From an uncultured Acidimicrobiia bacterium (GTDB lineage: Bacteria; Acidobacteriota; Terriglobia; Versatilivoradales; Versatilivoraceae): DNA of 64,000 bases. Shown in pieces: positions 1 through 64,000 of the stretch. The notes beneath the pieces are model-generated. The model saw nothing but the letters and a program-made list of their open reading frames with translations, did not search any database and was not told the origin of the DNA. The position numbers were made by a program, and so were the translations under genes. Where the stretch lies: positions 837 to 64,836 of the forward strand of contig CAWBTP010000020.1 of the NCBI GenBank assembly GCA_963791795.1. The letters run 5' to 3'. Positions within the stretch are counted from its first letter, which is position 1. Each line of letters starts with the position of its first letter.

Positions 1-428
1 AAGTTCGTCAAGCGCGTCGTCTTGATGAGTGGATTCGTCTATCGGACTGCAAGCAAACGGCAGCCCGTCGCAGAGTGGAACGTGCGGCCTTCAGTCGCCG
101 ATGCTGGGTTGGTCTATGGTGCGGGTCTGCCGCTGACGATGGTGCCCCTCGATTCAACGACATGTCAAGCTCAGTGACGTTGAGCGGGAACGTCTACAGA
201 AGTATTCGTCTCCCCTGACGTTTCGTTGGAGGATTCTATACCCTTTGGCTCGAAGAAGCCACAGTCGCGCATGACACTGCATGACCAGCTCACGTCGCCA
301 GACCCAGCGCCTGAAAAGTTATTCGGGAAGATAGAAACACTGCCTATTTCGGTCGACGACAAGGGTTTTACGCGAATAGATTAGACCAGAGGGAACCGGT
401 GGCGGTCTGCCTCAGCCAAAGCGCGATG
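1..428 (+). pseudogene. nucleoside hydrolase (IU-NH family) remnant, 5' truncated by window edge and frameshifted near 175
   Basis: Frame 1 translates ...VYGAGLPLTMVPLDSTT (the IU-NH motif) then a stop. A second frame continues ...MTLHDQLTSPDPA, resembling downstream IU-NH sequence. Confidence 0.3.
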
Positions 429-692
429 CGTCATCCGGTACTACGTAGGAGACTCGTCGGACAGCGTCTGGGATGAAGGCGATTGCCCCGTTTGAGAACT
501 GCGTCCCCCCTTGAAGCTGTGAATAAATCGAATTGCCGGCTGGGGGCTTCTGATTCGACCGGTTTTTTTCAGAACCGGTCAGGTCAAGCCGGGTTTTGGG
601 AGCTTCAGGTCATGAGTTTCGGCTCCGTTTCCGACAGGAGCCCCGTTTTCGGCACCCAACCCGGAAAAAGATACACGTCTCCCCCGAGCCGC

Positions 693-2252
693 TTAGGTGG
701 CAACCGGAGCAACTTGCCGCTGGGGCCGCCACACGAGGCGAATCCATTGTTGAATGTTGTAAGTCAGACAAACCCACAGCGCTTCCAGCCCAACCTTGAC
801 CCGTCCGCGCAATCGGAACTGCCGCAGCCCCAGTTTGTCCTTGATCCAGGCGTTGGGGAACTCGGCCACGCTCGCCCGTTGTTTGTAAATCTGTTGCGCG
901 GCTTCGGTCGCCATCTTGGCTTTGAAGGTGGCCATCACCGGGCTGTCTTCAGTCCGCACCAGCGAGCGGCCCTTGCGGCTGCCGGGACAACACTGCCGAC
1001 GCAACGGGCAAGCCTGGCAATCGGCCGTAGCGGCTCGGTAGCGGTAGCGGGTGTTACCCCTTTGCTGCTCCCGGCCTTCGTAACGCAGCACCTTTCCCAC
1101 CGGACACGTGTAATGGTTCTGTTCCGCATTAAAGGCGAAGGCGCTGGGGAAAAACTCGGCCGCCACGCCGCGCTGGCGCAGCGTTGCTTCAGTCAGGGCC
1201 TTGCGATCCGTCAGCGATCCGATCAGATCGATCTCGCGTTGTTCCATCGCTTCCACCGTCGCTTGATGGGTGAAGCCGCCGTCGACCACCATCTGCTGCG
1301 GCGTCCGCTCCAGGTTGGCTTCGATCCGCTCTACCGCCGGTTCCAGCTCGGCCGTATCGGTGGCCGCCTGACTGACCCCCACGGCGACGATGACTCTTTG
1401 CCTGGCATCGGTCGAGATCTGCACGTTGTAAGCCGGCCCGATGGCTCCTTGCGCTTGCTTCATGATCCGCGCTTCGGGATCGGTCAGACTGGCTCGCGCT
1501 TGGGCCCGCTCTTCCGCCTTGTTCTTGCCGGCCCGGATCTGCTCGAGTTCAGCCAGCGACTGCTCGATCCGTTGCTGGCGCTCACGCGCCGCCCGCACCC
1601 GCGCCTGCCGCTGGCGCTGGCTCTGGGTCGTGCCGTCGGGGGCTTGTTCGGCTTGCTGCTCCAGCCGCTTCACCTGCTGCTGCGCGGCCTCCAGATGCTG
1701 CCGCAGGCTGGGCTCGCGCCGGAAGCTGTTGTCGGCCGCGTTGGCCTTGATCTTGGTGCCGTCATGCATCACCCGCTCCAGACTCACCACCCCGGCCTGG
1801 CTCAGCACCCCCAGCACTTCCACAAACAACTGTTCCAGCGCCTCTCGGTGGTCCGTGCGAAAATCCGACAGCGTGTGGTGGTTGATCACCGTCAACCCCG
1901 TCAGCCAGCCAAAGCCCGGATGCAGCTGTCGGCAGCATTGCTCGATCTCCCGGCCCGAACCGATCTTCTCACTGTAGGCATAGATCCACAGGCTGATGAG
2001 CAAGCGCGGATCGACCGGCTCACGTCCCGCTACCCCTTCTACCGCTTTGATCTCCGCATAAAACCGGCTCAGATCCCGCTGTCCCACCAACTCCCAGATG
2101 GCTCGTGCCGCATGATCGTCCGGAATCAGTTGCTCAACCGCTATCGGTCGCAGCACCATCTGCCGCCGGTCGATCCCCTGCACCCGCGGCTTGGGCACGG
2201 CCTGCTTACCGCTTTCCATGTGCCCCTCCCCGCTTGCCCAGGGACGACTCAC
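693..2252 (-). CDS. IS1182/IS5-superfamily DDE transposase
   Basis: 519-aa ORF with an N-terminal helix-turn-helix region, a DDE-type catalytic region and a C-terminal Cys-rich region (CPVGKVL...CQACPLRRQCC) typical of IS1182 transposases. Confidence 0.9.
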   Translation of the reverse strand: MSRPWASGEGHMESGKQAVPKPRVQGIDRRQMVLRPIAVEQLIPDDHAARAIWELVGQRDLSRFYAEIKAVEGVAGREPVDPRLLISLWIYAYSEKIGSGREIEQCCRQLHPGFGWLTGLTVINHHTLSDFRTDHREALEQLFVEVLGVLSQAGVVSLERVMHDGTKIKANAADNSFRREPSLRQHLEAAQQQVKRLEQQAEQAPDGTTQSQRQRQARVRAARERQQRIEQSLAELEQIRAGKNKAEERAQARASLTDPEARIMKQAQGAIGPAYNVQISTDARQRVIVAVGVSQAATDTAELEPAVERIEANLERTPQQMVVDGGFTHQATVEAMEQREIDLIGSLTDRKALTEATLRQRGVAAEFFPSAFAFNAEQNHYTCPVGKVLRYEGREQQRGNTRYRYRAATADCQACPLRRQCCPGSRKGRSLVRTEDSPVMATFKAKMATEAAQQIYKQRASVAEFPNAWIKDKLGLRQFRLRGRVKVGLEALWVCLTYNIQQWIRLVWRPQRQVAPVAT

Positions 2253-2418
2253 TGGCCAGCCGTCGCACCCTCAAGGTCCACTTGTCTTCGACAATCCACT
2301 CGATGGTTTCGCCCTTCTCCATCTCCAGGGCCTGCGCCAAGGGCGCCGGACAAATCAAATAGAACTGCCGCTGGATCCCCCCGCGCTCGATCACCTGCAC
2401 CTTGGACTGGTAGCCCAT
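2206..2418 (-). CDS. small AbrB/MazE (SpoVT-AbrB)-like ORF inside the IS, overlapping the transposase start
   Basis: 70 aa. The stretch KVQVIERGGIQRQFYLICPAPLAQALEMEKGETIEWIVEDKWTLRVRR resembles a swapped-hairpin DNA-binding fold. Weak call. Confidence 0.3.
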   Translation of the reverse strand: MGYQSKVQVIERGGIQRQFYLICPAPLAQALEMEKGETIEWIVEDKWTLRVRRLASESSLGKRGGAHGKR

Positions 2419-2593
2419 GGTTGCCTCCGTGAAATGATTTTGAATGGAGGCATTGTATCATAGCTATAACGCTAGTCACACTCTAATTTATTCACAGCTC
2501 CCTTGGACAAGGGGGGACTTCAGGGGGGTTTTAGGCGGTGACTTCGAGACCCCCTGCCGCAAAGACCGGCGTCCCCCTTGAAAAGGGGACAAT

Positions 2594-3623
2594 GTGGAAA
2601 CCCACGCCTCTGCGACGGCATCAACCTTCTTCCCCCCATTTGCTAAGGGGGATTTTGAGGAGACCCTCTTGACCAAACCGCTTGTTCTTCTAGATGTACC
2701 GCTATTGCCTTTCATGCAAGCCCAGGTTGAGCCGCTTTGTGAGTTGTGTCCCTGGGAGGTGCTGAAAAACGGACCTCAAAACGAACTCAACAAACTCCAG
2801 GGCATGTACACCTACGCCCACCCGATCGTGAATGACGACGTGCTCGACCGACTGCCATCGCTCAAAGTGATTAGCAACTTCGGCGTCGGTGTCGATCACA
2901 TCGACCTGAAGGCTGCGGCTGCGCGGGGGATCCCGATAGGCAACACGCCCGGCGCCGTCGACGGCGCGACCGCAGATCTCACCATGGCAATCTTACTGGG
3001 CGCAGCCAGAAACATCGTGGCCGGCGATAAGCACGCGCACAGTCCGCAGTTCACGAACTAGGATCCTGGAGAACTCCTGGGACTGGAAGTCTTCGGCAGC
3101 ACACTCGGAATTGTGGGCATGGGGAGGATTGGACAGCAGGTGGCCAAGCGCGCCAAAGCTTTTGACATGCGCGTGATTTACTACAACCGCCAGCGAAATC
3201 TCGAAGCGGAACGCGCACTCGGCGTTGATTATGCGACTCTGGAAGACTTGCTGGCCGAGTCTCACTTCGTAACGCTGAACGTTCCCCTGACACCGAGACC
3301 ACACGGTTCATCGGCGAAGCTCAGTTACGCCTGATGCGGCGGGACGCAATCCTCATAACGTCGCTCGCGGCCCCGTGGTCGATCAACAAGCGCTTGTCCG
3401 GGCTCTGAGTGAAGGCTGGATTGCGGGCGCTGCCCTCGACGTCACTGATCCGGAACCGCTGCCCCGGGATCATCCATTGCTCAGCTTTGACAACGTGGTC
3501 ATCACGCCACATCTCGGAAGCGCCACTCTGCGCACCCGTCAGCGCATGGGCGAAATGGCGGCAGCCAAACTGGCTGCTGGGTTGAAGGGCGAGCCGTTGC
3601 CGAACGAAGTGCGGGCTTCGTGA
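2594..3623 (+). pseudogene. D-isomer-specific 2-hydroxyacid dehydrogenase (glyoxylate/hydroxypyruvate reductase-like), split over three frames
   Basis: Three consecutive ORFs (2594-3061, 3113-3334, 3375-3623) carry the contiguous motifs: VISNFGVGVDHID, the NAD-binding GMGRIGQQVAKRA, and catalytic-region VITPHLGSAT. There are two frameshifts. An intact paralog lies at 22455-23423. Confidence 0.7.
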
Positions 3624-3654
3624 AGTAGCTACGGTTATTGCAGATATCCGTTTT

Positions 3655-3745
3655 TGTCATTCCCGCGAAAGCGGGAATCCAGGTTGCTGGGAGACCACTA
3701 GATTTCACTAGATTCCCGCCTTCGCGGGAATGACATCAAACTGAA
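3655..3745. repeat. REP-like inverted pair GTCATTCCCGCGAAAGCGGGAATCC / GATTCCCGCCTTCGCGGGAATGAC
   Basis: Two hairpin-forming copies in opposite orientation. The same motif recurs at ~33245-33275 and ~38525-38550. Confidence 0.6.
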
Positions 3746-5159
3746 GTCCGATCCGGAACACCGAATCCCGCTTCCCCGCGATTCCATCTTCATGGGTTCA
3801 GGGCCTGTTCCAGAGCGGGGGTCGGAGGTTTAATAAAGACGGAAACCGGTGGGCTTTAAGCGTGGGTGGTTTCAGACATCATTGATAGTGACATTGGCCG
3901 GCGGAAACTGGAGAACCTGGTCTCCAGGCCGGATCTGGTACACCAGGAGGGTTTGTTGGTTTCTCCGCGTAGTTAAGGCCGCTCCGGTAACCCCAACGAT
4001 GGTGCCTATTTCCTTGCCGTCGTGGCGTTGTACGCGATCTTGCCGATGTTAGCCTACATCTCAAGCTGGAGCGACTCATCGGCCGGCCGAGCACAAGTCT
4101 GGCAGAGACAAGCCACCAGAATCCAACCGCTCAACAGGATCGTTCGACTGTCCTCCGTTCGCACTCTACCTCACCCACCCGCTCGTGGACTCGATTCGGT
4201 CAGGCGTCCGGTCGCTGACATAGTTGAATATGCCAGTCTCCCTAAAACAACCTGAAGTTTTCACAGTCCACGCAGCGGGCCTGATCATCAACACCGCGTT
4301 CATCAGCTCGATGGCAAGCCACGACTCCAGCGTCACGCCCGCCCGAACGCCGACGCACGGATAATACCGACCTGACTGCAGTTCAAAGTCTATCTCCTCA
4401 AGACTCTCCGCACGGACTTCTCAGGCAGGGTGATGGTCGAGGTAGGCTAAACCCACGCGACAGACCGGGCATACCCGTCGTCACCCCACCAAGAAGCCCC
4501 CCTTGATGATTTGTCGATAGCCCGAACTCCTGATCGGATCGTTTTCTCGCTCCCTGCGCTCAACGATTCGCCTGTCCTGAACCGATCTCGCACGATTGCA
4601 CCGCGTGCAGCCCGCCCGAAGCTCCCATCAACCGCAGCTTCAGACTTTCGTAGAGCGGTTCACCCGCCAGCGCCTGGAACGTTCACCGCCATCACCTCAA
4701 TGGCCGCTCCAAGCGAATCCCCCTGCTTGCGGGATTCCTGATGAGTTCACCGGCTCTTGGTTGCGAATTTCGCATCCCACGAGTAGATCTCCGCACTCTC
4801 CATCTTGGCCTCGATTTCCTGAAGCTCTGCGAGCCGAACTTATTGGTTTCGCGCAGTACGCAGGACCTGTTCGAAGTGGCTCGCAAGCGTCTTGGCAGCC
4901 TTGTGCGGGCCGACTTGGATGATCGAGGAAGAACCACGTACGGAAGTGTTCATCAGAAAGAAGCGGGCGATGGATCCAGCGATCACATCGAAGATCGGGA
5001 CCAATAACTTGAACGTCCACCGCCCCGCGGTTCGGTAAAGCCCTGACTGATGAAACTTGACCAGATCGTGTGGCCCGGCCTCACCTCACCGGTTCGACCG
5101 GCAAACTGCTCGTAATCCTTCGCTTTCTTGGCTGCCGACAAGACCGAGCCGCAATGGGC

Positions 5160-5480
5160 TCACCTGTCGTCAGGGCCTCCTCGTAGCTTGACGTCACCGT
5201 TTCCAGTTCGCTCGCTCGAATGGCTACGTGCGGATCCGAACAAGACGCGAGTGTCCAGAATAAAGTCCTGACAGTAGGACAACCTGATCGTCTCGTGCCG
5301 TGGCGTTCCATGCCGGTTGCTGCCAGGTCGACGGCGATCCAGATAGCTTTGAAGCTCCTGGCGCGCAATTCGAAGCCCCGGCGGGCACCCGAAAACAATC
5401 GTTGTGACGGCGGGACCGTGCGACTCTCCCGCGCCCGCAACTCCAAAAATTGGACCTCCCAAGATTTCCATACTTGCTTT
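5160..5480 (-). pseudogene. aroC: chorismate synthase N-terminal fragment (degraded)
   Basis: The minus-strand frame gives [52 protein letters not shown] (AroC N-terminal signature). An adjacent frame gives [12 protein letters not shown] (AroC ILSGVFEG). No intact remainder is present. Confidence 0.4.
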
Positions 5481-5945
5481 CCCGGACCACCACAGTTAGT
5501 TTCTACCTTATACCACACTTGGATCGCGCCGAGGTTCAGGGGCAGGCGCCGGGACGGAGTCGATGCGGGTGTTGTATTGGACGGAGCCCGCATCGTTCTC
5601 GCCTTCTGTTCGCTGCCGAAATTGACATTGCGGCTCCGCCTGCGTAGCATTCGAGCGTATCCTGCTCTTTCCACATTGCCGCAAAGAACTCAGCCCTCAA
5701 GCCGTGCCACAGAGCACGGCGACCGCTCTTCTCAGTTAAGGTCGCCGATTGGCAAGTGCGCACCTCCTCCAGCAACTTGGTGTCGTTCACTTCGGCAGTT
5801 GCGGTCAGAGCATCACGCTCCAGACTCAGCATGGATAACAGGTTCGGTCCAAATTGCCCGAAAACCAGAGATTTATCAGGTTATCAGGGCAAGTCAATCT
5901 GTTAATCAATGGTTCGGCTGCAGCACTGACGAGGAGGAAGTCACG

Positions 5946-6748
5946 TTGAATAATTCTTGCGCAGGGATCGGTGTTCGCACATCGCCCGAGCGGTTGTTAG
6001 CAAAGCCCGTTACGGTTGTGGGGGCGGCGGCGATTTTCTTCCTACTGACCATCTTGAGTCACAACAGCGCTGCGACCGCCGCGGAACTAAGGTCTTTACC
6101 TCTAGAGCGATCGCGACCGTGTTGGATAAGATCGGGCCTGAATTCGAGCGCACAAGCGGCCACAAGCTCAACGTGATCTCCGGCTTCAGCCCCAACTTCG
6201 TAAAGCAAATCAATGCCGGCGAGGTGTTCGACGTTGTCGTCGGTCCGCCGCGTACCATCGACGGGTTGATCGAAGATGGCAAGGTCACTGCCGACGCGGA
6301 CCAATCTCGTGCGCTCCGGACTTGGCGTGGCGATTCGCACCGGCGCACCCAAACCTGACATCACTTCGGTCGAAGCATTCAAGCGTGCGCTACTCAATGC
6401 CAAATCGATCGGATATCTCCGACCGGTGGGCAAACAACTGTTGATCGGCTTGGAATTGCGGATGCCATCAAGTCAAAAGTGACGATACCGGCTTCCGATA
6501 TCGTTTCCGAACTTGTTGCTAGGGGCGAACTCGAGCTTGGAGTGGTGGTCATCACGCAGATTTTAACCACACCTGGCGTCGAACTGGTCGGGCCACTTCC
6601 GGCGGAGATTCAGTCCTACGCCGTGTTCACTGCTGGCGTCAGCGGAAACTCAAATAGACCCGGGGCGGCGGGAGATCTGATCAAATTCCTTACCGGTCCA
6701 ACTGCCATCCCGGTCATCAAATCGCAGGGAATGAAACCGGCTGAATGA
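5946..6748 (+). pseudogene. periplasmic substrate-binding protein (ModA/PBP2-like), at least two frameshifts; first integron-like cassette
   Basis: A signal-peptide-like N-terminus (AAAIFFLLTILSHNSAATAAE) is followed, across three frames, by KVFTSRAIATVLDKIGPEFERTSGHKLNVISGFSPNFVKQINAGEVFDVVVG, then LVRSGLGVAIRTGAPKPDITSVEAF, then VVVITQILTTPGVELVGPLPAE. A TTG start follows a GAGGAGGAAG SD. Confidence 0.55.
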
Positions 6749-6814
6749 AGCTCGTGCTTCATGCGACCCACCGGACGCGCACTTTGCTGCGACTAACGTG
6801 AGCGAGCACATCAG

Positions 6815-6877
6815 GCCGAACGACGCATTCGACCGGACTCGCCGCAAGCGGCTCGCCGGTCAATTCGAACGTTCGGC
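6815..6877 (+). other. attC-like site (short class): GCCGAAC ... GTTCGGC
   Basis: 63-bp imperfect palindrome starting with RYYYAAC-like GCCGAAC and ending with GTTCGGC. An SD and the ATG of the next ORF follow 20 bp later. Confidence 0.55.
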
Positions 6878-6896
6878 GAGAGAAGGAAGAGTAAGA

Positions 6897-7290
6897 ATGA
6901 CCAGTGTTTCCCCAGGGACAGAGCGGATACGTCCATTCATGCCTGCAAAGGATTTCGAACTTTCGAAGCGTTTCGACGAAGCGCTCGGCTTCGAGAAGGT
7001 TTCGACAGCGAGGTCGCGATATTCAATGCCGGCTCGGGTGGGTTCATCTTGCAGCGCTACTTCCAGGAAGATTGGGCCAAGAACTTCATGATGAGCTGAC
7101 GGTTGACGATCTCGACATGTGGTGGGCGCATATCGAATCGCTCGATCTCACAAAGCGCTTCGGTGTGCCCCCGCCGAAACCTCCGGCTTTGCAGCCCGGG
7201 GCCTTCGTGTCGCATATGTGGGAATCCCTCCGGAGTCCTTTGCATATCGCACAGCGACGGAAAGAGGCGAGACAAGATCAATGAATGAGA
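6897..7290 (+). pseudogene. VOC (glyoxalase/bleomycin-resistance) family protein, frameshifted; cassette
   Basis: MTSVSPGTERIRPFMPAKDFELSKRFDEALGFEKV is in one frame. ...AIFNAGSGGFILQRYFQEDWAKNF and ...VDDLDMWWAHIESLDLTKRFGVPPPKPP are in other frames. Confidence 0.5.
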
Positions 7291-7303
7291 ATGACAGAGA
7301 TGC

Positions 7304-7364
7304 GCCGAACAAATCGCTGCAGCCGACGTGCGAGGACGCACGCGGCGCCGCAGAGGCGTTAGGC
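7304..7364 (+). other. attC-like site (short class): GCCGAAC ... GTTAGGC
   Basis: 61-bp hairpin (CGTGCG/CGCACG stem) bounded by GCCGAAC and GTTAGGC. The next ATG is 32 bp downstream. Confidence 0.6.
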
Positions 7365-7395
7365 CGCCATTGGTGAATAGGAAAGGTATCGCGTG

Positions 7396-7977
7396 ATGCG
7401 CAAACTGATCGTCTGCAACATTGTGTCGCTCGACGGCTTTTACTCCGGCCCGGGCGGGGACGTCATGGCCATGCCGTTCGACGACGGCTTCTCTGACTAC
7501 AACGCGGAACGGCTGCGGGCGGCCGACACCCTGCTGCTTGGGCGTACGTCGTACGAGGGCTTCCGGTCCTATTGGCCCGCGATCGCCGACGACGTGAACC
7601 AGCCGGCTGTGGAGCGCGAGATTTCGCGTCTCAACGCCGCCATCGAGAAGGTCGTGGTTTCGAACAGCCTGAAACCCAACGAGGTCGAGGGGTGGGGCCC
7701 GACCCGCGTCGTGCGGCGCGCGGATGCGCACGTAGAGGTCGCGGCACTCAAAGAGAGGCCGGGGCGGGAGATCCTGATGTTCGGCAGTCATCTCCTCTGG
7801 AACGACCTGCTTGCCAACGGCTTGGTGGACGAGCTGCACTTCATGATCGGTGCCGGCGTGGTCGGCGAGGGCGTGCGGGCGTTCGAGACCCGGCCGCCCG
7901 GCTCGCTCCGCCTGCTGGACACCCGGAAATTCGACGGCTCGAGCCTGCTCCTAGCCCGGTATCGCGTCGAGCGCTGA
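7396..7977 (+). CDS. dihydrofolate reductase family protein (RibD C-terminal domain type); cassette
   Basis: MRKLIVCNIVSLDGFYSGPGGD... is typical of the RibD_C/DHFR-like family. This call is from family resemblance, not FolA. Confidence 0.8.
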   Translation: MRKLIVCNIVSLDGFYSGPGGDVMAMPFDDGFSDYNAERLRAADTLLLGRTSYEGFRSYWPAIADDVNQPAVEREISRLNAAIEKVVVSNSLKPNEVEGWGPTRVVRRADAHVEVAALKERPGREILMFGSHLLWNDLLANGLVDELHFMIGAGVVGEGVRAFETRPPGSLRLLDTRKFDGSSLLLARYRVER

Positions 7978-7995
7978 CCGAGACGCCGCGCCCGA

Positions 7996-8092
7996 GGCCG
8001 AACCAGACGCTGCACCTGACCGTCGGGGCATGACGGCTTTCCCAGGTTCATAGCTCCCCGTGCCCCGCCGGCAGGTGAGCTTGGTCGTTAGG
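7996..8092 (+). other. attC-like site: GCCGAAC ... GTTAGGC (97 bp)
   Basis: The inner stem CACCTGACCGTCGGGGC pairs with GCCCCGCCGGCAGGTG, and the outer core sites pair. The next ATG is 21 bp downstream with a GAGGAAG SD. Confidence 0.6.
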
Positions 8093-8112
8093 CTTCGACG
8101 ATTGAGGAAGAG

Positions 8113-8887
8113 AATGCACAAGAATTCGCGTAGACAGCCACCGAAGAGAATGCTCTTCAAGCCAGCCCAGGCGGACCCTGGCACTTATCTCGACGCACGT
8201 AGAGACCTTGTAGACCTTCTCTCTTATGCGGACGCCTATCACCACGCGGGGCGAAAACTGGCGGCTGCTCCACGACAAGGGGGTCTATTGCGGGATCTTG
8301 AAGCGCTCCCCATCCTTTTCCTGTATCGCCATGCTCTCGAACTCTACCTCAAATCTCTCGTCGTCTTTGGAACATGGCTTCACGAGGCCAAGGGGCTGCA
8401 TTCCCGACCCTTCGATACCCTCCTGAAGAGTCACCGGTTGGCCGCCTGTCTCCCCGAGCTGAAAAGACTATCCGAGGATGCAGGCTGGGGATGGGCCACA
8501 AGTGACGAAAGCCTAAGATCCTTCACAGATCTCGAGCGGTGCGTGAACGACTTAGACAAGGTCGATCAGCTGTCGTATGCATTTCGATATCCCGTGGACA
8601 AGCACGGGAGCCCTTCTTTGCAGAACAATTTGCCCTTTTCCTTGCCTCATTTCTGCGCAGAAATGGATCACGTCTTATCCGCACTACACGAGATCGCCCT
8701 TGGTCTCGATCTGGCAGCGCATTATGAAGGTGAAGCGCGGTTCTTCGAGTTGCGAAACAGAGGTGACCACGAAGCTAACCCGCAGCGTAACCCGACTGCC
8801 CAAAAAACGGGCGGCGGGTTCGCTGAAGTAGTTAGGCCCTCTACAAGTCCATGCTTACTCTTCCGGAAAAAGACATCGATGCCATAG
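8113..8887 (+). CDS. hypothetical protein with a HEPN-like Rx4-6H motif; cassette
   Basis: 258 aa. It contains ...SYAFRYPVDKHGSP (R-x5-H) and no other recognisable domain. Confidence 0.5.
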
Positions 8888-9249
8888 AGCAGATCCATCA
8901 TCGATGGATCGAAGCAGAACTGAGTGGCAACGCTCTGCAGGTGCTTCGTTTCTGCACCGATGACGTTCGGTGGATGGTTCCCGGCGCAGAGGTGCTGGTT
9001 GGCAAGGAAGCAGCTAGCCTGCTGGTCCACACCGGAACGGAAATTATAGATATACAAACGGCAGATCTAGAGGTATGTGGAAGTGGCGACGTCGCCTACA
9101 AGACAAGTAAGTACACGACCCGATTTGTGGCTGAGGGTACAGACAGCGAGCAGGTTGCGCGGGGCTCGCACTTATGGATCCTGCATAAGCAGGACGATGA
9201 GGAATGGGAAGTGGCATTAGTGACTTGGCAGCCATCATCAGGGATTTGA
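8851..9249 (+). CDS. DUF4440/SnoaL-like (NTF2 superfamily) protein
   Basis: 132 aa with ...IEQIHHRWIEAELSGNALQVLRFCTDDVRWMVPGAE... typical of DUF4440. Confidence 0.75.
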   Translation: MLTLPEKDIDAIEQIHHRWIEAELSGNALQVLRFCTDDVRWMVPGAEVLVGKEAASLLVHTGTEIIDIQTADLEVCGSGDVAYKTSKYTTRFVAEGTDSEQVARGSHLWILHKQDDEEWEVALVTWQPSSGI

Positions 9250-9360
9250 GAGCAATATGCAGTGGCTCAGCAAATCTACAGATGGGAATGAGGCGCTACG
9301 TCAGGTTCCGTATTCAGCAAGGGGCAGCCCAGTCACGAAGTTCGACAAGTCAATCCAGCA

Positions 9361-9499
9361 GGCCTAACCGCAGCGTGCACCCGACCGCACGCAACTGAAG
9401 ATCGGCGATCGCATCCGACTGCTGCGTATTCCGCAAGGCGATCTTGAGCAGCGCGCGCGAACGCGAGTTGCGCGCGGGTGCCGAAGACGCGGGTTGGAC
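9361..9499 (+). other. possible degenerate attC-like site: GCCTAAC ... GTTGGAC
   Basis: A canonical inverse core GCCTAAC is followed by hairpins (CGCAGC/GCTGCG) and a GTTRRRY-like GTTGGAC. There is a 220-bp ORF-poor gap afterwards. Confidence 0.25.
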
Positions 9500-9722
9500 G
9501 GCCGGCGGCATCGCGACGAACACACCGCCGTATGCCGCATAAACGCGGCTGAAATGCGCGATCTGAAACGTTGCAACGATGCAGGAAATAATCGCCATCG
9601 CATGACGAATACAATCCAATGAGAAATCTTCCACCGAGCAGGGCAATAAATTGGCGCAAGAAATCATCCGGCTTACTAACACGGCTCGGCCCCTGGCGAA
9701 ATAGGTGATCTAATCCACCATC

Positions 9723-10214
9723 ATGCCGAACAGCACCGCCACGACGAATGATCCGCCATCCGCCACGCCGGCGATGGATGCATTTGACGCGCGGAATCTG
9801 ACCCGGCCGGCGCCGATATTGCTTTCGTACTATGTGATCATCTCCCTGCTGTCCACCGTCGGGTTTGTTTTCATGATGCCGCCGCTTTTCTTTCGATATC
9901 ACACGCTTCACTTCAAGTTTGACGATGATGGGATTTCGCTTTCATGGGGAATTCTGTTTCGCAGGGAAATTCAGCTCACCTATCGGCGAATTCAGGACAT
10001 CCACATGACGCGAAACATTCTCCAGCGATGGATGGGCCTGGCGAATGTGGCGATTCAGACGGCCTCGGGAAGTGCCGAGGCGGAGATGATCATCGAAGGC
10101 GTTTTAGAAGCCGATGCACTGCGCGACTTCCTCTATAAGAAGATGCGCGGCGCGCGGGGGGATGATGGACAGACGGCGGGATGTTCCCAGCGATGCCGTT
10201 GGTGCTCCGGATGA
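9723..10214 (+). CDS. bacterial PH-domain (bPH_2, YdbS-like) membrane protein
   Basis: Two TM helices, then FRREIQLTYRRIQDIHMTRNILQRWMGLANVAIQTASGS... Confidence 0.7.
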   Translation: MPNSTATTNDPPSATPAMDAFDARNLTRPAPILLSYYVIISLLSTVGFVFMMPPLFFRYHTLHFKFDDDGISLSWGILFRREIQLTYRRIQDIHMTRNILQRWMGLANVAIQTASGSAEAEMIIEGVLEADALRDFLYKKMRGARGDDGQTAGCSQRCRWCSG

Positions 10215-10297
10215 TGAAGCGCTCGTCCTCTTGCGGCAGATTCGCGATGAAATTCGCGCGCTGGGCTCGGCCAGGAACCGCGACACGGGAGGCGCCA

Positions 10298-11047
10298 ATG
10301 AGCAAAGCAGTTGGTCGCGCCGCCGAGCAGGTGTATCGCGGCATCTGGCATGGACTGGTGAAGTGGTTCAAGGTCCCGGATGAGCCGCCAACGCTTCCCA
10401 CCAGCCCCGGCGAGCAGCTTGAGCGTTTCAAGCCGGCTGAAGGATTTCTCCGCTATCTCCTGCTGTTTTTCTGGATCGGGCTGGTCATCATTGACCTGAT
10501 ATTCCTTGGCATATGGTTTGCGAGTTTCGCGATCAGCCTGAGGCTGGGGTTGGCACTGTTGCCGGTGTTCCTCGCGGTCGCGGTCCTTCCCGACATCGTC
10601 GTCTACGTCGCGATCCATTTGCGATACGACACGACGTGGTATGTCCTGAGCGATCGAAGCGTCCGCATTCGGCGGGGGATCTGGACGATCACGGAAACGA
10701 CCATTACGTTTGAGAATGTTCAGGATGTGAAGATCGACCAGGGACCGATCCAGCGCGTTTACGGTATATCGGACATTGTGATCCAGACGGCCGGCGGCGG
10801 CGGTGCATCAGCGGAGCATCATGGCGCCGGCACGACAACGCATATCGGCCGAATCGAAGGCATCGCCGATGCAGCGCGAATTCGCGACCTGATCATGAAC
10901 CGCGTCCGCCGATCGCGCTCGGCGGGGCTGGGCGATGAACACAAGACCAATTCTGATCATCCTGCCACGCATATCACCTGTTGGACGGCAGGCCATTTGG
11001 AAATGCTTCGCGAAGTCCGGGTAGCACTGTCAGAACTTCGCTTGTGA
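10298..11047 (+). CDS. YdbT-like PH-domain membrane protein (start uncertain, 10181-10298)
   Basis: TM segments, then DRSVRIRRGIWTITETTITFENVQDVKIDQGPIQRVYGISDIVIQTAGGG (a bPH_2 repeat). Confidence 0.65.
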   Translation: MSKAVGRAAEQVYRGIWHGLVKWFKVPDEPPTLPTSPGEQLERFKPAEGFLRYLLLFFWIGLVIIDLIFLGIWFASFAISLRLGLALLPVFLAVAVLPDIVVYVAIHLRYDTTWYVLSDRSVRIRRGIWTITETTITFENVQDVKIDQGPIQRVYGISDIVIQTAGGGGASAEHHGAGTTTHIGRIEGIADAARIRDLIMNRVRRSRSAGLGDEHKTNSDHPATHITCWTAGHLEMLREVRVALSELRL

Positions 11048-11113
11048 GAACGCAGCAGTGCGAGCGCGACGGTGAGATCAAGATCGGCGGCACCGGCCCA
11101 ACCACTGCTTCCA

Positions 11114-11164
11114 GCCGACCCGCCGCCAAAAGCAGCGGCGGGCGGCTGAACCGTAACGTTCGGC
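11114..11164 (+). other. attC-like site (short class): GCCGACC hairpin ... GTTCGGC
   Basis: The hairpin CCGCCGCCAAAAGCAGCGGCGGGCGG is followed by GGCTGAACCGTAACGTTCGGC. It shares an AAAAGCAGCGGCG..GGCTGA consensus with sites at 20770 and 27721. Confidence 0.4.
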
Positions 11165-11360
11165 CGCACATCACTCGTTCATCCTTCACCAGCGCATAAA
11201 TCAGTCGCATGCAGTGCAAGTGTCCTCTCTTGCACAATACTGTGATGCTCTGGATGTGTTTTACATTTCAAGACTATTGCCTAAAATGATGCCTTCATGT
11301 GACCGCGTGCATGAGTCTGAAGCGGTGCATGGTTAGCCGGTAGGAACTGTTACAGGGGTA

Positions 11361-12320
11361 ATGCACATGAACAGCCGTTATCTTGTCGATCCTGAGCTTG
11401 TTGCGTTTCTCGACCTGATCCCTTCCACCTCACTCACGGCGGAAAGTCTGGCCACAAACCGGGCAAGAGCCGCCGCGATGGTAGCGAGCCTGTCGGTGCC
11501 CGACTATCCCAACCTTACAGTACGCGAACGGCACGTACCTGGTCCCGCAGGCGCGCCGGATGTCCGTATTTTGCTGTACCAACCGACGCTGACAACACAG
11601 TCGACAGCTGGCCTGCTTTGGCTCCACGGTGGCGGCTATGTCGGCGGCAATGTGGATCTTGAGGACGTACGCGCCCGGGCGATGGCAGCCGAACTTGGCT
11701 GCGTCATGGTGTCGGTGGACTACCGCTTGGCACCCGAGACACCCTTTCCCGGTCCCGTTGAGGATTGCTACGCCGTGCTGCGTTGGCTCCACGCCAATGC
11801 TGGAGAGCTGGGCGTCGACACCGGCCGACTGGCGGTTGGTGGTGGAAGCGCCGGTGGTGGTCTTGCTGCAGCGCTCGCGCTGCTTGCCCGCGACCGAGGT
11901 GAGATACCGCTCGTCTTTCAGGTGCTCAGCGCCCCCATGCTCGATGATCGCACCGTCACGCTCGAGCCGCCGCACCCGTACACCGGTGAATTCATCTGGA
12001 CGCGCGAATCAAACCGCTTCGGCTGGACAGCGCTGCTCGGCCAGGAGCCGGGGAGCGACGGCATATCGCCCTATGCGGCGGCCGCTCGAGCGGAAAATGT
12101 GGCGCACCTCCCACCCGCCTTCATCGCGGTGGGCGCACTCGATCTGTTTCTTGAGGAGAACATGGAGTATGCCCGGCGACTCATCCACGCTGGCGTGCCA
12201 ACAGAGCTTCATGTGTACCCAAGGGCGTACCATGGGTTTCAGATGGTTCCTTCTGCCTGGGTGACACAGGCTGTCGCACGCGAGCAGATCAGCGCTATTC
12301 GGCGGGCACTAAAGTTGTAA
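11361..12320 (+). CDS. alpha/beta hydrolase, esterase/lipase (HSL-like family)
   Basis: HGGGY oxyanion motif, GGSAGG nucleophile elbow, conserved His near the C-terminus. Confidence 0.85.
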   Translation: MHMNSRYLVDPELVAFLDLIPSTSLTAESLATNRARAAAMVASLSVPDYPNLTVRERHVPGPAGAPDVRILLYQPTLTTQSTAGLLWLHGGGYVGGNVDLEDVRARAMAAELGCVMVSVDYRLAPETPFPGPVEDCYAVLRWLHANAGELGVDTGRLAVGGGSAGGGLAAALALLARDRGEIPLVFQVLSAPMLDDRTVTLEPPHPYTGEFIWTRESNRFGWTALLGQEPGSDGISPYAAAARAENVAHLPPAFIAVGALDLFLEENMEYARRLIHAGVPTELHVYPRAYHGFQMVPSAWVTQAVAREQISAIRRALKL

Positions 12321-12591
12321 GGGAGGGGATCATCCATAGAAGTGAGCTGAGGTACGACATGTTCAACCGGCTGGCGCTATCGGCATCCTGATAAGTATCG
12401 GACAATGACTGACGAAACCTGCTTGAAACGCCTCGTTTTACCCAGCCTGATCCAACATCGGCTGCGGCCGAAGCGCAGGGCGATAAGCGGCGCGCGAGAT
12501 AAGATTGAGCCGCTAGGCGGCGCTTGATGCAAGTTACAGCGAGTGCTGAAGCAAGCCATCGCTGCTGAGCAACAGCGCGGTTCGGTGCGAG

Positions 12592-12718
12592 GCCCAACAA
12601 CCGGCTGAAGCTGACCCGGCTTACGCGTTCTTTTTGGAAACGGCAGCGAGACTTTCCAAGGTTCTCTCCGGCTCTCCAGCAGTGGGAAGCCGGGCAGCTT
12701 AGCCGAGAGACGTTAGGC
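12592..12718 (+). other. attC-like site (long class, 127 bp): GCCCAAC ... GTTAGGC
   Basis: Core-site pair, with a long imperfect stem (CCGGCTGAAGCTGACCCGGCTTACGCG pairs with CAGCAGTGGGAAGCCGGGCAGCTTAGCCG) and a central GGAAAC...TTTCC hairpin. The next ATG is at 12726. Confidence 0.7.
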
Positions 12719-12725
12719 ATCGCTT

Positions 12726-13376
12726 ATGGCAGCGTCGCAAGAGCTTCACCCCACGGCGGCAATGCTTCTTCCATACGAAGAGCGCCTCAAAGACGACATG
12801 TTGTACTTCAGAAAACTGGGCGTGAAGTACGAAGCAGACGCTCTCATTGACCTGCTAAAGCGCGAAAAGCCAAAGTCGGCCATGCCAGTCGCTTGCCACA
12901 GTTTGGCCGACCTGAACGCAAAGCAGGCTATTCCAGTCCTTAAGACACTAGCTGACTATCCAGTACAGGACGTAAAGGCAACGTCAGTGTTAGCGGTGGC
13001 TAGACTAGCCGGAAGCGACGAGACACCGTGGCTCGTTGAATGCCTTTCTAAGAAAAGGACGTTAAAGGGCTATGTGCTATGGGCTCTAGCCGCGGTCGGA
13101 GATCCTGCGGCATACGGGGCCGTGAAAACATGGTTTGAGAAGCATCTTCGGAAACTCGAGAGAAATCCGAATAGTGATTCGCTCGGAAATGTGGTGTTTG
13201 CCGTTGCGTACCTTGAACAAATGACAGAACACCGTCCCGAAGTTGTAGGGTTGCTTGATCGCTTCAAACTTGTGGCGCCAAAGCTCCCGCGAAACATTCC
13301 GTCAGAACTTGGCCACTTCACACGAACGTTTGCAGACTGGAAAAACAAGCATGGCCCGGGGGAGAGCGATGTCTAA
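12726..13376 (+). CDS. hypothetical protein (helical-repeat-like; lower GC than neighbours); cassette
   Basis: 216-aa intact ORF. Its stop codon TAA lies inside the inverse core GTCTAAC of the following attC-like site. Confidence 0.65.
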   Translation: MAASQELHPTAAMLLPYEERLKDDMLYFRKLGVKYEADALIDLLKREKPKSAMPVACHSLADLNAKQAIPVLKTLADYPVQDVKATSVLAVARLAGSDETPWLVECLSKKRTLKGYVLWALAAVGDPAAYGAVKTWFEKHLRKLERNPNSDSLGNVVFAVAYLEQMTEHRPEVVGLLDRFKLVAPKLPRNIPSELGHFTRTFADWKNKHGPGESDV

Positions 13377-13499
13377 CGAAAGGCTTGCAGCGAACCCAGG
13401 TTGACGCGTTTTTTTTGGAAACGGCGGTAGAATTCTTCCAAACACGCTCTGCGTCCCCAGCAGTGGGAGGCGGGGCGGCTTAGCTGGGAATCGTTAAGC
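13371..13499 (+). other. attC-like site (long class): GTCTAAC ... GTTAAGC
   Basis: Near-identical to the 12592 element. The stop codon is embedded in RYYYAAC. The next ATG is at 13523 with an SD. Confidence 0.7.
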
Positions 13500-13522
13500 G
13501 GACGAAAGGCAGAAGGACGTCG

Positions 13523-14380
13523 ATGACAGATCCAATCAGACGCAAGATACTGAAAACGGGAGCCGCGGCGACGGTGATGGCCGCTGCGCCGCGCGTGTTT
13601 GCGCAGCAGACTAGGAAAGGGGGAGCTGCCATGTCCTTCTACGAAAAAGGCGCCGTTCGCATCCACTATGAGGAGACCGGCTCCGGCTTCCCATTAATGC
13701 TCATCGCCGGCGGGGGGCTGAACTCGACGATCTCCGGCCTGACCAATCCCTTCAACCCGATCGAGGAGTTCAAAGGAGAGTACCGCTGCATCGCGTCGGA
13801 CCTGCGCAACGCCAACAGCGGCCAGTCCTCCGGCCCGCTCGAGATCGACCGGCCGTGGGATGCCTATACCGATGACCACCTCGGTCTGATGGATCACCTG
13901 GGCATCGAGAAGTTCATGGTGCTGGGCTTCTGCATTGGCGGCCCTTTCATTTGGAACCTCCTCCGGCGGGCGCCGAATCGTGTGGTCGCCGCCGTGCTGG
14001 CGCAGCCCAGCGGGTCCCGTCCGGAGATGCGCGATCTTTTCTACGACAACAATATGAAGGGTTGGGGTCCGGTGCTGGTAAAGCGCCGGCCCGAGATCTC
14101 GATGGAGATGGTCGACAAGTTTCTGACCAAGATGTACCGCACCAACCCCGATTTCGTCTTCACCGTGACACGCGACTTCGTGCGCAACTGCCAGACGCCA
14201 GTACTGATCCTCCCGGACGATATTCCGGCGCATCCGTACGCTGTCGCCATGGAGGCCGCAATGCTCGCGCCGAAGGCCGAAGTGAGCATGTTCCCGTGGA
14301 AGGAGCCCAAAGAACGGATTCCATTGGCGGTACGCCAGATACGTTCCTTCCTCCGGGCGCATCGGCCTGCCCCTGCTTAG
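13523..14380 (+). CDS. alpha/beta-fold hydrolase with twin-arginine signal peptide
   Basis: N-terminal RRKILKTGAAATVMAAAPRVFA, then an alpha/beta hydrolase core. Confidence 0.8.
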   Translation: MTDPIRRKILKTGAAATVMAAAPRVFAQQTRKGGAAMSFYEKGAVRIHYEETGSGFPLMLIAGGGLNSTISGLTNPFNPIEEFKGEYRCIASDLRNANSGQSSGPLEIDRPWDAYTDDHLGLMDHLGIEKFMVLGFCIGGPFIWNLLRRAPNRVVAAVLAQPSGSRPEMRDLFYDNNMKGWGPVLVKRRPEISMEMVDKFLTKMYRTNPDFVFTVTRDFVRNCQTPVLILPDDIPAHPYAVAMEAAMLAPKAEVSMFPWKEPKERIPLAVRQIRSFLRAHRPAPA

Positions 14381-14443
14381 ACGGCGGCGTCTATCAGACA
14401 AGGCGGCTGACGTCCAGTGACCGCGTCAGACCTTGCTGACGCC

Positions 14444-14490
14444 GTCTAACCTTGCGTTGCACCGACGGCGGCCGGTGCGGAACGTTAGGC
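14444..14490 (+). other. attC-like site (short): GTCTAAC ... GTTAGGC, preceded by an inverted repeat TTAGACGGCGGCGTC / GACGCCGTCTAA
   Basis: Canonical core pair. The next ATG (14527) is 37 bp downstream with a GAGAGGA SD. Confidence 0.5.
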
Positions 14491-14526
14491 AGCAAACACG
14501 ATATGGCGACGCCTCAGAGAGGATCA

Positions 14527-15389
14527 TGAAATATCTAAGTAAAGTAATCGTGATCGCCTGCGCTATTGTGGTGCTGCTTGGATCAACCCGTGTGGCGGCT
14601 CAGGTAAGCGTTGATCTCGAGAACAGGTATTCCAACGTCGGTGCAATCATGGTCTGGCGCGTCGACAGTTCCGGAACGCCCCTGCAGTTACTCGGCTTCG
14701 TAAGCGGCACCCTGATTCGTGATCGGGTAATGGTGACTGCCGGTCACTTCACGGCTCCGGCCAAGGCACTCGGCGAATTGCCACCTACCCTTCGATTTTT
14801 TGCGAGTTTCAGTCCGACGGATGCGAAGGACCCGAAGAACTGGATTCCAGTGGTCTGGCAAGCTACGCACCCATCGATGCCGCCCTGCCCACCGCCGCCT
14901 CAGTGCGATCCAACCGACGAAATCCTGGTCGCTCCACTGGAGCCTGGCATTGCCGACGTCGGACTAGTCTTCCTAGAATACTCGCCCAAGGGAGTCGAGC
15001 CCGCCCGTTTCGCTGGGCAAGCCAGGCTCGAGAGAGCCGAAGGAGCGCAAACAACAATCGTGGGATACGGTACAACGACACCGCGGAACCGGAACGCGCC
15101 GTTCGATATAGCGACATGGGATGGGAAGCGGCGCGTCAGAACTTCGATATTGCGTAGAGTTGTCGACGAGACGTGGGCGCTCTGGTCGATACCCAGCTAC
15201 GTTTGCTCCGGTGATTCCGGTGGTGGAATCTTTCTGAAACCAAGTGCCGATCGCGCTGAGGAGCTGATTGCCAACGTGAGCGACGGCGGCCTCGACTGTC
15301 GTCGTCATAACAACAACAATCGCTTGGATACCCGCGCCATCCAGACCTGGATCGACGACACAATAAGGCAACAACTCGGAAGGATTTGA
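14527..15389 (+). CDS. secreted trypsin-like (S1 family) serine protease
   Basis: Signal peptide MKYLSKVIVIACAIVVLLG. Contains TAGHF and GDSGGG motifs. Confidence 0.8.
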
Positions 15390-15495
15390 GTACGCCGCAT
15401 CGACTGCTCGTTGCACGCGAGCGCGGCGGCTGGAGAATACGGGGATTCAACGTCAGCTCGTCGTTGCTAGCCAACGGGTTCCGCGACGTCAGAGC

Positions 15496-15641
15496 GCCTA
15501 ACAACCGCGTCGGGCAGGCGCACTTCGTGTGCTCGACGAGCAAAGTCGGGGCGCCTTTGCGAACGCTCTCGTGAGCCTGCAGGACAAGCATTCCTGACCG
15601 ACGATGACTTCGGTTGCAGTGATCAGAGGTCTTAGTTCGAA
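15496..15641 (+). other. putative attC-like site: GCCTAAC ... GTTCGAA
   Basis: A canonical inverse core opens the site. The GTTCGAA end overlaps the SD 9 bp before the ATG at 15650. Confidence 0.4.
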
Positions 15642-15649
15642 GGAGCCAC

Positions 15650-16891
15650 ATGCCCAGCCGTCGAACCTTCTTGTCGCTTCTTGCAGGTGGTGCTGTGGCC
15701 CCGCATTTAGCTTTCGCGCAAGGGCGCCCACGTCGGTTGGCGTTGTATGCCAATGTTGGGCCGGTGCTCACGCACTACGACGTTGATCTCTCCAACGCGG
15801 AATTGGTCAAACGTGATTCGGTGACATTGCCTGCTGGCGTGCAGTACTGCTGGCCGCATCGCAACCGGCGCTATATATATGTGGCTTCAAGCAGCAGCCC
15901 TGCGGGCAATGTGCAGATCGGCACCGCACACCACGTGACGGCGTTCAAGATCGATCCCGCCACGGGTGCGCTCAATCAGATTGGCGATCCGGTGCGCCTG
16001 CCGGTGCGGCCGATCCACATGACACTCGACAACGAATCGCAGCACATACTGGTGGCGTTCAACAACCCCAGTTCATTGCGGGTGTATCGGATTCACGAGG
16101 ATTTCACCCCTGGGGAAGAGGTGCTGCAAGGCACGATGGATGCTGGCATCTACGCGCATCAAGTACGCGTGACGCCAGACAGCCGCCATGTGGTGCTGGT
16201 GACGCGTGGCAACGAAGGCACGGCGCAAAGGCCCGAGGACCCGGGCGCGCTGATGGTGTTCGACTACAAGAACGGCGTGCTCTCCAACGAATACAAGATC
16301 GCACCCAACGGCGGGCGTGGCTATGGCCCGCGCCATTTGGATTTTCATCCGACGAAGCCGTGGATGTACGTGTTGATCGAAACGCAGAACCAGATCCACA
16401 TGCACCGCATGCAGGATGGCAAACCGCTACCGGAAGTCGTGTTCAACAGGACCACACTACTGGAGCCCAACAACATCCGCTCGCGCCAGGCGGCGAGCGC
16501 GGTGCACGTGCATCCGAATGGGCGTTTTGTGTACGGCGCAAACCGCTCGCAAGATGTGGTGGATTTCAATGGAAAGAAGGTCTACAAGGGCGGCGAGAAC
16601 AGCATCGTCTTATACGCAATCAGCCAGGAGACCGGCGAACCGACCCTAATCCAGCACATCGAAACGCAAAAGATCCATCCGCGCACGTTCCACATGGATC
16701 CCAGCGGGCGCATGCTGGTGGCGCAGCACAACCTGCCGGTGGATGCGCGCGATGGCGACACTGTGCGCACCGTGTCGGCAGGGCTGTCGGTGTTCCGCAT
16801 GAACCAGGACGGCAGGCTCACTGTTGCACGCACTTACGACATCGACGTCGGTGACAAGATCATGTGGTGGATGGGGATGGTGCCGCTGTAA
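15650..16891 (+). CDS. lactonase (7-bladed beta-propeller, 6-phosphogluconolactonase-like) with Tat-type signal
   Basis: N-terminal RRTFLSLLAGGAVAPHLAFA, with beta-propeller lactonase family similarity throughout. Confidence 0.75.
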   Translation: MPSRRTFLSLLAGGAVAPHLAFAQGRPRRLALYANVGPVLTHYDVDLSNAELVKRDSVTLPAGVQYCWPHRNRRYIYVASSSSPAGNVQIGTAHHVTAFKIDPATGALNQIGDPVRLPVRPIHMTLDNESQHILVAFNNPSSLRVYRIHEDFTPGEEVLQGTMDAGIYAHQVRVTPDSRHVVLVTRGNEGTAQRPEDPGALMVFDYKNGVLSNEYKIAPNGGRGYGPRHLDFHPTKPWMYVLIETQNQIHMHRMQDGKPLPEVVFNRTTLLEPNNIRSRQAASAVHVHPNGRFVYGANRSQDVVDFNGKKVYKGGENSIVLYAISQETGEPTLIQHIETQKIHPRTFHMDPSGRMLVAQHNLPVDARDGDTVRTVSAGLSVFRMNQDGRLTVARTYDIDVGDKIMWWMGMVPL

Positions 16892-17002
16892 AGACTAAGG
16901 AGCGCCAGGTGTATGAGACTCGATCGCAGCGGCTGCTGTGGCGCCCGAACGGAGGCGGCTTTCGCGCCGGTTCTCACGGCGGTGAATACGGGTTCCATGT
17001 CG

Positions 17003-17130
17003 GCCGAACCTTCAGCCGAAGCTGCCCCGGCTTAATCGTTCTTTTTGGAAACGGCAGTGAAGATTTAGAAGGTTGTGCTCTGCCTCCACAGCAGTGGGAA
17101 GCCGGGCAGCTTAGCCGTGAGTCGTTAGGC
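17003..17130 (+). other. attC-like site (long class): GCCGAAC ... GTTAGGC
   Basis: Third near-identical copy of the 127-bp element. Confidence 0.65.
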
Positions 17131-17359
17131 CGGCAACGGACATCGATGTGGTCGGTTGCGGCGACGATATCCCACAGGCATGGGTCGGCCGAGCAATGAG
17201 ACTTGTGCTGGTCCCAGCCTTGGTGACCCGTATATGACCCGTGCGCCGGTCGCGGAAGATAGTGCAGGCCGGCTCGAACTGCTGCCGGCCTTCGCCATGG
17301 CTCTCATGCGGTACGGCACGTGAGGGCAGTACGATCCGAATCTTCCAAGGAGTATCGCG

Positions 17360-19393
17360 ATGTTTCGTGCCCTTCAGCGCGTTTTTCTGTGTGTCGTCTT
17401 CGGCGGATCTGCGGCCATCGTCCACGCGCAGACGCCAATCGTGGCCGCGGATCTCTACAAGCTTCGCTCCGTTGGCAACGTGGCGTTCTCCCCGGACGCG
17501 ACGAAGATCGCCTACGTGATTAGCAGCAATCCGACCGAGGGCCGGCCGTACTCGCAGTTATGGATCATGGATCTGACGAGCTCTCGTACAATGCGGGTTG
17601 GTGACGAGCAGAGTCGCGGATCGTCTCCGGTCTGGTCGCCCGACGGCACGCGCATCGCTTTCCAGGGGCGAATCGGGAGCGGCGAGAGCGGCGTGATCGT
17701 CGTGCGCGCCGACGGCACCGGCCCGAAGTTCATCGCGCCGAAACTCGGAACGAACAGCGCCGCGATCACGATGGAAGGCAACGGCATCGCCTGGTCGCCG
17801 GACGGCGGTCGGCTTGCCATCGTACATGCGACGCCCGGTCCCGAGACCGCCAACGCGGACGGCGACCCGATGGTCATCACGCGTTATCTCTACAAGCCGA
17901 CCGCGTCGGAAGGCAACACGCGGTTCAACGACAACCGGCGCCTGCACATCTTCATCGCGGACCTTGCGACGAAGCAGGTGCGTCAGCTCACGGACGGCAT
18001 CTACTCCGAGCACTCCATCGATTGGTCGCCCGTATCGGACGAGATCGCCTTTGTCTCGAACCGCGAGCCCGACCCGGACTTCGTCTTCAACAACGATCTC
18101 TTCGCGGTGAAGGTCTCGGATGGTTCGATTCGCCGCATCACCGCGACCGAGAACGCCGAGTATCGCCCGCGCTGGTCACCGGACGGAAAGACGATTGCCT
18201 ACCAGGCCACCCGACGCGGCATCACCGACCTCGAAACGACGATGGAGGACACGCATGTGTGGGCGGTGAATGCCAATGGCACAAACCGTCGCGAGGTCGG
18301 AGCGTCCGTGGACAATCGCCAGGGGGCGCCGGAGTGGACGCGCGACGGCTCGTCGGTCTACGCAACCGTGCAGGAGCACGGCCACGTCCGCCTTTATCGG
18401 CTGAACGTCAGCAGCGCACAGGCGGCAGTTGTCATCAACGATCCGGGTAGGGTCGGCTCGTTCAGCATTGGGCGGACGGGGCAGATCGCGTATGCGTACT
18501 CAAGCCCGTCGGATCTCGCACAGTTGCATGTGCGAAACGCGCAGGGTGCCCCGCCTGCCCGCGCGCTGACCGACCTCAACGCAGACGTGCTTCGCGGCAA
18601 GGCCATTGCGCCGATGGAGTCGTTCACGTTCGTGAGCAACGACCTGAAGCACGAAGTCGAGGCATGGCTCGTAAAGCCCGTCGGCCTCACCACAACTTCG
18701 TCTCATCCGCTCATTGTCGACATCCATGGTGGTCCGCACGGTGCGCAGGGACCGGCGTTCAACCTTCAGAACCAGGTCTATGCCGGACTCGGATGGGCGG
18801 TGCTGATGGTGAACTACCGTGGGTCGACCGGCTACGGACAGGCGTGGTCCGACGCGGTGTTCCGCGATCAGAACGGAGACGAAGCGCAGGACGTGCTCTA
18901 TGGCGTCAACGCCGCCATCCGGCGCTACACGTGGATCGACCGCAACCGTCTCGGAGTCGAGGGGGGCAGTTACGGCGGCCAGCTCTCTGCGTGGCTCGTC
19001 ACTATCACGAACATCTTCAAGGCGGCGATCCCGCGCTGGCCGATCATCAACCTCGTCTCCTACAACTACATGACGTACTACCCGATGTACGAAGAGATGG
19101 AATTCGGGGCGAAGGTCCACACCGCTGACTGGCTCGATCAGCTCTGGCGCCGGTCAGCGATCCGCTATGTCAACGGGGTGAAGACGCCGACGATGCTGAT
19201 GCACGGGGAGAACGACAACGACGTGCCGATTGCCGAGTCCGAGCAGTTCTACATGGGACTGAAGGACGCTGGTGTCGAGACGGTGATGGTGCGCTACCCG
19301 CGCGAAGGACACGGGCTGAGCGAACCGAAGCACACGGTGGACATGATCACACGGTCTATCTCTTGGTACCAGAAGCACTTTCCGAGTCGTTGA
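17360..19393 (+). CDS. S9 family peptidase (prolyl oligopeptidase/acylaminoacyl-peptidase) with N-terminal beta-propeller
   Basis: 677 aa with a signal peptide and repeated WSPDG motifs. The C-terminal domain carries GGSYGG. Confidence 0.9.
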   Translation: MFRALQRVFLCVVFGGSAAIVHAQTPIVAADLYKLRSVGNVAFSPDATKIAYVISSNPTEGRPYSQLWIMDLTSSRTMRVGDEQSRGSSPVWSPDGTRIAFQGRIGSGESGVIVVRADGTGPKFIAPKLGTNSAAITMEGNGIAWSPDGGRLAIVHATPGPETANADGDPMVITRYLYKPTASEGNTRFNDNRRLHIFIADLATKQVRQLTDGIYSEHSIDWSPVSDEIAFVSNREPDPDFVFNNDLFAVKVSDGSIRRITATENAEYRPRWSPDGKTIAYQATRRGITDLETTMEDTHVWAVNANGTNRREVGASVDNRQGAPEWTRDGSSVYATVQEHGHVRLYRLNVSSAQAAVVINDPGRVGSFSIGRTGQIAYAYSSPSDLAQLHVRNAQGAPPARALTDLNADVLRGKAIAPMESFTFVSNDLKHEVEAWLVKPVGLTTTSSHPLIVDIHGGPHGAQGPAFNLQNQVYAGLGWAVLMVNYRGSTGYGQAWSDAVFRDQNGDEAQDVLYGVNAAIRRYTWIDRNRLGVEGGSYGGQLSAWLVTITNIFKAAIPRWPIINLVSYNYMTYYPMYEEMEFGAKVHTADWLDQLWRRSAIRYVNGVKTPTMLMHGENDNDVPIAESEQFYMGLKDAGVETVMVRYPREGHGLSEPKHTVDMITRSISWYQKHFPSR

Positions 19394-19412
19394 GCGCGAA
19401 TCGCCGACCGCG

Positions 19413-19449
19413 TATTGGCAGTACGGGTGGCTGAGCTTGGTCGTTAGGC
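19413..19449 (+). other. mini attC-like hairpin ending GGTCGTTAGGC
   Basis: A 37-bp stem (CGCCGACC pairs with GGTCGTTAGGCG) lies directly after the stop codon. It may be a degenerate site. Confidence 0.3.
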
Positions 19450-19649
19450 GCATGAAGACCCCTGTGAAAATCGACTCGGGCATGACTGAGGCTCTTGTGA
19501 GTCAGGTTGACTGGCAACTACCTCCCTGAGTCAAGAGATGCGCTGCAGCGAACGGCGCGGGCCGTCGCGGTTCCAATTATCACGCTTCGTGCCCGCCGTC
19601 TTTGAGCTTGGGTTGTCGGGCCCATTCAAAACGTACGGGGAGGTGGATA

Positions 19650-20110
19650 ATGCGACGATTTTCGGTACTGCTGGTCCTTCATGTTCTCGCCGCGACAGTT
19701 CATGCGCAGCATGCCCCATCGAGTCTTATGACAGCAATTCAGGGTTACGTAGGAAAGAAAAATCATCAAGAACGACCTCCGTTCCGACACGCTCTGACCG
19801 ATCTCAACGCCGACGGGCAGGCTGACGCTATCGTTCTGTTGTTGGGTTCGAGCTGGTGTGGGTCTGGTGGGTGTAACATGCTCGTATTTCGTGGTACCGG
19901 TTCACGTTGGTTTCTGCAAGTACCATCACCAACGAACCGATTAGGGTGTCGCCTGAAAACACGCAAGGCTGGAAGACTCTGATCGTGTATTCGAAAGAAA
20001 GGGGTGATGTCCTGATGCAGTTCGACGGAACCCACTATCCGTTGAATCCGTCGCTGCAATCGAAAGCTACGACTGGTCAGGTGGAAGCCGCTGAAGTTCT
20101 GCTGAAGTAG
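19650..20110 (+). CDS. small secreted hypothetical protein, apparently frameshifted near 19905
   Basis: Signal peptide MRRFSVLLVLHVLAATVHA. The protein continues in a second frame (19907-20110) that ends at a stop inside the next attC region. Confidence 0.35.
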
Positions 20111-20128
20111 TGAACCTGTCCCAAGCTG

Positions 20129-20255
20129 TGCCTAACCCGCGGCTGAAGTTGAGCCGGCTGATGCGTTCTTCTTGGAAACAGTTGCGAAAGTCTCCAAAGT
20201 TCTCTCCGGCTCGACAGCAGTGGGAAGCCGGCCAGCTTAGCCGTGAGTCGTTCGA
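20129..20255 (+). other. attC-like site (long class): GCCTAAC ... GTTCGAC
   Basis: Fourth copy of the 127-bp element, with a canonical inverse core. Confidence 0.65.
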
Positions 20256-20326
20256 CCTCTCTCGGCACTTCGTCTCCATGATATCCTAGCAACAAAGATC
20301 TCCCCTAGTTGGGTTGGAGAATTGGC

Positions 20327-20533
20327 ATGAACTTCACAATCGAGCTTGAGCAAGAGATCGATGGTCGCTGGATAGCGGAAATCCCGGAACTTCGGGGAGC
20401 TTTGGTCTACGGGCAGACCCGGCAAGAGGCAATTGCTAAGGGACAGGCTCTTGCGCTCCGGGCCCTTGCTGAGCAGCTCGAGCATAACGAAGCAAGCTCC
20501 GATCTTGTACACGTTACCTTCAACGCTGCATGA
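20327..20533 (+). CDS. hicB: type II antitoxin HicB family
   Basis: MNFTIELEQEIDGRWIAEIPELRGALVYGQTRQEAIAKGQALA is the HicB/UPF0150 signature. Confidence 0.85.
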   Translation: MNFTIELEQEIDGRWIAEIPELRGALVYGQTRQEAIAKGQALALRALAEQLEHNEASSDLVHVTFNAA

Positions 20534-20742
20534 GCCAGTGGCCAGCGACAAGAGCCAAACGAGTTCTTGCGGCACTTCTCCGCATTGGTTGGACGATCAA
20601 ACGCCAATCGGGCTCTCACCGGACGCTGGCGCGTGTGGGCTGGCCTGACATGGTGTTTGCTTTCCATGACAGCGACGAGATCGGTCCTCGGATGTTGGCT
20701 AGGATTGCCAAACTGTCTGGATTGAAGCCTGAAGACCTTTAG
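20530..20742 (+). CDS. hicA: type II toxin HicA family (YcfA-like mRNA interferase)
   Basis: 70 aa: ...RAKRVLAALLRIGWTIKRQSGSHRTLAR... It overlaps hicB by 4 bp. Confidence 0.85.
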   Translation: MSQWPATRAKRVLAALLRIGWTIKRQSGSHRTLARVGWPDMVFAFHDSDEIGPRMLARIAKLSGLKPEDL

Positions 20743-20769
20743 CGATTCCTTCAAGTTCCCTAAGGGGAG

Positions 20770-20835
20770 GCCGAACCCTGCGCTGCAGCCGACGCCGCCG
20801 AAAAACAGCGGGGGGCTGATGCCTGACCGTTAGGC
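20770..20835 (+). other. attC-like site (short class): GCCGAAC ... GTTAGGC
   Basis: 66 bp. A GTG start with an SD follows 17 bp later. Confidence 0.5.
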
Positions 20836-20851
20836 GGAAAGAGGCCCAATC

Positions 20852-21037
20852 GTGTGGCGACCGTACGCTCACGGAACGACTGTCGGCCAGCGCGGAACCG
20901 AGGAAGGTGTCATCGACCGCGACGAGCAGCACGATGGGGGCGCGCGAATCACGCTCGAGCGCGACTGCCGCAACATCCCGTTCGCGGTCACGTGCGCCAT
21001 TCTAAGGTTGGTCGTCCACACTCAGTACGTTGGCTGA
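20852..21037 (+). CDS. small hypothetical ORF (61 aa, GTG start)
   Basis: Positioned exactly like a cassette first ORF (SD GGAAAGAGG). No similarity recognised. Confidence 0.25.
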   Translation: MWRPYAHGTTVGQRGTEEGVIDRDEQHDGGARITLERDCRNIPFAVTCAILRLVVHTQYVG

Positions 21038-21199
21038 GCACCGTGCGCTGGAGGGCGAACTGCCGGCACTGGAGAATGGGTGGCGTGAGGCGGAGGAAAT
21101 CGCTGGAATCGCCAATTCGCTTGCGTGCCGGCACGCGTCGAAGAATTCCTCGCGCGTCACCGCCGTGAATTCCCGAGAAAGCGATCAAGAGCCTTCCGA

Positions 21200-22465
21200 A
21201 TGCCGAATAAGTTGGTATCTTCGATTTCCGTGGCGCAACCAAGCCGACTTTCCGCTATCGGTCCAGCGATTCTGCTGACCGCGACCAGCGTGGGCGCGGG
21301 CGATATCCTCACGGGCAGCCTCGCCGGCGCGGAGGCTGGCATGGCGGCGCTCTGGGCGGTCCCTGCCGGCGTCATCCTCAAATGGACGCTCACCGAAGGC
21401 ATCGCCCGCTGGCAGATGGCGACCGGCACGACGCTGCTCGAAGGGTGGGTGACACGGCTCGGGCGCTGGATTCAGTGGGTGTTCTTTGGCTATCTGCTGC
21501 TGTTCTCGCTGGTGACCGGCGGCATGCTTGCGAGCGCTTGCGGAGTTGCGGGTGCCGCGCTGATTCCGCTCGGCGAACCGCAGACTTCGCGTTTCGTTTG
21601 GGGCGCGATGCACTCGCTGGCCGGCCTTGCGCTGATCTGGATCGGCGGATACGCGCTCCTGAAGAGGATCTTGGCGGGCTGCGTCGGCGCCATGTTCGTC
21701 ACGGTCACGCTGACTGCGTTCCTGCTCGCGCCGGATTGGGCGGCTGTTGGCCGCGGGCTGACTCCTTCGCTCCCGCCAGAGGGCGCAGGTTGGATCATCG
21801 GGCTAATCGGCGCGATTGGCGGCACGATGGCGCTGATCAGCTACGGCTACTGGATCCGCGAGGAGGGCCGTACGGGCGAAGAAGGGTTGCGAGCCTGCCG
21901 CTTTGAGCTGGTTCTGTCTTATGCCGTGATCGGGCTCTTTGGGCTCGCGGTAGTGATCATCGGCTCGCGCACGTCGGTTCGCGGTCAGGGAAATCAGCTC
22001 GCGCTGCTGCTCGCAGATCAGCTCGCAACAAATCTCGGACAGAGCGGCAAATGGATCTTCCTCGTTGGATTCTGGGCGGCGGTGTTCTCGGCGCTGCTTG
22101 GCGTATGGCAGAGTCTGCCTTACCTGTTCACCGATTTCCTGCTGCTGCGGAAGGGCTCTGGAGTGGCTTCGTTGCCGCAGGGAGCGGCGGAGCGATCGCG
22201 ATCTTACCGCGGCTATCTCGCTTGCCTCGCGACCGTACCGCTGTTTCTGTTGCGTTGGCCGGTGCAGGAGTTACAGCTCGCGTTCGGACTGACGGGTGCG
22301 ATGCTTCTGCCGTTGCTCGCACTGACGTTGCTGATCATGAATAATCGCACCGCGTGGGTCGGCGACCGCTTGCGTGCGACCCTTGCATTGAATCTGGTGC
22401 TCGCAGCGGCGCTCGGATTCTTCGCATTCACCGCCGTGCGCGAGGTGATGCGCCTTGCCGGCTGA
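21200..22465 (+). CDS. mntH: Nramp-family divalent metal transporter
   Basis: Multi-TM protein with GPAILLTATSVGAGDILTGS and MPNKLVSS... start. It has Nramp consensus regions. Confidence 0.8.
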   Translation: MPNKLVSSISVAQPSRLSAIGPAILLTATSVGAGDILTGSLAGAEAGMAALWAVPAGVILKWTLTEGIARWQMATGTTLLEGWVTRLGRWIQWVFFGYLLLFSLVTGGMLASACGVAGAALIPLGEPQTSRFVWGAMHSLAGLALIWIGGYALLKRILAGCVGAMFVTVTLTAFLLAPDWAAVGRGLTPSLPPEGAGWIIGLIGAIGGTMALISYGYWIREEGRTGEEGLRACRFELVLSYAVIGLFGLAVVIIGSRTSVRGQGNQLALLLADQLATNLGQSGKWIFLVGFWAAVFSALLGVWQSLPYLFTDFLLLRKGSGVASLPQGAAERSRSYRGYLACLATVPLFLLRWPVQELQLAFGLTGAMLLPLLALTLLIMNNRTAWVGDRLRATLALNLVLAAALGFFAFTAVREVMRLAG

Positions 22466-23423
22466 GGAGACTGATGAAATGCCCAACATCGTGATACCCG
22501 ACGACTATCCAGTCGTCATGGGATCGAGTCCATCATTCCTGAAGTGGCGACAAAGCACGCCGGCCACATACTTCGATACGCTGCCCGGATCGGAAGACGG
22601 GCTGCTCGCGCGCATCCGCGACGCCGAGATCGTGATCAACGTTCGCTCGTCGACCCGATTCCCCGAGAGCGTTTTCGCAGCGTGTCCCAAGCTGAAGCTG
22701 CTGTCGCTATGGGGCACGGGCACGGACAACGTCGACCTCGCCGCAGCGAAGCGCCACCGCGTCACGGTGACGAACACGCCGGGAGTATCAGCGGCCTCGA
22801 TCGCGGAGCATTCCCTGATGCTGGCGCTCGCCGTCGCCCGCCGTGTAGTCGAGATTCACAACGGCGTTGTGGCGGGCGGTTGGCCGCGTGGCCGGTCTGT
22901 AGAGCTTCAGGGCAAGACGCTGGGCGTGATCGGACTCGGTGCGATCGGACGGAGATTCGCGCGTCTCGGACAGGGAATCGGCATGCGAGTGATTGCATGG
23001 ACGATGCATCCGAACCCTGCGCTCGGGTTCGAATTGGTGGAGCTCGACGATCTGCTGGGCAGGAGCGACGTAATCAGTCTTCACTTGCGGCTATCACCAC
23101 AGACCGCAGGTTTTCTCGGGCGCGATCAGTTTGCTTTGATGAAGCCCGGTGCGATTCTGATCAACACGGCGCGTGGACCGATCGTCGATGAGGCTGCTTT
23201 GCTCGACGCTCTCAGCGAGCGCCGACTCGCGGGTGCGGGCCTCGATGTCTTCGACGTCGAGCCTTTACCCGCAGGCCATCCGCTGACCAAGCTCGACAAC
23301 GTGGTCCTGACTTCGCACTGTGCGGGAATCACGCCGGAGGCGCTCGAAGCCGGCCTTGCGCTGGCGATCGAAAACGTCGTCGGCTTCCTGAACGGCAATC
23401 CAACGAACGTGGTTACACTGTAA
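22455..23423 (+). CDS. D-isomer-specific 2-hydroxyacid dehydrogenase (glyoxylate/hydroxypyruvate reductase family)
   Basis: GVIGLGAIGRRFARLG NAD-binding motif and catalytic R/E/H region. Confidence 0.9.
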   Translation: MPAEETDEMPNIVIPDDYPVVMGSSPSFLKWRQSTPATYFDTLPGSEDGLLARIRDAEIVINVRSSTRFPESVFAACPKLKLLSLWGTGTDNVDLAAAKRHRVTVTNTPGVSAASIAEHSLMLALAVARRVVEIHNGVVAGGWPRGRSVELQGKTLGVIGLGAIGRRFARLGQGIGMRVIAWTMHPNPALGFELVELDDLLGRSDVISLHLRLSPQTAGFLGRDQFALMKPGAILINTARGPIVDEAALLDALSERRLAGAGLDVFDVEPLPAGHPLTKLDNVVLTSHCAGITPEALEAGLALAIENVVGFLNGNPTNVVTL

Positions 23424-23505
23424 TGATGAAACCGACGCGTGCTCGCGAAGACATAACCCAATCAGCGTTGGGTCTACTCTTTCCTGCTGCGACGGATGAC
23501 GAGCC

Positions 23506-23633
23506 GCTTAACAAGCCGGCTGAAGCTGGCCCGGTTTATGCATTTTGTTTGGAAACGCCGCAGGAACTCTCCAAAGTTCCCTCCGACTCCCCGGCAGTGG
23601 GAAACCGGGCAGCTTAGCCGTGAGGCGTTAGGA
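23506..23633 (+). other. attC-like site (long class): GCTTAAC ... GTTAGGA
   Basis: Fifth copy of the 127-bp element. The next ATG is at 23670 with an AAGGAGA SD. Confidence 0.65.
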
Positions 23634-23669
23634 GTTCTCTCCCGGCCCCCTCTGTGCAAGGAGAATTCT

Positions 23670-24137
23670 ATGTTTAACTATAAGTATCAGCTTGAGCATA
23701 TCTTCTCATTCGGCGCTGCACTCGACACCCCTCCCGAAGCCATTGGGCCAGTGGCCGAGGGCATTCGGGTCAATTTCTACTGTCAAGGCGGTGAGGTAAC
23801 AGGCCCAAAACTGCAAGGGAGCTGCCGCTCCGTCGGGGGCGACTGGCTCACGGTTCGCACGGACGGGGTTGCGATCCTTGATGTTCGCACAACCCTTGAA
23901 AGCCATGATGGGGCACTGATTGCCATCACTTACTCCGGGGTCACGGATTTAGGCAATGACGGCTATCAGCGCTTTCTTGCTGGGGACCTGCCTGCGCGAC
24001 TGACCCTACATGTGGTTCCCAGGTGTCAAACAGCGCATCCTGGATATCTGTGGCTCAATCGGGTGCAATGCTTAGGGATTGGGGAAGTCGACTTGGGGCG
24101 CTCGCATGTCAGCTATGATGTCTATGCCGTGCGCTAG
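23670..24137 (+). CDS. DUF3237 family protein
   Basis: 155 aa with ...[29 protein letters not shown]... typical of DUF3237. Confidence 0.75.
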
Positions 24138-24169
24138 TTTGACGGGGTCTTGAGGGTCCCGGCCGCTCC

Positions 24170-24229
24170 TAACCAACTGGCTCGAGCCGACCGCGAAAAG
24201 CACCCGGCGGCTCATCGGGGCCATTAGGC
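24170..24229 (+). other. possible short attC-like site: CCTAAC ... ATTAGGC
   Basis: Matches the short-class internal consensus (GAGCCGACCGCGAAAAGCACCCGGCGGCTCA). A second weak candidate lies at ~24393-24453 (GCTAAC...CTAGGC). Confidence 0.3.
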
Positions 24230-24518
24230 ATCTTGTTGCGGAAACCACGATGGATCTCGCACTTCGAGTGAACACACAGGGAGGTACGACAGTCGTCCGA
24301 CTCCGGATGAAGGATGGCATCCACTCTCGCAGATCTCTGGCATGCTTCTACATCTCGGGTTCAAAGTCTCCGGCCAGTACCTTCCCTGAAGAGGCTAACC
24401 CGGTGCTCCAGCCGGTGCCCGCCAAGAGCTGCGGGCACGCTCAGCTCTGATCGCTAGGCGACTGAGCGCACACCGAGAATTTCCACGCAGTGAGCAACCA
24501 TCGAACTAGGAGAACAAC

Positions 24519-25292
24519 ATGAAAATCGTCGTCATCGGCGGCAGCGGACTTATCGGAAAAAAGCTCGTAAAGAATCTTCGTCAGCAGGGCCACGAGGTGG
24601 TGGCGGCATCACCATCATCGGGTATCAACGCCGTCACTGGCGAGGGACTGGCGCAAGCGCTTGCGGGCGCTCAGGTGGTCGTCGATGTGGCGAACTCGCC
24701 GTCGTTCGAAGACAAGGCCGTTTTGGAGTTCTTCGAAACGTCGGGTCGGAATCTCCTGGCCGAGGAAGCAGCCGCAGGCGTCGGACATCACGTGGCGCTG
24801 TCGGTCGTCGGCACCGACCGCCTGCTCGCCAGTGGTTACTTCCGCGCGAAGATGGCCCAGGAGAATCTGATCAAGACTTCCCCGGTCCCATACACGATCG
24901 TCCGCGCCACGCAGTTCTTCGAGTTCGTGGCCAGCATCGCCCAATCGGCAACCGAGGGGCAGACGGTTCGGTTGCCGCCAGCGCTGATGCAGCCCATCGT
25001 GTCGGATGACGTCGCCGCCGTCATGGCTGAGGTCGCGGTCGAGGAACCGTTGAACGGCACGATCGAACTGGCGGGTCCCGAACCGATCCGTCTCGACGAA
25101 CTCGTTCGGAAATTCCTGAGCGCAAACCGAGACGCGCGGACGGTGACCACGGACGCACGCGCGGGTTACTTCGGCACGCCGGTGAACGATCAAAGTCTCA
25201 CCCCCGGCGATCACCCGCGCCTCGGCCCGACGCGTTTCGAGGACTGGCTCAACCGCACCATACCTCAGAGAACGTCAAAGGCGACATCGTAG
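24519..25292 (+). CDS. NmrA-like/atypical SDR NAD(P)-binding oxidoreductase
   Basis: MKIVVIGGSGLIGKKLV Rossmann start. Confidence 0.85.
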   Translation: MKIVVIGGSGLIGKKLVKNLRQQGHEVVAASPSSGINAVTGEGLAQALAGAQVVVDVANSPSFEDKAVLEFFETSGRNLLAEEAAAGVGHHVALSVVGTDRLLASGYFRAKMAQENLIKTSPVPYTIVRATQFFEFVASIAQSATEGQTVRLPPALMQPIVSDDVAAVMAEVAVEEPLNGTIELAGPEPIRLDELVRKFLSANRDARTVTTDARAGYFGTPVNDQSLTPGDHPRLGPTRFEDWLNRTIPQRTSKATS

Positions 25293-25381
25293 ATTGTTCC
25301 TGCCAAACCAGCGGCTGAAGGTGCCCCGCCTCCTACTGTGGGTGATGACGAGGATAACTCTAGCAGGCTCAACAGGACTCT

Positions 25382-26707
25382 ATGCGCGACTTCCATGTCT
25401 TGCTTACGATACTTTTGCTCTTCCGACCGGCCTTGGCGCAAGAACGGGCAGCCACGGACTCAGCTACCAAAGGTCGAATCGCGGTGCGAGCCGCGCGGCT
25501 GATCAATGGCACGGGCCAGGCCGTGATACAGAATCCCGTCGTGTTGATTGAAGGGGCCCGCATTGCTGCGGTCGGTTCCGGTCTGGCGATTCCCGCTGGC
25601 ACGAAAGTGATCGACTTGGGGCCAGCAACTCTTCTCCCGGGCCTCATCGACTGCCACACTCACCTTACCGGGGGCGACCCTCGCAACTACTACGAGCGAC
25701 TCTTCCGCCTCAGCCCAATTGATCATGCTGTGGCCGCGCACGTGTATGCGCGACGCACGCTGGAAGCGGGGTTCACGACGGTACGAGACGTGGGATCAGG
25801 CGAGTTTGTCGATGTCGCGTTGCGGAAAGCGATCGACGCGGGTCTCGTCGCAGGCCCGCGGGTGCAGGCTGCCACTCTTGCCATTGGTGCGACAGGAGGC
25901 CACGCCGACTTGACCGGCTTCTCTCCTTACATCGAGTTTAAGGAGTTCTCGGGTCTAGCGGATGGGGTTGATGAGATCAGAAAGGCTGTGCGGCTCAGAG
26001 TGAAAAATGGCGCAGACCTCATCAAGGTCATGGCCACCGCAGGAGTTCTAACCGAAGAGGCTTCCGCCGGGGCTCCCCAATACAGCCAGGAGGAGCTGAA
26101 TGTCCTCGTCGCCGAAGCCGCGATGTGGGGCAAGAAAGTGGCCGCACATGCCCACGGGGCCGAGGGTATTAAGCGAGCCGTCCGAGCCGGTGTGGCATCC
26201 ATCGAGCACGGCAGCCTGATCGACGACGAAGGTATTCGCCTCATGAAGCAGCAAGGAACCTACCTGGTCGCTGATATCTACAACGACGACTATATCCTCG
26301 CTGAATTTGCGCGCCTTCAGTATCCGCAGACGATCCTCGAGAAGGAGAAGGAAATTGGTCGACTTCAGCGAGAGAACTTCCAGCGCGCTGTGCGGGCGGG
26401 CGTCAAGATAGCGTTCGGCACCGATGCTGGAGTCTACCCGCACGGACAGAATGGAAAGCAGTTCGCGCACATGGTTAAGTGGGGGCTCGCACCGATGCAG
26501 GCCATTCAGGCCGCGACATTCAACTCAGCGGATCTATTAGGCTGGGGCGACAAGGTGGGAACGGTTGCCCCCGGGTTTCTCGCGGACCTCATCGCTGTCG
26601 CTGGAGACCCGCTGCAGGACATAACGGAACTGGAGCGGGTCCAGTTCGTGATGAAGGGTGGCGTCATCTACAAGGGGAGTTCCGCAGATCACCCCCTTAG
26701 ACCATGA
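25382..26707 (+). CDS. secreted amidohydrolase-family metal-dependent hydrolase
   Basis: Signal peptide, HTH metal-binding motif (LIDCHTHLTGG) and conserved amidohydrolase motifs. Confidence 0.85.
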   Translation: MRDFHVLLTILLLFRPALAQERAATDSATKGRIAVRAARLINGTGQAVIQNPVVLIEGARIAAVGSGLAIPAGTKVIDLGPATLLPGLIDCHTHLTGGDPRNYYERLFRLSPIDHAVAAHVYARRTLEAGFTTVRDVGSGEFVDVALRKAIDAGLVAGPRVQAATLAIGATGGHADLTGFSPYIEFKEFSGLADGVDEIRKAVRLRVKNGADLIKVMATAGVLTEEASAGAPQYSQEELNVLVAEAAMWGKKVAAHAHGAEGIKRAVRAGVASIEHGSLIDDEGIRLMKQQGTYLVADIYNDDYILAEFARLQYPQTILEKEKEIGRLQRENFQRAVRAGVKIAFGTDAGVYPHGQNGKQFAHMVKWGLAPMQAIQAATFNSADLLGWGDKVGTVAPGFLADLIAVAGDPLQDITELERVQFVMKGGVIYKGSSADHPLRP

Positions 26708-26755
26708 TTGTGAGAATCGATCCGTTCAGTTCTTCAGGCGTTATACCTCAGGCCG

Positions 26756-27043
26756 ATGAGAAAGGAATCTGTCCACTACCTTAAGGAATACAGCAGCCTT
26801 TTAGCCTCGCTCGATCAGCTCGGTTTTGAGCTGACCGCGTACTCTCAGGAGCCGGAGGCGTTCGGAAACTTCTACGCGGACTTCAGGAAGGGAAACCTTC
26901 TGTTCCGAATTCTTCGCGACAGGTCACAGCTGCTCGTCGAGGGTGAAAGAAAGGAGCTTGAGCCATTCGGGCTGTGGCAAGCTTTCGACGACGCAACCGT
27001 GTTTGAAAGAAAACTTCTCGCATGGCTTCGCAGCAAGGTATAA
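26756..27043 (+). CDS. hypothetical protein (95 aa, low GC)
   Basis: Intact ORF with no recognisable domain. Confidence 0.45.
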   Translation: MRKESVHYLKEYSSLLASLDQLGFELTAYSQEPEAFGNFYADFRKGNLLFRILRDRSQLLVEGERKELEPFGLWQAFDDATVFERKLLAWLRSKV

Positions 27044-27110
27044 CCCATCCAAGCACCGCGCGCAGACGCACGCGCGGGTTGGTGACTTAATTTTAGTTGG
27101 ACTGAATAAC

Positions 27111-27710
27111 ATGGACACATCCACCCGAGTTCCGACGCTCGAAGAGTTCTTGACCTTCTGCCAGGCAGCGTGCGAGTTCCTCATCCGCGAGTATGGGTTC
27201 GTGCGACTGCCCTCACCCTTGGAGTACAACCAACACAGCGTATGCTTTCGAAAGGGTGATTTCGGCGTTGACGTCTATGGTGAGAACTACGGCGAGACGG
27301 CATCGTGCGATCTCGTGCGAGGTGGGGATCGGTTGTACCTCGGCCTGTTTGTGCCCGTAGCACAACGCGAGGCGCCAAGGCGTGAGGGGCCTCGGCCCGG
27401 GCAGCTCGCTCAGCTTCAAGACATTGCCACCCGGCTGAAGCTTTATGCGGCGGACTTCTTGCGCGGCGATTCCAACCGCTTTGACTCGGCTCTCGTGGAA
27501 TGGAGGCCCGTCGCTCAACCTCGCCAAGTGACGGCAGCGCAATGCCTGGAACGCCAGCGACAACAAGCTGTCACGGCCGCGGGCCACGCAAGCGGGCGGA
27601 CTATGCTGCAGTCGTGCGCCTGCTTCAGCCACACGCAGAAGCGTTGTCACCGCACCAGCGGCGGATGCTTGAGGTTGCGCGCAACCGGTTGGCGGACGAA
27701 GCGGGCTAGC
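27111..27710 (+). CDS. hypothetical protein, possible C-terminal frameshift
   Basis: MDTSTRVPTLEEFLTFCQAACEFLIREYGFV... The C-terminal part is better in the frame of 27500-27709, which ends just before the next attC-like site. Confidence 0.4.
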
Positions 27711-27720
27711 ACCGCATCCA

Positions 27721-27774
27721 GCCGAGCCACGTCACCAAAAGCAGCGGCGTGCGGCTGATGCCTGATCGTTAGCC
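27721..27774 (+). other. attC-like site (short class): GCCGAGC ... GTTAGCC
   Basis: AAAAGCAGCGGCGTGCGGCTGA consensus. Lies immediately after the stop codon. Confidence 0.4.
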
Positions 27775-27880
27775 GGACGAGTCAGGGGAGATCGTGCGCA
27801 GATGGTGGGGCGCTCCGACAGAGCCTTCGATGTATGATATCCATCGCGAACACTGAGCAGTCTCCGAAAAGATAAGAAAG

Positions 27881-29305
27881 ATGCAGGCGCCCTCCCAGCC
27901 AACGCGCGCGCTCCTCAGTATTCTCATTGTTGCGGTCTCCGCCATCGCGTTTCTCGTGTCGACCGGCGTGGGTGTCGTGTGGCCTCTTGCATGGCTCGCG
28001 CCGATTCCGGTTCTCGTGCTTTCCGTTCACCGTTCCTGGCGAGCAGCCGCCATTGTTGCCTTCACCGCGTCGCTGCTCGGTGACCTCACTCTGGCTCGCA
28101 CATACGGGCCGGGCGCCGTGCTCATCTTCGGAATTCCTCCGGCGATGGCATTTGCCGCAGCGACGCTGGCAGCCCGCGCCGCCGCGCGACGAATGGCGGC
28201 TTGGCTGGCGGTCTTCGCGTTTCCAACGGTGCTGACGTCCTACGAGTTCCTGTTCTCGCTCATCTCGCCCAATGGCACCTTCTGGAGCCTTGGCTACTCG
28301 CAAACCGATTTTCTCCCGCTGCTGCAAGTCGTCTCGCTGACGGGCCTCTGGGGCGTCGTTTTTGTCCTGACGCTCCTCCCTTCGGCAGCCGCGCTCGCCC
28401 TGTATCGCCGCTCCATGTCAACGTTGATGCCGGCGCTCGCGATTCTGCTGCTGGTTCTGGGTTATGGAACATGGCGTTTGCTTCGCGCTCCCGGGCCATC
28501 CATCGTGCGTGCTGGGCTGGCCGCAACGGACCGAGGCCTTCCCAGCGTCGATCACCACCGATCCAGCGATGGCGCTCAGCGTGGCCGCCGCGTACGCGGA
28601 CCGCGTCGCTCACTTGGCAGCCCGGGGCGCGCAGATTATCGTGTTCCCAGAAAAAATGGTCGGAGTAACGTCAGACAGTGCGGACGCCGTGGTGAAGTTC
28701 TCAGCGACGCCGCTCGCGCGGCACAGGCCACGGTCATCGCCGGCCTGAGCCGCAACGGAGTCCAGCCCAGACGCAACATCGCCCTGGTCATCTCTCAAGA
28801 CGGCACGCTCGTGCTGCAGTACGAGAAGCGTTACCTGGTCCCGATGATCGAAACGACCTTCGCCAGCGGCAACGCGCTCGGTGTGTTCGCCGGTCCGGAG
28901 GCACAGTGGGGTGTCGCCATCTGCAAGGACCTCGACTTCCCAGCTTGGTCACGCGCCTACGGCCGGCGCGGCGTACGCTTTTTGGCAGTGCCCGCATGGG
29001 ACTTTGTCCGGGACGCCCGCATGCACTCGCGGATGGCGGTCATGCGTGGCGTCGAGAACGGATTTGCCATCGCTCGTTCGGCCCAAGAGGGTCTCGTGAC
29101 GGTCAGCGATGCCTACGGCCGCATCCTGGTTGAACAATCCAGCGCTCGCGATCCGATGGAGGTTCAGACCATTGCAGCCGGCCCTGGAGCGACGTTCTAC
29201 ACCCACTACGGAGACTGGTTCGGTTGGGTAAACGTCCTGATGATGGGCGGACTCGTCGCGGGAACGATCTGGCCAAATCGTACGGATTCGAAGAGCTCCG
29301 GCTAA
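27881..29305 (+). pseudogene. apolipoprotein N-acyltransferase (Lnt)-like: N-terminal TM domain plus CN-hydrolase domain, two frameshifts
   Basis: The N-terminal multi-TM region and the C-terminal nitrilase-like region (VAICKDLDF...) are in one frame. The middle part (AQIIVFPEKMVG...) is in another frame (28464-28748). Confidence 0.55.
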
Positions 29306-29441
29306 CGCTCGGCTGTACCCGACGGCCGGTGGGTTGTGTCAGGCTCGGACGAGTTCATGAAGCCCCTCGAAGCGCCACCGATCGCCTTGGCGCAAGAGCC
29401 AATGGTAGAGGAACATCAATCACGCTCCTGATGTGCAGCCG

Positions 29442-29507
29442 GGCCAACCCGCCGCGCAGCCGACGTTGCCGAAAGACAGCAGCGCGGCTGATGCTTGGCC
29501 GTTGGGC
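29442..29507 (+). other. attC-like site (short class): GCCAAC ... GTTGGGC
   Basis: 66 bp with a central hairpin. The next ATG (~29537) follows an AAGGAA SD. Confidence 0.5.
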
Positions 29508-29536
29508 GCCCTGGGGTGCTGCCTTGAAGGAACCAA

Positions 29537-30424
29537 ATGTCATCTGCACGCTTAGTTGCCCTGACGTCGCTGGCCATGGTTGCATTTGCGGGTAATTCGC
29601 TGCTGTGCCGTGTCGCTCTGAGAGACACCCACATTGACGCCGCGAGCTTTACTACAACTCGATTGATCTCCGGAGCGGTAACGCTTTGGCTGGTCGCGCG
29701 AATGAGTCGCGGCACACGTCCCGGCCGGGGCAACTGGCTATCGGCATGTGCGCTGTTTGTCTATGCGGCTGGCTTTTCATTCGCGTATGTGAGCCTGCCC
29801 GCGGCGACAGGCGCGCTGCTGCTCTTTAGCGCGGTCCAGGCAACGATGATCGGCTATGCCATTTGGGCGGGAGAACGCTTGTTGAGACTGCAGCTCGTGG
29901 GTCTGGTGCTCGCCCTCGGAGGACTGACAGGTCTGCTGTTGCCAGGACTTTCCGCGCCGCCTTTGCCAGGTTCCCTGTTAATGTTTAGCGCCGGGGTTGC
30001 ATGGGGTGTCTATTCCTTGCGCGGGAGAGGTGCGGGCGATCCTACCAAGGTAACGGCAGGGAATTTCGTACGTACGGTTCCTATCGCGGCAGCATTGAGC
30101 GTGCTACTACGTGAAGGCACTTCTCTGGATAGCGCTGGATTTTGGTATGCGGTCTCCTCGGGTGCACTGGCTTCCGGAATAGGGTACGTCATTTGGTACA
30201 GCGCTTTGCCTGCGTTGGAAGCAACCAGCGCAGCGACCGTGCAACTCAGTGTTCCGGTCATTGCGGCCTTGGGTGCCGTCGCTTTCCTCGGCGAGTCTGT
30301 AACCCTGCGCCTGGTATTGGCCTCCGTCGCCATCCTCGGTGGAATCGCCCTGGTAATTCTGCGGAGACAAAACGCTAGTGGCGCAGCCGGGGAAATGCTT
30401 AACAAAAGAGTGGGGCATCGGTAA
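29537..30424 (+). CDS. EamA/DMT-superfamily transporter
   Basis: 10-TM protein with two EamA repeats. Confidence 0.85.
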   Translation: MSSARLVALTSLAMVAFAGNSLLCRVALRDTHIDAASFTTTRLISGAVTLWLVARMSRGTRPGRGNWLSACALFVYAAGFSFAYVSLPAATGALLLFSAVQATMIGYAIWAGERLLRLQLVGLVLALGGLTGLLLPGLSAPPLPGSLLMFSAGVAWGVYSLRGRGAGDPTKVTAGNFVRTVPIAAALSVLLREGTSLDSAGFWYAVSSGALASGIGYVIWYSALPALEATSAATVQLSVPVIAALGAVAFLGESVTLRLVLASVAILGGIALVILRRQNASGAAGEMLNKRVGHR

Positions 30425-30494
30425 CAGTCTAGCAGGTGCCGTCGTAGACGATAGGCATCGGCAATGTGGCCGCGGCGGCGACAACCCGCAATAT

Positions 30495-30522
30495 TTGACA
30501 CGCCCAGCAGCAGTACTATAAT
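30495..30522 (+). promoter_or_regulatory. sigma70-type promoter candidate TTGACA-N16-TATAAT
   Basis: Exact consensus -35 and -10 hexamers, about 410 bp upstream of the flotillin-like gene. Confidence 0.35.
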
Positions 30523-30929
30523 AGTTGCTGTCTCGGTGAAAACACCCTTTGGGTGTGCCATTCGGGACACAGCAGGAAACGGCCTAAATCCGATCTCCAG
30601 GGAGACGGATGCGGGGGAACCAAAACAGCGTGCTTCTTGGTGTTAAGCGCGCTGCGGGGCGAATCCACAAAGTTTCGTGGTAGGGCGGCTTCCCAGCCCG
30701 AGCCCGTCAGCTAACCTCGCCGGCCTGAGCGGAAGGGAATATGAATCGGACTCTCCACATCATGCGGGCCATGGGCTCATTGCAAAATGCGCTCGTGGCC
30801 TTTGCTGTCTCTGCCACTCCGGCATCTCCCATTCCAGCCTTCCGCTGCGAAGCTGTTCGAGGCCTTGCGCCAAAGCCCTGAGCTTGGCTGCGGGTCCGTG
30901 CGCTTGACTGCAGCGGGAGGGCTGCAAAC

Positions 30930-33071
30930 ATGTTCATCAACATGATGTTCGCTGTCGTCGTGGGTGTAGCCGCGTTGTTTCTCGTCGCCTGGCTGGCGGG
31001 GGTTCGCTACATTCCCCACAGTCGTGTGGGCATCGTCGAGAAACTTTGGTCCGGGCGCGGGTCTTTGACTCAAGGCAGAATCGTCGCATTGAATGGTGAG
31101 GCGGGATTTCAGGCCAACATGCTACGGGGCGGCTTGCATCTTGGCTTCTTCCCGTGGCAGTACCGCATCCACAAAGAGCCGCTGGTGATGATTTCCGAGA
31201 GCAAGATCGGTTACGTCTATGCCCGCGACGGAAGCCCGCTTCCGCCGACTCAAACTCTTGGACGCATTGTGGACTGCAATCACTTCCAGGACGCGGAGGC
31301 GTTTCTGCAAGGCAACGGGCAGCGCGGCAGGCAAAGGGCAATTCTGCGCGAAGGAGTCTTCGCCATCAATCTGGCCCTGTTTGTGGTCATCACAGAAGAC
31401 CAGGTTCTTGCCGGCTCCATTCGGGAACAAGACCAGAAGAAATACAGCGAGTGGCAAGACCACCTCGAAGGGATTCACGGGTTCGCGCCGCTGGTGGTTG
31501 GCCATGGCGGGCAGCAGGTCTCGCGTGTCCCGGAACCGGCCATCGGCGGTGCGGACCTGACAATGACACCGATTGACACGATCGGCGTGGTGACGGTTCA
31601 CGATGGATCGCCTATCGAATCCGGCGAGATCATCGCCCCTGAGGTAAAGCCGGACGCTGGCAACCGCGATCACAATTACTTTCAGGATCCTGAAGCGTTC
31701 CTGGCCATGGGCGGACGCCGAGGAAAGCAGTTGCAGGTTTTGACTGATGGAACGTTTTTTATCAACCGCTGGTTTGCCACCGTGGAAGTAGGGCCGAAAA
31801 CGCTCATCCCGATTGGCTACGTGGGCGTGGTCGTCTCTTACTATGGCAGCAAAGGAGAGGATCTGACGGGAGAGGGATTCCGCTATGGCGAGCAGGTTGA
31901 GCCAGGCCAGCGGGGTGTGTGGAAGAAAGCCCTGCCGCCTGGGAAGTATTCCGTCAATCCCTACGCTGTAAAAGTCGAGCTCGTTCCCACAGTGAACTTC
32001 GTGCTCCGCTGGATTACAGGCCAGGCCGAAGCGCACCAGTACGACAAGGATCTGGTCAGCATCGAGCTCATCACCGCCGATGGCTATGAACCCGTGCTGC
32101 CGCTATCGCTGATCTTGCACATCGACTATGAGAAAGCGCCCAGCGTCATTCAGCGATTCGGAGACGTTCGACGTCTGATCACGCAGACGCTGGACCCGAT
32201 CCTGACTTCCTATTTCCGGGACGTGGCTCAATCGTCCCACATGCTGGAACTCCTGACCCATCGCGAAGACATTCAACGACGCGGCACCGAGGAGTTGAGC
32301 AAGCGATTTCGCGAGTTCGACATCAACTGCATCGCCGTGCTGATCGGGCGGCCTGAATCGAAGATTAAACCTGGATCGGTTCAGGAAGACCCGATCGAGA
32401 GGCTGTTTGACCAACTTCGCACGCGGCGTCTGGCTGAAGAGCAGATTGCGACATTCGCCAAGCAAGAGGAGGCGGCACTGCATTTGAAGGATCTGAACGA
32501 CGCCAAGTCGGCCGCGGAGAAGCAAGCTGAGTTGACCCAAACGAAGATTGATGTCGAAATCGCCGGCAACCGCGGTGAAGCTCAACTGGCTGAAGCACAG
32601 CGTCTGTCGAAGCGTGACATCGCGCGCGCTTTCGGTGAATCCCGATCCCAGGAACTGATGGGAAAAGGCCAGGCCGCCAAGATCGCTCAGATGGGTTTGG
32701 CTGAGGCTTCGGTGTTTCTGCAAAAGATTCGCGCGTACGGTGATCCACGTCTGTTTGCGCTAAATCTCGTGGCAGATCACTTTGCACGAAGCGCTCAGCC
32801 CATTGTTCCTGAACGTTTGCTTGTGATGGGCGGAGGCGCTGCAGGAGAGAAGATGGATTTGGGCTCCTCCAATGTGTTTAGCCAGTTTCTGACGCTGCTG
32901 CTGGCCGAGAAATCTGGCATCGGTCTGACTGAGGGAACCAAAGGCATGGAGGATTTGGAAAGGTTGACCGCAAATCTCACCAAGAAGTTCGAACAGAGTT
33001 TCGGGGGCGAGACACCGTCAGCCGACGTGGACAAGGCGATGGAGACTGCCATGAAACCGGAAGGTGTCTAA
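30930..33071 (+). CDS. SPFH/Band-7 flotillin-like membrane protein (713 aa)
   Basis: N-terminal TM segment, SPFH-like region, long C-terminal coiled-coil with EA-rich flotillin-like repeats. Confidence 0.8.
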   Translation: MFINMMFAVVVGVAALFLVAWLAGVRYIPHSRVGIVEKLWSGRGSLTQGRIVALNGEAGFQANMLRGGLHLGFFPWQYRIHKEPLVMISESKIGYVYARDGSPLPPTQTLGRIVDCNHFQDAEAFLQGNGQRGRQRAILREGVFAINLALFVVITEDQVLAGSIREQDQKKYSEWQDHLEGIHGFAPLVVGHGGQQVSRVPEPAIGGADLTMTPIDTIGVVTVHDGSPIESGEIIAPEVKPDAGNRDHNYFQDPEAFLAMGGRRGKQLQVLTDGTFFINRWFATVEVGPKTLIPIGYVGVVVSYYGSKGEDLTGEGFRYGEQVEPGQRGVWKKALPPGKYSVNPYAVKVELVPTVNFVLRWITGQAEAHQYDKDLVSIELITADGYEPVLPLSLILHIDYEKAPSVIQRFGDVRRLITQTLDPILTSYFRDVAQSSHMLELLTHREDIQRRGTEELSKRFREFDINCIAVLIGRPESKIKPGSVQEDPIERLFDQLRTRRLAEEQIATFAKQEEAALHLKDLNDAKSAAEKQAELTQTKIDVEIAGNRGEAQLAEAQRLSKRDIARAFGESRSQELMGKGQAAKIAQMGLAEASVFLQKIRAYGDPRLFALNLVADHFARSAQPIVPERLLVMGGGAAGEKMDLGSSNVFSQFLTLLLAEKSGIGLTEGTKGMEDLERLTANLTKKFEQSFGGETPSADVDKAMETAMKPEGV

Positions 33072-33120
33072 GCTTGACGGCACTGGTAGACGGACTTCCG
33101 TCTCCCAGTACCGATTCTGC

Positions 33121-33290
33121 GTGAAGTCCCCCTTACCAAAGGGGGCAAGGGGGTTGTCCTTTGATCACTACAGGAAAACCGGACCGGCAATCCCCTTGGG
33201 TAAGGGGGAATATTTCAAAGGTCGGAAAGAATATTCCCATCGCTGGATTCCCGCTTTCGCGGGAATGACGGTCTTGCGCCACTCTTCGGT
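33121..33290. repeat. composite REP-like repeat (GTCCCCCTTACCAAAGGGGGCAA hairpins plus GATTCCCGCTTTCGCGGGAATGAC)
   Basis: The same two hairpin motifs recur at 38405-38560 and partly at 2520-2680 / 3655-3745. Confidence 0.6.
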
Positions 33291-33439
33291 CGGGCCACAT
33301 TTCTGCTAGTCAAGCAGCACTCTTGGCGTTAACAGCCGGACACTCAAACGAATTAGCAGTTTTCAACCTCTGACGATGCCACTAGAATGTGGCGTCAACA
33401 GTTCGACTTCCAGAAGGAATTACTCGCGGAGACGGTCTG

Positions 33440-35890
33440 ATGGAAAACTACGAGAAGCTCGGCGCGTTCTATCTGGGCCGGCCTTACGATCTGAAGAACC
33501 AGAAACCCAAAGAGGGTCTCCTGCTCTACGACTCGAAGGATCTCGTGACGCACGCGGTTTGTGTCGGGATGACGGGCAGCGGCAAAACCGGCCTTTGCCT
33601 CAGCTTGCTGGAAGAAGCAGCCATCGACAATATTCCCGCTCTAATCATCGATCCCAAGGGTGATCTTGCGAATCTTCTGCTCACCTTTCCCGAGTTGCGT
33701 GGCTCAGACTTCGAGCCCTGGGTAAATGCCGATGATGCCCAACGCAAGGGTTTGAGTGTCCCGGACTACGCAGAACACCAAGCCGCACTCTGGAAGAAGG
33801 GGTTGGGCGACTGGGGGCAGAGTGGCGAACGGATCGCTCGTCTCAAGGCGGCAGCCGATTTCGCGATCTACACTCCCGGTAGCTCCGCTGGGATGTCCGT
33901 TGCCGTACTCAAGTCCTTTGCAGCGCCTGGCAGCGCCATTCTGGAAGACCGAGAGCTGTTGCGCGACCGCATCAGCACCGCCACGACGAGCCTGCTGGGA
34001 CTGCTCGCAATCGTCGCAGATCCGATTCAGAGCCGGGAGCACATTCTGCTATCCACGCTTTTCAATCAAGCCTGGCAGCAGGGCCGTGATCTGGATCTGG
34101 CGGGACTCATTGCCCAGATTCAGTCGCCACCAGTAGATCGAATTGGTGTCATGGATCTGGAGTCCTTCTATCCCGCCAAGGACCGTTTTGCGCTCGCAAT
34201 GCAAATCAACAACCTGCTGGCCTCGCCAGGCTTTGAGTCCTGGATGGAAGGAGACCCGCTTGATATCAATGCGTTCCTTTACACCCGCGAAGGCAAGCCC
34301 AGAGTTTCCATTTTCTCCATCGCACACCTAAGCGACAGCGAGCGTATGTTTTTTGTGTCGCTGCTGCTGAACCAGATTCTGGGCTGGGTGCGGAGCCAGT
34401 CCGGCACTACCAGCCTACGTGCTCTTCTCTACATGGATGAGATCTTCGGATACTTTCCACCCGTGGCCAACCCGCCCTCCAAGGCACCGCTGTTGACTTT
34501 GTTGAAGCAAGCCCGCGCCTTTGGCGTTGGCGTCGTCCTGGCAACGCAGAATCCGGTCGATCTGGACTACAAGGGTCTTGCCAACGCCGGTACGTGGTTC
34601 ATTGGCCGGCTTCAAACGGAGCGCGACAAGGCCCGTGTGCTCGAAGGCCTCGAAGGAGCCGCAGCCAGCGCATCATCAAGCTTCAATCGCCAGACGATGG
34701 AGCAGATGCTGGCCGCGCTCGGTAATCGCGTCTTTCTGATGAACAATGTCCATGACGACGGCCCCGAAGTATTTGAAACCCGCTGGGCGCTCTCGTATCT
34801 ACGTGGCCCGTTGACGCGAGATCAAATCAAGATTCTGATGCGGGCACGAAAAGCTGAGATGGCTTCCCAGCCCGCAGCGGCGACGGCTCCACCGGTGCCA
34901 GGGAAAACCGCTTCGGCTGAAACCGAAGCAAAGGCTGCAAATCAGCGTCCCGTACTTCCCCCGGAGATCAGCCAGTTTTTCATTCCTCTTCGCAGCTCTC
35001 AACCCTCAAACAGCGTCTTGAGCTATGAACCGATGCTGCTGGGTTCTGCAAAGGTTTATTTCAGCGACGCCAAAGCGAAGGTCGACGCAGAGCGTGCCGT
35101 CCGCCGCCTGGCGCGGATTACAGAAGACGCATTGTCGGTGAACTGGCAAGAAGCTCAGCCCCTGGAGTTCGACGAGTCCGATTTGGAGAAGGAACCACAA
35201 GCCGCAGCAGACTTCATCGCCTTGCCTTCTGCAGCCGGCAAAGCCAAGAGCTATGACACTTGGAAGAAGGCTTTGTTGGACGATCTCTACCGGAACCAGA
35301 CGCTGGAACTGTTTCGCAGCCCGAGCCTGGCACAACTCTCTCAGGCGGACGAGCCGGAAAGGGATTTTCGTATTCGATTGCAGCAGATGGCTCGCGAAGA
35401 GCGAGATCGTCAAGTTGAAGCGTTACGGAAGAAGTATGCTCCCAAGCTTGCTGTGCTCCAGGACAGGATTCGGCGCGCCCAACAAGCCGTCGAGCGGGAA
35501 ACACAGCAGGCACAGCAAGCCAAGATGCAGGCGGCTGTCTCTTTCGGAGCCACATTGCTCGGGGCCTTTCTGGGACGAAAAGCGGTCAGCGCCGCAACCT
35601 TGGGTCGTGCAACAACAGCTGTCCGCGGTGTCGGGCGTTCGATGAAAGAGTCTCAAGACATTGCGCGTGCCGGGGAGACGGCCGAGGCCATGCAGCAGCA
35701 GCTCGCGGACCTTGAAGCACAACTACAAGCGGAGACTTCGGCACTCGAGGTCAGTACCGACCCGGCAGCTGAGCTGGAAGGCATCACCCTCAAGCCAAAG
35801 AAAACCAACATCTCAATTACCCTCCTGACGCTCGCGTGGGCGCCATACTGGCGAGAGACTGGTGGCGCCAAAACACCGGCGTGGGAGTAG
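33440..35890 (+). CDS. HerA/FtsK-like P-loop NTPase (DUF87/YjgR-like) with long C-terminal coiled-coil domain
   Basis: Walker A CVGMTGSGKTGLCL is followed by IIDPKGD, then a Walker B-like LLYMDEIFGY and ATQNPVDLD. The C-terminal 350 aa are coiled-coil and low-complexity. Confidence 0.75.
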   Translation: MENYEKLGAFYLGRPYDLKNQKPKEGLLLYDSKDLVTHAVCVGMTGSGKTGLCLSLLEEAAIDNIPALIIDPKGDLANLLLTFPELRGSDFEPWVNADDAQRKGLSVPDYAEHQAALWKKGLGDWGQSGERIARLKAAADFAIYTPGSSAGMSVAVLKSFAAPGSAILEDRELLRDRISTATTSLLGLLAIVADPIQSREHILLSTLFNQAWQQGRDLDLAGLIAQIQSPPVDRIGVMDLESFYPAKDRFALAMQINNLLASPGFESWMEGDPLDINAFLYTREGKPRVSIFSIAHLSDSERMFFVSLLLNQILGWVRSQSGTTSLRALLYMDEIFGYFPPVANPPSKAPLLTLLKQARAFGVGVVLATQNPVDLDYKGLANAGTWFIGRLQTERDKARVLEGLEGAAASASSSFNRQTMEQMLAALGNRVFLMNNVHDDGPEVFETRWALSYLRGPLTRDQIKILMRARKAEMASQPAAATAPPVPGKTASAETEAKAANQRPVLPPEISQFFIPLRSSQPSNSVLSYEPMLLGSAKVYFSDAKAKVDAERAVRRLARITEDALSVNWQEAQPLEFDESDLEKEPQAAADFIALPSAAGKAKSYDTWKKALLDDLYRNQTLELFRSPSLAQLSQADEPERDFRIRLQQMAREERDRQVEALRKKYAPKLAVLQDRIRRAQQAVERETQQAQQAKMQAAVSFGATLLGAFLGRKAVSAATLGRATTAVRGVGRSMKESQDIARAGETAEAMQQQLADLEAQLQAETSALEVSTDPAAELEGITLKPKKTNISITLLTLAWAPYWRETGGAKTPAWE

Positions 35891-36222
35891 TTTCTGGGAG
35901 CGCGGGTGGGGCATTGTGCGTGCCTTGAGCGGCTATGCTTGAGTGAGCGGACAAGCTGTTACTTCGAACCTTGTCCTTTGTGTTCAAACCAGTTTTCGAA
36001 GCCAACCATCGTTGGGCGATGAAACGCGGAGAAGTGAGCCTTCAGCTCGAGCTCGCACGGCGCCGTGCTAGCAGTCCGAATGATCTGGCCGCTATACCTG
36101 CTCCGCCTCAGGCGGCTCGATTTGCGGGCCTCCTGCTGTGCCTGCTCTGTGCGGCTGTGGTCCTCATAGTCAGTGCCTGTGCAGTGTCTGTGTTTGGAAG
36201 TACTGCAATGAGGTAGAAAGCC

Positions 36223-36663
36223 ATGATTGTGCGTCCCGTGGAGAAAACAGACTGGCAGGAATGGTTGCGAATGAGGCGCTTGTTGTGGCCCTCAACCTCG
36301 CAGGCAGAGCACGAAGACGAGATGAGCGCCTATTTCATGCGGGGTGAGGGCTTACTTTCGTGGGTCGCCGAAAAATCGGACAAACGGTTGATTGGATTCC
36401 TTGAGGCAAGCATCCGTGACGTTGCCGAGGACTGTAACACGCGAAATGTTGGGTATATTGAAGGTTGGTATGTAGAGCCCGATTTCCGGAGAATCGGAGT
36501 CGGTCGTTTGCTCGTGAGTCACGCGACTCAGTGGGCTCGTGCTCATGGATGCAAGGAGATGGGCTCTGATTGCGAACTCGATAACGAACTCAGCGTGAAA
36601 GCCCATCTGGGCCTCGGGTTTGAAGAGACCTCGCGCCTGATTCACTTTCGCAGGATCCTGTGA
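36223..36663 (+). CDS. GNAT N-acetyltransferase resembling aminoglycoside 6'-N-acetyltransferase AAC(6')-I
   Basis: [23 protein letters not shown]...EH...[21 protein letters not shown]...[13 protein letters not shown] follows the AAC(6')-Ib/Iy architecture. The function is not proven. Confidence 0.6.
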
Positions 36664-37307
36664 AATTCATGTCCCTATCTGATCTGCGGCGAGAATACAC
36701 TCTGACCGGGCTGGTTGAATCCGACCTCGATCCCAACCCGTTCACCCAGTTTGACAAGTGGTTCCAGCAAGCGCTGGCCGCCAGGCTCCCCGAGCCGAAT
36801 GCGATGACTCTAGCCACCGCAACCATCGAAGGAAAGCCTTCTGCCCGCGTCGTGTTGCTGAAAGGGTTCGATGATCGCGGGTTTGTCTTCTTCACGAACT
36901 ACGAGAGTCAAAAAGGCCGGGAGCTTTTGGCGAATCCGCTGGCAGCCCTGGTCTGCTACTGGGCCGAGTTGGAGCGGCAGGTACGCATCAGCGGTCGAGT
37001 GAGCCGGGTGTCCTCCGATGAATCCGAAACCTATTTTCACAGCCGTCCCCTGGGAAGCCAGTTGGGTGCCTGGGCATCACATCAGAGCGAGGTGGTGAGC
37101 GGGCGCGAGATTTTGGAAGACCGGTTGGAGGAACTGACCCAGGAATATCAAACCAAGCCAGTCCCTTTGCCACCCCACTGGGGTGGGTATCGTGTCGCAC
37201 CCGAGACCATTGAGTTTTGGCAGGGCCGCCCGAATCGGCTGCACGACCGGCTGCGATACACACTCCAAAGCGGCGAACCCTGGCTGATTGAGCGCCTGTC
37301 GCCGTAG
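36660..37307 (+). CDS. pdxH: pyridoxamine 5'-phosphate oxidase
   Basis: Full-length match to PdxH signatures ([24 protein letters not shown]; ...[17 protein letters not shown]). Confidence 0.9.
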
Positions 37308-37640
37308 CCTTCCTTCCTTACCACACGGTGAGCGATCAGACATCGCCTCATCTTCGATATCAATCTTCTCACTGGCTGATAGCGGTTCGTTGAAGCCTTC
37401 CCGAGCACTACCTGCTCTGATTCGCACGGTGACATTCGTCTCTGAACACGCCAGCGAATCACCCGGCAGTGGAATTTCACTTCGGAAACTTTTCTCAACA
37501 GGAGGTGTCTAAGGAGACTAGATGGCCGGACAATCATGACGTCATGATCCCTGTTTGAGCTGCGACATCGCACGCGGTTCTGCCTGGGTCGCGCTCGTCG
37601 CCGAGTGCGTCTCTGGCAAACATTCAAAGGAGATCACGCC

Positions 37641-38399
37641 ATGTTCCAACAGCTCATCGCCTCCAATCCTTCAAGAGCCTCCAGAAAACCGCTGACGTTG
37701 GTTTATTCAGCGATCATTCACGGGTTTCTCATATTGCTGCTGATCGCTGTTCCACTGGTTCACCGCGAAACACTGGCAAACCTGCAAACGCTGATTGCTC
37801 CTCCCCCGCCCTTCTCTGCGCCTAGACTTGGCGTTGTCAATTTAGTCTCTAGTGTCGGCAAACCCAAGCCCGTGGTTACCAAGCCAAACATTCTATTTAG
37901 ACCGGACTTCATTCCGCCAAAGATCGACATGAACGCACTGGGGACTTCAGAGAACACCGGAATCACAGGAGAGGTCCGTCAGACTGGATTTCCTATTGGC
38001 GAACCCGGCGGATCCGACAGGTTCCTCGAAGGGTTCGGGAACACGCCACGAGCTGTTCCCATTCCGGAGTCTCCTGTTCCAACGGAAAAAAGCGAGACAC
38101 TCATTCGCGTCATCCAGCGAGGTGGAGAAGTACAACATGCCAATCTCGTCCATCAGGTCAAGCCACTGTATCCACGGTCAGCGATCATCATGCGGGTTCA
38201 CGGCGCTGTCATCCTGGAGGCGATGATCGATCGGGAAGGACGCGTGGAGGGGCTGCGGGTGTTGAGTGGGCATCCGCTTCTGGTGCCGGCTGCCTGCGAG
38301 GCTGTCCAGCAGTGGAGATATCGCCCGACATTGCTGAATGGACAACCAGTGGAAGTGTTAACGCAAGTGACGGTGAACTTCAGCCTTGGAGCGCCGTGA
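37641..38399 (+). CDS. tonB: energy transducer TonB (TM anchor, Pro-rich linker, TonB_C domain)
   Basis: The C-terminal sequence VKPLYPRSAIIMRVHGAVILEAMIDREGRVEGLRVLSGHPLLVPAACEAVQQWRYRP is the TonB_C motif. Confidence 0.8.
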   Translation: MFQQLIASNPSRASRKPLTLVYSAIIHGFLILLLIAVPLVHRETLANLQTLIAPPPPFSAPRLGVVNLVSSVGKPKPVVTKPNILFRPDFIPPKIDMNALGTSENTGITGEVRQTGFPIGEPGGSDRFLEGFGNTPRAVPIPESPVPTEKSETLIRVIQRGGEVQHANLVHQVKPLYPRSAIIMRVHGAVILEAMIDREGRVEGLRVLSGHPLLVPAACEAVQQWRYRPTLLNGQPVEVLTQVTVNFSLGAP

Positions 38400-38404
38400 T
38401 CACA

Positions 38405-38560
38405 CGCAAGTCCCCCTTAACAAAGGGGGCAAAGGCCGCAGGCCTCGGGGCTTGTCATCGCCAGCAGAGATCGTGTGGTCGACGGCAGTAGGATTCGCCT
38501 CTGATAAAGGGCACCGAAATCCCAATCGTCATTCCGGCGAAAGCCGGAATCCAGTCTCTC
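38405..38560. repeat. composite REP-like repeat (same family as 33121-33290)
   Basis: GTCCCCCTTAACAAAGGGGGCAA and GTCATTCCGGCGAAAGCCGGAATCC hairpins. Confidence 0.55.
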
Positions 38561-39639
38561 TAGAGCGGAGGCAAAATGCTTGGTCCTCCTCCTACTCGGC
38601 TTTGTCCGAGGACGAGCACGAGGACGGAGAAACGCCTGTCCGGTCGGTCTACCCTACCAATGTCTGCCGCTCCTCGTCCCAACGCCAGCGTGGTTCGAGG
38701 AGGAACGAGTCGGACGCCGCCGAGCCAATACTCTTGCGGCTCCGTCTCCCACAAATCATGTTTTCCTTCCAGAATCGCATGGCCGGTTTCCGTCAGCGTG
38801 AAGTCGAGCTGGCGCAAGTGCGGATAGTTCTCAGAGAAGCCAAGGCCCTTACTCCCATCGACCCGCAGTATCGGCTGCCCGCACTCGACCATGCGAACCA
38901 GAACATCCCAGAGTTGAGCATCCCCCAGACCATACCCAGGCTCAGCGGCGCTCCACTCCCTAAAAAGCTCTGGAAAGCGAGTCACGTTCCTCGCGATGCA
39001 GTCCAGCGCCATCTGCTCCATATGTCCCAGACCATTCCTGACCGATGGAAAACGGCGAAGATGCAGGCCCAACGCCGATCTCAAAAACGGCAAGGACGTC
39101 GTATTCTGCGCAAGCAGCATTTCAATCTCTTGCGGGTTCGAGCTGCTGCAAGCCTTCCATGCACGCTGCGCCAACTCCAACTGCTCCGGTGTTACGGGTT
39201 GCCGCTCGGGAAACAGGGACTCCAGTTGTTCTGGCGTTAGCTGCCCAAGCCCGCGAAAGTCCTTAATGCCAGGAAATTCGCCAATGCAAATCAAACTCAG
39301 CTTGGTTGCGGCAAGATCCTGCCCTCGAAGCTTTCCGAGCAGATAGATCAGGTTGAGTTGGCAAAACAGGTCGAACTCAAACCAGAGCACGACTTCGTCA
39401 TGACTTGCCAGCGTTCCAAGAAATGCTTCTTGCTGCATGAGATCTTCAAAACACTGCTGGGCATCAGTGCTGATCGCACCGGCGAGAAAATCCGCGCGAA
39501 GGCGGCACCACTCCGGCACGCTCAAATTTCCCGGAGTCGGTCCCCAGATCAATGCTTCCTTCCACGCCAGATGCTCTCCAGCGAGTCCCGATTGCTTGAG
39601 CGTCTGAGCGGTACTTTCACCATTGAGCACATGCAGCAC
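38560..39639 (-). CDS. DUF1835 domain protein
   Basis: The N-terminus MLHVLNGESTAQTLKQSGLAGEHLAWKEALIWGP is characteristic of DUF1835. The 3' tail runs into the repeat, so the true stop may be earlier. Confidence 0.7.
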   Translation of the reverse strand: MLHVLNGESTAQTLKQSGLAGEHLAWKEALIWGPTPGNLSVPEWCRLRADFLAGAISTDAQQCFEDLMQQEAFLGTLASHDEVVLWFEFDLFCQLNLIYLLGKLRGQDLAATKLSLICIGEFPGIKDFRGLGQLTPEQLESLFPERQPVTPEQLELAQRAWKACSSSNPQEIEMLLAQNTTSLPFLRSALGLHLRRFPSVRNGLGHMEQMALDCIARNVTRFPELFREWSAAEPGYGLGDAQLWDVLVRMVECGQPILRVDGSKGLGFSENYPHLRQLDFTLTETGHAILEGKHDLWETEPQEYWLGGVRLVPPRTTLALGRGAADIGRVDRPDRRFSVLVLVLGQSRVGGGPSILPPL

Positions 39640-39649
39640 GCGGTACCTC

Positions 39650-40582
39650 TCAACAATTCATCGGTCGACACTGCACCCGGTGCCTCAATTCCTCGATTTC
39701 GGCCCTCGTGCAATGCCCACCACCGTGCAACGCATTCGCCGCTCCTGCGGCGGTGGCGAGCTTACCCAGCTCTTCGATTGGCAGACCCTGAATCAACCCT
39801 GCAACCAGCCCTGCAAGAGTTGCGTCCCCGGAACCCACCGTGTTGCGAACCTGGATGGCAGGTGGAACAAACAGATACCTGTCATCGTCCGATGCCAGAA
39901 CCGCCCCTAAAGCGCCGAGAGTAATCATCACCAACGCGGCAAACTTCGATTGCAGCACTTCTGCAGCCTGTACAGCCTGTTCCACGTTGGCAATCGGCAC
40001 ATCGACAAGGCTTGCGGCCTCTGCATGATTAATCTTCAGGATGAAAGGCTTGGCTTCGGCAGCGGGCCGCAAGGCAACACCCGAGCAGTCAAGCAACGTG
40101 CGCTTCCCGGCCGCCCGAGCCAACGCCATGAGCTCGGCATAGAGCCCGCCAGGGCAGCCTGGCGGCAGACTTCCCGAAAAGACCACCCACTTGCACGAGT
40201 CGAGCTGCTGTCGAAACACGGAGACCAATGACTCAACCTCATCTGCGCTGATTTCGGGACCTGGTTCGTTGACGACGGTCTGCTGCGTGCGCTCATCATC
40301 CACCAACAAATAACAGGTGCGACTTTCGTTCTGGATTGGACAAGGTCTAAATGAGATCTTCTCTTCCTTCAGTCCCTGCGTGATGAACTGCCCCTGTGAT
40401 CCACCGACGAAACCCGTGAGCACGCAAGGAACTTCCAGCGTGGTCAGCACCCGGGCGACATTTACGCCTTTGCCGCCAGGCTCGCGCCGCGTCGATTTGG
40501 AGCGATGCACGTGGCCGGCGACCAAATGATCCACGTGAACTGTCTGGTCCACGGCCAAATTGGGAGAAACCACCAGAATCAT
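39650..40582 (-). CDS. fruK: 1-phosphofructokinase/tagatose-6-P kinase (PfkB family)
   Basis: N-terminal MILVVSPNLAVD, GG motif and C-terminal DTxGAGD-like NTVGSGDATLAG. Confidence 0.8.
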   Translation of the reverse strand: MILVVSPNLAVDQTVHVDHLVAGHVHRSKSTRREPGGKGVNVARVLTTLEVPCVLTGFVGGSQGQFITQGLKEEKISFRPCPIQNESRTCYLLVDDERTQQTVVNEPGPEISADEVESLVSVFRQQLDSCKWVVFSGSLPPGCPGGLYAELMALARAAGKRTLLDCSGVALRPAAEAKPFILKINHAEAASLVDVPIANVEQAVQAAEVLQSKFAALVMITLGALGAVLASDDDRYLFVPPAIQVRNTVGSGDATLAGLVAGLIQGLPIEELGKLATAAGAANALHGGGHCTRAEIEELRHRVQCRPMNC

Positions 40583-40624
40583 AAGCTTGCTAATTCCACT
40601 AGGCAGCGATGAAGTTCACACTCG

Positions 40625-40755
40625 GTCAAGTTTGTTAGCTCACTGACCCCTCACCCCCAGCCCCTCTCCCATTGGGAGAGGGTGGCCGAAGGTGAAGTCT
40701 TGAGAAGACTTCACGCGGTCGCGAAGGCCGGGTGAGGGGTCAGTCTGAAACGGAG
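40625..40755. repeat. compound palindromic intergenic element (TGACCCCTCACCCCCAGCCCCTCTCCC ... GGGTGAGGGGTCA)
   Basis: Nested inverted repeats. The CTCACCCCCAGCCCCTCTCCC motif recurs at ~45980-46005. Confidence 0.5.
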
Positions 40756-40998
40756 ACCCAAACCTCGCCGGCATAGGATCGCTCGCTACGTCTTGTCCAG
40801 CGCGAGTTAGAGTGCCGTCCCCTGCGATCAAAGACATTACTCTGCACACAAGACTTTGGACTAACGCAGCGCCAGCAAGCTGGCGTGGGCCCGGCTGGAA
40901 CGAAAAGCGGTAGCAAGCTACCGCACTCCACAGCCCTCGCACTGGCTGTGCCTGGCAAAGGAGACGGCTCAGGCAGACACGTTGGGGATGCCTCAGCC

Positions 40999-43919
40999 CT
41001 ACCGCGGCGCACCTGCAACTACCGCATCGAAGGCTCCTTCGCCGCAGTGCTTCAAGATTTCAGAACGCACCGCGTCGCGAAGCTCAACCATGCTTCTCCA
41101 ACCCTGACCGGAGGGATTAATCACCGGACTGGCTACAACGCTGACTTTGCCAGGGCGTGGTAGCCAGGCTCCGTCGCGCAAAACGGTCCGTGTGCCGCAC
41201 AAAGCAACCGGCAGGATCGGACAACCCATTTCAACGGCCGATTTGAAAGCGCCCATCTGAAAGGGTCGCACGCCGTTGTGCGGGGTAAAGGTTCCTTCCG
41301 GGAAGACGTGGACAATTTCACCGGACTGCAGCCTTTTCGCGATGCCCTCGGCTATCGGCTGTCGCGTGCAAAGCGTCTTCCCGGCTGACCGTGAGGTAAT
41401 CTACACTTTCGGATAAAGGTGCCCACGAACGGCCACGAGGCAGCTTCACTCTTCGAGACAAAACAAATCGGAGCTGGACATACTGCTGCAACAACAAGCA
41501 CGTCCAGATAGCTGGCGTGGTTTGAAACCACAACCAGTGGCCGTCCCTCCTCAGCCTCTCGGACAGCTTCAGTCAGAAACTCCTTCCCGAAGATACGTGG
41601 CTTCAAGCCCGCCGAGACCAACGCCGCGCGGCACAGGAAACCAAGAGTTTTTCGCGCGCGCCGTCCGTTCTCCCCGCCGGGAAGTATCGTAACCAACATC
41701 CATCCGGGCAGCATCACGAGACTCAACGCCAACCATGCATAGATGCCGTAGATCGTCGGGAGGAATTGTGAGGCCGCATGCTTCAGGCGGTTTCTCCAGT
41801 TGCCAAGTGACAGGCGGAGCACCTGAACCCACGCGGGCAGAGGTTTTTTTGCCAGTTGCTCTCGCAAATACATCTGCTTGCAGGCATCCCGTCGGATCTT
41901 TCCACTCGAAGTCTTTGGCACCGTTTGTGGCGCCACAAGCCGGACTACATCCGGCGGAAGGCCCAGCTGAGTATCCACGCGAGATATGATTTGGCCTTCA
42001 ATTTCATCAAGCCGCGAACGATCCACCTCTCGGGTTTCTGCCACAACGACCAGCTTCTCGGTGCCGAGCTTCTGATCTGAAACGCCAAACGCAGCCACAC
42101 AACCCCGGCGCACGCCGTCTACTTCGCTGGCCACCTCTTCCACTTCCTGCGGGTAAAGATTGCGCCCACCCTTGATGATGACGTCCTTGATTCGAGCGGT
42201 AACAAACAGCTCGCCATCGGCCAGGTAGCCGAGGTCGCCAGTATCCACCCAGCCGTCTCCGCGCATCACCGTGGCGGTGGCAGAAGGATTCTTGAAGTAA
42301 CCCTGCATCGTGGAAGGACCGCGAAACTGAATATGACCCTGAACCCGTTCGCCTGCATCGTGAGATGCATCGTCAACCACCCTCACTTCGTGGCCAGGCA
42401 ACGCCCTTCCTTCGGAAACGAAACGTAATGGGGATGCATCCGACACCGAACAAGGCAGGGCCTCGCCCTTACTTTCGAAGCATTCGCGCCCAACAAGATC
42501 CACGCGAGGCTTTCGGCCGAGCGGAGGAAAGGTCAACGCCACCGAAGATTCCGCCAGGCCATACACGGGCAAAAACGATTCCGCACGGAATCCGTAGGGC
42601 TCAAAGCGGCGCGTAAATAGCTCCAGCGTATCGGGACTGATTGGCTCGGCGCCATTGAGAGTCACACGCCAACAGCTGAGATCGAGTCCCTCCAGTGCCC
42701 GATCGTCAATCTTGCGTGCGCAAAGCTCGTACGCAAAGTTCGGCGCTGCCGATACCGTCCCACGGTGCTCGTGAATCGCCCAGAGCCAGCGCTCTGGGCG
42801 GCTTAAGAACGCGAGGGGTGAAAGGATCGCAGTTGGAACGCCGAAACACAGCGCGGTGAGCCATGATCCGATCAGACCCATGTCGTGATACAGAGGAAGC
42901 CAGCTCACACCGAAGTCACCCGGCTGAAGGTTCAAACCCACGCCGATTGCGCGGATATTCGCCAGCAGATTGGAGTGTGTGAGGACGACACCCTTGGGGT
43001 CCCCAGTGCTTCCAGACGTGTATTGAATCAGGGCCATTTGATCACCGCGGGACACCGACCTCCCGCGAATGCCTTGCCGGCCCGCATTTTCCGCGGCCAA
43101 GTCCGAGACGGCAACAACGCCACGTAGAGAAGGAATTCCCGGCTTAAGAAGTCGGGCCAGTTTCTCGGCCTGGCGGAAGGTAATCAGAAAGCGCGCTCCG
43201 GCGTTCTGCAGAATCCGGGATTGACGCTGAGCGTACTCTTCCAAACGGCTGGCTTTGAAGGGGGGATAGATTGGGACTGGCACGCCACCGGCTAACAGTA
43301 CCCCGAAAAAAGCGAAGAAGAAGTCTGCACTCGTGGGAAGCATCAGCGCAACCGTCTCCCCCGGGCCAAGTCCCCGTATCGTTAGCCCAGCGGCGACTGA
43401 GGAGGCTCGAGCGAGTAGTTCTGCGTAGTTGATGACGTGCGGCTGCTGCTCCTCGCCATGAAGGTGAACATGCGGCCGCGTAGGATCGCGCTCCGCATAA
43501 CGTTCCAGCACATCGTTCAACGAGACAACGCCAGGAGAGTCGAGGAGGGAGAGCAGATCTCCAGCGACGACAGGAGGAGCGGCAGTGGCCGAGCCAGGCA
43601 GCGACATACGGACGCGAGCCGCCGCTGGCGCTTCCTGCAAGTCCTTACTCGAAGCACCGAGAGCCTTCACGAGATCCGCTGGCGTCTCAGCCTCAGTCAG
43701 GACCCGATCTGGCAAGGTCCGACTGAACTCTTTTTCGAGACGGGCAAGCAGCTCCACGCGTTCAAGGCTTCCCAGACCCAGCTCACGCTCGAGCGATGCG
43801 TGAGGGGAAAGCGACTGGAGAGCCCTTTGCGAACCGAGCTCCTGCAGCAACTGTCGGATGGTACCGAGAACACGAGATTCGAGGTCGAGAGTCTTTGGAG
43901 TGGGAGCGTTCGAGGCCAA
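40999..43919 (-). CDS. tri-domain acyl carrier protein / fatty-acyl-AMP ligase / lysophospholipid acyltransferase (PlsC) fusion, with a frameshift near 41352 inside the acyltransferase domain
   Basis: The N-terminal ACP motif LGLGSLERVEL, the AMP-binding motifs (YTSGSTGDPKGV; GYFKN; SSGKIRR) and the PlsC HxxxxD (NHASYLD) are in the 855-aa ORF. The rest of PlsC (FPEGT..., PFQMGAFK) continues in another frame at 40999-41350. Confidence 0.7.
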
Positions 43920-44304
43920 AGGAAGGAACTCCTGCAGACTAGGATGACTGAAGTGACTGTAACACGGAAGGGAGGTTTGGCTCTACCGGGGCCGGAGGGC
44001 GAAAATGGGGCGGGTTGGCAACGCTGCATGCAGACTAGCAGCCGCGTCGCGGCGCCACGTTCGATGAAACAAGGGAAGAATCCCCTCCTTGGACAAGGAG
44101 GGAGCAGCGGGGCGGCGCGCCGCTGCCAAGGTGGTTCGATCACGCGGACGAACACGGCACACCAACCACCCCAGCCGTGGCCGTTGGCCCCGGCATCCCC
44201 TCCTCGACTGAGGAGGGGAGCTTGTTTTCAGTCGAGATATTCAGACGAGGAATGCAGACGCAGTCTCAGCAGCTCGTTCTGGCTTCAACCACGCAAGGAG
44301 GCTG

Positions 44305-46086
44305 TCAATTTCCCTGCTTTGCTTCGCTGCCCTCATAGGTCTCCTTCAACGTCACAGGCGCCGGACGCATCGGTTCAAAGAGACCAAAGCAGAAGACATC
44401 TGTGGCTGAAGCCAAAGCGACGTATTGCTTTCCATTCACGCTGTACGTCATGGGAGAAGCGGTTATGAGCTGGCCGGTGTTGAAATGCCAAAGCACTTTC
44501 CCGGTTCGTGCGTCGGCCGCTGAAAGGTAGCCTTCGTTGTCGCCGAAGAAAACGAGCCCACCCGCAGTAGAAACCGTTCCCGGCCAGGGATCCATGGTGT
44601 CTTTCACCACCATGGGAATCTCCCACCGGATGTCTCCATTTTGAATGTCAATCGCACGCAGGAAGAACTGGCCCGGTTCCGCCGGGATTGCCTCCGCGCC
44701 CGTTCCATCGTAACACTCACCTTTCTTGTAGGGCCGCGCCGAGGTCGTGTAGATGTCGCATTGTTCAATGGTGACAACATAGAACAGTCCTGTCTCCGGG
44801 TTATAGGAGGGTGAAAACCAGTTGCTGGCACCCTTGATCCCAGGACAAGCAATTCTCCCTGCGGGTGTGGGATCCATGTCAGGAATTACGTCCGGCCGCC
44901 CATTAGGCAGGATGCCGCGAGCCCACGTCATCTTCTTCACAAATGGCTTGGCGAGCAAAACCTTGCCATCCGTGCGATCCAGAACATAGAAAAAACCATT
45001 TCGATTCGCCTGAACCAGTAGTTTTCGAGGTTTACCCTGAAAATTGGTATCGATGAGGACAGGAAACTCTTGCGCATCCCAATCATGAGTGTCGTGAGGC
45101 GTGAACTGGTAATGCCATTTGAGCTTGCCGGTGTTCGCATCAAGCGCTACAACGGAGTCTGAATAGAGATTGTCGCCTGGACGAGACTCGCCGTAGAAAT
45201 CAGGCCCTGGATTTCCGACTGTCCAGAACAGCAAATTCTGGCTGGCATCGTAGGTGCCCGTCATCCAGGTGCCACCGCCTGAGATACCAATCGGATGACC
45301 TCCCCACGACTCGAAACCCGGCTCACCGGGTCCGGGAATTGTATAAAAGCGCCACAACTGTTTACCGGTCGCAGCATCGTAGGCATCCACAAAGCCGCGC
45401 ATACCGCAATCGCCACCGGTCACTCCGACAATTACCTTGCCATCAATCGCCAGCGGCGCCAGGGTGGCACTAATCTGTGAATTCTGCTCATACCCGCCGT
45501 ATTCCTTGTCCCAAAGCAACGCGCCGGTCTTCGCATGCAACGCCAGCAAGTGCGCGTCGCTGCTCACGAAAAACACGCGCTCACCCAACACGGCAACGCC
45601 TCGGTTCCCGTCATGGCGCTTCGCCTGAACATACTTGTAATGCCAGATTTGCCGACCTGTGCGGGCATCCAGAGCGTAAACTTCGTTGGTGTGACTGACG
45701 TACATCACCCCATCCGCCACCACGGGCGTGACTTGCAGCCGCTTCGAGTCTTTGACATGGTAAACCCACGCCGGAACCAGGTTCCCCACATTGGTGGTGT
45801 TGACTTGTTTCAACAGGCTGTGGCGGCGGGCCGTGAGATCGCCAGAATAGCTCAGCCAGTTTTCAGCCGGCATTTTCAACAGGTCCTGGAAGGCAACTTC
45901 GGCTTGCGAAGGCAACACCAGCAACAGCAGAAGACACAACGTGCAGGCCGAACATGCTTGCCGGATGCGCAACGCCAGGTACGCACCCTCACCCCCAGCC
46001 CCTCTCCCGCGTTCGGGCGAGGGGAGCCAGCCCTTGATCCACATCGCGCAGAACAACCAAACTCGGTAGGACAGTGTTTTTTTCAT
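44305..46086 (-). CDS. PQQ-dependent alcohol (methanol/ethanol) dehydrogenase family quinoprotein
   Basis: Signal peptide plus 8-bladed propeller with W-docking motifs. There is full-length similarity to quinoprotein ADHs. Confidence 0.85.
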   Translation of the reverse strand: MKKTLSYRVWLFCAMWIKGWLPSPERGRGAGGEGAYLALRIRQACSACTLCLLLLLVLPSQAEVAFQDLLKMPAENWLSYSGDLTARRHSLLKQVNTTNVGNLVPAWVYHVKDSKRLQVTPVVADGVMYVSHTNEVYALDARTGRQIWHYKYVQAKRHDGNRGVAVLGERVFFVSSDAHLLALHAKTGALLWDKEYGGYEQNSQISATLAPLAIDGKVIVGVTGGDCGMRGFVDAYDAATGKQLWRFYTIPGPGEPGFESWGGHPIGISGGGTWMTGTYDASQNLLFWTVGNPGPDFYGESRPGDNLYSDSVVALDANTGKLKWHYQFTPHDTHDWDAQEFPVLIDTNFQGKPRKLLVQANRNGFFYVLDRTDGKVLLAKPFVKKMTWARGILPNGRPDVIPDMDPTPAGRIACPGIKGASNWFSPSYNPETGLFYVVTIEQCDIYTTSARPYKKGECYDGTGAEAIPAEPGQFFLRAIDIQNGDIRWEIPMVVKDTMDPWPGTVSTAGGLVFFGDNEGYLSAADARTGKVLWHFNTGQLITASPMTYSVNGKQYVALASATDVFCFGLFEPMRPAPVTLKETYEGSEAKQGN

Positions 46087-46922
46087 GGTTCGGTTTCTTT
46101 TCCGTGTTCAATTCTCCGAGCCCGCTCTGCAGGGGTTTCCAACGATTGCCGACTGAGGAAAGCCAGGAGATTCTGTTTGTCGGTCGCCGACAAAGACGGC
46201 GTCGGCATCAAAGACCGTTTGTAATGGGTCAACGACTTGAGATCTTTCTTGAGAAGAAAATGAAACTTTCCTTGGGCATCCAAGATCTGAATGGAATAGT
46301 TGCTGTTGTTCTTGGCGACTCCCGAGATGCGCTGCCCTGCATGAGTCACGACCTCGACTTTGGCATAGCCCGGTTCCACCAACGCATCGGGAGTCTCAAT
46401 CGAGATCCTCAGCTTCTCTGCTGAGCGTCGCGCGCCCACGTTCGACAGGTCTGGACCTATCAGTCCTCCTCGGCCGCGAATCATGTGGCAGCCCGCACAT
46501 TGCCCAGTCGCGAAGAACAGCGACTCCCCTGCCGAGGAATCGCCTGGAACCTCCTGCTCGACCGCACTTAGATTCAAGCTTCGGATAAATGACACCATCT
46601 GCCAGATCTGGCTGTCTGACAGCGACGATGGCGGCATCTGCGTCCCAGCAACCCCTTCTTTGATGACCTCGAACATTCTCGCATCGGCCATTTTCTGGAC
46701 GCGCTCAATATCCGCCAAACGCGATCCACGTCCTCCCTGCCCGGTCGGCCCATGGCAGACTGCACAACCCGAATTGAACTGAACTCGGCCGGCTTCCGCG
46801 GCAGCCTTGTCCTTGCCAAATGGGTTGGTAATCTTCTTCTCCGGCGGTTTGTCCTGAGCACAGAGGGAGACAGCCAGAAACGCAGTGAGCAAACAAAAGC
46901 AACTCCAGTTCTTAGTTTGCAT
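46083..46922 (-). CDS. diheme c-type cytochrome
   Basis: Signal peptide and two CxxCH motifs (CAVCH, CAGCH). Overlaps the PQQ-ADH start by 4 bp. Confidence 0.85.
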   Translation of the reverse strand: MQTKNWSCFCLLTAFLAVSLCAQDKPPEKKITNPFGKDKAAAEAGRVQFNSGCAVCHGPTGQGGRGSRLADIERVQKMADARMFEVIKEGVAGTQMPPSSLSDSQIWQMVSFIRSLNLSAVEQEVPGDSSAGESLFFATGQCAGCHMIRGRGGLIGPDLSNVGARRSAEKLRISIETPDALVEPGYAKVEVVTHAGQRISGVAKNNSNYSIQILDAQGKFHFLLKKDLKSLTHYKRSLMPTPSLSATDKQNLLAFLSRQSLETPAERARRIEHGKETEP

Positions 46923-46974
46923 GACGAGGTAGAAGAGGTCTCATGCCCAAAGTGGGCGTCGCAAGAAACTCAAG

Positions 46975-47460
46975 TCACAGTTTTGCGCGCGCTGCACGTT
47001 CCAGTCTTTGTTCATCACAGAGTACTGGTTCCTGACGAAGCACCTGCGTAAAGCCCGAGGCCCCGAAGCTGATCTCCCCACCGGGGCGCGGAGAGTTTAG
47101 GCGAAGGGTCCAGCGATAGTAGGGACGATCGAAACAGATCAGTTGCTCTTTTACTTGCTCGCGCGAGATGTGGTCAAGCACCATCTCAGCGGCAGCGACC
47201 TGCATGCCGCTGTCACCCCAATCGACGCTCGTTCGCAAATCGGTAACATGATGGAACGTGAGAGTGGCTGCGGCGATCCTAAACTGGGCTGTTGCGCCAA
47301 CGCCGCACAGCCACTCGACAATGTAATCGATGTCGAAAACCAGATCGCTCTTCCACTGACTCACATCGTTATCGATGGAGAATCCATAGATCGGGTTGTC
47401 GTGCCACGACAACCGGTCGAAATCCGCTTCGGTAAGGATCGCACTGGGAGGGCCAGGCAC
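46975..47460 (-). CDS. hypothetical protein (161 aa)
   Basis: ORF with coding-like composition but no recognisable motif. Confidence 0.4.
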   Translation of the reverse strand: MPGPPSAILTEADFDRLSWHDNPIYGFSIDNDVSQWKSDLVFDIDYIVEWLCGVGATAQFRIAAATLTFHHVTDLRTSVDWGDSGMQVAAAEMVLDHISREQVKEQLICFDRPYYRWTLRLNSPRPGGEISFGASGFTQVLRQEPVLCDEQRLERAARAKL

Positions 47461-47467
47461 GGGGATG

Positions 47468-48511
47468 TCAACCCTTTAATACCCTGCGGACAATTTCGAC
47501 GGCCTCTTCCACCTGCGACCTTGAAACGTCCAGGTGAGTCACGGCTCGCAACCGCGTTGGAAACACGGGGCTCATCCGCAACCCCTGCGCGAGGAGCTTC
47601 TCCAGTAATTCCGAAGGCTTCAATCCTGTTTTGGCAATATCGAAAATTACGATATTTGTTTCCACGTCTCTGGGGTTCAACGCAATCCCTGGGATCTCAG
47701 CAAGTCCGGCTGCAAGGATCTTCGCGTTCGCGTGGTCTTCAGCCAACCTCTCGACATGATGACGCAACGCGTAGACGCCGCCCGCAGCAATGATTCCCGC
47801 TTGCCGCATGGCACCACCAAGGCGCTGCTTCCATTGCCAAGCTTCAAGAATGAAATCTTTGCTGCCCGCCAAGACTGCGCCCACAGGGGCTCCAAGTCCT
47901 TTACTCAGATCGATCCAAACGGAATCGAACCCAGCGGCAAATTCCTTGGCTGGCACTCCAGAGGCGACCACAGCATTGAAGAGCCGCGCACCATCCATAT
48001 GAGTGAAGAGCTGATGCCCCCGGGCGACGGCGCACACTTCTTGAATTGTCTTCAAAGGCCAAACAGTCCCACCCCCCATATTGGCCGTTTGCTCAACCGA
48101 GACGAGCCGCGTCTTTGGCTGGTATCGCGTTATCGGCCGGACTGCGGCTCGCGTCTGTTCGGCCGTAAAGACGCCTCGTTCACCCGGCAAGCCTGCAACG
48201 ATGACTCCGGCAAGCACCGCGGGCCCGCCGGCCTCGGAGTTCAAGGGATGAGCCGTTCGGTCCAACAGCACTTCGTCGCCGGGGCGGCAGTGCAGCTTGA
48301 TGGCGATTTGGTTGCACATCGTGCCCGACGGCAGAAATACTGCGGCTTCCTTACCGAGCAGCCCGGCTGTCATTTCCTGCAGTAAATTGACTGTCGGATC
48401 TTCACCCTTCTGTTCGTCGCCCACTTCGGCATCGCACATAAAGCGACGCATCTCGGCCGTGGGCTTGGTCATCGTGTCACTGAAGAGCTCGATTCTGATC
48501 CTGGGAGGCAT
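47468..48511 (-). CDS. ltaE: low-specificity L-threonine aldolase (PLP-dependent)
   Basis: N-terminal IELFSDTMTKPT and a PLP-lysine region. Full-length threonine aldolase similarity. Confidence 0.85.
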   Translation of the reverse strand: MPPRIRIELFSDTMTKPTAEMRRFMCDAEVGDEQKGEDPTVNLLQEMTAGLLGKEAAVFLPSGTMCNQIAIKLHCRPGDEVLLDRTAHPLNSEAGGPAVLAGVIVAGLPGERGVFTAEQTRAAVRPITRYQPKTRLVSVEQTANMGGGTVWPLKTIQEVCAVARGHQLFTHMDGARLFNAVVASGVPAKEFAAGFDSVWIDLSKGLGAPVGAVLAGSKDFILEAWQWKQRLGGAMRQAGIIAAGGVYALRHHVERLAEDHANAKILAAGLAEIPGIALNPRDVETNIVIFDIAKTGLKPSELLEKLLAQGLRMSPVFPTRLRAVTHLDVSRSQVEEAVEIVRRVLKG

Positions 48512-48699
48512 AAGGGCGGTTTCCTTGTGAAAACGGGCTATTCACCGCGAATGCGCGAAGGGCGCGTCATATCTGTCGCAGAGTGGCGTGAATGCTAACA
48601 AGCCATGAAAGAGGTGTCAAATGAGGGATGCGGAAGTAGCGGATCCCAACACAATCAGACCGCGAATGGACGCAAATGAACGCGAAGCCAGGAGATTTG

Positions 48700-48965
48700 T
48701 GAAATCTCTGATGGATGTCATGCAATCGGGCTTGCAGAGGCCATTGGGGTGGGATACCCACGACGCCCTGACGCCCTGCGTCACCTCCTGTGGTCAAAAC
48801 TCCTCTGCTCATTGTCGCGGGAAGCGACTCCCTTCGCGTGAATTCGCGTTCATGGGCGGTTTGGGAAGAAGTCGGACGACGCCCTTGACGCCTTGCGTCA
48901 TCTCCTGTGGCGAGAATCGCGCTACTCGTTGTCGCTGGCAGGGGCTCCTCGCGTGAATTCGCGTT
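48700..48965. repeat. two tandem ~115-bp direct repeats plus a related inverted partial copy upstream
   Basis: GACGCCCTGACGCC(C/T)TGCGTCA(C/T)CTCCTGTGG...CGCGTGAATTCGCGTTCAT occurs twice. ATGAACGCGAA occurs inverted at ~48660. Confidence 0.6.
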
Positions 48966-49028
48966 CATTCGCGGTTCTCTTCTGCTAGAATTTGCCGCTC
49001 GAAACGATCCAATCAAGGAGTGTGCCTC

Positions 49029-49949
49029 ATGAAACGAGCTTTGAGCTTTTTCATGCTTCTTGTCATAGCTTGTGTGCTGGCCTTGCCCTTGCAGGCCCAG
49101 GTTCTCACGTTCACGCGCGAGCAGCTCATCAAGTTTACCGAGAAGAATCCGTTCGAGCGTTTTCCAGATGGGCGGCCAAAGGTTCCTGATCAGATTCTGG
49201 AGAAGGTGAAGGAGCTCTCGGCCGAGGAAGCCTGGGGAGTGCTATCAGCCGCGAAGTATCAGAACCAGTTTGCCGGCGGGTTTCGCTTGCTGCATCCCGG
49301 CAAGAAACTGGTGGGACGCGTTGTCACAGCCCAATTCATGCCGCTGCGCCCGGACGTGGCTGAAGTGGCGGATGCAGAAGCCAAAGCGAAAGGCATGACG
49401 AAAAGCAACAACCAGCGCGTGATCGATATGCTTCAGAAGGGCGATGTTGTTGTGGTCGATCTTTTCGGAAAGATTGAGGGCGGCACTTTTGTGGGTGACA
49501 ACCTCGCGACCGCGATCTTCTCGGCTACCAAGGCCGGATTCGTGGTGGATGGCGCCATCCGCGATCTGGAGGGAATCTATCCTCTGGACATGGCCGCTTA
49601 CTTCCGAGGAGTCCACCCCACGCCCATCGGAAACGTGATGTTGACGGGAATTAACATTCCGATTCGTATTGGTGAAGCGACCGTGATGCCAGGCGACGTC
49701 GTCTTGGGCGACCGGGAGGGTGTCTACTTCATTCCGCCCCATATGGTTGAGGAGATCGTAAAGAAGGCCGAGATCACTCACATTCACGACGAGTGGACCA
49801 AGAACAAGTTCCTGACAGGGTCCTACAAATCCAGTGACTTGTACAGCACTCCTACTGATGCGAAGCTGAAACAGGAATATGAAGACTATCTCAAGCAGAA
49901 ACTCGGCGCTGTGAAATACGAAGAGTACAAGAAGGGACAGAAGAAGTAA
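49029..49949 (+). CDS. RraA-family protein (RraA/4-hydroxy-4-methyl-2-oxoglutarate aldolase-like) with N-terminal signal peptide
   Basis: The RraA-like core (GDVVVVD, GDNLATA, FVVDGAIRD) is preceded by MKRALSFFMLLVIACVLALPLQA. Confidence 0.7.
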   Translation: MKRALSFFMLLVIACVLALPLQAQVLTFTREQLIKFTEKNPFERFPDGRPKVPDQILEKVKELSAEEAWGVLSAAKYQNQFAGGFRLLHPGKKLVGRVVTAQFMPLRPDVAEVADAEAKAKGMTKSNNQRVIDMLQKGDVVVVDLFGKIEGGTFVGDNLATAIFSATKAGFVVDGAIRDLEGIYPLDMAAYFRGVHPTPIGNVMLTGINIPIRIGEATVMPGDVVLGDREGVYFIPPHMVEEIVKKAEITHIHDEWTKNKFLTGSYKSSDLYSTPTDAKLKQEYEDYLKQKLGAVKYEEYKKGQKK

Positions 49950-50005
49950 GGCGGAAGAGTCAAGCTCCTGGCATGTCCTGTGGTTGCTAGGCTCGCTGCG
50001 CTGGC

Positions 50006-50881
50006 GTGCGCAACATACCGCAAGAATGGATGTTAGCGACTTCTATGCTCCATGTCTTCTGGGACACTCGCGGCTATTTCTTCTGGTTGCTGGTGATCTC
50101 GATCAGCTGTTGGGTGCTTGAACGCCTGGCGCCGTGGCGTCCCGCGCAGCGCGCTTGGCGGGACCAGTTTGGCCAGGATTTGTTCTGGCTGGTGTTCAAC
50201 GGTCACTACGCTGGAATCCTTCTGGCCAGCGCTTCAAGCTGGACGCTAGGGATCATAACGGAGACGCTAAACCCAGGTTTTCTGTGGGTGCCGGAACCCA
50301 TCCGATTTCTGGCGGCACGCCCTCTCTGGCTGCAGTTTGTCGTGTTCCTCGTTGCCAAAGACTTCCTGGAGTTCTTGATTCACAACCTCCTTCATCGCAT
50401 TCCTTTCCTATGGGAATTCCACAAGTTACACCATAGCATCCGTGAGCTCGATTGGATCGGGAATATGCGTTTTCACTGGATGGAGATCGCTGTCTACCAC
50501 AGCCTCACTTACCTCCCTCTGTTCCTACTGAATGTTGATTCCCGCGTCATCCTGTGGATTGCGATATTCACGACGATCATCGGCCACCTGAATCACTCCA
50601 ATCTGAACCTGGACTGGGGAGTTTTTCGTTATCTGCTGAATTCGCCAAGGTTGCACATCTGGCACCATGACCTGATGCCGCACCAGCGGTATGGACAAAA
50701 CTTCGGCATTGTCTTCAGCCTGTGGGATTACTTATTTGGTACGGTCTATGCGCCTGCGCAAGGTTACCCCGCCAGACTAGGCTTCGAAGGCATGGAGCAG
50801 TTTCCTCAGGGGCTCGTCTCCCGACTGATCTATCCCATCGGCGCCGGACTCAAACACAAACGAGAGAGTCACGCTAGTTGA
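50006..50881 (+). CDS. fatty acid hydroxylase / sterol desaturase superfamily membrane protein
   Basis: Histidine boxes HNLLHRI, HKLHHS, WHHD. Confidence 0.8.
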   Translation: MRNIPQEWMLATSMLHVFWDTRGYFFWLLVISISCWVLERLAPWRPAQRAWRDQFGQDLFWLVFNGHYAGILLASASSWTLGIITETLNPGFLWVPEPIRFLAARPLWLQFVVFLVAKDFLEFLIHNLLHRIPFLWEFHKLHHSIRELDWIGNMRFHWMEIAVYHSLTYLPLFLLNVDSRVILWIAIFTTIIGHLNHSNLNLDWGVFRYLLNSPRLHIWHHDLMPHQRYGQNFGIVFSLWDYLFGTVYAPAQGYPARLGFEGMEQFPQGLVSRLIYPIGAGLKHKRESHAS

Positions 50882-51017
50882 CATCGTTTTCCGAATCACG
50901 GTCTGCCAATAAGGAACTTCGTGTCCATAGAGGCCGGCTGGATTCCGGCTCGCACTTCGCTTGTCCGGAATGACGAAGCGGCGAGATCCTGAGCATGGTT
51001 TGGGGCGAGAAGGCTTC

Positions 51018-52889
51018 TCAGTAAGGTCGAGCGGCGAAGAACCCGCTGGTGTTGTCAACCGTGCTATAGACTCGAGAGATGGCAGCGAGAGGAACTTCGT
51101 TGAGAGATTGAATCTCGATTGGGCCGTAGCTGTTCACGAGCCCAAGACTGGTGAGAATATCGTCAACGTTGTAAATGCCGTTAGCCGGGATCACGCTGCT
51201 GTCGCTCTGAACCTGAACGCCGCCCGAAGTGTTGCGGACAGTCACACGGATCGGGGCCGGAGTGCTGCCGAGATTGATCACCGTGAGTGTTGACCGGAAT
51301 TGATTGACGTTTGTTGCAGAAGGAATCAGCAGCCGTGGGGCTCCCGACACGACGTTGGTTGCGAGACCTGGGTCGTCCCCGACATTGTTGATCAGCGTGC
51401 TGTAACCCAACAGTGGCTGGCTGGCATTGAGGCGAATGAAGCCCAGGGTGTTCGACACGCCCGCTGCCCCTGTCAACGTGCGGTTGACATTATCCAATTG
51501 TCTTAGCCCCCCGGCCGGCACATTGACCGTGGTGGTTCCCAACAAGGCCCCACTCAGGTTGTAGAGATTTACCTGAACGTCCGCCGCCACACTGCCCAGA
51601 TTGTTGATACCCAGGTTGGTGCGAAAGGCAGGACTGTCCTGGCTGATGGGTACCACTCCATTCGAGCTCGCAACGCTCACATCCTGTCCCTCGAAAAACC
51701 CACTGGTGCCTGAATTCACGCTGTACACCCGGGAGGTGGACACCAGGGGAACAGAGTTCAGAGACACGATCTCCAGGGGTCCGAAGAGACCGCTGAGCCC
51801 CAAGGTGGCGTGGATATCGTCCTGACTGTAGAACCCGTTTGGCGGAATCGAAATTACGAGCTCACCACGCACCACGCCGTTGGTGTCTCGCTGCCGGAGC
51901 CGCGCCTGCGCGGTAGCGCTCCCGGCATTCTGGACGACCAGCGAAGAGCGAAACTGGTTGACCGACGTTGCCGATGGAATCAGGAGCTGCGTCGCGCCGT
52001 TGGAACGACCCGTCTGAAGACTCGGATCGTCTGACGTATTGTCGATCTGGGTTGCAAAGGCAACCAGTGGCTGGCTGGCCGTGATCACGACCGAACCCGA
52101 CAGGTTGTTGGTCTGGCCTGAACTGAGCCCGCGAACGTAACTAATCACATTGTTGAGCTGAAGCAGTCCACCGGCTGGGACCGAGACTGTCCTCGACGCA
52201 ATCGGTGAACCGTTGGCAGCATACAGCGTGAGCGTAGCCTGAGCCTGTGCGGCCGAAACATTGGTCAACCCCAGATTGGTGCGGAACCGCGCCGTATCGG
52301 TTACGAGCGGAATATATTGCTTCACTTCGCTGGCAACTACCTCATATGTCCCGTTGTTCGAATTAAATCGGAAAGCAATCACCCGGCCCGGATACAACCT
52401 GGCTTGATTGAAGCTGAACTGCGCTGCCACGTTGCGGGTCGCGTTCTGCAATCCCACAGTCGCACTCTCGCCATAAGCGCGCGGCCCTTCGAGCGTCTTG
52501 TATTGAAACGCGATGTCGTTGCTTCCTTCGAATAGAACTGCCTGGAAGCTAACTCGTCCGTCCAACAACTCACCGTTCTCATCCAGAATGCTGAGGTTTT
52601 GCCAGTCAATCACCCAGCGCCGATCGGGAGCAGTCCCAACCAGTCGCGACGAGACAGTGCTGTCTTGCCGCTGCAAGATGAGATCGTCGAAGAAGGGAGC
52701 GATCAAGTTGGGGAACAACGTTCCCGTAGTTCCACTGGCCGATCCCTGGCGCGGCACCGAAGTTCCAGGCAACGAGCCGTTCTGAAACTCGGGCAGCACG
52801 CTGGAAGCCCCCGGGACCATCCAGCCATTCGTGGTCACGTTTAGCTTCGATCCAGCCAAAAAAGTCGAACGTGAACAAGGTAAAGTCAA
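51018..52889 (-). CDS. large secreted beta-rich repeat protein (two ~100-aa tandem repeats). It may be the C-terminal continuation of the upstream metalloprotease gene via a frameshift.
   Basis: The repeats LLIPSATSVNQFRSSLVVQNAGS... and LLIPSATNVNQFRSTLTVINLGS... are present. The ORF begins at a TTG and overlaps the upstream ORF tail in another frame for ~280 nt. Confidence 0.5.
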   Translation of the reverse strand: MTLPCSRSTFLAGSKLNVTTNGWMVPGASSVLPEFQNGSLPGTSVPRQGSASGTTGTLFPNLIAPFFDDLILQRQDSTVSSRLVGTAPDRRWVIDWQNLSILDENGELLDGRVSFQAVLFEGSNDIAFQYKTLEGPRAYGESATVGLQNATRNVAAQFSFNQARLYPGRVIAFRFNSNNGTYEVVASEVKQYIPLVTDTARFRTNLGLTNVSAAQAQATLTLYAANGSPIASRTVSVPAGGLLQLNNVISYVRGLSSGQTNNLSGSVVITASQPLVAFATQIDNTSDDPSLQTGRSNGATQLLIPSATSVNQFRSSLVVQNAGSATAQARLRQRDTNGVVRGELVISIPPNGFYSQDDIHATLGLSGLFGPLEIVSLNSVPLVSTSRVYSVNSGTSGFFEGQDVSVASSNGVVPISQDSPAFRTNLGINNLGSVAADVQVNLYNLSGALLGTTTVNVPAGGLRQLDNVNRTLTGAAGVSNTLGFIRLNASQPLLGYSTLINNVGDDPGLATNVVSGAPRLLIPSATNVNQFRSTLTVINLGSTPAPIRVTVRNTSGGVQVQSDSSVIPANGIYNVDDILTSLGLVNSYGPIEIQSLNEVPLAAISRVYSTVDNTSGFFAARPY

Positions 52890-54850
52890 ACGGCAGCGTC
52901 AACTGAGCGGTGTCGTCGTCATTGCTGGACAGGAAATCCACCCGCGTGCCCCCGGAACTGGAGGAGGTGTCGACGTACTGAAACTGGGTTTCGGCCCGGT
53001 TGGAGCTGGGTTTGGGACCGGTGACGGTGAACACCGGACCCATCGTCGGTTGACCGAAAACCGTCACAGTTACCGGTCCGGACACTGCACCGAAGGGCAC
53101 AATCGCAGTGATCTGCGTCGGCGCCGCAGATACCACGGTTGCTGGAACGCCACCGAAGGCGACCGAGACATTCGTCAGCGAGCTATCAAAATTGCTGCCC
53201 GACACAGTCACCACAGTGGTGGGTGGACCCGAACTAGGGCTTACGGTGCTGACCACAGGCGGAAGGGCCGATGCGACAAACGCCGCAGCCAGCGCGCCAC
53301 TCGTTCCGTCAGGATTAACAGCCAGGAGTGTTAATGGGCCTGTCTTGTTCGGGGCGGTGGTTCCCAACAGCGTCGTCGAATCGAGAATCGTCACGTCAGT
53401 CAGCGGTACTCCGGCAAGGGAAACCTCTGTGCCGGGACTAAAGTTCGTTCCAGTCACTGTGACCCGGGTCCCTCCGGAGTTTATTCCGGCTGCGGGTTGT
53501 ATGGAAGCCAAGGTGGGTGGCTGGCCCGTGACAATCAGGCCTCCCGTTAGCGCCGCGGTTGCACCCGTTCGCTGCGCAAAGATCGGCCTCACTCCAGTCG
53601 AAGCCGCAGAATCCACAGTTGCCGTCAGCCTTGCTGTGTTGCCTCCGCTGAAGGTCGGAGCTTCCAAGCTGAGTCCCGGACCCGGGACATGGAATGTCAC
53701 ACCGTCAAGGATGCCGTCGCCGCGCACATTGAACGCCACGCTGGTCCCGCTCCCTACCCTCTGTCCAAGGCTTGGGCTGGTGAGATTCAACGCAGGCGAT
53801 GGCGAAGGAGAGACCGCAATATTGACTTCCTCCAATGTGTTGCCCGCAGTGACCTGTACCGATTGCCGCTGCTGCGGATTCAAGGTGCCACCCAGAAACG
53901 TCGTTGTGAAATTAACGTTCACGCGCGAGTCATACTGCCCGCCAATGCTGTCCTCCATCACAGGTCCATCCAATGGTTCCGCATATAGGGAATAACTGTC
54001 CGGAGCCAGGCCCGAGATCTGATACGTACCGTCCAGTTCGGTCAGAGCGGAAACCACCGCGTTCCCGCCCGCGTCCAGGACGACCACGTGCGCGCCAAAC
54101 ACGCTGGCGCCAGCGTTGCTGATGCGTCCTCGCAGTCCGCCGGTAGCGCTAAAGAATGCCGTTTCTGGATACAGGGTCGCGGCACCAAGGACGTCGTCGC
54201 TCTTTAGAGCGCGTGGAAAAACCGTTCCCCGGGCTCCAGTTGGATTCATGGTTGCCGACACAATCGCTGTGTGATCAAGACCCAGAGAAGTGGCCGATCT
54301 CGTGAGTGGCTATGGCCTGAATATCGAAGCCGTCGGACCGCCCATCTGTGGAGAAGGTAATATTGGGGTTTGAAGGATTGAACAAAATATCGGCATCGCG
54401 AAAAAAGCCCTGGGACGAAGTAGACAAGGGTGACCGCAATGGTGCCCGTTCCAAAGGAGAAATTGGTGTCCTGAAAGGAGATGACGTTGACGCCATCATT
54501 TCCACCGATTTTGAACTGGAGACGTGCCCTCATAGCGAAACGCAATCGGCCGAGCTGGGAAGGTTCTGCCAGGCATCAAATGCTCGCTGCACAGCAATGA
54601 ACTCACTGCCATTGCCAAGGCCGGGAAGCCCCCCGACATGGATGCGGTACGGCACAGGAAGGGTCTGCCAGCGCGCTCGCGAACGCACGAAAGCCTGCTG
54701 GAATCCGGCCGTCAGCGCACTCCAGGCCAACCCAAGCAAGCAGCTTGCAACCACCCACTGGAAACGATTTCGTTTGGTCCTCTGCCCGGTCATCGAGCCT
54801 GATTCCCCCTGGCCACGGCTATGGCCGGACCATGCGTCGAATTCTTTCAA
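52606..54850 (-). pseudogene. matrixin-like (HEXXH zinc) secreted metalloprotease with Ig-like/IPT repeats, interrupted by about three frameshifts including one inside HEIGH-LGLDH
   Basis: The signal-peptide N-terminus is in frame 54530-54850. Frame 54275-54505 ends ...THEIGHF* and the next frame gives SLGLDHTAIVSATMNPTGAR...DDVLGAATLYP. IPT-like repeats follow. Confidence 0.55.
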
Positions 54851-55370
54851 CCATCGGTTTCAAAGGTGCACGAGAAGGCTTGTGCTGTTGCGACAGGCTG
54901 CGGCTGGCCGGATCATAAAGATCAAGTCCTGAAAGCGAGTGAAGCAACTCCTCTTCACCCGTCTGCCGGTTTCGAAGAATTCGAAATTTTCCCTGTGACA
55001 TCCCCAAGGGCTGCCAGTGGCCGTTCTTCGAGGGTTCGAGAAACAGCAGCGCTTCCTCTTCAGGCTCGAACACGGGCATGCCGGACACGGTCTGCGTGAT
55101 GCCGTCGAGCGTCCCGCCGACAGTGACTACATTCACGAACCCATCAGCGGATCCCTTCAGTGGTTCGCTGACTACAAACCGGGCGGTGGTGAGAATTAGA
55201 GTGCCCCGATCGTTCCAGCGGCTCTCACGAGAGATGCACTTGCCGATCACGATTCGACCCGACTTCTGCACCAGATCATCAAGCGTAAACTTTTCGACCG
55301 TAGTCGATAGCAGCGGGAAGGATGCAAACAGTGTCAGGAGGGACGAAATCAGGAACTGCTGCTTTCTCAT
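54819..55370 (-). CDS. secreted hypothetical protein
   Basis: Signal peptide MRKQQFLISSLLTLFASFPLLS. Lies upstream of, and co-oriented with, the metalloprotease gene. Confidence 0.45.
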   Translation of the reverse strand: MRKQQFLISSLLTLFASFPLLSTTVEKFTLDDLVQKSGRIVIGKCISRESRWNDRGTLILTTARFVVSEPLKGSADGFVNVVTVGGTLDGITQTVSGMPVFEPEEEALLFLEPSKNGHWQPLGMSQGKFRILRNRQTGEEELLHSLSGLDLYDPASRSLSQQHKPSRAPLKPMVERIRRMVRP

Positions 55371-55713
55371 CTTGATCCTCCGTGGGCTAGTGAGGGGCAA
55401 GTTCGTCTCCATACAATCTCTCTCCGATGTCGTTTTCATGCCACGGGGTTGTTACGAACAGTCTTAAAAGGTTAACGCTGCCTCATCTCGTGCAAGCTGA
55501 GCCAACTAAAGCCTTTTTGTCGGCAAAGTTCAGCGTTGCCGTGAAAGGAAAATCTGCCAAGGGCGCTCAGATAGGCACTTTGCCGGGCTTGCAGTTGCAG
55601 GAATGTTCCAAGTAGGCAACTTCAGTCATCTGGGAGAGACGAAGAGATTCTGGTCTGAAACTCGATCAGGTTCCTAGGCTTACAGGAGCGGGAAAGACTT
55701 CTCAATCCAGATA

Positions 55714-55969
55714 TGAAACTCCGACCACTGACGCGGTCGGTATCCTGGACTGATGTCCATCCTGAGCCGCTGGCTCACGCCAGCGGTTGGCCAAATAAGG
55801 CTTGCGGCCCAACAGCTTATGGCAGCAGGTAGAAAGATTGAAGGACAACGGGGAATCAGGGATTAAGGACTGGGGATTGGGAGGACAACGCAAGACTCCA
55901 ACCACTGGCGTCAAGCCAGTGGTTGGGCATAAATCCCGCCGATACCGACCGCGTCAGCGGTCGGAGTTT
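55714..55969. repeat. structured element flanked by a 30-bp inverted repeat (1 mismatch), with internal hairpins
   Basis: GAAACTCCGACCACTGACGCGGTCGGTATC at 55714 matches the reverse complement at ~55940. Internal hairpins include CCAACCACTGGCGTCAAGCCAGTGGTTGG. Confidence 0.6.
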
Positions 55970-56027
55970 CATGAGACTGCCGGGCTGCTTGGTGCGTTGC
56001 AGCTTTCGGGCTGACGCGTTGAATGCC

Positions 56028-56052
56028 AATAAAAAAGGGGCTCTCGCGAGCC
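56028..56052 (-). terminator. rho-independent terminator for the TonB-dependent receptor gene
   Basis: On the minus strand AGGGGCTCGCGAGAGCCCC is followed by TTTTTT, 30 bp after the stop codon. Confidence 0.55.
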
Positions 56053-56079
56053 CCTAACATCGATCTTGAATCAGTCCAA

Positions 56080-59000
56080 TCAAAAGTGGAACTTCAGCGC
56101 AAACTCCAGGATTCGCGGCTCGTTGACGGTGGCCGTAATGATCCCGAAGGCGTTCGGTGCAGAAATATTCCTTCCTGGGGCACCATAGCTGGGGTGGTTG
56201 GTGGCGTTGAAGAACTCCGCCCTGAAGTCGAAGTATTTGGACTCCGTCATGTTGAACTTCTTCCCGAGCGCGAAATCCCAGTTCCCAAAACCCGGAGCAC
56301 GCTCGCTGCTATTTCCGGAATTACCGAAAGTCCCCGTAGCAGGAAGCACGTAAGGGCTAATGTCCAACCAGCGATCCGGAGTGGGATTGTCCAATTTCCC
56401 ACTCCCCCCGTCGAGTCGGTTTGGCCTGCCACCGGCGCGTGAATTCTGTAACGAAACATCGTTGGCTTGAAGTGTTATCGGGAATCCTGAGTGCAGGGCG
56501 ATGATGCTGCTGACGTTCCAGCCGCCCAGGATCGCATTGGTCACGCCGGTCCAGCCATTGCCAAACGCGCGCCCTTTGCCGAACGGCAAATCGTAAGTTC
56601 CCGACCAAACGAAGTTATGTGTGGCATCAAAGAATGAAAGCCCGCGATCGCCAAGCCGGTTATAAGCGTTCGCCCAGTAGGCACTGGGGGCATTCACCCC
56701 AGGACTTCCGTAATACCCCAGATTGTCGGTCAGCGTCTTGCTCAAGGTGTAGGAGGCAAGAAACTCAAAACCTTGTGACAACCTTCTCCGAGCGCTGACT
56801 TGAAGAGAATTGTAATCACTGGTCGCCGAAGAATCTGTACCGCTGACCTGAGTAACGAGGGGGCGGGCACTATAGAGCGGACGCCTTTGCTGGAGTGGTC
56901 TCCACGTCGAGGTCGGCCCCGGGTCTGGCAAGGGTTGGTTCCAGTCGCGCGGGTCCACCAGATGAGTTGCTTTGTGGCCGACGTACCCGGCGGTCAAAGA
57001 GGTCTTGCTGTCAAGCAGGTACTCGAGCGTGAAGTTGTACTGCTGAGTGAACTGGGGTCGAAGTTTTGGGTCCCAAATGCGAATGAGCCCCGAAGGTTCG
57101 CTTCGCACGATGACATCAGTAAATCCTTTGACGGCACTCCCTGGACCACTTGTGGCGTCGTAGCTAATGTCCGCTTCAGAAAAGAATGGAGGGTTCAAGG
57201 GGAGGCGCAGGTTTGACCCTGTTCCCTCCATATACTGGGTAATGCCATAGCCGGCCCGAACCACGAGTTTGTTAGACGGCGTCCACGCAAATCCAACGCG
57301 TGGTTCAAAGCCTTTCTTATACGGCTCGTAAAGGGCGCGGCTGTTCCCATCGACACCGGCGAAGAGTTGGCGGCCAGTCACAATGTCAAAGTTGGACTGC
57401 CGATCTTTGACTTCTACCACAGGTGACGTGTATTCCCATCGCATCCCCAGATTGAGTGTTAGGTTGTTCTTCACCTTAAAATCATCCTGGAGGAACAGCC
57501 CAATCCGGTTCTGCCGGTGTCCCCACGTGCCCGAGGTGCTACCGATGCCTTTCTGGGAGAGCTGGTCCAACAAGAAGTCTGCAAACTGAGACCCTGTGAA
57601 ACTGGTTACGTTATAGGCGAAGAAACCTAGCAATCCGTTATTGCCAGGATAGTACCGGTTTTGTTGATAACGCTGCCATTGGCCGCCCATCTTAAAGAAA
57701 TGCTTTCCACGAGCGATCGAGAGGTTATCTCCATAATGAAACGTGTTGGTGTAGTTGCGTTCATTGGTAAATGCTGTACCGACATCAGTCAAGCCCTGTC
57801 CAATGCGTATTGCACTGAGGCCGGGGATCGCCTGACTGCCGGCGATACCAATCTTTGCGTTGGCGTTCCCAACCCCCGCCCAGTCGTTGTAGTCACTGAC
57901 AACGGTGGCCCGATTGAAGCCAATTCGAGCTTCGTTGATGGTGTTCGGGCTGATGGTCCGACTCCAAGTCAATACGAAATTCTGCGGGCGTCGAGATCGA
58001 GCAGTGGTGATGGTTGCCGGCAACGTTCCGCGAATCCCGTCTCCATCCAGAAAGCCAGCCGAGTAGCGTCCCCAAATGGAGTCCGCATTGGAAAGCTTGG
58101 CGTCAATCTTCGCATCGAACTGCCGGTTATCTACTGCATCAGCGGTTTGAGTCGCATAGTTATTCGTGACATTGGTTCCCAAACGCGTTGCGAGAGGATA
58201 CAGCGTCGTATCCGATAAAAGAGCTCGTGCTACGGGGCTAAAGCGCGCGACAGGTATTTGATTGTTAGGAAACGGCTGGCCCGTCAGTGGATCGCGAATC
58301 ACCGTGCTAATGCTCGAAAGGTCCCCGCGTCTCCATTCGATGGGTGCAACACTGGCGGTGGTTCCTCCGCCCGTTCGCTGGCGCGTCTCCTGGTATGCTC
58401 CGAAGAAAAACAGCTTGTCTTTCACAATCGGGCCCCCAACCGTGCCACCAAAAATGTTGAGACGAAGCTTGGACTTTGGCGCACCACCCTTATTGTTTTC
58501 CCAGCGATTCGCGTCCATCGCATCGTTACGAAAAAATTCAAAAACGTTCCCATGAAACTCATTGGTGCCGGACTTGGTGCTCATGTTCGTGACAGCACCG
58601 GTCACGTTTCCGAATTCCGCCGAGGAGTTGTTGGTTTCGATCTTGAACTCGGCAAGAGCATCGATATTGGGTCGATAGCCAATGCGGTTGTCAATCGTTT
58701 CATCGACCGACACACCGTCGAGAAGAAAAGCGTTCCCCTGTTCGCGATTCCCGTTTACGTAAGGCCGGGCGTCAGCCTCGGCTCCGCCAAAACCCCGCAA
58801 ATTCGGACTCAATGCGCCCGGTGCGATTAGTGTGAGTTGCTGGAAGTTGCGACCGTTGAGAAGAAGGTTTCCGATTGTGTTGCCCGATATCACTTGCCCA
58901 ACCGTCGTGGATTCGGTCTGTAGCACTGGAGCAACGCCCGTCACGTCAACGACCTCAGTCACTTCTCCGAGTTCCATTTTGAGATCGACGCGCGCGATCT

Positions 59001-59283
59001 GGTTGACCTCCAGTTTGATCGGATTTGTCACCAGCTTCTTGAAACCGCTTATTTCAGCAGTGACGACATATTCGCCGATCGGCAAAAACGGGATCGTGTA
59101 GAATCCCGCATCGTTAGACTGGGCAGTATGTTCGATCTTGGTACCCTGGTTCGTCGCGAGAACCTTCACATTAGGCACCAGCGCACCGCTCTGATCCGAA
59201 ACAGTGCCGGTTAAGGTTGCTGTTACGGTCTGGGCTATTGCAGGGGCGCCAGATTGAGCGCCAAGCCCAGAACCAACAAGCAA
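56080..59283 (-). CDS. TonB-dependent receptor with N-terminal carboxypeptidase-regulatory-like domain and plug
   Basis: 1067 aa ending in a C-terminal F (the ORF ends ...ALKFHF), with the plug and CarbopepD_reg-like N-terminus. An ATG at 59311 encodes MKNPARILVACLLV in a different frame, suggesting a 1-bp indel in the signal peptide region. Confidence 0.85.
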   Translation of the reverse strand: MLVGSGLGAQSGAPAIAQTVTATLTGTVSDQSGALVPNVKVLATNQGTKIEHTAQSNDAGFYTIPFLPIGEYVVTAEISGFKKLVTNPIKLEVNQIARVDLKMELGEVTEVVDVTGVAPVLQTESTTVGQVISGNTIGNLLLNGRNFQQLTLIAPGALSPNLRGFGGAEADARPYVNGNREQGNAFLLDGVSVDETIDNRIGYRPNIDALAEFKIETNNSSAEFGNVTGAVTNMSTKSGTNEFHGNVFEFFRNDAMDANRWENNKGGAPKSKLRLNIFGGTVGGPIVKDKLFFFGAYQETRQRTGGGTTASVAPIEWRRGDLSSISTVIRDPLTGQPFPNNQIPVARFSPVARALLSDTTLYPLATRLGTNVTNNYATQTADAVDNRQFDAKIDAKLSNADSIWGRYSAGFLDGDGIRGTLPATITTARSRRPQNFVLTWSRTISPNTINEARIGFNRATVVSDYNDWAGVGNANAKIGIAGSQAIPGLSAIRIGQGLTDVGTAFTNERNYTNTFHYGDNLSIARGKHFFKMGGQWQRYQQNRYYPGNNGLLGFFAYNVTSFTGSQFADFLLDQLSQKGIGSTSGTWGHRQNRIGLFLQDDFKVKNNLTLNLGMRWEYTSPVVEVKDRQSNFDIVTGRQLFAGVDGNSRALYEPYKKGFEPRVGFAWTPSNKLVVRAGYGITQYMEGTGSNLRLPLNPPFFSEADISYDATSGPGSAVKGFTDVIVRSEPSGLIRIWDPKLRPQFTQQYNFTLEYLLDSKTSLTAGYVGHKATHLVDPRDWNQPLPDPGPTSTWRPLQQRRPLYSARPLVTQVSGTDSSATSDYNSLQVSARRRLSQGFEFLASYTLSKTLTDNLGYYGSPGVNAPSAYWANAYNRLGDRGLSFFDATHNFVWSGTYDLPFGKGRAFGNGWTGVTNAILGGWNVSSIIALHSGFPITLQANDVSLQNSRAGGRPNRLDGGSGKLDNPTPDRWLDISPYVLPATGTFGNSGNSSERAPGFGNWDFALGKKFNMTESKYFDFRAEFFNATNHPSYGAPGRNISAPNAFGIITATVNEPRILEFALKFHF

Positions 59284-59686
59284 GCCACAAGAATCCTGGC
59301 TGGGTTCTTCATGATTTGTCTCTCCTTTTGGACTTTGGTACGAGTAAAGTACAAGTAGTGCTCTGGTTGGCGCGGATTGGACTGATTCGCCCTAGTGGTC
59401 GAATCGTCTTAAGCCTCAAGCGCAGAACATGCTGTTGTGAATGAGACTCGAAGCTTCCAGCGGACCTCGGCTACTCGCGTGATTGCATTACTTGCAAGAG
59501 CCTCTCCAAAGCAGCTGGATCGCTGCAAGGATCTGTCAGGATGAAACTTAATCGCGAAATCAGGGATCGGCTGTCTGTGCAGAAAACTGGTCCAAAAATC
59601 CGGCTTTTAGGATTGTATTTCTTGAAGTTCGGATCACGACTGCCCGATGCTGCGTAATGAGCTGCACTCCACACTAGAACTTAGCA

Positions 59687-60919
59687 GTGATCGCCGACGA
59701 CCTAACCGGCGCCTGCGACACCGCTTGTCAATTTACTCCTTATGGATTCCGCCCAGAGGTTGTGCATTCAGTTGCAGGCAATTTGCGCCAGCACCACTGT
59801 CTGGTCCTTAATTCGGAATCGCGAAAGGACGAACCCGGGGTAGCGCATCAAAAGGTCTTCGACTTTGCGGTGGCACTCATGAGGGCCGGGTACTTGCCGT
59901 TCTATAAGAAACTGGACTCCACGCTTAAAGGTCCTTGGTGCGCCGAACTGGCTGCTATGGCAAAAGCGGTAAGGCCAGAGATCGTTGTGGTTGCGCCGGC
60001 GTTTCCTGCGTGGGGACGAACAACGGTCCAGGGAGTTCAGTGCGTCCAAGGACGGCCCGTTGGAGAGTCAAGGTTTCATACCCTTCCCCACACAGACACG
60101 TCACCGGCGACGGAACCCGGAAATCTGATTCAGGCGCTCCAAGGTCAATTTGGAAAGCGCGTTCGTCATTTTCGGCGCGCTGCGCTCAAGAGGGGCCCAG
60201 CGGCACTTGCGAAGGAGATGCTTACAGCCAGATTCGAGGGATTCCCGTTCCTGGTATTCGACGCGGAGCTAAACGAAGATCTCAAAACAATTGTTCTCGC
60301 CGGATGCCGTTTGGAAACCAGAATTCTGTGGGCTGGGTCTGGAGGACTAGCCCGATCCTTGCCGCGAGGTTGGGGGCTATCCGCACAACCCCCCAACAGC
60401 CATTCTCACTTTTCGTGTGCGCACTCGCTTGTGATCAACGGTAGCTTCAACCCAGCCAACAAGGAACAACTGGCTTGCTTGGAACATGCAGGTACGACCC
60501 TCTGTTGGATTGAGGACGAAGATGCGGATGACCACAACTTGTGTCTCCGGAAGGTTGAGAGCCTGCTGACAGTGCTGGAGGGCGGTGGCGACGTAGCTCT
60601 CAGCGTGCGTTTGAACAAGCCTGTTCGGTCGGCGAATCATCTGCAGAAGCTCCAGGACGCCCTCCAGTTCGTCTCAGCGCGTTGCCTGGCCGCAAAGGGC
60701 AACGTCGGCATGATCCTGATTGGTGGCGACACGGCCATCAAGATCTACCGGAGTCTTGATGCAGCGGCCATCCGCATCGAAGGCGAGGTTCAGCCGGGAG
60801 TTCCACACGGGCGCTGGGTGGGCGGACGATTCAGCGAGCTGCCAGTGGTCACAAAAGCGGGAGGCTTCGGACAGGCAGATACCTTGGTGACGGCAGTTGC
60901 TTTTCTGAAAGGAAAATAA
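59687..60919 (+). CDS. four-carbon acid sugar kinase family protein (OtnK/DUF1537-DUF1357)
   Basis: The N-terminal IADDLTGACD motif and the C-terminal domain resemble 3-oxo-tetronate kinase family proteins. GTG start. Confidence 0.7.
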   Translation: MIADDLTGACDTACQFTPYGFRPEVVHSVAGNLRQHHCLVLNSESRKDEPGVAHQKVFDFAVALMRAGYLPFYKKLDSTLKGPWCAELAAMAKAVRPEIVVVAPAFPAWGRTTVQGVQCVQGRPVGESRFHTLPHTDTSPATEPGNLIQALQGQFGKRVRHFRRAALKRGPAALAKEMLTARFEGFPFLVFDAELNEDLKTIVLAGCRLETRILWAGSGGLARSLPRGWGLSAQPPNSHSHFSCAHSLVINGSFNPANKEQLACLEHAGTTLCWIEDEDADDHNLCLRKVESLLTVLEGGGDVALSVRLNKPVRSANHLQKLQDALQFVSARCLAAKGNVGMILIGGDTAIKIYRSLDAAAIRIEGEVQPGVPHGRWVGGRFSELPVVTKAGGFGQADTLVTAVAFLKGK

Positions 60920-61333
60920 GCAAACCGCCAAGACGCGAAGGACATCGCAAAAAGGCAAACCGCGAAGGCGCCAATGACGCAAAGAGAAAGAAGGAGTCGG
61001 ACCCAATCACGAGGGTTCCCGTCAGAGGCCGCCAAAACATGTTGTTCGGCCATCGCCTATTTGCGATCGGCTAACGCGTTTCCATGCTTCAAATGGCCAA
61101 TAGAAGAACACCAAGGAAAATTCGAGCAGGACTTGTTTACTCCCACTTTGGCGGGGTCTTGGCGCGCTGGGTTTGAGGTCGATCCTCGCCACGCCCTTTC
61201 CCCGAGTTGTTCCTGTGATTCTCGCCCGAAGCTTGGCATAATTCTCTGTGAGTTGGCAGTCTGCTGGTTTATCTTCCCTTCGCGCTCTTTGCGCCTTCGC
61301 GGTTCGATTCTTCTCCTTTTTGAAACACAAACT

Positions 61334-62326
61334 ATGTCGAAACCAAAGATAGGAATCACTCTCGGCGATGTGGCGGGGGTCGGACCCGAAGTAGCAGTTA
61401 AGGCGCTGCTCAACCCCACGGTCACCGCGCGGTGCACACCGATTCTGATAGGCGAGCTATCCATCGTTCGCCACTACGCCGAGCGTCTCGCGCCCGAGCG
61501 CCAAGTGCGAGTCGTCGATCGCCCGGCGGAGGCAGCCTCCGAGACCGCAGATCTGCAGATTCTGGATCTGAAAAACATTCAGTTTTCCAAAGTCAAACTG
61601 GGCGAAGTCGATATGGCCTGCGGAAAGGCTGCACTGGACTACATCCGCGCCGGAGTCAACCTTTGTCTCAACAAAGAACTCGACGCGCTGGTCACTGGGC
61701 CGATTCACAAAGAAGCGGCCCAATTGGCGGGCATCAACGCTCCCGGTCACACGGAATATCTGGCAGCGTTGTGCGGCGTGCCGGAAGTGAGAATGCTGCT
61801 TGTGGTTGATCACTTGCGAGCCATGCACATCAGCACACATCTCAGCCTGCGTAAAGCCCTGGACTGCGTGACGAAAGAGCGAATCCTCGAAACAATTCAC
61901 TACGGAGTTGGAGCTCTCAAACAACTGCGAATCGAGAAGGGACGAATCGGTGTGGCAGGGCTGAATCCCCACGCCGGGGAAGGTGGGTTGTTCGGACGCG
62001 AGGAAATCGAAGAAGTCGCGCCGGCGGTAGCGGCGGCACGCGCTGAAGGGCTGGCAGTTTCAGGTCCGGTGCCTCCAGACACGATCTTTCACCGCATGAA
62101 CCAGCGCGAGTTCGACCTGGTCATCGCTCTCTATCACGACCAGGGGCATATTCCACTGAAGCTGATGGGGTTTGACAGCGGTGTGAACGTGACGATTGGA
62201 CTGCCCATCATTCGCACGTCGGTAGACCACGGTACTGCGTTCGATATTGCTGGGAAACTCAAGGCTAACCCGGAAAGCATGGTCAAAGCCATCGAGCTGG
62301 CATGTGTGATGTCGAGTGATCAGTGA
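61334..62326 (+). CDS. pdxA: PdxA-family NAD-dependent 4-hydroxythreonine-4-phosphate / 4-phospho-D-threonate dehydrogenase
   Basis: MSKPKIGITLGDVAGVGPE start, and the HDQGHIP / metal-binding region. Confidence 0.85.
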   Translation: MSKPKIGITLGDVAGVGPEVAVKALLNPTVTARCTPILIGELSIVRHYAERLAPERQVRVVDRPAEAASETADLQILDLKNIQFSKVKLGEVDMACGKAALDYIRAGVNLCLNKELDALVTGPIHKEAAQLAGINAPGHTEYLAALCGVPEVRMLLVVDHLRAMHISTHLSLRKALDCVTKERILETIHYGVGALKQLRIEKGRIGVAGLNPHAGEGGLFGREEIEEVAPAVAAARAEGLAVSGPVPPDTIFHRMNQREFDLVIALYHDQGHIPLKLMGFDSGVNVTIGLPIIRTSVDHGTAFDIAGKLKANPESMVKAIELACVMSSDQ

Positions 62327-62815
62327 TGAGTACTGAGTACTGAGTACTGAGTACTGAGTGCATAGAGTGCTGAGTAGCGGACGAATATGAATCGATTCGA
62401 GGACATCGTGGCGTGGCAGAAAGCCAGGGAGTTGACGGCACGATATCTATCGCTTTCAAAGCAAGAGTAATTGCGCAAGAGATTTTGCGCTGAGAGATCA
62501 GATGGTGCGGGCGGCGGTCTCGATCATGGCAAACATCGCGGAAGGATTTGAAAGGGGCAGATCTGAGTGAGTTTCACCAATTCTTGTCAGTGGCCAAAGC
62601 ATCTTGCGCAGAACTCCGATCACATCTCTATGTAAGCTCTGGATGCTGGGTACTGTCCAAAGAAGAGTTCAGATGCTCTGAAACTGAAGGCCGAAGAGGT
62701 AGGTAAGATACTCGGAGGTCTCAGGCAGTCCGTCGAGCGAAAACGCGACGAATGACAGATAACGTTAACACTCAGTTGGTCCTCAGTACCGTACTCATCA
62801 CTCAGTACTCAGTAC
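62327..62815. mobile_element. low-GC insert flanked by inverted tandem heptamer repeats (GTACTGA x5 / TCAGTAC x3), carrying a frameshifted four-helix-bundle (23S rRNA IVS / Avd-like, PF05635-type) gene
   Basis: TGAGTACTGAGTACTGAGTACTGAGTACTGAGTG at 62331 and ACTCAGTACTCAGTAC at ~62795. The internal [20 protein letters not shown]...[22 protein letters not shown] then shifts to EFHQFLSVAKASCAELRSHLYV. Confidence 0.55.
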
Positions 62816-62823
62816 CCATCACC

Positions 62824-64000
62824 TTACAGAAGGCTTGGCAAATTGCCCTTTCCGTCGAAAGGCAACTCACCTAACCGTTCAAGTACCTTAAGGTGAGGTT
62901 TGCTTCCAATTTCGTCCAGCAATGCTTCGGTAGCGATGAACTGATCCAGCTTCAGCGTGTTCTTGATCCAAATCATGCGGCACGCCTCGACGCTATTGCC
63001 GCACGTTGAGAATGCGGTCTCCATGGCTTCACGGTCCGTGTCGAAGGTTACTGGTACGCGTGCGGCCTCGACGTTGGTGCTGGTGATGGCGTTGATGTAG
63101 GTGGGCTTGAAATCGATCTTGTCGACCAGCCTCCGGCTGACCAGGTCGGCCAGACCAATGCCCACTGCATTGCCGTAGGACTCCTTGGACAGATCACGAA
63201 CAAAGATTCGAGTAAACCAAGGTTTGACTGGCGCTCGCTCCCTCTGGCTCACGTTGCGACCGATGACGTTTGTGTCCATGCCAGCGCCGCTGATGTTCTT
63301 CCCCATCTCATCCACCACAAGCACATCGCCCTGGTCGAAGGGGATGCGCGCCAGACTGGTCTTGGCCAGTGCCAGCAACCGTTTTTCACTATTCTCGATC
63401 TCTGGAGTCAGCATGGCTTCGATTGCAGCAGTCTCATCGTAGGCGTTCTCAACGATTCCAAGACCAAACAGTATCTTGCAATTCGACCGGACAACCCGTG
63501 CGACGTTGGTGATCACCGTGTAGTAGCCGTGCTTGATATTGGCGCGATGATACTGGATGGCCCCGGTGTGCTTTCCCAAGCCGATCGCCATCATCTTGCA
63601 GAGTCCGCTCTCGATATCTCCATCGAAATCCGTGTGCGGCTTCACCCGGTTCACCACGACCACGTGGTCTGCTTCCAGGGCATAGTTATCGAGAAACACG
63701 GGAATGCCCTGAGGTGTCTCTCCAACCTGGGTTGTTTCCATCGTCGCTCGTATCGGCGCACCCATGCTGCTTTCCGTGATTCCGTAGTGCTCCAGTACCA
63801 ATCTCTGTCCCTCCGCCGTTCCTCCCCCATGACTTCCCATGGCTGGAATGATGAAAGGGCGCGCACCGAGCTTTCGAAGCTCATCGACGACTGCCCGAAG
63901 GATAACGGCGATGTTCGCCACACCTCGGCTACCACCCGTAATCGCGACGTTCTGTCCGGGTTTTACCTTGCCGTCCAAGCCCAGCTTGCCAATCTGCTGC
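62824..64000 (-). CDS. LarA-like (lactate racemase N-terminal / DUF2088-type) domain protein, 5' end beyond window
   Basis: 384 aa visible. Family assignment is by overall resemblance and is uncertain. Confidence 0.4.
   Translation of the reverse strand, partial: QQIGKLGLDGKVKPGQNVAITGGSRGVANIAVILRAVVDELRKLGARPFIIPAMGSHGGGTAEGQRLVLEHYGITESSMGAPIRATMETTQVGETPQGIPVFLDNYALEADHVVVVNRVKPHTDFDGDIESGLCKMMAIGLGKHTGAIQYHRANIKHGYYTVITNVARVVRSNCKILFGLGIVENAYDETAAIEAMLTPEIENSEKRLLALAKTSLARIPFDQGDVLVVDEMGKNISGAGMDTNVIGRNVSQRERAPVKPWFTRIFVRDLSKESYGNAVGIGLADLVSRRLVDKIDFKPTYINAITSTNVEAARVPVTFDTDREAMETAFSTCGNSVEACRMIWIKNTLKLDQFIATEALLDEIGSKPHLKVLERLGELPFDGKGNLPSLL

Follow-up and report, generated by a model that had tools for sequence, protein, structure and literature searches.

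An integrase-less island of integron gene cassettes in a soil Acidobacteriota chromosome

The window analysed here, a 64,000-nucleotide stretch of one contig, contains a lineage-specific island of 25 kb (~5.5-30.5 kb) between aroC and a c-di-AMP-riboswitch/SPFH gene. In the array-less relative L198, aroC adjoins the riboswitch/SPFH gene, and homology to this relative restarts only at 30493; in L015 and L199-L201, also array-less, aroC adjoins herA. The island begins with a leader (5485..5917, + strand) that extends from the aroC start to the first cassette and is 92% conserved in the related contig L013; L198, L199 and L015, which have no array, lack this leader. The leader contains a promoter-like TTGACA-17-TAGCAT (5622-5650) directed into the array, identified by consensus match only, and the total count of matches in the promoter scan was not above chance. 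An insertion sequence (IS; transposase 693-2252) lies 3.4 kb upstream.

Two covariance models were used to locate attC sites. R1 was trained solely on 10 attC sites from clinical class 1 integrons and R2 on seven window sites; these training sets are small, their E-values are rough, and R2 is not fully independent of R1 because its seven sites were picked and aligned by R1. The earlier note on this DNA had described at least 15 palindromes of one layout. R1 alone gave 13 sites, and R2 raised the total to 17 attC sites and one truncated site, all on the + strand.

The left boundary is a GTTCGGC core (5911..5917, +), which acts like a junction of attI-like or attG-derived type and has its crossover after G5911. 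The first cassette encodes a solute-binding protein (SBP_bac_11, 5957..6748), split into two ORFs by a frameshift, and ends in a 63-nt attC (6815..6877; R1 34.7 bits, E 1.6e-6; R2 56.9 bits on the + strand vs 19.3 on the - strand). A 61-nt attC detected by both models (7304..7364), whose 5' half barely differs from the corresponding half of the cmlA1 attC, precedes a RibD_C gene with a DHFR-like fold (7393..7977, Pfam E 1.1e-17) and a 97-nt attC (7997..8093; R1 E 1.9e-5; also R2). The 65-nt site (8773..8837; R2 E 0.0036, R1 E 1.3) follows a decayed gene lacking a Pfam match, the 138-nt site (9362..9499; R2 E 0.029) a DUF4440/SnoaL-like gene (8851-9249), and the 69-nt site (11096..11164; R1 E 0.0022, R2 E 4.4e-11) two bacterial PH-domain genes (9723-11047).

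Five sites belong to a 127-bp family. The first of these (12592..12718; R1 E 8.4e-4, R2 E 9.8e-10) follows an Abhydrolase_3 gene (11361-12320). The second (13371..13499) is diverged (R2 E 7.2), and we accept it as an attC on its blastn match to the family (76-86% identity over 51-95 nt of the members' 3' half); the stop codon of the preceding HEAT-repeat gene (12726-13376) lies within its R'' core GTCTAAC (13371-13377), as the earlier note had described. The others end a 2.6-kb cassette with trypsin-like (14527-15389) and lactonase (15650-16891) genes (17003..17130; R2 E 1.5e-5), follow a UCP028175-like gene that a 7-nt deletion has disrupted (20130..20256; R2 E 0.0021), and end a 2.8-kb cassette with Nramp (21125-22465) and 2-hydroxyacid dehydrogenase (22455-23423) genes (23506..23633; R2 E 0.024, R1 E 1.6).

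Interspersed with these is a short 47-nt site (14444..14490; R2 E 0.046) after an Abhydrolase_1 gene (13523-14380), where R1 is weak on both strands (E 0.051 on -, 0.38 on +). The truncated site (19403..19449; R2 E 9.5, or 0.44 for the L013 copy) lies directly 3' of an S9 peptidase gene (17360-19393); it has lost R'' and keeps an intact L' and R' (GTTAGGC), and at the 3' end it barely differs from site 7997-8093. These two and 13371-13499 are the weak or degenerate members of the set. A toxin-antitoxin cassette (20309..20742) is closed by a 66-nt attC (20770..20835; R2 E 9.9e-7). Toward the 3' end we detected a 63-nt site after a DUF3237 gene (24167..24229; R1 E 0.083, R2 E 0.0035), a 67-nt site closing a 230-bp cassette with a 66-aa ORF (24393..24459; R2 E 0.0046), a 71-nt site ending a 3.3-kb cassette with NAD-binding, amidohydrolase and other genes of unknown function (27704..27774; R1 E 0.038, R2 E 2.2e-8), and the last attC, 66 nt long, after an Lnt-like CN-hydrolase gene (27881-29305) at 29442..29507 (R1 E 0.0077, R2 E 3.9e-11). 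An EamA-family transporter gene (29537..30424, +) is also part of the island and has no attC 3' of it.

Every Pfam-supported gene between 5.9 and 30.4 kb lies on the + strand, which bears out the earlier reading of a unidirectional array from 5.9 to 29.5 kb. A site behind each gene had also been proposed, and this does not hold: ~28 genes accompany 17-18 sites, with two to four genes in each of four cassettes 2.6-3.3 kb long, in which neither R1 nor R2 detected an internal attC. The DHFR-family, alpha/beta hydrolase and PH-domain assignments agree with Pfam, whereas VOC/glyoxalase and HEPN labels were not reproduced. The proposed hicAB pair stands for its toxin (HicA, 20530-20742; HicA_toxin E 2.6e-11); the small gene upstream has a weak UPF0150 match (E 0.11) and may encode a HicB-like antitoxin. 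Several of the decayed genes noted earlier do contain frameshifts, and these are real rather than assembly noise, since only two indels separate the window from an independent assembly over 12.2 kb of shared cassettes.

R1, trained on class 1 sites only, matched 13 distinct + strand sites between 6.8 and 29.5 kb (seven with E <= 0.04, the best being 6815-6877); its only two matches in the window outside the array have E ~8 and lie on the opposite strand. R2 found 16 + strand sites at E < 0.05, and over the remaining 40 kb, searched without filters, its best match had E 0.16; in 1.48 Mb of control loci (default filters) there was one match at E < 0.1. On six class 1 plasmid loci, each of the top 13 R2 matches fell on a true attC and on the strand of the cassettes, including two (dfrA12 and a DUF1010 cassette) absent from any training set. 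Eight of nine site ends listed earlier coincide with these sites (6877, 7364, 8092/3, 12718, 13499, 14490, 23633 and 29507); the ninth, 15641, is supported by neither model and is a decayed site at most.

In integrons, the attC bottom strand folds into a hairpin in which R'' pairs with R' and L'' with L', and bulged bases identify the strand. Folding of the window sites, suggested as a check in the earlier note, gave this picture: the bottom strand of 6815-6877 forms a hairpin with bulges, the R''/R' cores pair across sites, the L''/L' helix covaries and a bulged base sits in L'', and scores on the + strand far exceed those on the - strand. In an alignment of 15 sites, whose fitting to this structure is itself a bias in its favour, 89.4% of cells pair, 28 cells are double-compensatory vs 8.6 in shuffles (0 of 500 shuffles reach 28), and six of the nine L''/L' pairs covary. 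The R'' core is frequently GCCGAAC, outside the strict RYYYAAC pattern.

By every test run, the window elements are attC sites. REP/MITE-like repeats or transcription terminators unrelated to integrons might account for palindromes that are intergenic, GC-rich and imperfect, five of them with a common 127-bp sequence. This explanation is very improbable, however: the sequences are heterogeneous and yet have a common attC architecture with covariation, matches with clinical attC sites are mutual, strain breakpoints fall at G|TT, and terminator-like sites are not enriched (17 found vs 15.9 expected). As far as these tools reach, we rejected a MITE/REP origin because the copies lie on one strand only, are confined to the array and occupy gene boundaries.

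Comparison with related metagenome contigs showed that cassette content differs between close relatives exactly at crossover points. The window and L013 have 12.2 kb of cassettes in common at 98.85% identity, with different leading cassettes, and the L013-specific ones likewise bear attC sites. On the left the two are alike up to ...CAATGGTTCG and unrelated beyond, with the breakpoint in the GTTCGGC core (given as GTTCG|G or after G5911); on the right it falls in R' of attC 11096-11164. In a third contig, L166, a different cassette precedes the Nramp cassette and identity begins at CGTTAGGC, in R' of attC 20770..20835. At these three sites the differences set in precisely at the G|TT crossover. 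Differing leading cassettes could represent different deletions from a larger ancestral array rather than new insertions, and since the flank is 92% and the shared cassettes 98.85% identical, inter-lineage recombination may have shaped the pattern.

With recognition across class 1 and window sites in both directions, R and L boxes with a bulged base, stem covariation, single-strand sites at the 3' ends of genes and breakpoints at G|TT, the integron architecture proposed in the earlier note is well supported. We conclude that 5.9-29.5 kb is very probably an array of ~17-18 integron gene cassettes, in which each cassette carries one + strand gene or a few, mostly promoterless, and is closed by an attC.

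No intI was found within 5.9 kb upstream or 34 kb downstream of the array. Using tblastn with IntI1 and two soil IntIs against the 64 kb, the best match (E 0.02) fell inside a herA-like gene, and a Pfam scan of eight ORFs at 0.7-6.4 kb, the array's main + strand ORFs and most of those reaching 150 aa at 30-64 kb showed no tyrosine-recombinase domain. The leader gave no IntI remnant by tblastn (E > 0.05, tiny database) or by hhalign against a 25-sequence IntI profile (probability 0.25%). Since the 64 kb contain no intI and the island is flanked by backbone genes at either end, the element is an integrase-less cassette island (CALIN) and not a complete integron. Cassette gain and loss must then depend on an IntI elsewhere in the genome or borne by a mobile element. 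By the known integron mechanism, this tyrosine recombinase would cleave the folded attC at G|TT within GTTRRRY, and cassettes would leave as circles and then re-insert, the integrase presumably acting in trans on the array. A promoter in the 430-bp leader may drive the proximal cassettes, and the hicAB cassette may stabilise the array.

How the array arose can be argued in two ways. It is possible, though we entertain it only tentatively, that the array is a detached part of a complete sedentary chromosomal integron whose integrase and attI now lie elsewhere after rearrangement or were deleted from the aroC side. The upstream IS, the decay of aroC and the 2-hydroxyacid dehydrogenase gene in the window strain, and the island-specific leader before the first cassette are consistent with such a loss, and CALINs are often thought to descend from degraded integrons (PMC4889954). 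Yet L013 is equally integrase-less and lacks the IS, the leader holds no IntI remnant by either search, and conserved backbone genes lie on both sides of the island. Seeding at a non-canonical site (attG or secondary, G|WT-like) upstream of aroC, with growth by further insertions at the hybrid junction, all catalysed by an integrase in trans, seems rather unlikely, although neither an attC nor a recognisable attI structure precedes the bare GTTCGGC core of the left boundary, two strains have different cassettes immediately after the same G, and neither intI nor a pseudogene is nearby. Experiments have demonstrated insertion at attG, and it has been put forward as an origin of integrase-less cassettes, but mainly for single cassettes or small CALINs rather than 17-18 sites (bioRxiv 10.1101/2022.09.11.507474); moreover, the leader is island-specific, so the empty site is not reconstructable, and the flanks of relatives are too diverged.

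Like other CALINs, the cassette island has two or more attC sites on one strand of a chromosome with no intI nearby, cargo of mostly unknown or miscellaneous function without resistance genes, and no recognisable intI pseudogene, as in 95% of CALINs; it exceeds most of them in size, with 17-18 sites against a mean of ~6 (PMC4889954; Neron et al. 2022, PMC9024848), and a sister strain reveals leading-edge turnover. Only 6.6% of CALINs had >10 sites in a 2016 survey (PMC4889954). Insertions at attG (SALINs; Loot et al., bioRxiv 10.1101/2022.09.11.507474) resemble it in having chromosomal cassettes away from an integron platform and a minimal G|TT junction, but the window holds a multi-cassette array and an attG origin is only inferred. 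Thousands of CALINs are known in RefSeq (PMC9024848), Acidobacteria already have a published taxon-specific attC model (PMC8352920) and integron integrases are annotated in Terriglobia MAGs, so the earlier statement that cassette arrays are poorly documented in Acidobacteria-like genomes was too strong. The array is an ordinary find that adds one more example, its sole mildly unusual feature being leading-edge turnover without a neighbouring integrase.

Sedentary chromosomal integrons (such as the Vibrio superintegron and those of Xanthomonas) share with it a long one-directional array, homogeneous lineage-typical attC sites (the 127-bp family recalls the VCRs), toxin-antitoxin and decayed cassettes and strain-variable content. 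They differ in their adjacent intI/attI/Pc platform, and only 5 of the 17 window sites form the homogeneous family, the others being short and diverse. Class 1 attC sites (aadA2, aadB, cmlA1, blaVIM-2 and others) agree with the window sites in layout (R''-spacer-L''...L'-spacer-R') and in where the bulge lies, the L'' consensus GCTGCAGCCGAC is common to the window, cmlA1 and VIM-2, and the models match each other's sites; cargo, host, chromosomal context and the frequent GCCGAAC set the window apart.

Members of the 127-bp family stand in one-directional arrays on 104 soil contigs. Among these are the soil integrons L195 and L182, which mix long and short sites in one-directional arrays and whose attC sites are 75-89% identical (79-89% to the best-matching window site); attC 12592..12718 is 89% identical to the attC adjoining the intI of L195. 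Unlike the window, both have an integrase adjoining the cassettes: in L195 the family sites follow a protein that reaches 467.9 bits against TIGR02249 (integron integrase, cutoff 265), and L182 has a partial divergent intI. The L195 integrase is encoded in the same direction as the cassettes and that of L182 away from them.

We searched the whole window, with filters off, using a covariance model (R1) built from ten attC sites of class 1 integrons (aadB, aadA2, psp, cmlA1, blaVIM-2, aac(6')-Ib4, estX, dfrA17, arr-3 and aac(6')-29a, drawn from 12 class 1 integron loci) and encoding only the R''/R' and L''/L' pairs plus the bulge. It gave 17 matches at E <= 10, 15 of them within 6.8-29.5 kb. The latter represent 13 distinct sites on the + strand (seven at E <= 0.04, 13 at E <= 6) and two weaker echoes on the reverse strand; the two matches outside the array are both on the - strand with E about 8. 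The best of the + strand sites are 6815-6877 (E 1.6e-6), 7997-8093 (E 1.9e-5), 12592-12718 (E 8.4e-4) and 11096-11164 (E 2.2e-3).

A second model (R2) was built from the alignment of the seven best R1 matches in the window and was run on 75 kb of sequence from six class 1 loci. Its top 13 matches there all coincide with true attC sites and lie on the cassette strand, including two outside the R1 training set, the dfrA12 site and the site of a DUF1010 (gcuF-type) cassette. On the window, R2 detected 16 + strand sites at E < 0.05 and, weakly, 13371-13499; we accepted the latter as an attC because blastn matches it to the 3' half of a homogeneous group of long attC sites (the 127-bp family, five in the array; 76-86% identity over 51-95 nt). 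The site at 19403-19449 is a truncated attC that kept L' and R'. The best R2 match in the rest of the window has an E value of only 0.16, and 1.48 Mb of control loci from related genomes gave a single match under the default, less sensitive filters. The recognition of these elements by an attC covariance model, proposed in the earlier note as a decisive check, is thus borne out by the R1 matches on the + strand of the array and by the reciprocal search with R2. The note had also named nine individual spacers; read directly, eight are attC-like by eye and the site ending at 15641 has no model support.

Simpler searches were less useful. Rfam at gathering thresholds gave no attC match here. A literal scan for RYYYAAC...GTTRRRY was dropped, as it returned about 10 pairs per strand, mostly noise, and it finds few of the sites because core position 4 is often G or C (GCCGAAC/GTTCGGC). 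A scan for generic AAC/GTT hairpins gave as much noise, on either strand, and was likewise dropped, covariance models taking the place of both. The candidates at 26619-26746 and 25292-25382 were supported by no model and were rejected.

The site at 6815-6877 reads GCCGAAC-GACGCA-TTCGACCGG...CCGGTCAA-TTCGAAC-GTTCGGC, and the extra C in its TT-C-GACCGG occupies the same position as the C in TT-C-AAGCC of the aadA2 attC. In a 15-site alignment, which was fitted to the model and therefore favours the structure, 89.4% of the cells are paired overall, with 83.8% in the R''/R' helix, where AAC/GTT is nearly invariant, and 93.9% in the L''/L' helix, where six of nine pairs show compensatory changes. 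Changes on both sides of a pair occur in 28 cells versus 8.6 in shuffles, a value reached by 0 of 500 shuffles, and pairing falls to 14-41% when the partners are slid by 1-3 columns. Between model positions 15 and 17 there is an unpaired column, a feature shared with class 1 sites. The extrahelical bases that the earlier note expected were seen in bottom-strand DNA folds, which form long hairpins with bulges in the '' arm.

The + strand outscores the - strand by 30-45 bits (e.g. 56.9 vs 19.3), and this strong asymmetry shows the sites to have an orientation, which is always that of the genes. They are 47-138 nt long, each is located 3' of a + strand ORF, and the next start codon follows 8-40 nt after the site in at least eight cases. 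REP or MITE repeats would instead be near-identical in sequence, scattered in both orientations and unrelated to the ends of genes. We found no such scatter in the window: all copies are on the + strand and inside the array, with none in the other 40 kb, and metagenome arrays carrying these sites run in a single direction per contig. This rules out REP/MITE repeats, and the reading of the array as integron cassettes is correct. Two isolated GCCCAAC...GTTGGGC palindromes were seen outside the array at 33737-33808 and 55807-55928 (E 0.16 and 4.1), one of them inside the herA-like gene, and are probably due to chance.

All ORFs with a Pfam match at ~5.9-30.4 kb are on the + strand. They encode a split solute-binding protein, RibD_C, DUF4440/SnoaL, two bacterial PH-domain proteins, Abhydrolase_3, a HEAT-repeat protein, Abhydrolase_1, a trypsin-like protein, a lactonase, an S9 peptidase, HicA, Nramp, a 2-hydroxyacid dehydrogenase, DUF3237, an NAD-binding protein, an amidohydrolase, an Lnt-like CN-hydrolase and EamA. 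The Lnt-like gene has a 95.6% identical copy in the soil contig L162, where an attC of the 127-bp family follows directly after it (regions compared: window 29299-29325 and L162 13930-14075). In the window, the stop codon of this gene lies within GGCTAAC GCTCG GCTGTACCCGAC, which resembles an R''/L'' start, and 120 nt further on there is a complete attC of 66 nt; this suggests that the attC behind the gene was rearranged or replaced.

No integrase gene was found with the array. Using tblastn with IntI1 (the query was 100% identical to the plasmid gene) and with the integrases of two soil contigs, L195 and L182, we detected nothing better than E 0.02 in the 64 kb, and that match falls inside the herA-like gene. 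Pfam detected no recombinase or integrase domain in the ORFs scanned (eight at 0.7-6.4 kb, the main + strand ORFs of the array, and most of those of at least 150 aa at 30-64 kb). The leader of ~430 bp before the first cassette contains a minus-strand ORF (5536-5832) with a KLLEEVR...TLTEK...W pattern that recalls the N-terminus of IntI, but it was rejected as an intI remnant, as tblastn was not significant and hhalign against an IntI profile gave a probability of 0.25%. A promoter-like site is located at 5622-5650, upstream of the first cassette. The sequences of attI are integrase-specific; at the end of the leader, GTTCGGC at 5911-5917 behaves as an insertion or boundary point in the comparison with L013, a contig of a sister strain. 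The array lacks the adjacent intI of a complete integron. A CALIN has two or more attC sites clustered on one strand and no intI within ~4 kb (10 kb in a stricter form); here we counted 17-18 sites, with no intI found 5.9 kb upstream or 34 kb downstream, and L013 extends the upstream backbone by ~1.5 kb. The array therefore fits the CALIN definition (PMC4889954) and is larger than most.

Upstream of the array, both aroC (chorismate synthase, 4240-5484) and the 2-hydroxyacid dehydrogenase gene (2594-3623) are pseudogenised, with 21 indels and 7 indel events, respectively, relative to the intact copies in L013. An insertion sequence at 493-2522, with a DDE_Tnp_1_6/DUF772 transposase (693-2252, - strand), is absent from L013. 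In the array-less relatives L015 (a MAG labelled Acidobacteria, with an AroC 83% identical to that of L013) and L199-L201, the herA-like gene adjoins aroC with a few hundred bp between them, and in array-less L198 the order is herA, SPFH, riboswitch, ~0.3 kb, aroC. Because array-less relatives have these backbone genes side by side, ~5.5-30.49 kb of the window is a lineage-specific island, made up of the 430-bp leader, the array itself and the EamA gene. The empty site could not be reconstructed from L198/L199 because the intergenic regions are too diverged. We found no aroC-adjacent array in 80 GTDB relatives, and a lone attC-like match in L014.

To the right of the island, a c-di-AMP riboswitch (RF00379, 86.4 bits, 30495-30740; the sole Rfam match), preceded by a perfect TTGACA-16-TATAAT promoter, is followed by the gene of a 713-aa SPFH/Band_7 protein (30930-33071). 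This unit belongs to the backbone, as it is found in L198 without the array. A short repeat, TTCCCGCGAAAGCGGGAATC / GGGAATGAC, is located left of aroC (3655-3735) and just before the herA-like gene (33243-33269); it is also present in L013 (27/27 and 25/25 matches) and may be a REP-like element. The 416-aa AroC type shows 67-85% identity, unusually high between phyla, across MAGs labelled Acidobacteriota, Chloroflexota (Caldilineaceae), Latescibacterota, Acidimicrobiia and Gemmatimonas (L014-L093), which could reflect horizontal transfer or mislabelled bins. In a relative represented by an ERZ1305449 contig (AroC 89% identical), the position that the array has in the window, next to aroC, is occupied by four small genes without known function that point away from aroC; they may form another, smaller cassette array at this locus.

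Comparison with the sister strain showed where cassette content has changed. L013, a 146.9-kb ENA contig reached by exact-protein look-up, is 92% identical to the left flank up to window position 5916 and 98.85% identical to 11157-23368; the segment between these shared parts, 5.2 kb long in the window and 2.9 kb long in L013, is wholly different, and the L013-specific genes carry their own attC sites. The left break follows ...CAATGGTTCG and the right break is at (C)GTTCGGC, the R' of 11096-11164. A further break was identified in the soil contig L166, where the Nramp cassette is 97% identical but preceded by a different cassette, and where identity starts at CGTTAGGC, the R' of 20770-20835. 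These three independent breakpoints are at (C)G|TT (5911, 11158 and 20829), which by sequence comparison places them at the canonical crossover between the G and TT of R'. As the flank is far more diverged from L013 than the shared cassettes (8% vs 1.1%, a gap of fourfold or more), recombination between lineages may be involved.

The different leading cassettes of the two strains are compatible with insertion at the boundary, and could alternatively result from differential deletion. Cassette exchange in this array must use an integrase in trans. It is possible, though we consider it rather unlikely, that the 5911-5917 junction beside aroC still accepts insertions, as an attI-like or attG-derived site, and that an integrase encoded elsewhere continues to load new cassettes at it. 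If so, the integrase-less array would be a cassette store that is still alive and growing, not a fossil, and natural evidence for this would come from the two sister strains, whose leading cassettes behind the same G differ. The array itself could be a degraded integron whose platform is gone, or could have started from cassettes inserted at a genomic G|TT site and expanded afterwards; attG insertions have been proposed as a route of cassette seeding (bioRxiv 10.1101/2022.09.11.507474).

CALINs are common (2961 in RefSeq, PMC9024848), an Acidobacteria-specific attC model has been published (PMC8352920) and toxin-antitoxin cassettes are already known from arrays (PMC13108822), and the window array leaves the knowledge of integrons unchanged. 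It contributes a fairly large and well-resolved array of cassettes from an uncultured Acidobacteriota lineage of soil, and two natural strains whose comparison reveals a change of cassette content at the leading edge, in an array with no integrase beside it. This change bears on whether CALINs are dead remnants or continue to be served by an integrase in trans.

The 127-bp attC family is widespread in soil metagenomes and linked to both integrase-bearing and integrase-less arrays. A 27-nt degenerate pattern derived from it matches 104 metagenome contigs, and each of the eight that we scanned with R2 is a one-direction array mixing long and short sites. The array of L195 lies behind an ORF with a score of 467.9 bits on the integron integrase model TIGR02249 (cutoff 265) and 54% identity to IntI1; the partial intI of L182 is directed away from the cassettes there. 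Metagenomes contain thousands of relatives of the L195-type integrase, some in MAGs labelled Terriglobia, Latescibacterota and Binatia. Two other soil contigs have a 285-aa Xer-like tyrosine recombinase, scoring below the integron-integrase cutoff, directly before an IS91-family transposase (L117 5288-7384 and L096 514-2607), and this pair is located upstream of one-direction attC arrays of the 127-bp family.

Follow-up and report, generated by a model that had tools for sequence, protein, structure and literature searches.

A chromosomal integron cassette array with long and short attC sites in an uncultured acidobacterium from soil

The array and its neighbourhood

The window, by which we mean the whole 64-kb stretch of DNA analysed, contains a cassette array among chromosomal housekeeping-type genes, one of which, a threonine aldolase, is 87% identical to an Acidobacteria MAG protein. 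A search of a plasmid collection found no relatives of the array, only chance matches of 40-50 nt. The array holds 15 confident attC sites, of which five are long and the other 10, at 61-97 nt, short or intermediate, together with about seven degenerate remnants, at spacings of 0.2-3.6 kb, and every site is on the + strand, 3' of + strand ORFs. Several cassette genes are frameshifted, and a box or a stem is missing from several sites. Membership in attC was judged by R1, a covariance model made from the window's short sites only, which identifies 10 + strand sites in the window at E<=1.3e-8; a crude scan for R boxes and duplexes was noisy and strand-blind and was superseded by nhmmer and the covariance model. 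The features are, in order:

693-2252: insertion sequence with a DDE_Tnp_1_6 transposase, left of the array
6815..29507, +: cassette array, 22.7 kb, about 23 cassettes, all ORFs on the + strand
6815..6877, +: short attC, 63 nt, with which the confident sites begin, downstream of a frameshifted SBP_bac_11 pseudogene (5957-6748); R1 56.2 bits, E 5.7e-13
7304..7364, +: short attC, 61 nt; R1 47.7 bits
7997..8093, +: intermediate attC, 97 nt, absent from the R1 training set, closing a RibD_C cassette (7393-7977; Pfam); R1 40.5 bits, E 1.3e-8
8773..8837, +: short attC, 65 nt; R1 52.8 bits
9362..9439, +: degenerate attC, R'' GCCTAAC, R' mutated to GCAAGGC; R1 E 5.9
11096..11164, +: short attC, 69 nt, closing a two-gene bPH_2 cassette (9723-11047; Pfam); R1 69.5 bits
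12592..12718, +: long attC, 127 nt, R'' GCCCAAC, R' GTTAGGC, apparently intact, closing an Abhydrolase_3 cassette (ORF 11361-12320; Pfam); nhmmer 126.5 bits
13371..13499, +: long attC, 129 nt, R'' GTCTAAC, R' GTTAAGC, closing a HEAT-repeat cassette (ORF 12726-13376; Pfam); nhmmer 86 bits
14444..14490, +: very short attC-like site, 47 nt, R'' GTCTAAC, R' GTTAGGC; R1 weak, 12.8 bits, E 0.56
17003..17130, +: long attC, 128 nt, R'' GCCGAAC, R' GTTAGGC, apparently intact, closing a lactonase cassette (ORF 15650-16891; Pfam); nhmmer
19377..19449, +: degenerate short attC, R' GTTAGGC kept, R'' gone; R1 E 8.5
20130..20256, +: long attC, 127 nt, R'' GCCTAAC, R' GTTCGAC (non-canonical), bottom strand with one stem mismatch, downstream of a frameshifted small secreted-protein ORF (19650-20110)
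20770..20835, +: short attC, 66 nt, closing a hicB/hicA toxin-antitoxin cassette (20327-20742); R1
23506..23633, +: long attC, 128 nt, R'' GCTTAAC, R' GTTAGGA (non-canonical), closing a two-gene cassette with Nramp (21200-22465) and 2-hydroxyacid dehydrogenase (22479-23423)
24167..24229, +: short attC, 63 nt, R' ATTAGGC, closing a DUF3237 cassette; R1
24393..24459, +: short attC, 67 nt, R' GCTAGGC, closing a 230-nt cassette; R1
25302..25375, strand undefined: long-class remnant, GCCAAAC and CGGCTGAAGGTGCCCCGCC, then the complement of the 3' arm; partial nhmmer match on the minus strand, E 1.7e-4
27704..27774, +: short attC, 71 nt; R1 53.4 bits
29300..29348, +: truncated or degenerate attC, after a frameshifted LNT/CN_hydrolase ORF (27881-29305); R1 E 0.29
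29442..29507, +: short attC, 66 nt, with which the array ends; R1
29537-30424: EamA transporter gene after the last attC, with a c-di-AMP riboswitch next

The sole ORF of the 230-nt cassette (24250-24450, 66 aa) has no Pfam match, and no complete attC site lies between ORFs 24519-25292 and 25382-26707. The degenerate site at 19377..19449 and the intermediate site at 7997-8093 have GAGCTTGGTCGTTAGGC in common, as read directly from the sequence. Rfam, which has no attC family, leaves the repeats unmatched, its only match in the window being the riboswitch outside the array; promoter-like and terminator-like matches in the array are no more frequent than expected by chance, and none coincides with a repeat.

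Architecture of the two size classes

The repeats form two size modes of attC-like sites, as the first-pass annotation had recognised, one of 47-97 nt (mostly 61-71) and one of 127-129 nt. The five long copies that it listed are all present and all on the + strand; nhmmer finds exactly five full copies in the window, and a degenerate pattern of 27 bases taken from the 3' arm of the copies matches five times, always at these sites, with 0 matches expected from 100 shuffles. They are less alike than the identity of more than 80% over ~127 bp first put on them: pairwise identity is 63-82%, with a mean of 71% (76% without the copy at 13371), two of the ten pairs exceed 80%, and identity to the reference copy reaches 81-89% only in the 3' 54-nt block. 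The features said to be shared, namely the outer stem, the inner hairpin (TTGGAAA...TTTCCAA) and the terminal CAGCAGTGGGAAGCCGGGCAGCTTAGCCG..GA..CGTTAGGC, do occur, but the outer stem of 13371 has lost its complementarity. That copy has a fold z-score of about 0 and is probably dead, because its outer L stem is unpaired; with the non-canonical R' boxes of 20130 and 23506, three of the five long copies are defective. Mean identity within the short class is 51%, and comparison of the window's short sites bears out the consensus proposed for them (..CAGCCGAC..AAAAGC..GGCTGA..GTTAGGC), while their sizes, given as 50-66 bp, measure 47, 61-71 and in one case 97 nt.

Conservation of the long copies starts exactly at RYYYAAC and stops exactly at GTTRRRY, and these motifs or one-base variants of them, R'' at the 5' end and R' at the 3' end, delimit all 15 confident sites. 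Long and short sites have one canonical layout, made up of a 7-bp R box in which R'' pairs with R', an asymmetric unpaired spacer and an L stem with two extrahelical bases set 6 bp apart. The predicted fold of the long sites consists of the 7-bp R box, a bulge and stems of 5, 6 and 8 bp parted by single unpaired bases, with the bulge between R box and L stem asymmetric (3/6 nt) and the two extrahelical bases of the L stem 6 bp apart. Among 56 members of the long family the R box cells are 74% paired despite register shifts and the L stems 96% and 89% paired, and two L-stem pairs show compensatory changes, CG<->GC (28 and 25 sequences) and CG<->UA (28 and 19). Pairing in the structure of the short sites is 76% and drops to 29-45% if the structure is slid, and both partners have changed in 11 pairs; their L helix is 89% paired, and five of its eight pairs have both sides changed. 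The classes differ in the stem cap only, which is a loop of a few bases in the short sites and of ~60 nt in the long ones, where it carries the blocks CGCGTTCTTTTTGGAAAC ... CTCCG ... GCAGTGGGA and the TTGGAAA/TTTCCAA hairpin. An alternative inner hairpin, GRGRAAC/GTTYYC, was rejected, since only 49% of its cells pair.

Several known systems resemble these sites. When run on plasmid R100/Tn21, model R1 finds the attC of aadA1, the 59-base element of the class 1 integron In2/Tn21, on the right strand and at the right position (41.7 bits, E 1.5e-9), and it also matches the attC of an aacA4 cassette. The aadA1 attC has the layout of the window's short class and much sequence in common with it (GYCTAAC..CARGCCGAC..GCGGCT.A..GTTAGRY), whereas the long class has an extra ~60-nt loop; the short class is thus tied to this element through R1, and the long class only by architecture and co-residence. 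In contrast to class 1 cassettes, the window's sites belong to an environmental chromosome and are accompanied by neither resistance genes nor intI1. The long class also recalls the Vibrio cholerae repeats (VCRs), the 123-126-nt attC sites of the Vibrio superintegron: both are attC sites of ~125 nt conserved over their whole length, loop included, as a lineage-specific family, both have R and L boxes with extrahelical bases, and both occur as many co-oriented copies with one cassette each. The long class is, however, unrelated to VCRs in sequence and belongs to a host of another phylum, Acidobacteria; its copies in the window are less identical (63-82%) and are interleaved with ~65-nt sites, whereas the VCR array is homogeneous, and no integrase is seen beside the window's array.

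Sites of this phylum have been modelled before. Ghaly et al. 2021 (PMC8352920) describe an Acidobacteria-specific attC covariance model of 106 positions, drawn from 120 sites and with only 30% sensitivity, which rests on the same idea of attC conservation within a taxon. The consensus of that model starts GCCUAAC...GUUgAAGCgGAC, in agreement with the R''/L'' arm of the window's sites including the two unpaired bases. Over positions 1-58 and the loop end, its consensus has no strong loop consensus and lacks the CGCGTTCTTTTTGGAAAC block, so in these parts of the model the long family is not singled out.

The first-pass annotation had named copies away from gene boundaries, or without a conserved orientation, as grounds against an attC reading; neither is found, since the repeats lie at gene boundaries in fixed orientation with none outside the array in the window, and the long copies are co-oriented in all 76 related loci. 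Over the whole window, nhmmer and R1 give no attC-like match with E<0.05 on either strand outside 6815-29507. The repeats are attC sites of a chromosomal integron cassette array carried by an uncultured acidobacterium from soil. Since the long 127-base type belongs to a family common in soil metagenomes, the array is a clear case of a system already known, and not an unusual one. We consider it very probable that the five repeats of 127-129 nt are long-loop attC sites in a co-oriented, partly decayed array, likely one without an integrase, and that the two classes do not stand for two cassette sources.

Integrase and the state of the array

No integron integrase was found in the 64-kb window, in which the annotated IntI1 of R100 gave a best tblastn E of 1.2 and Pfam scans of the long ORFs gave no Phage_integrase domain; left of the array 6.8 kb, and right of it 34 kb, are free of any integrase. 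A cluster of attC sites lacking an integron integrase is called a CALIN in the terminology of IntegronFinder, which reportedly goes back to Cury et al. in 2016. The array is like a CALIN in having pseudogenes, degraded sites and two or more attC sites separated by less than 4 kb, and in the absence of intI from the 4 kb around them. Because the window has no integrase, boxes and stems are lost at several sites, and cassette genes are frameshifted, the array is most likely a partly decayed, integrase-less cluster of this type, an assignment tied to a left flank of 6.8 kb, as an integrase could lie farther left. The first-pass annotation had invoked homogeneous attC sites as the hallmark of sedentary chromosomal integrons, but this array is heterogeneous, with two classes, 63-82% identity within the long one and no integrase in 64 kb. 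A complete integron would have an intI adjoining a large array of highly homogeneous attC sites; within the window no intI adjoins the array, and its ~23 cassettes are numerous enough but carry two classes. With no integron integrase in 64 kb, what the window contains is of CALIN type rather than a complete integron.

Only 6.8 kb precede the first attC, and the source contig, at ~147 kb, continues beyond the window, where an intI and attI just past the left edge would mean that a complete sedentary chromosomal integron is present and the array is its distal part, with the insertion sequence at 693-2252 and gene wreckage having come in between. We regard this as possible but somewhat unlikely, given 64 kb with no IntI-like sequence, many decayed sites and genes, as expected where no integrase is at work, and no canonical intI in any of the 76 related contigs. 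Nor was an attI-like junction recognised in the window: left of 6815 there is no recognisable junction of this kind and no recognisable Pc, attI sites being a class with no general model.

Apparent intI genes beside long attCs in six related contigs (L003, L005, L011, L019, L028 and L075; tblastn) were rejected. The IntI-like proteins score 174.8 bits, below the integron-integrase cutoff of 265 bits, alignment to VchIntIA (PDB 2A3V) shows them to lack the ~40-aa region specific to IntI, and an IS91-family transposase follows the gene at the two loci tested, L011 and L019.

According to the accepted model of integrons, each attC would fold, on its bottom strand, into a hairpin whose R and L boxes would be bound by the integron integrase, with the extrahelical bases setting strand choice; the cut would fall between G and TT of R', and an ORF with its downstream attC would be excised as a circle and then reinserted. 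Recombination of the window's sites by an IntI would follow this scheme by analogy, because no integrase is found in the window or in the 76 related contigs. The sequences themselves show the attC signatures in sequence and structure, covariation, strict co-orientation, cassette-sized spacing and, in other contigs, identical cassettes with differing neighbours. For the window itself, the significance lies mainly in the annotation of a decaying, integrase-less cassette array.

Size class, cassette origin and the loop

The long family has 116 copies on 76 other contigs from soil metagenomes and Acidobacteria MAGs, and its genome matches are Acidobacteria MAGs. Its copies are co-oriented within every contig, 0.4-2.4 kb apart, and L016 has 10 of them in a row. 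In L011 and L074, and likewise in L061 and L065, cassettes with 99-100% identity differ in their upstream neighbours. Of 77 sequences, 45 contain both attC classes, and 44 of the 45 have all their sites on one strand. With this family, soil Acidobacteria, from a phylum whose integrons are poorly described, gain a type of attC that is well delimited and lineage-wide.

The first-pass annotation took the mixture of classes to suggest two sources of cassettes or an array assembled in stages. Two independent sources, two integrase specificities or a two-stage array would agree with the distinctness of the classes at model level, where R1 gives long sites 11 bits or less, and with the grouping of the long sites mid-array, from 12592 to 23633, but the reading fares poorly against the other evidence and we hold it to be improbable. 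The classes are interleaved here (SSSSLLLLSLSSSS) and elsewhere (LLLLLLLLSLSLS, SSLSSLSLSLL), in 45 of the 77 sequences. The comparison of base composition that the annotation had proposed, made on small samples (n=6 and n=12), gives no difference between long- and short-attC cassettes in either GC (0.590 vs 0.589, Mann-Whitney p=0.89) or GC3 (0.652 vs 0.681, p=0.68), and both classes are near the flanking genes' values of 0.577 and 0.638. Three homologous cassettes, moreover, switch class: the hicBA cassette has a short attC here and, in an 81% identical form, a long one in L050; a small-ORF cassette (87% identical) is closed by a long attC in L016 but by a short one in L060, and the homology stops at R''; and the LNT-like cassette, whose attC is degenerate here, has a 95%-identical copy in L052 with a full long attC. 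Because of the interleaving, the equal GC and GC3 and the homologous cassettes with either class, the idea of two sources is not supported; the classes coexist and interleave throughout the lineage. Since the same gene can carry either class, attC size class is an unreliable marker of cassette origin, which bears on the practice of assigning origin by attC type and on how attC sites join genes.

That the repeats are ordinary intergenic REP/BIME or MITE-like elements, terminators or regulatory RNAs with no tie to integrons is scarcely credible: such elements too would be intergenic, palindromic and multi-copy and could have sequence-conserved loop blocks, but here R'' and R' exactly bound the conservation, the stem has the canonical two extrahelical bases, orientation is uniform across the 77 sequences examined, the repeats alternate in arrays with sites matching the R100 aadA1 attC, Rfam gives no match, and terminator- and promoter-like matches are at chance level and off the repeats.

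The first loop block of the long sites, GCGTTCTTTTTGGAAAC, is as conserved as the stems, at 1.56 bits per column against 1.52-1.66 (45 copies not selected on the block), a degree of conservation unexplained by the classical attC model. It is a speculative and rather unlikely proposal that the unpaired loop, with blocks (CGCGTTCTTTTTGGAAAC, GCAGTGGGA) that would equal the recombination stems in conservation across many soil genomes while the stems themselves co-vary, has a second, sequence-specific function and that the swap between long and short attC at R'' is a natural record. If true, the loop would be a binding site for a host or integrase accessory factor, a folding aid or a regulatory signal, and the long-to-short swap exactly at R'' would record attC replacement or de novo cassette formation. 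The swap might involve recombination at R'', and it might involve IS91-plus-IntI-like elements, which abut attC bodies at R'' in related contigs.

Architecture and state of the long sites

The five long repeats, first read as near-identical attC-like copies, are all on the + strand, measure 127-129 nt and are recovered by repeat discovery, by alignment and by profile search.

Long attC copies in the window
12592-12718, + strand
13371-13499, + strand
17003-17130, + strand
20130-20256, + strand
23506-23633, + strand

A 27-base degenerate pattern of the 3' arm matches these five sites and nothing else in the window, with an expectation of 0 from 100 shuffles. The identity of more than 80% given in the first-pass annotation was too high: pairwise values range from 63 to 82% and average 71%, exceeding 80% in only two of ten pairs, 13371 being the outlier.

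In the alignment, the conserved stretch of the long copies runs from a RYYYAAC heptamer to a GTTRRRY heptamer, the two heptamers being the attC boxes R'' and R'. When folded as single strands, 12592, 17003 and 23506 show a 7-bp R box, then an asymmetric bulge (3 nt versus 6 nt) and stems of 5, 6 and 8 bp split by single unpaired bases, with ~60 nt atop. This predicted fold has the canonical geometry of attC sites: an R box, an unpaired spacer in the centre, an L box carrying extrahelical bases, and a terminal structure that varies. Members of the long family have either G or C at the first unpaired position, as expected for a base without a partner. Across 56 distinct long copies, pairing reaches 96% and 89% in the L stems, and two pairs switch, CG<->GC (28/25) and CG<->UA (28/19), marking two subtypes of the family. 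The central GGAAAC...TTTCC hairpin described earlier can form in 84% of cells, but it lacks covariation. Some of the five do not look functional: the fold of 13371 has lost its stem (z about 0), the R' box of 20130, GTTCGAC, is non-canonical and comes with a mismatch on the bottom strand, and 23506 has GTTAGGA as its 3' end. Only 12592 and 17003 look fully intact.

Among known sites, the VCR family of Vibrio comes closest to the long class. The long class also has conserved loop blocks, GTTCTTTTTGGAAAC and GCAGTGGGA. Over 45 long copies, none of them selected on the first loop block, that block (GCGTTCTTTTTGGAAAC) carries 1.56 bits per column, against 1.52-1.66 for the stems and 0.95 for the mid-loop. 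Such conservation is not required by the classical attC model; it may stem from recent shared ancestry or from a second function. The copy in related locus L067 (358-432) is reduced to the family's conserved loop core, model positions 29-102, and lacks the R and L arms. The idea that attC families can be specific to taxa is already established. The Acidobacteria attC model of Ghaly et al. 2021 (PMC8352920) draws on 120 sites, spans 106 positions and reaches a sensitivity of only 30%; in the portion of its consensus compared, it starts with the R''/L'' arm of the window's sites but has a weak loop without the conserved block of the long class.

The short sites and the cassette array

The consensus first proposed for the other sites is indeed common to them, but their size is not the 50-66 nt reported; they measure 47 nt, 61-71 nt and, in one case, 97 nt. 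We trained a covariance model, R1, on nine short window sites and four from two related loci. On the R1 alignment, 76% of the proposed structure is paired; sliding the partners lowers this to 29-45%, and 11 pairs have changes on both sides. Searching the window with filters off, R1 found ten + strand sites at E<=1.3e-8 (6815, 7304, 7997, 8773, 11096, 20770, 24167, 24393, 27703 and 29441), among them the 97-nt site at 7997, although it was outside the training set. It gave no match at E<0.05 beyond 6815-29507 and none on the window's minus strand. Two annotated class 1 integrons served as an independent test: R1 matched the aadA1 attC of R100/Tn21 (41.7 bits, E 1.5e-9), exactly between aadA1 and qacEdelta1 on the correct strand, and the attC of an aacA4 cassette (36.2 bits). 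This demonstrates that the short sites and the textbook attCs are one kind of site. The long class is tied to them by shared architecture and by alternation with them within the same arrays.

Weak or degenerate sites in the window
9362
14444
19377
25302
29300

The site at 25302-25375, between two cassette ORFs, is a remnant of a long site in which a CCCCGCC-subtype R''+L'' arm leads into the 3' arm's complement, where the site ends; its profile score is on the minus strand only (E 1.7e-4). The sites at 7997-8093 and 19377-19449 are otherwise unlike and share an identical 17-nt 3' end, GAGCTTGGTCGTTAGGC, which the tail of a long site in related locus L052 (around 9207-9331), GCTTGGTCGTTAGGC, resembles.

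With the five long sites, the array comes to about 23 cassettes, and every ORF is on the + strand. Pfam scans identify esterases, peptidases, a lactonase, Nramp with a dehydrogenase, hicBA, and DUF3237, NmrA-like, amidohydrolase and bPH_2 proteins. IntI1 was not detected in the window by tblastn with the annotated R100 gene as query (best E=1.2), nor did Pfam scans of its long ORFs find a Phage_integrase domain. Within the window, the array qualifies as a CALIN, a cluster that has no integrase and has partly decayed, though intI may sit beyond the left edge. The left flank, 1-6800, is a gene graveyard.

Left flank of the array
483-2480, insertion sequence; transposase (DDE_Tnp_1_6/DDE_Tnp_1/DUF772) at 693-2252, minus strand
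2594-3623, 2-hydroxyacid dehydrogenase, frameshifted
about 4242-5490, minus strand, chorismate synthase pseudogene, 78% identical to the intact 416-aa gene of related locus L070
5957-6748, SBP_bac_11 (solute-binding protein) gene, frameshifted

Inside the array, the LNT_N/CN_hydrolase ORF at 27881-29305 has two frameshifts when compared with the 95%-identical L052 copy, having lost 2 nt at one point and 1 nt at another, and is thus a recent pseudogene; its initial ~380 nt have no DNA similarity to L052. A short way to the right of the array, a c-di-AMP riboswitch (Rfam RF00379, 86.4 bits; 30571-30740, + strand) lies upstream of a gene for a 713-aa SPFH/Band 7 protein (30930-33071). A small palindromic repeat, GATTCCCGC-N4-GCGGGAATGAC, occurs at 3656-3680, 3711-3734 and 33246-33269, two of the three copies forming an inverted pair; the copies look REP-like and are unrelated to the attC sites.

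Origin of the two site classes

The earlier suggestion that two site classes mean two sources of cassettes is not supported, in view of the mixing of the classes, the equal composition of their cassettes, homologous cassettes with swapped classes and a signature of cassette mobility. A short-class profile finds 97 short sites in the same related loci, and the classes co-occur in 45 of 77 sequences, on a single strand in 44 of those 45. Their order (S, short; L, long) is SSSSLLLLSLSSSS in the window, LLLLLLLLSLSLS in L016 and SSLSSLSLSLL in L050. Cassettes with long sites and cassettes with short sites do not differ in GC (0.590 vs 0.589, p=0.89) or GC3 (0.652 vs 0.681, p=0.68), and both are near the values of the flanking genes.

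The hicBA cassette of the window (20257-20835) is 81% identical to that of L050, yet its attC is short in the window and long in L050, and the classes of the upstream sites are swapped too. A small-ORF cassette with a long attC in L016 (4970-5362) is 87% identical to one with a short attC in L060; homology ends at R'' and returns over the last 12 nt, GATCCGTTAGGC. The LNT-like cassette (95% identical) has a full long attC in L052 (12906-14068) and a truncated site in the window (27775-29348). In both the L016/L060 and the window/L052 pair, homology breaks at or just past R''. Compared in this way, the homologous cassettes suggest attC replacement, for example by R''-to-R'' deletion or exchange. 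Cassettes 99-100% identical have unlike upstream neighbours in L011/L074 and L061/L065, the hallmark of mobile cassettes.

Relatives, host and an associated element

The 3'-arm pattern occurs in seven loci of the genome collection, six in Acidobacteria MAGs (one Bryobacteraceae) and one in a MAG labelled Acidimicrobiia, and the loop pattern occurs in 69 metagenome contigs. L004 (CAVVYL010000059.1), from a MAG labelled Acidimicrobiia, carries a long-class site with a poor R'' box; the contig may be mis-binned, or the site may have passed from one phylum to another. The long-family profile finds 116 long copies in 76 loci, spaced 0.4-2.4 kb apart, with ten consecutive in L016. The conserved orientation expected of them holds, since long copies are co-oriented inside every one of the 76 loci. 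The host is an uncultured acidobacterium, since threonine aldolase from the window shares 87% identity with an Acidobacteria MAG protein; the genes flanking the array point to a chromosome.

Several related contigs contain an element of 2.4-2.6 kb encoding a ~285-aa IntI-like tyrosine recombinase and an IS91-family transposase; it is absent from the window, where matches to it are at chance level only.

IS91/IntI-like element in related contigs
L011, 318-2884, element
L019, 209-2605, element
L028, 5092-7661, element
L075, element
L002, element ends
L003, 2941-2966, element ends
L005, 770-799, element ends
L051, element ends
L066, element ends

The recombinase has VchIntIA as its best PDB match but is without the ~40-aa IntI-specific region, and scores 174.8 bits against the integron-integrase model (cutoff 265). 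The element could represent an insertion sequence that targets attC sites, or else a cassette of an unusual kind. It is flanked by inverted ends, GTTGAAC...GTTCAAC (GTTGAACTNARCCGC ... GCGGYTNAGTTCAAC), and GTTCAAC, its right end, is at the exact position expected for the R'' box of a long or short attC.

Follow-up and report, generated by a model that had tools for sequence, protein, structure and literature searches.

Results

A hicBA gene pair between two attC sites

The window, by which we mean the whole 64-kb stretch of DNA analyzed here, carries two small overlapping genes, hicB and hicA, which lie between two attC sites within a larger array of such sites (Table 1). The coordinates of both open reading frames (ORFs) and their 4-bp overlap were read directly from the sequence and agree with those given in an earlier sequence-only reading of this DNA. 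The overlap consists of the motif ATGA at 20530-20533, which puts the hicA start codon on the hicB stop codon and suggests that translation of the two genes is coupled. A TTG at 20309, upstream of the assigned ATG, could serve as an alternative hicB start, but the ATG at 20327 is favored because 31 homologues all begin MNFTIELEQE. The gene order is a conserved one, with hicA directly 3' of hicB and in the same orientation in 141 of 162 related loci (87%). With dN/dS values of 0.04 to 0.11 for hicB and 0.03 for hicA, both genes are under strong purifying selection.

Table 1. Features of the hicBA cassette and of the array in which it lies (window coordinates)
Feature	Position	Length	Strand	Details
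Cassette array	6815-29507		+	At least 13 same-strand attC sites; all cargo genes on +
attC	6815-6877		+	
attC	7304-7364		+	
attC	7997-8093		+	
attC	8773-8837		+	
attC	11096-11164		+	
attC	12592-12718		+	
attC	13371-13499		+	
attC	14444-14490		+	
attC	17003-17130		+	
attC of preceding cassette	20130-20256	127 nt	+	R'' GCCTAAC at 20130-20136; R' GTTCGAC at 20250-20256
hicBA gene cassette	20251-20829	579 bp	+	From TT of the upstream R' to G of its own R'
Extended -10-like element	20279-20287		+	TGATATCCT; in cassette leader; candidate cassette-internal promoter
Ribosome-binding site	20314-20321		+	TTGGAGAA; GGAG ends 7 nt before the hicB ATG
hicB	20327-20533	68 aa	+	ATG at 20327; TGA ending at 20533
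hicA	20530-20742	70 aa	+	ATG at 20530; TAG ending at 20742
attC of the hicBA cassette	20770-20835	66 nt	+	R'' GCCGAAC; R' GTTAGGC at 20829-20835
attC	23506-23633		+	
attC (truncated)	25302-25374		+	
attC	29442-29507		+	

The ends of the cassette were placed by the integron crossover rule, which cuts the R' box as G/TT. In the upstream site, the crossover point falls between G20250 and T20251, and position 20129, a T, is outside the attC element. The sequence-only reading had drawn this site at 20129-20255, one base off, whereas its limits for the cassette's own attC were exact. The upstream site matches the profile of a 127-bp repeat family (nhmmer E = 5e-39) and forms an arm duplex of -36.3 kcal/mol, in which two bases bulge from the 5' arm (CGGCT[G]AAGTTG[A]GCC). 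Its R' box deviates from the consensus at two positions, and the resulting 5' end of the cassette, TTCGAC, can pair with the R'' box of that cassette at 6 of 7 positions, with a bottom-strand G.T wobble. The cassette's own attC passes the calibrated scanner described below, with a box complementarity of 6/7 and an arm duplex of -19.4 kcal/mol. Its arms are GCTGCAGCCGACGCCGC (L'') and GCGGGGGGCTGATGC (L'), the 5' arm has two extra bases, and the L'' core, CAGCCGAC, is common to the short array sites at 7304, 11096, and 29442. The site is also kept in a strain variant, locus L001. Both of the sites flanking hicBA are genuine, structurally canonical attC sites.

The leader between the crossover point and hicB contains an extended -10-like element of the form TGnTATCYT, followed by a ribosome-binding site. 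Both are kept in five copies of the cassette (the window, L001, L002, L003, and L084), which otherwise differ in their leaders and in the attC upstream. A scan of positions 20050 to 20950 for consensus sigma-70 promoters and for terminators returned neither; the sigma-70 scan misses the TGnTATCYT element because it has no -35. Together, the element and the ribosome-binding site suggest that the hicBA cassette may be transcribed from its own promoter.

Identity of the toxin and the antitoxin

The HicA protein matches Pfam model PF07927 with an E value of 2.6e-11 and 43.9 bits, against a gathering cutoff of 27, over 57 of the 58 profile positions, as the sequence-only reading had anticipated. 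A phmmer search of the PDB with HicA alone gave no match at E ≤ 0.01, and the HicA family profile gave only subsignificant matches there. Since such sequence and profile searches of the PDB remained below significance, fold comparison was used for both proteins. The AF2 model of HicA (pLDDT 93.3) shows an alpha-beta-beta-beta-alpha, dsRBD-like fold, with helices at residues 9 to 18 and 53 to 63 and strands at 22 to 27, 30 to 34, and 41 to 44. The six best PDB matches to this fold are all HicA proteins (TM 0.64 to 0.84): 1whz, 6g26_E/F (TM 0.74 to 0.84), 4p78_C, 5yrz_B, and 4c26. Residues G28-S29-H30 are invariant across 21 homologues and align with G26-S27-H28 of Yersinia pestis HicA3 (SGSH of 4P78 chain C). 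Residues G26 and H28 of YpHicA3, and G22 and H24 of BpsHicA, are essential for toxicity (PMC11594946). The Gly/His pair, whose loss had been named in advance as a reason to abandon the hicA call, is present here as G28/H30, and HicA keeps every family-invariant position.

The antitoxin was harder to recognize. HicB fails every Pfam cutoff, the sole match, below its cutoff, being to PF21748, a UPF0150-like family (E = 0.089; 13.2 bits versus 27.3), and NCBIfam has no match for it. The two models by which the sequence-only reading expected HicB to be identified, PF15919 and PF05534, do not match it, and a single HicB homologue (P0073) bears PF15919. Nonsignificant matches were obtained with the HicB family profile against the PDB, to TTHA0281 (E = 0.21) and to BpsHicB (E = 0.95). 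Because HicB misses the Pfam cutoffs, its identity rests on fold, family, and synteny. The AF2 model (pLDDT 89.4) is a partial RNase H-like fold of the order b1-b2-b3-a1-b4, with strands at residues 2 to 9, 15 to 18, 26 to 29, and 64 to 67 and a helix at 32 to 52. In a Foldseek search of the PDB, the top nine matches are all HicB/UPF0150 proteins, among them 1wv8, 6g1c (TM 0.74), 3k6q, 6u0i, 6hpb_B, and 2dsy, with probabilities of 0.92 to 1.0 and E values (0.012 to 0.3) that are modest because the domain is small. There are 573 HicB homologues of about 68 amino acids, and these are named HicB family antitoxin by NCBI and JGI. The original call of hicB thus stands on the HicB-fold model, the family naming, and the adjacency to hicA.

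The model shows HicB to be the N-terminal HicB domain alone, without a DNA-binding domain. It is not a truncated protein, since its homologues are uniformly about 68 amino acids long. Without a DNA-binding domain, the usual autoregulation cannot apply.

The surrounding cassette array

Sites were detected with a structural scanner that required RYYNAAC...GTTNRRY boxes, a box complementarity of at least 5/7, and an arm duplex at least as stable as -18 kcal/mol. An earlier version lacking the box signature was unspecific, giving 64 matches versus about 35 in shuffled sequences, and was then tightened. A general attC covariance model, seeded with arm-trimmed window sites, was dropped in favor of this shuffle-calibrated scanner. 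In its final form, the scanner returned 16 sites in the window, including both sites flanking hicBA, whereas dinucleotide shuffles averaged 1.05 sites and never exceeded 4. Most of the window matches cluster at 6.8 to 24.1 kb. A scan with Rfam gave a c-di-AMP riboswitch elsewhere in the window but no family of attC type.

The array sites have RYYYAAC/GTTRRRY boxes, an unpaired spacer, and unrelated internal sequences; they range from 47 to 129 nt and lie directly 3' of plus-strand ORFs. The 127-bp family accounts for five same-strand copies, including the site at 20130 (nhmmer E values of 1e-28 to 1e-39). Its consensus hairpin shows compensatory changes in 8 of 29 pairs, and in the RNAalifold consensus, both of its bulges fall in the bottom-strand 3' arm. 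For short and long sites, RNAalifold recovered the R-box pairs only, because their L stems are in different registers. Over 13 sites, there are 21 extra, bulged bases in the plus-strand 5' arm and 4 in the 3' arm. Typically these are two single bases 6 to 7 nt apart, as in TT[C]CAGCCG[A]CCC.

The largest gap between array sites is about 3.9 kb, and some cassettes reach 3.1 kb and hold two genes. By Pfam, the cargo of the neighboring cassettes consists of hydrolases, transporters, and dehydrogenases, not defense genes. A DUF4440 ORF is also among the ORFs of the window. Besides hicBA, no toxin-antitoxin (TA) module is recognizable in the array, which spans at least 23 kb and comprises some 13 to 15 cassettes. 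Several genes of the window are interrupted, including the ORF directly upstream of the hicBA cassette (19602-20110), which in L001 is an intact gene of 155 amino acids.

No integron integrase was found in the 64-kb window, no tyrosine recombinase among the ORFs scanned, and no recognizable attI in the window. A tblastn search of the window with an IntI1 probe gave nothing better than E = 1.2. The IntI1 sequence served as a probe only; it was validated by its match to locus L088, where TIGR02249 confirms an integron integrase (431 bits versus a cutoff of 265), and it also matches L084 and L115. A CALIN is defined as two or more same-strand attC sites that are spaced by less than 4 kb and have no neighboring integron integrase (PMC4889954). 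Within the window, there are at least 13 such sites between 6815 and 29507 and no intI, and the array is not adjoined by the integrase gene that marks a complete integron. We therefore class the array provisionally as CALIN type, since on the upstream side the window reaches 6.8 kb beyond the first site and the contig extends farther than the window. An IS1182 element lies within these 6.8 kb. The integron interpretation of the sequence-only reading is borne out as to the attC cassette array, which, as far as the window shows, has no integrase, and any ongoing cassette excision depends on an integrase located elsewhere.

Related loci in other arrays

The closest relative, L001, is a 98.6%-identical strain variant and not the same contig. 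Its HicB and HicA proteins are identical to those of the window. The two loci differ by whole cassettes, with breakpoints at the G/TT of attC R' boxes. They share a block, window positions 11157 to 24299, that has hicBA inside it, and cassette content differs between the two strains on both sides of hicBA.

More distant copies lie in other surroundings. Locus L002, on another contig, is 90% identical to the window from position 20248 onward, so that the similarity begins at the R' box, and its HicB is 97% identical. There the cassette lies behind a different, unrelated attC of 69 nt and among different neighbors, including a cassette for a CAP12/PCTIR TIR-domain protein. In L003, the hicBA pair lies between a short attC and an attC of the 127-bp family, and is followed by type I restriction-modification (R-M) HsdM/HsdS genes and an Abi_C protein; its hicA copy is frameshifted and its hicB is intact, so decay of the hicBA cassette does occur. 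Other relatives are found 1 to 3 kb from an integron integrase (L088) or from integrase remnants (L084, L115). Other arrays thus carry close hicBA copies, placed behind or between different attC sites. The proposal that hicBA forms a single cassette is upheld both by the position of the pair between two attC sites and by these comparative loci, in which it behaves as one cassette. However, only about 10% of related hicBA loci have attC flanks. The roughly 90% without them indicate that the module can persist outside integrons.

Discussion

Taken together, we consider HicBA to be a predicted functional type II TA module carried as a single integron cassette, with a probability of roughly 0.8. 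The two genes conform to the Class 2 hicBA type described previously, in which the antitoxin gene precedes the toxin gene and HicB has 63 to 103 codons and no recognizable DNA-binding domain; HicA is typically 60 to 85 amino acids long (Gerdes 2024, mBio, PMC10865869). The order hicB-hicA, the 68-residue HicB, the 70-residue HicA, and the overlapping genes all agree. Nothing essential differs, although the module described here is attC bounded and integrons are not discussed in that work (PMC10865869).

By analogy with its family, free HicA would act as a ribosome-independent RNase and arrest growth. HicB would neutralize it, presumably by packing helix a1 on the beta-sheet of HicA so that the catalytic His is masked, and would be the more labile partner. 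The leader suggests that the cassette, which sits in the sense orientation of the array, would be transcribed from its own promoter, as are TA cassettes of other integrons. Excision of the cassette by an integrase, or a larger deletion, would then stop the supply of HicB and leave HicA to act. Cells that lost this part of the array would be penalized, in what has been called "cassette loss killing," a stabilization of the postsegregational type. We put the odds that hicBA stabilizes the cassette array through such addiction, as the sequence-only reading had suggested, at about even. With one TA module and cassette differences on both sides of it, any stabilizing effect would be local at best.

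It is possible, if doubtful, that the cassette serves primarily in anti-phage defense of the abortive-infection type, with HicA released upon infection and stabilization incidental. It has been argued that phage defense is the main role of HicA modules, those of Classes 1 and 2 among them (PMC10865869), defense functions are overrepresented among integron cassettes (PMC7370490), and relatives of this cassette adjoin defense-type genes, namely, the TIR-domain gene of L002 and the type I R-M and Abi_C genes of L003. However, PADLOC models recognize neither HicB nor HicA, and the neighbors in the window are the metabolic and transport genes described above. A defense role and the main explanation given above are not mutually exclusive.

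We hold it rather unlikely that hicBA is a purely selfish addiction module captured as a cassette, retaining itself while giving the array no measurable protection. The scarcity of attC flanks among related loci points to a lineage that spreads independently of integrons; the occurrence of just one TA module across 23 kb or more, and cassette gain and loss on both sides of it between 98.6%-identical strains, would also fit. Set against this, the TA cassettes of Vibrio cholerae couple excision rate to cell death, and TA cassettes are enriched in large chromosomal integrons (PMC13108822). The block shared with L001, which holds hicBA, is consistent with local protection, though it is not proof of it.

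A broader and decidedly speculative suggestion is that compact Class 2 hicBA modules are recurrent cassettes, self-promoted from an extended -10 element, that move between unrelated arrays of soil and freshwater phyla in the company of TIR, type I R-M, and Abi genes, and that these are anti-phage elements, not simply stabilizers. If so, their expression logic would differ from that of all characterized HicAB systems.

It is very improbable that the pair is an inactive remnant, passively carried, with an attenuated toxin or unexpressed genes. Several genes of the window are indeed interrupted, the upstream ORF at 19602-20110 included, and the hicA of L003 is frameshifted beside an intact hicB. 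Here, however, both ORFs are intact and protein identical in L001, dN/dS is 0.03 to 0.11, and HicA still has its catalytic Gly/His pair and each of the family-invariant positions; we rejected a pseudogene reading on these grounds. Least credible of all is that the flanking repeats are REP/MITE-like palindromes with a TA pair merely between two of them, a reading that could draw on the lack of an integrase or recognizable attI in the window and on the unusual size of some cassettes (up to 3.1 kb, two genes) but that we rejected in view of the canonical boxes, unpaired spacers, and unrelated internal sequences of sites of 47 to 129 nt, their placement on one strand directly after plus-strand ORFs, strand-specific bulges 6 to 7 nt apart that match extrahelical-base geometry, strain and intercontig breakpoints at the G/TT of R', and relatives of the same cassette that adjoin verified integron integrases.

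HicAB pairs as integron cassettes have been published before. In Treponema denticola (TDE1838/TDE1837) and in the oral-metagenome cassette SSU27, a HicA/HicB pair likewise forms one cassette of a chromosomal integron (PMC4909258), and its authors read the Treponema HicAB cassette as array stabilizing (PMC4909258). The Treponema HicB ORF is 405 nt (about 134 amino acids) versus 68 amino acids here (PMC4909258); the host lineage differs, the attC sites are unrelated, and the Treponema array has an integrase, whereas the window has none. The TA cassettes of the V. cholerae superintegron are also two-gene and attC bounded (PMC13108822). These are promoter-containing cassettes among mostly promoterless ones in a large sedentary array, and they are as excisable as the others (PMC13108822); the hicBA cassette has a candidate promoter. 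The TA set named there comprises ParDE, HigBA, RelBE, and Phd-Doc, with HicA outside it, and numbers 19 TA cassettes among about 180 (PMC13108822), versus one among some 13 to 15 here. Array stabilization is experimental in V. cholerae (PMC13108822) and drawn by analogy here.

Both folds match those of solved HicAB proteins (Escherichia coli 6HPB, Burkholderia pseudomallei 6G26, Y. pestis HicA3B3 4P78, and Streptococcus pneumoniae 5YRZ) with TM scores of 0.6 to 0.84, at sequence identities of only 16 to 29%. The solved HicB proteins have an autoregulatory C-terminal HTH or RHH domain that the present HicB lacks, and in this it resembles the single-domain Thermus relatives TTHA1013 and TTHA0281. 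The array itself resembles CALINs: its attC sites share one strand and are spaced by less than 4 kb, no intI lies close by, and its cargo has no connection with antibiotic resistance. With at least 13 sites, it is larger than most, 83% of CALINs having fewer than six.

The hicBA cassette is an ordinary example, correctly called, and the known picture is unchanged, because HicAB cassettes, Class 2 hicBA, and the stabilization of integrons by TA modules have all been published. What it offers is a clean TA cassette with well-defined ends in a chromosomal array of environmental origin, together with natural comparators: a strain variant in which cassette content changes at attC boundaries, copies of the genes carried by other arrays, and one locus in which the toxin has decayed. 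With these comparators, it lends itself to testing two points, namely, whether the "cassette loss killing" of Vibrio may extend to nonproteobacterial, integrase-distal arrays, and how HicBA would be regulated when HicB has no DNA-binding domain.

Gene content and coordinates of the hicBA locus

The chromosomal array in the window, from an uncultured bacterium, holds a compact hicBA cassette of Class 2. Integron cassettes carrying HicAB, Class 2 hicBA itself, and the stabilization of integrons by toxin-antitoxin (TA) pairs are all known from the literature. In the Treponema denticola integron, HicAB occupies the fourth cassette position (TDE1837/1838); it also occurs among oral-metagenome gene cassettes (PMC4909258), and a metagenome-wide catalogue of integron genes includes HicA/HicB in its TA classes (PMC7370490).

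The two genes lie where the sequence-only reading had placed them, including a 4-bp overlap, ATGA, common to the end of hicB and the start of hicA. The hicB ATG is preceded by GGAG, 7 nt upstream, and this start is favored over an upstream TTG at 20309 because all 31 of 31 HicB homologs begin with MNFTIELEQE. In 141 of 162 related loci, drawn from many phyla, hicA directly follows hicB. Against cassette-borne relatives, dN/dS was 0.04 to 0.11 for hicB and 0.03 for hicA, and both genes are therefore kept by selection. The pair is intact, translationally coupled, and selectively maintained, with the toxicity residues present.

Features of the hicBA locus, its array, and integrase genes at related loci (window coordinates unless a locus is named)
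Feature	Position	Strand	Remarks
hicBA cassette	20251-20829	+	579 bp, by the G|TT crossover rule
hicB	ATG 20327 to TGA 20533	+	68 aa
hicA	ATG 20530 to TAG 20742	+	70 aa
attC upstream of hicBA	20130-20256	+	GCCTAAC...GTTCGAC, 127 nt, member of 127-bp family
attC downstream of hicBA	20770-20835	+	GCCGAAC...GTTAGGC, 66 nt
127-bp attC family	12592, 13371, 17003, 20130, 23506	+	Five same-strand copies, nhmmer E 1e-28 to 1e-39
Truncated 127-bp family copy	25302-25374		Full-length copy at orthologous position 15012-15138 of L001
Short attC sites	6815, 7304, 7997, 8773, 11096, 14444, 20770, 29442	+	Same end boxes, unrelated internal sequence
IS1182-family transposase	693-2252	-	NF033551, 401 bits (cutoff 270); ~4.5 kb upstream of first recognized attC
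L088 integron integrase	L088, 4715-5692		Full length; TIGR02249, 431 bits
L084 integrase remnant	L084, 3-421	Same as hicBA	Upstream; in-frame fusion to SgcJ/EcaC-like segment
L115 integrase	L115, 6183-6574		Frameshifted

Identity of the toxin and the antitoxin

The assignment of HicA held up in the profile search, with a PF07927 match of 43.9 bits (E=2.6e-11) against a cutoff of 27. Its AF2 model (pLDDT 93.3) has an alpha-beta-beta-beta-alpha topology, and HicA proteins account for all six of its best PDB folds (1whz, 6g26_E/F, 4p78_C, 5yrz_B, and 4c26; TM 0.64 to 0.84). The invariant family residues G28-S29-H30 align with G26-S27-H28 of Yersinia pestis HicA3, in which both G26 and H28 are reported to be needed for toxicity and RNase activity (PMC11594946).

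By sequence the case for HicB is weaker than that for HicA. The antitoxin matched only PF21748 (UPF0150-like) in Pfam, under its cutoff (E=0.089), and nothing in NCBIfam; its family profile reached E values of 0.21 (TTHA0281) and 0.95 (B. pseudomallei HicB) at best against the PDB. Family placement is nevertheless firm from other evidence: the 573 homologs are uniformly ~68 aa and labelled HicB family antitoxin by NCBI and JGI, and the model (pLDDT 89.4) has a partial RNase H-like topology, beta1-beta2-beta3-alpha1-beta4, whose nine top PDB folds are all HicB/UPF0150, including 1wv8, 6g1c (TM 0.74), 3k6q, 6u0i, 6hpb_B, and 2dsy. The predicted antitoxin thus stands on fold, homolog naming, and pairing with hicA, and not on the profile match that the sequence-only reading had envisaged. 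Gerdes' Class 2 hicBA, among the most prevalent HicA contexts, has a reversed gene order and a HicB of 63 to 103 codons without a DNA-binding domain (PMC10865869); the window pair fits it, with hicB before hicA and a small HicB lacking that domain.

The attC sites and the bounds of the cassette

The flanks that had been called attC-like were borne out as attC sites by calibrated scanning, repeat family, bulge polarity, and covariation. Our scanner asked for RYYNAAC...GTTNRRY boxes that were at least 5/7 complementary and for arms pairing at -18 kcal/mol or better. It found 16 sites in the window, where dinucleotide shuffles averaged 1.05 and never exceeded 4; both hicBA-flanking sites pass. 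The downstream site had been placed exactly; the upstream one needed a one-base correction, position 20129 being a T just outside the element. Over 13 attC sites read on the + strand, the 5' arm carries 21 extra bases versus 4 in the 3' arm, usually as two single-base bulges 6 to 7 nt apart, such as TT[C]CAGCCG[A]CCC at 11096 or, in the long family, CGGCT[G]AAGCTG[A]CCC. In attC sites, such one-sided extrahelical bases identify the bottom strand as the recombinogenic one. RNAalifold folded seven long-family copies into a stem of 18 bp whose two bulges fall on the bottom-strand 3' arm, and 8 of 29 pairs stay paired through changes on both sides. Since all cargo genes and all attC sites are on the + strand, hicBA reads in the sense direction of the array.

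The crossover rule accounts for the unusual upstream R' box, GTTCGAC: its TTCGAC belongs to the hicBA cassette and is complementary to the cassette's own R'', GCCGAAC, with a single mismatch that pairs as G.T in the bottom strand.

Two multi-gene cassettes are unusually large, 17131-20250 (~3.1 kb; an S9 peptidase and a small ORF) and 20830-23627 (~2.8 kb; a 61-aa ORF, an Nramp transporter, and a 2-hydroxyacid dehydrogenase), and may contain internal attC sites missed by the scanner. An isolated, strong attC-like hairpin far from the array, at 48091-48163 (GCTCAAC...GTTCGGC, arm duplex -35.7 kcal/mol), falls inside a Beta_elim_lyase gene on the opposite strand and is probably a chance match or an unrelated structure.

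Comparison with related loci confirms that hicBA travels as a single cassette. In L002 (Logan SRR19175045), whose HicB is 97% identical to that of the window, the DNA is 90% identical from window position 20248 on, which precedes the R' box by two bases; 5' of that point lie a different 69-nt attC (1717-1785) and different neighbors. In L003 (JGI 3300082540) a 79% identical hicB-hicA pair has a short attC (5739-5800) on one side and a 127-bp family copy (6325-6451) on the other; at 5874-6300 hicB is intact and hicA frameshifted, a toxin-first decay. L001 (ENA ERZ25039469 contig_52315), a distinct strain variant, is 98.6% identical over 13 kb (window 11157-24299), with identical HicA and HicB proteins. 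Similarity to L001 starts at G|TTCGGC (window 11158), upstream of which the two are unrelated; at window 24299 L001 contains an additional 236 bp, and the window has an extra block from ~26.7 to 29.5 kb, ending at attC 29442-29507, with ORFs 26943-27758 and 27881-29305 (the latter CN_hydrolase/LNT-like). Two nearly identical strains thus differ by whole cassettes, with the differences falling at attC boundaries, a pattern that integrase-mediated turnover produces; the comparison is direct evidence that cassettes have turned over recently.

The strict scanner found attC flanks in ~10% of related hicBA loci; as inspection by eye revealed more, this figure is a minimum. On this count the hicBA lineage resides mostly outside integrons, with repeated capture as a cassette.

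Within the leader, TGnTATCYT (20279-20287) and the ribosome binding site TTGGAGAA (20314-20321) are kept in all five sub-lineage copies (window, L001, L002, L003, and L084, another related locus), while the remaining leader and the upstream attC differ. This conservation suggests TGnTATCYT as a candidate cassette-internal extended -10 promoter. A consensus sigma-70 scan of the hicBA region called no promoter; more distant cassette-borne relatives have TGCTAnAGT right before the start codon. TA cassettes have been described as promoter containing (PMC13108822).

The integrase and the chromosomal setting

Pfam found no tyrosine recombinase among the major ORFs of the window, and tblastn with an IntI1 probe gave nothing better than E=1.2 over its length. 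At three related loci (L088, L084, and L115) this probe did detect IntI, and the L088 hit was verified by TIGR02249 (cutoff 265 bits). These integrase genes or remnants lie 1 to 3 kb from the hicBA relatives. What is visible in the window is a CALIN, a cluster of attC sites without a nearby integrase as defined by IntegronFinder (PMC4889954), with at least 13 sites. The integron interpretation of the sequence-only reading stands as regards an attC-bounded cassette array; no integron integrase occurs anywhere in the window. An integrase could lie beyond the window edge, and the IS1182 element may have broken up or displaced the platform of the integron.

Several interrupted genes precede the first attC, among them a 2-hydroxyacid dehydrogenase (2594-3623) and an SBP_bac_11 solute-binding protein (5957-6748), split over two or three frames; an ORF just upstream of hicBA (19602-20110) is also split, with an intact 155-aa counterpart in L001. 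All are either pseudogenes in the window strain or assembly indels. A 28-nt inverted repeat at 3655-3735 (TGTCATTCCCGCGAAAGCGGGAATCCAG and its reverse complement, 93% complementary, 25-nt spacer) resembles a REP or MITE element and has no relation to the attC sites. Just past the array end, a c-di-AMP (ydaO/yuaA) riboswitch (30571-30740, +; Rfam RF00379, 86.4 bits, gathering score 38) lies ~190 nt ahead of the gene for a 713-aa protein with an SPFH/Band 7 domain (30930-33071). Chromosomal genes flanking the array, among them a CarboxypepD_reg-OMP beta-barrel protein, PdxA, and PfkB, together with named HicA/HicB relatives from Acidobacteriota and Planctomycetota, suggest that the host is of a soil or freshwater lineage.

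Possible roles of hicBA in the array

Phage defense is a plausible role that is compatible with stabilization. HicA modules have been proposed as defense systems (PMC10865869), a neighboring cassette in L002 encodes a CAP12/PCTIR TIR-domain protein, and in L003 the cassette is followed by type I restriction-modification genes (HsdM, HsdS) and an Abi_C protein, both being defense-type neighborhoods; however, PADLOC did not recognize the HicB/HicA pair, and its neighbors in the window are metabolic. The pair could also be a purely selfish module. Two further readings, REP/MITE repeats in place of attC sites and a pseudogene pair, are contradicted by the evidence from structure, comparison, and selection (dN/dS 0.03 to 0.11).

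Among the 63 small unassigned ORFs from 6.8 to 29.6 kb, only HicA matched a toxin family, and hicBA is the only recognizable TA module in the array. Judging from the family (PMC10865869, PMC11594946), free HicA would cleave RNA independently of the ribosome and arrest growth, and HicB would mask the catalytic His by packing helix alpha1 onto the HicA sheet. Stabilization of chromosomal integrons by TA pairs has been demonstrated experimentally in Vibrio, with "cassette loss killing" shown in V. cholerae (PMC13108822). The sequence-only interpretation is supported, with the caveats that the integrase is missing in the window and that maintenance of the array by addiction is a proposed role. Were the cassette lost, through excision or as part of a larger deletion, HicA would be freed at a cost to the cell, and hicBA may in this way stabilize the array.

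Follow-up and report, generated by a model that had tools for sequence, protein, structure and literature searches.

A probable decayed gene cassette with inverted heptamer arms between a pdxA-family gene and a LarA-like gene in an Acidobacteria lineage

Organization of the locus

The window, which is the whole stretch of DNA that was analysed (64 kb), was found to contain a pdxA-family gene (4-hydroxythreonine-4-phosphate dehydrogenase family) at 61334..62326 on the + strand, identified from the ORF list and a PF04166 match, followed by a LarA-like (Lar_N) gene at 62824..64000 on the − strand, which runs past the window end and was identified from the ORF list and from Lar_N (PF09861) on the syntenic genes. 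The two genes are convergent and the spacer between them is 497 bp long. A left (5′) arm of tandem heptamers was found at 62314..62378 (TRF, direct repeat D1/D2 and inverted pairs I1-I5), followed by a pseudogene of the PF05635/TIGR02436 four-helix-bundle (4HB) family at 62387..62755 (three-frame translation, Pfam/NCBIfam searches and orthologue alignment) and by a right (3′) arm of degenerate inverse heptamers, ACTCAGT/TCAGTAC/ACTCATC, at 62772..62823 (TRF and inverted pair I1). All three features were placed on the + strand.

The left array was reported by TRF at 62327-62376 (unit TGAGTAC, period 7, 6.9 copies, 86% matches) and the right array at 62782-62815 (unit CTCAGTA, period 7, 5.1 copies, 72% matches), the right one being more degenerate. 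The preliminary description had counted five GTACTGA units on the left and three TCAGTAC units on the right; the left array was found to contain four perfect tandem TGAGTAC/GTACTGA units (62330-62357) with degenerate units on either side, and the three TCAGTAC copies on the right were present but non-contiguous. The inverted arrangement that it had proposed as the boundary of the segment was confirmed by the TRF arrays and by a pair of arms of 32 nt at 62323-62354 and 62791-62822, which are 91% complementary with 436 nt between them. The two arms were thus found to form terminal inverted repeats around the ORF, as in a stem of the intervening-sequence (IVS) type. The lower GC of the segment was also real though modest (0.50 at 62327-62822 against 0.58 in the whole window). 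A search with (GTACTGA)2 allowing up to two mismatches gave nine matches in the 64-kb window, every one of them at this locus, where shuffles expect 0.13, and the left array was conserved as an array in the related loci L121-L123 and L219. No second copy of the cassette was found within the 64-kb window.

The TGA stop of pdxA (62324-62326) was found to lie among the outer, degenerate units of the left array. The array extends out to 62314, so the last codons of pdxA and its TGA stop are array sequence. The TAA stop of larA (62824-62826) abuts the right arm, the right array ending within 1-2 nt of it. Since the left array supplies the pdxA stop and the right array borders the larA stop, the cassette takes up the whole spacer between the two stop codons. 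The left arm read inward contained TGA in all three frames, and on the minus strand the right arm reads as GTACTGA-type units that put a TGA into each of the three frames in the direction of larA.

The arms joined by a short linker gave a predicted fold of -60.1 kcal/mol (z=-6.4) and were also paired in the predicted fold of the full 541 nt. No sigma-70-type promoter was predicted within the cassette, and its single terminator-like site was no more than was found in shuffles and was not canonical. No Rfam family reached its threshold at the locus and no rRNA was found there. The sub-threshold Rfam matches, to Clostridiales-1 and to two archaeal C/D-box sRNA models, were regarded as chance matches, the latter two probably arising because the repeats contain UGAUGA and CUGA strings.

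The sequence enclosed by the arrays encodes a four-helix-bundle protein that is split over three reading frames. Its ATG lies at 62387 and its original TGA stop at 62753-62755. The frame-corrected translation of 122 aa (62387-62752) matched PF05635 at 1.2e-33 (115.9 bits, cutoff 33.8) and TIGR02436 at 1.8e-31 (108.6 bits, cutoff 24), and the assignment to the PF05635 type, which had been made from the letters of the window, is thereby upheld well above the cutoff. By sequence, the orthologue P0001 matched two solved four-helix-bundle structures, 2GSC (9.7e-13) and 2RLD. PADLOC gave no defence-model match for three intact 4HB relatives. The segment 62314-62823 is probably a decayed copy of a three-part cassette, in which a 4HB gene lies in the loop of an inverted-heptamer stem.

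Array-flanked 4HB genes in relatives

The three closest intact homologues, P0001 (88% identical), P0010 (79%) and P0014 (77-78%), were each flanked by a PdxA gene and a Lar_N gene, and all three had arrays of the same kind on both sides. The three orthologue contigs shared the order outer-membrane protein, SBD_N/NBD_C kinase, PdxA, 4HB, Lar_N, anti-sigma and sigma-70, and homologues of PdxA (up to 91% identical) place the lineage in Acidobacteria. The orthologous 4HB ORFs gave dN/dS values of 0.09-0.10 with synonymous sites near saturation, which indicates strong purifying selection on the protein in these relatives, and the syntenic copy was stable over dS >1. These comparisons show that the cassette has long occupied the pdxA/larA spacer in this Acidobacteria lineage. 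The earlier proposal of a small module inserted precisely between the two genes stands as regards the exact filling of the spacer and the ability of such units to insert, for which empty sites were found (see below), but a recent insertion at this site is contradicted by the orthologues.

Locus L219 (PdxA 77% identical, same synteny, Lar_N present) was found to keep both arrays in a spacer of 251 bp, in which nothing but an inverted and internally deleted 4HB remnant was left between them. Comparison of L219 with the window implies that the cassette was flipped at least once and decayed at least two times independently, with its arms persisting. L219 had been considered as an empty pdxA/larA site and was rejected because it holds this flipped and deleted remnant. 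The more distant loci L220 and L221 showed another gene order without a cassette beside pdxA, and were rejected as empty sites on account of that order.

About 100 relatives were found to show the same three-part cassette. Paralogues about 68-70% identical sit in unrelated operons, namely beside an epimerase/glycosyltransferase pair (polysaccharide), pilin-like genes and an AdoMet decarboxylase/spermine synthase (polyamine) cluster, all of them with (GTGATGA)n before and (TCATCAC)n after the gene. A metagenome sample contained 80 non-redundant 4HB loci, 47-66% identical to the query and with no pair more than 90% identical, 69 of which have at least 120 bp on both sides. Arrays were found upstream in 63 of these 69, downstream in 62 and on both sides in 56. 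Period 7 was dominant (97 arrays), with further arrays at periods 14, 21 and 28, and period-7-family arrays were present on both sides in 41 of the 69 loci against 9.1% of background 165-bp windows. No rRNA was found by Rfam at any of the 80 sampled loci.

The units were found to vary by locus (TGAGTGA, GGACTGA, GTGCTGA, GAGTAAC, GTCCAAA, GGTTCAA, GTTTCAA, AGTGAAA and GTGCGAG). The complementarity of the two flanks exceeded all 183 position-shifted controls in 63% of loci, and the arms of 72 loci matched better in cis than in trans (median score 18 vs 8, p=1.6e-27). On either strand, the 5′ arm was rich in G and poor in C, a periodic AGT being present in 53% of arrays, and the 3′ arm was rich in C, with a periodic ACT in 54%. 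The same architecture surrounds most of the sampled 4HB genes, with units that differ between loci and match within a locus. Distant 4HB genes (32-47% identical) were also flanked by arrays, which were not always bilateral or inverted. One distant 4HB locus was of high GC and contained longer repeat units.

Cultured carriers included Calothrix NIES-22 (units GGGTGTA/TACACCC), Riemerella anatipestifer (K6T44_RS09915; GGTTCAA/TTGAACC) and Anabaena sp. 90 (ANA_RS23230 on pANA02; GGTGACA/TGTCACC), the last with its cassette between cas6 and cas4. The neighbouring genes were on the same strand in 67-69% of cases, with no bias beyond the usual ~70%; a purely promoter-less hitch-hiker, co-oriented with its upstream gene, is therefore not indicated, and this candidate was ruled out. 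Genes of PF05635/TIGR02436 are very numerous in genomes and metagenomes, with over 7,900 clusters obtained in a single search at E <= 1e-10.

Insertion and the proposed role of the arms

The Nostoc plasmids pNPUN02 (Nostoc punctiforme PCC 73102, 4HB gene NPUN_RS35280) and pNsp_c were found to share a small operon in which each serves as the empty site for the cassette of the other. The pNPUN02 cassette lies between genes B and C, where the junction in pNsp_c is TAG-gtt-ATG, and the pNsp_c cassette lies between genes C and D, where the junction in pNPUN02 is TAA-ttt-ATG. The extra DNA was bounded by the arrays in both cases: in pNPUN02 these are (TCAGGAG)n...(CTCCTGA)n, in pNsp_c (GGGAAAA)n...(TTTTCCC)n. 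The pNPUN02 site contained a possible imperfect target duplication of ~8 bp, TTCTAGAT ... TTCTGATT, against TTCTAGGTT at the empty site.

Three viral-contig loci (L223, L224 and L227) were found to contain the 4HB gene within a BREX-1 pglX methyltransferase gene. The pglX of Ligilactobacillus, 63% identical to the host gene, is without a segment of ~140 aa that is present in all three, with translated arrays at both of its ends. In L223 and L224 this segment starts with the translated 5′ array, FSDQWVVVSGQ, and finishes with the translated 3′ array, LITNHYH. The host frame (+2) was open across the cassette in three of the three pglX loci, and the equivalent frame was open in three of 82 other 4HB genes. 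These comparisons show that the arrays enter new sites together with the ORF, as a single unit, whether between genes, within operons or within an ORF.

The arms would pair into a duplex of ~45 bp enclosing the 4HB gene. By analogy with the S23p-carrying IVS of 23S rRNA, this duplex may be a structure for RNase III-type processing or an insulating structure, either of which would separate the cassette from host transcripts. A TGA, TAG or TAA carried in the unit at a period of 7 nt would stop ribosomes entering from either flank, at this locus and in ~40-46% of arrays. A stop codon in the unit closes all three frames because the period is not divisible by three. Stops in all three frames were present in 46% and 40% of arrays in the inward reading but in 16% and 14% in the outward one, and pdxA itself terminates on an array TGA. 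The arrays without a stop in any frame when read inward amounted to 21-38%, so a stop function is not universal. A processed or insulated stem cassette with stop-codon arms is the best explanation as a whole, with a probability of roughly 0.6.

A role of the arms at the level of DNA, as terminal repeats, hairpin DNA or inversion substrates, is a serious rival or a complement to this explanation, for several reasons. The arm mismatches were 84 of the sense G·U type against 123 of the A·C type (antisense G·U; p=0.008), an asymmetry slightly opposite to the direction of sense-RNA folding, which this test leaves unsupported. The host ORF of pglX is read through the cassette in all three cases, so that an obligatory cleavage of the transcript would be pointless. 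The unbiased orientation of the neighbours points the same way.

In its full form the rival takes the cassette to be a DNA-level mobile element, whose arrays are terminal inverted repeats or hairpin/cruciform DNA used by a recombinase or transposase acting in trans. The RNA stem would then be incidental, although such an element is compatible with the best explanation. The DNA inserted at the Nostoc and pglX empty sites is bounded exactly by the arrays, the possible duplication in pNPUN02 and the outcome of the G·U test also speak for it, and the in-place flip between the window and L219 is expected of recombination between inverted repeats. Against it, the arm sequences differ widely between copies, unlike the repeats of a sequence-specific transposase, and no transposase or integrase was consistently adjacent, a single integrase being found beside the Calothrix copy. 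The cassette is also present as a single copy in the 64-kb window, and its syntenic stability is given above. The DNA-level element is considered less probable than the best explanation and is the strongest of the alternatives.

Decay of the gene, bare arrays and known systems

The preliminary description had allowed a single frameshift in the gene. Alignment with the intact orthologue in L121 showed seven 1-bp indels instead, at 62441, 62453, 62480, 62563, 62637, 62653 and 62671, and an ORF starting at the original ATG extends to 27 aa at most, so that no intact ORF of ~120 aa is present in the window. All seven were window-specific in comparison with L121, L122 and L123. The window and L121 were 96.15% identical in DNA over 5.6 kb, and the 4HB ORF (371 bp) contained 14 substitutions in addition to the seven indels. 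Such a high ratio of indels to substitutions could be produced by assembly or sequencing errors in a gene that is really intact, and in L121 itself a kinase gene, intact in the window, contained three 1-bp indels, so contigs of this kind may carry indel noise. Against such errors, the indels were unevenly distributed, with none in 1177 bp of larA and one in 994 bp of pdxA and with all the remaining ones non-coding. The ratio in the ORF matched that of the adjoining non-coding stretch (~23 indel events to 60 substitutions), and the same gene was decayed independently in L219. An intact gene is quite improbable on these grounds; the pattern indicates a recent and real loss of function and not uniform assembly noise. 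The gene was inactivated recently in this genome, with both arms persisting.

The heptamers of the window were also found without the gene. (GTACTGA)3 was present at no fewer than 120 places in species-representative genomes of many phyla, including Planctomycetes, Acidobacteria, Gemmatimonadota, Chloroflexi, Bacteroidota, Acidimicrobiia and Nostoc. The bare arrays of the window's unit span more phyla than the cassettes do. Among these loci, which number at least 120, five hold a 4HB gene and in four the gene adjoins the array, leaving 116 without an adjacent one. Many of them contained a single array, and approximately 28 of 120 contained an array paired with its inverse, mostly at a distance of 16-115 nt and without cargo. 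GTACTGA differs from its reverse complement at one of seven positions, and the orientation of arrays was scored by CTGAG against CTCAG. Two array pairs were found to enclose unrelated small genes, a CheY-like gene and a 138-aa gene. Since the arrays are mostly without the 4HB gene, they either outlive it or exist without it, and the array is not exclusive to the cassette. L219 represents an intermediate stage.

The wide spread of this heptamer, its cargo-free inverse pairs and the two unrelated enclosed genes would be expected if the arrays were ordinary slippage microsatellites or terminator-like hairpins that lie beside 4HB genes by coincidence. The objection that the arrays are a common microsatellite, which the preliminary description had raised against its own reading, is correct for the heptamer and fails for the gene, most 4HB genes being array-flanked. 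Coincidence is very improbable: arrays on both sides of independent 4HB loci would be expected at ~7% from the background density, against the 56 of 69 found, the complementarity is specific to the cis pairing, the arrays travel with the ORF at the empty sites, and no canonical terminator was predicted at the locus.

The weakest alternative, that the locus is the remnant of a diversity-generating retroelement (DGR) with the 4HB gene as its decayed Avd accessory gene, was rejected as hardly credible: PF05635 and bAvd are homologous families (PMC10053308) and weak matches to the Avd models were obtained, but these were below their cutoffs (NF033474, 23.6 bits against 80; PF22296, 27 bits against 40). 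The reverse transcriptase and the template/variable repeats that had been suggested as a lead were not found: the 25 Pfam families listed, out of 54 for 50 window ORFs, included no reverse transcriptase, neither a YxDD nor a GNxTSQ motif occurred in any frame of the window, and no direct repeat of the template/variable type was found near the locus in the window, which ends 1.2 kb downstream. The orthologous loci contained no reverse transcriptase within 4 kb, the neighbours there being Lar_N, sigma-70 and anti-sigma genes only. The cassette protein would share with Avd/bAvd a homologous four-helix-bundle fold, in line with the weak profile matches, and differs in its sub-cutoff scores and in lacking these companions. 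We know of no repeat arrays like those of the cassette described for avd.

The closest known relative of the cassette is the 23S rRNA intervening sequence. Such sequences occupy helix 25 or 45 of the 23S rRNA gene. Those with an S23p ORF are found in Leptospira, Coxiella burnetii and the Xanthomonas type (PMC4990558). The Coxiella IVS contains an S23p (PF05635) ORF and a 28-bp terminal inverted-repeat stem cut by RNase III, with two to three tandem heptamers (GACAGAT) of variable copy number before the ORF, the RNase III cleavage site at the first heptamer and an ORF that is decaying while the RNA element persists (PMC4990558). The cassette shares with these sequences the ORF family, the position of the ORF in the loop of a terminal inverted-repeat stem, the heptamers upstream of the ORF (as in Coxiella) and the decay of the ORF with persistence of the element. 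It differs in lying between convergent protein-coding genes and not in rRNA (0 of the 80 sampled relatives are in rRNA), in having tandem heptamers for both arms and in an ORF that is under purifying selection in the orthologues. Excision by RNase III is known only for the IVSs of rRNA (PMC4990558), whereas the cleavage of the cassette is a proposal from sequence.

Cyanobacterial STRR heptanucleotide arrays, reportedly described by Mazel et al. in 1990 with the classical units CCCCAGT, TTGGTCA and CAACAGT, are likewise intergenic tandem heptamers without known function, and 4HB genes of Nostoc, Calothrix and Anabaena are flanked by such arrays (TCAGGAG, GGGTGTA and GGTGACA, respectively). The pNsp_c copy has a shorter-period GGGAAAA-type array. 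A difference is that the three classical units are not those found at the examined 4HB genes. MITEs and other elements with terminal inverted repeats resemble the cassette in their short length, inverted-repeat bounds, intergenic insertion and copies in many contexts. The cassette differs from them in arms that are tandem repeats and vary in sequence between copies, in carrying a conserved protein gene, and in showing no clear target-site duplication and no partner transposase.

Three elements of this picture were known before: the 4HB protein family, the intervening sequences of rRNA and the heptamers in Coxiella. The general three-part cassette outside rRNA, the co-variation of its arms in cis, its insertion as a unit into operons and ORFs and the stop-codon polarity of its arrays are absent from the searched literature. 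No description of a non-rRNA cassette was found there; subscription journals and database family notes were mostly outside its coverage, so an earlier description is possible. It is suggested, tentatively and at somewhat less than even odds, that intervening cassettes made of a 4HB gene between inverted, co-varying heptamer arms are a widespread class in Acidobacteria, Cyanobacteria and Bacteroidota, of which the rRNA IVSs would be a minority and from which orphan arrays would remain after loss of the gene.

To our knowledge, the genes of PF05635/TIGR02436 have no known function outside the Avd of DGRs. The cassette, of which the rRNA IVS would be the best-known form, provides a testable handle on the identity of the 4HB gene and on the reason why rRNA IVSs carry an ORF, as well as on the origin of some bacterial heptamer microsatellite arrays and on the 4HB genes within operons and defence genes, such as BREX pglX and the cas6/cas4 spacer. 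In annotation, the arms mark the bounds of the cassette and account for unusual C-terminal tails and stop codons in adjacent genes, such as pdxA here. If the proposed class is real, the cassettes invade spacers, operons (CRISPR-cas and polysaccharide loci) and even ORFs (BREX pglX), their arms carry stop codons that work in any frame, orphan arrays may explain a part of the cyanobacterial STRR-type heptanucleotide arrays and of similar ones elsewhere, and the Avd-like protein may act on the arms of its own cassette.

Repeats and RNA matches in the window

Around the arrays of the window, only sub-threshold Rfam matches were found (62307-62408, 62319-62375 and 62781-62823), to the Clostridiales-1 model and two archaeal C/D-box sRNA models. 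The archaeal matches probably arise because the C-box string UGAUGA and the D-box string CUGA occur in the repeats, and a known RNA family at the arrays was rejected, all of these matches being judged due to chance. Elsewhere in the window, five intergenic copies of a repeat (12592-12724, 13447-13500, 17002-17131, 20130-20262 and 23507-23639) were found inside 11 kb, with a length of 55-133 nt, an identity of 74-89% and the core ...CAGCAGTGGGAAGCCGGGCAGCTTAGCCGTGAG.... The family looks like a REP or MITE and is unconnected with the cassette of the four-helix-bundle (4HB) gene.

Indels between the window and its close relative

The SBD_N/NBD_C kinase gene was found to be intact in the window (59687-60919, 410 aa), whereas in L121, the 96% identical Acidobacteria contig with an intact 4HB gene, it was split (about 1372-2532) by three 1-bp indels. 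Either the window and L121 each lost a different gene, or L121 has assembly indels. Non-coding DNA 5′ of the kinase gene (window 59244-59680) served as the neutral yardstick for the 4HB pseudogene; it was rich in 1-bp indels compared with L121, with ~23 events in 440 bp.

Arrays without a detected 4HB gene, and insertion junctions

Genes for a CheY-like receiver and for a protein of 138 aa were each flanked by inverted GTACTGA-type arrays (L043 7469-7953 and L029 431-946), and thus arrays of this type are not exclusive to 4HB genes. The more distant relative L221 (4560-4990) contained inverted arrays of 7-8-nt units, CACGAAT/GACACGAAG followed by CTTCGTC/CCTTCGTG, and no 4HB gene was detectable in the ~330 bp between them; this may be a cassette with different cargo or a completely decayed one. 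In the Nostoc plasmid pNPUN02, the insertion-site junctions were TTCTAGAT and TTCTGATT (L230 1140-1150 and 1555-1562), and the matching empty site in pNsp_c (L231 835-845) was TTCTAGGTT, a sequence comparison that may point to an imperfect target duplication of ~8 bp.

Cassettes inside a CRISPR-cas operon and BREX-1 pglX

In the type I-D CRISPR-cas operon of the Anabaena sp. 90 plasmid pANA02, cas6 and cas4 were separated by a 4HB cassette (L234 1180-1548) whose arms were (GGTGACA)n and (TGTCACC)n. Three viral contigs contained the cassette in BREX-1 pglX (L223 103-1617, L224 3-2477 and L227 57-2471), and L227 also contained a second, distant PF05635 gene (2499-2888, E=2.3e-16) immediately 3′ of the pglX stop codon. 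The cassette site is contiguous sequence in Ligilactobacillus pglX. The host ORF was uninterrupted across the cassette in all three contigs and used a different frame from the 4HB gene; frame +2 was open in 3/3 of the pglX-resident 4HB genes versus 3/82 of the others. The pglX-resident 4HB gene is a gene within a gene.
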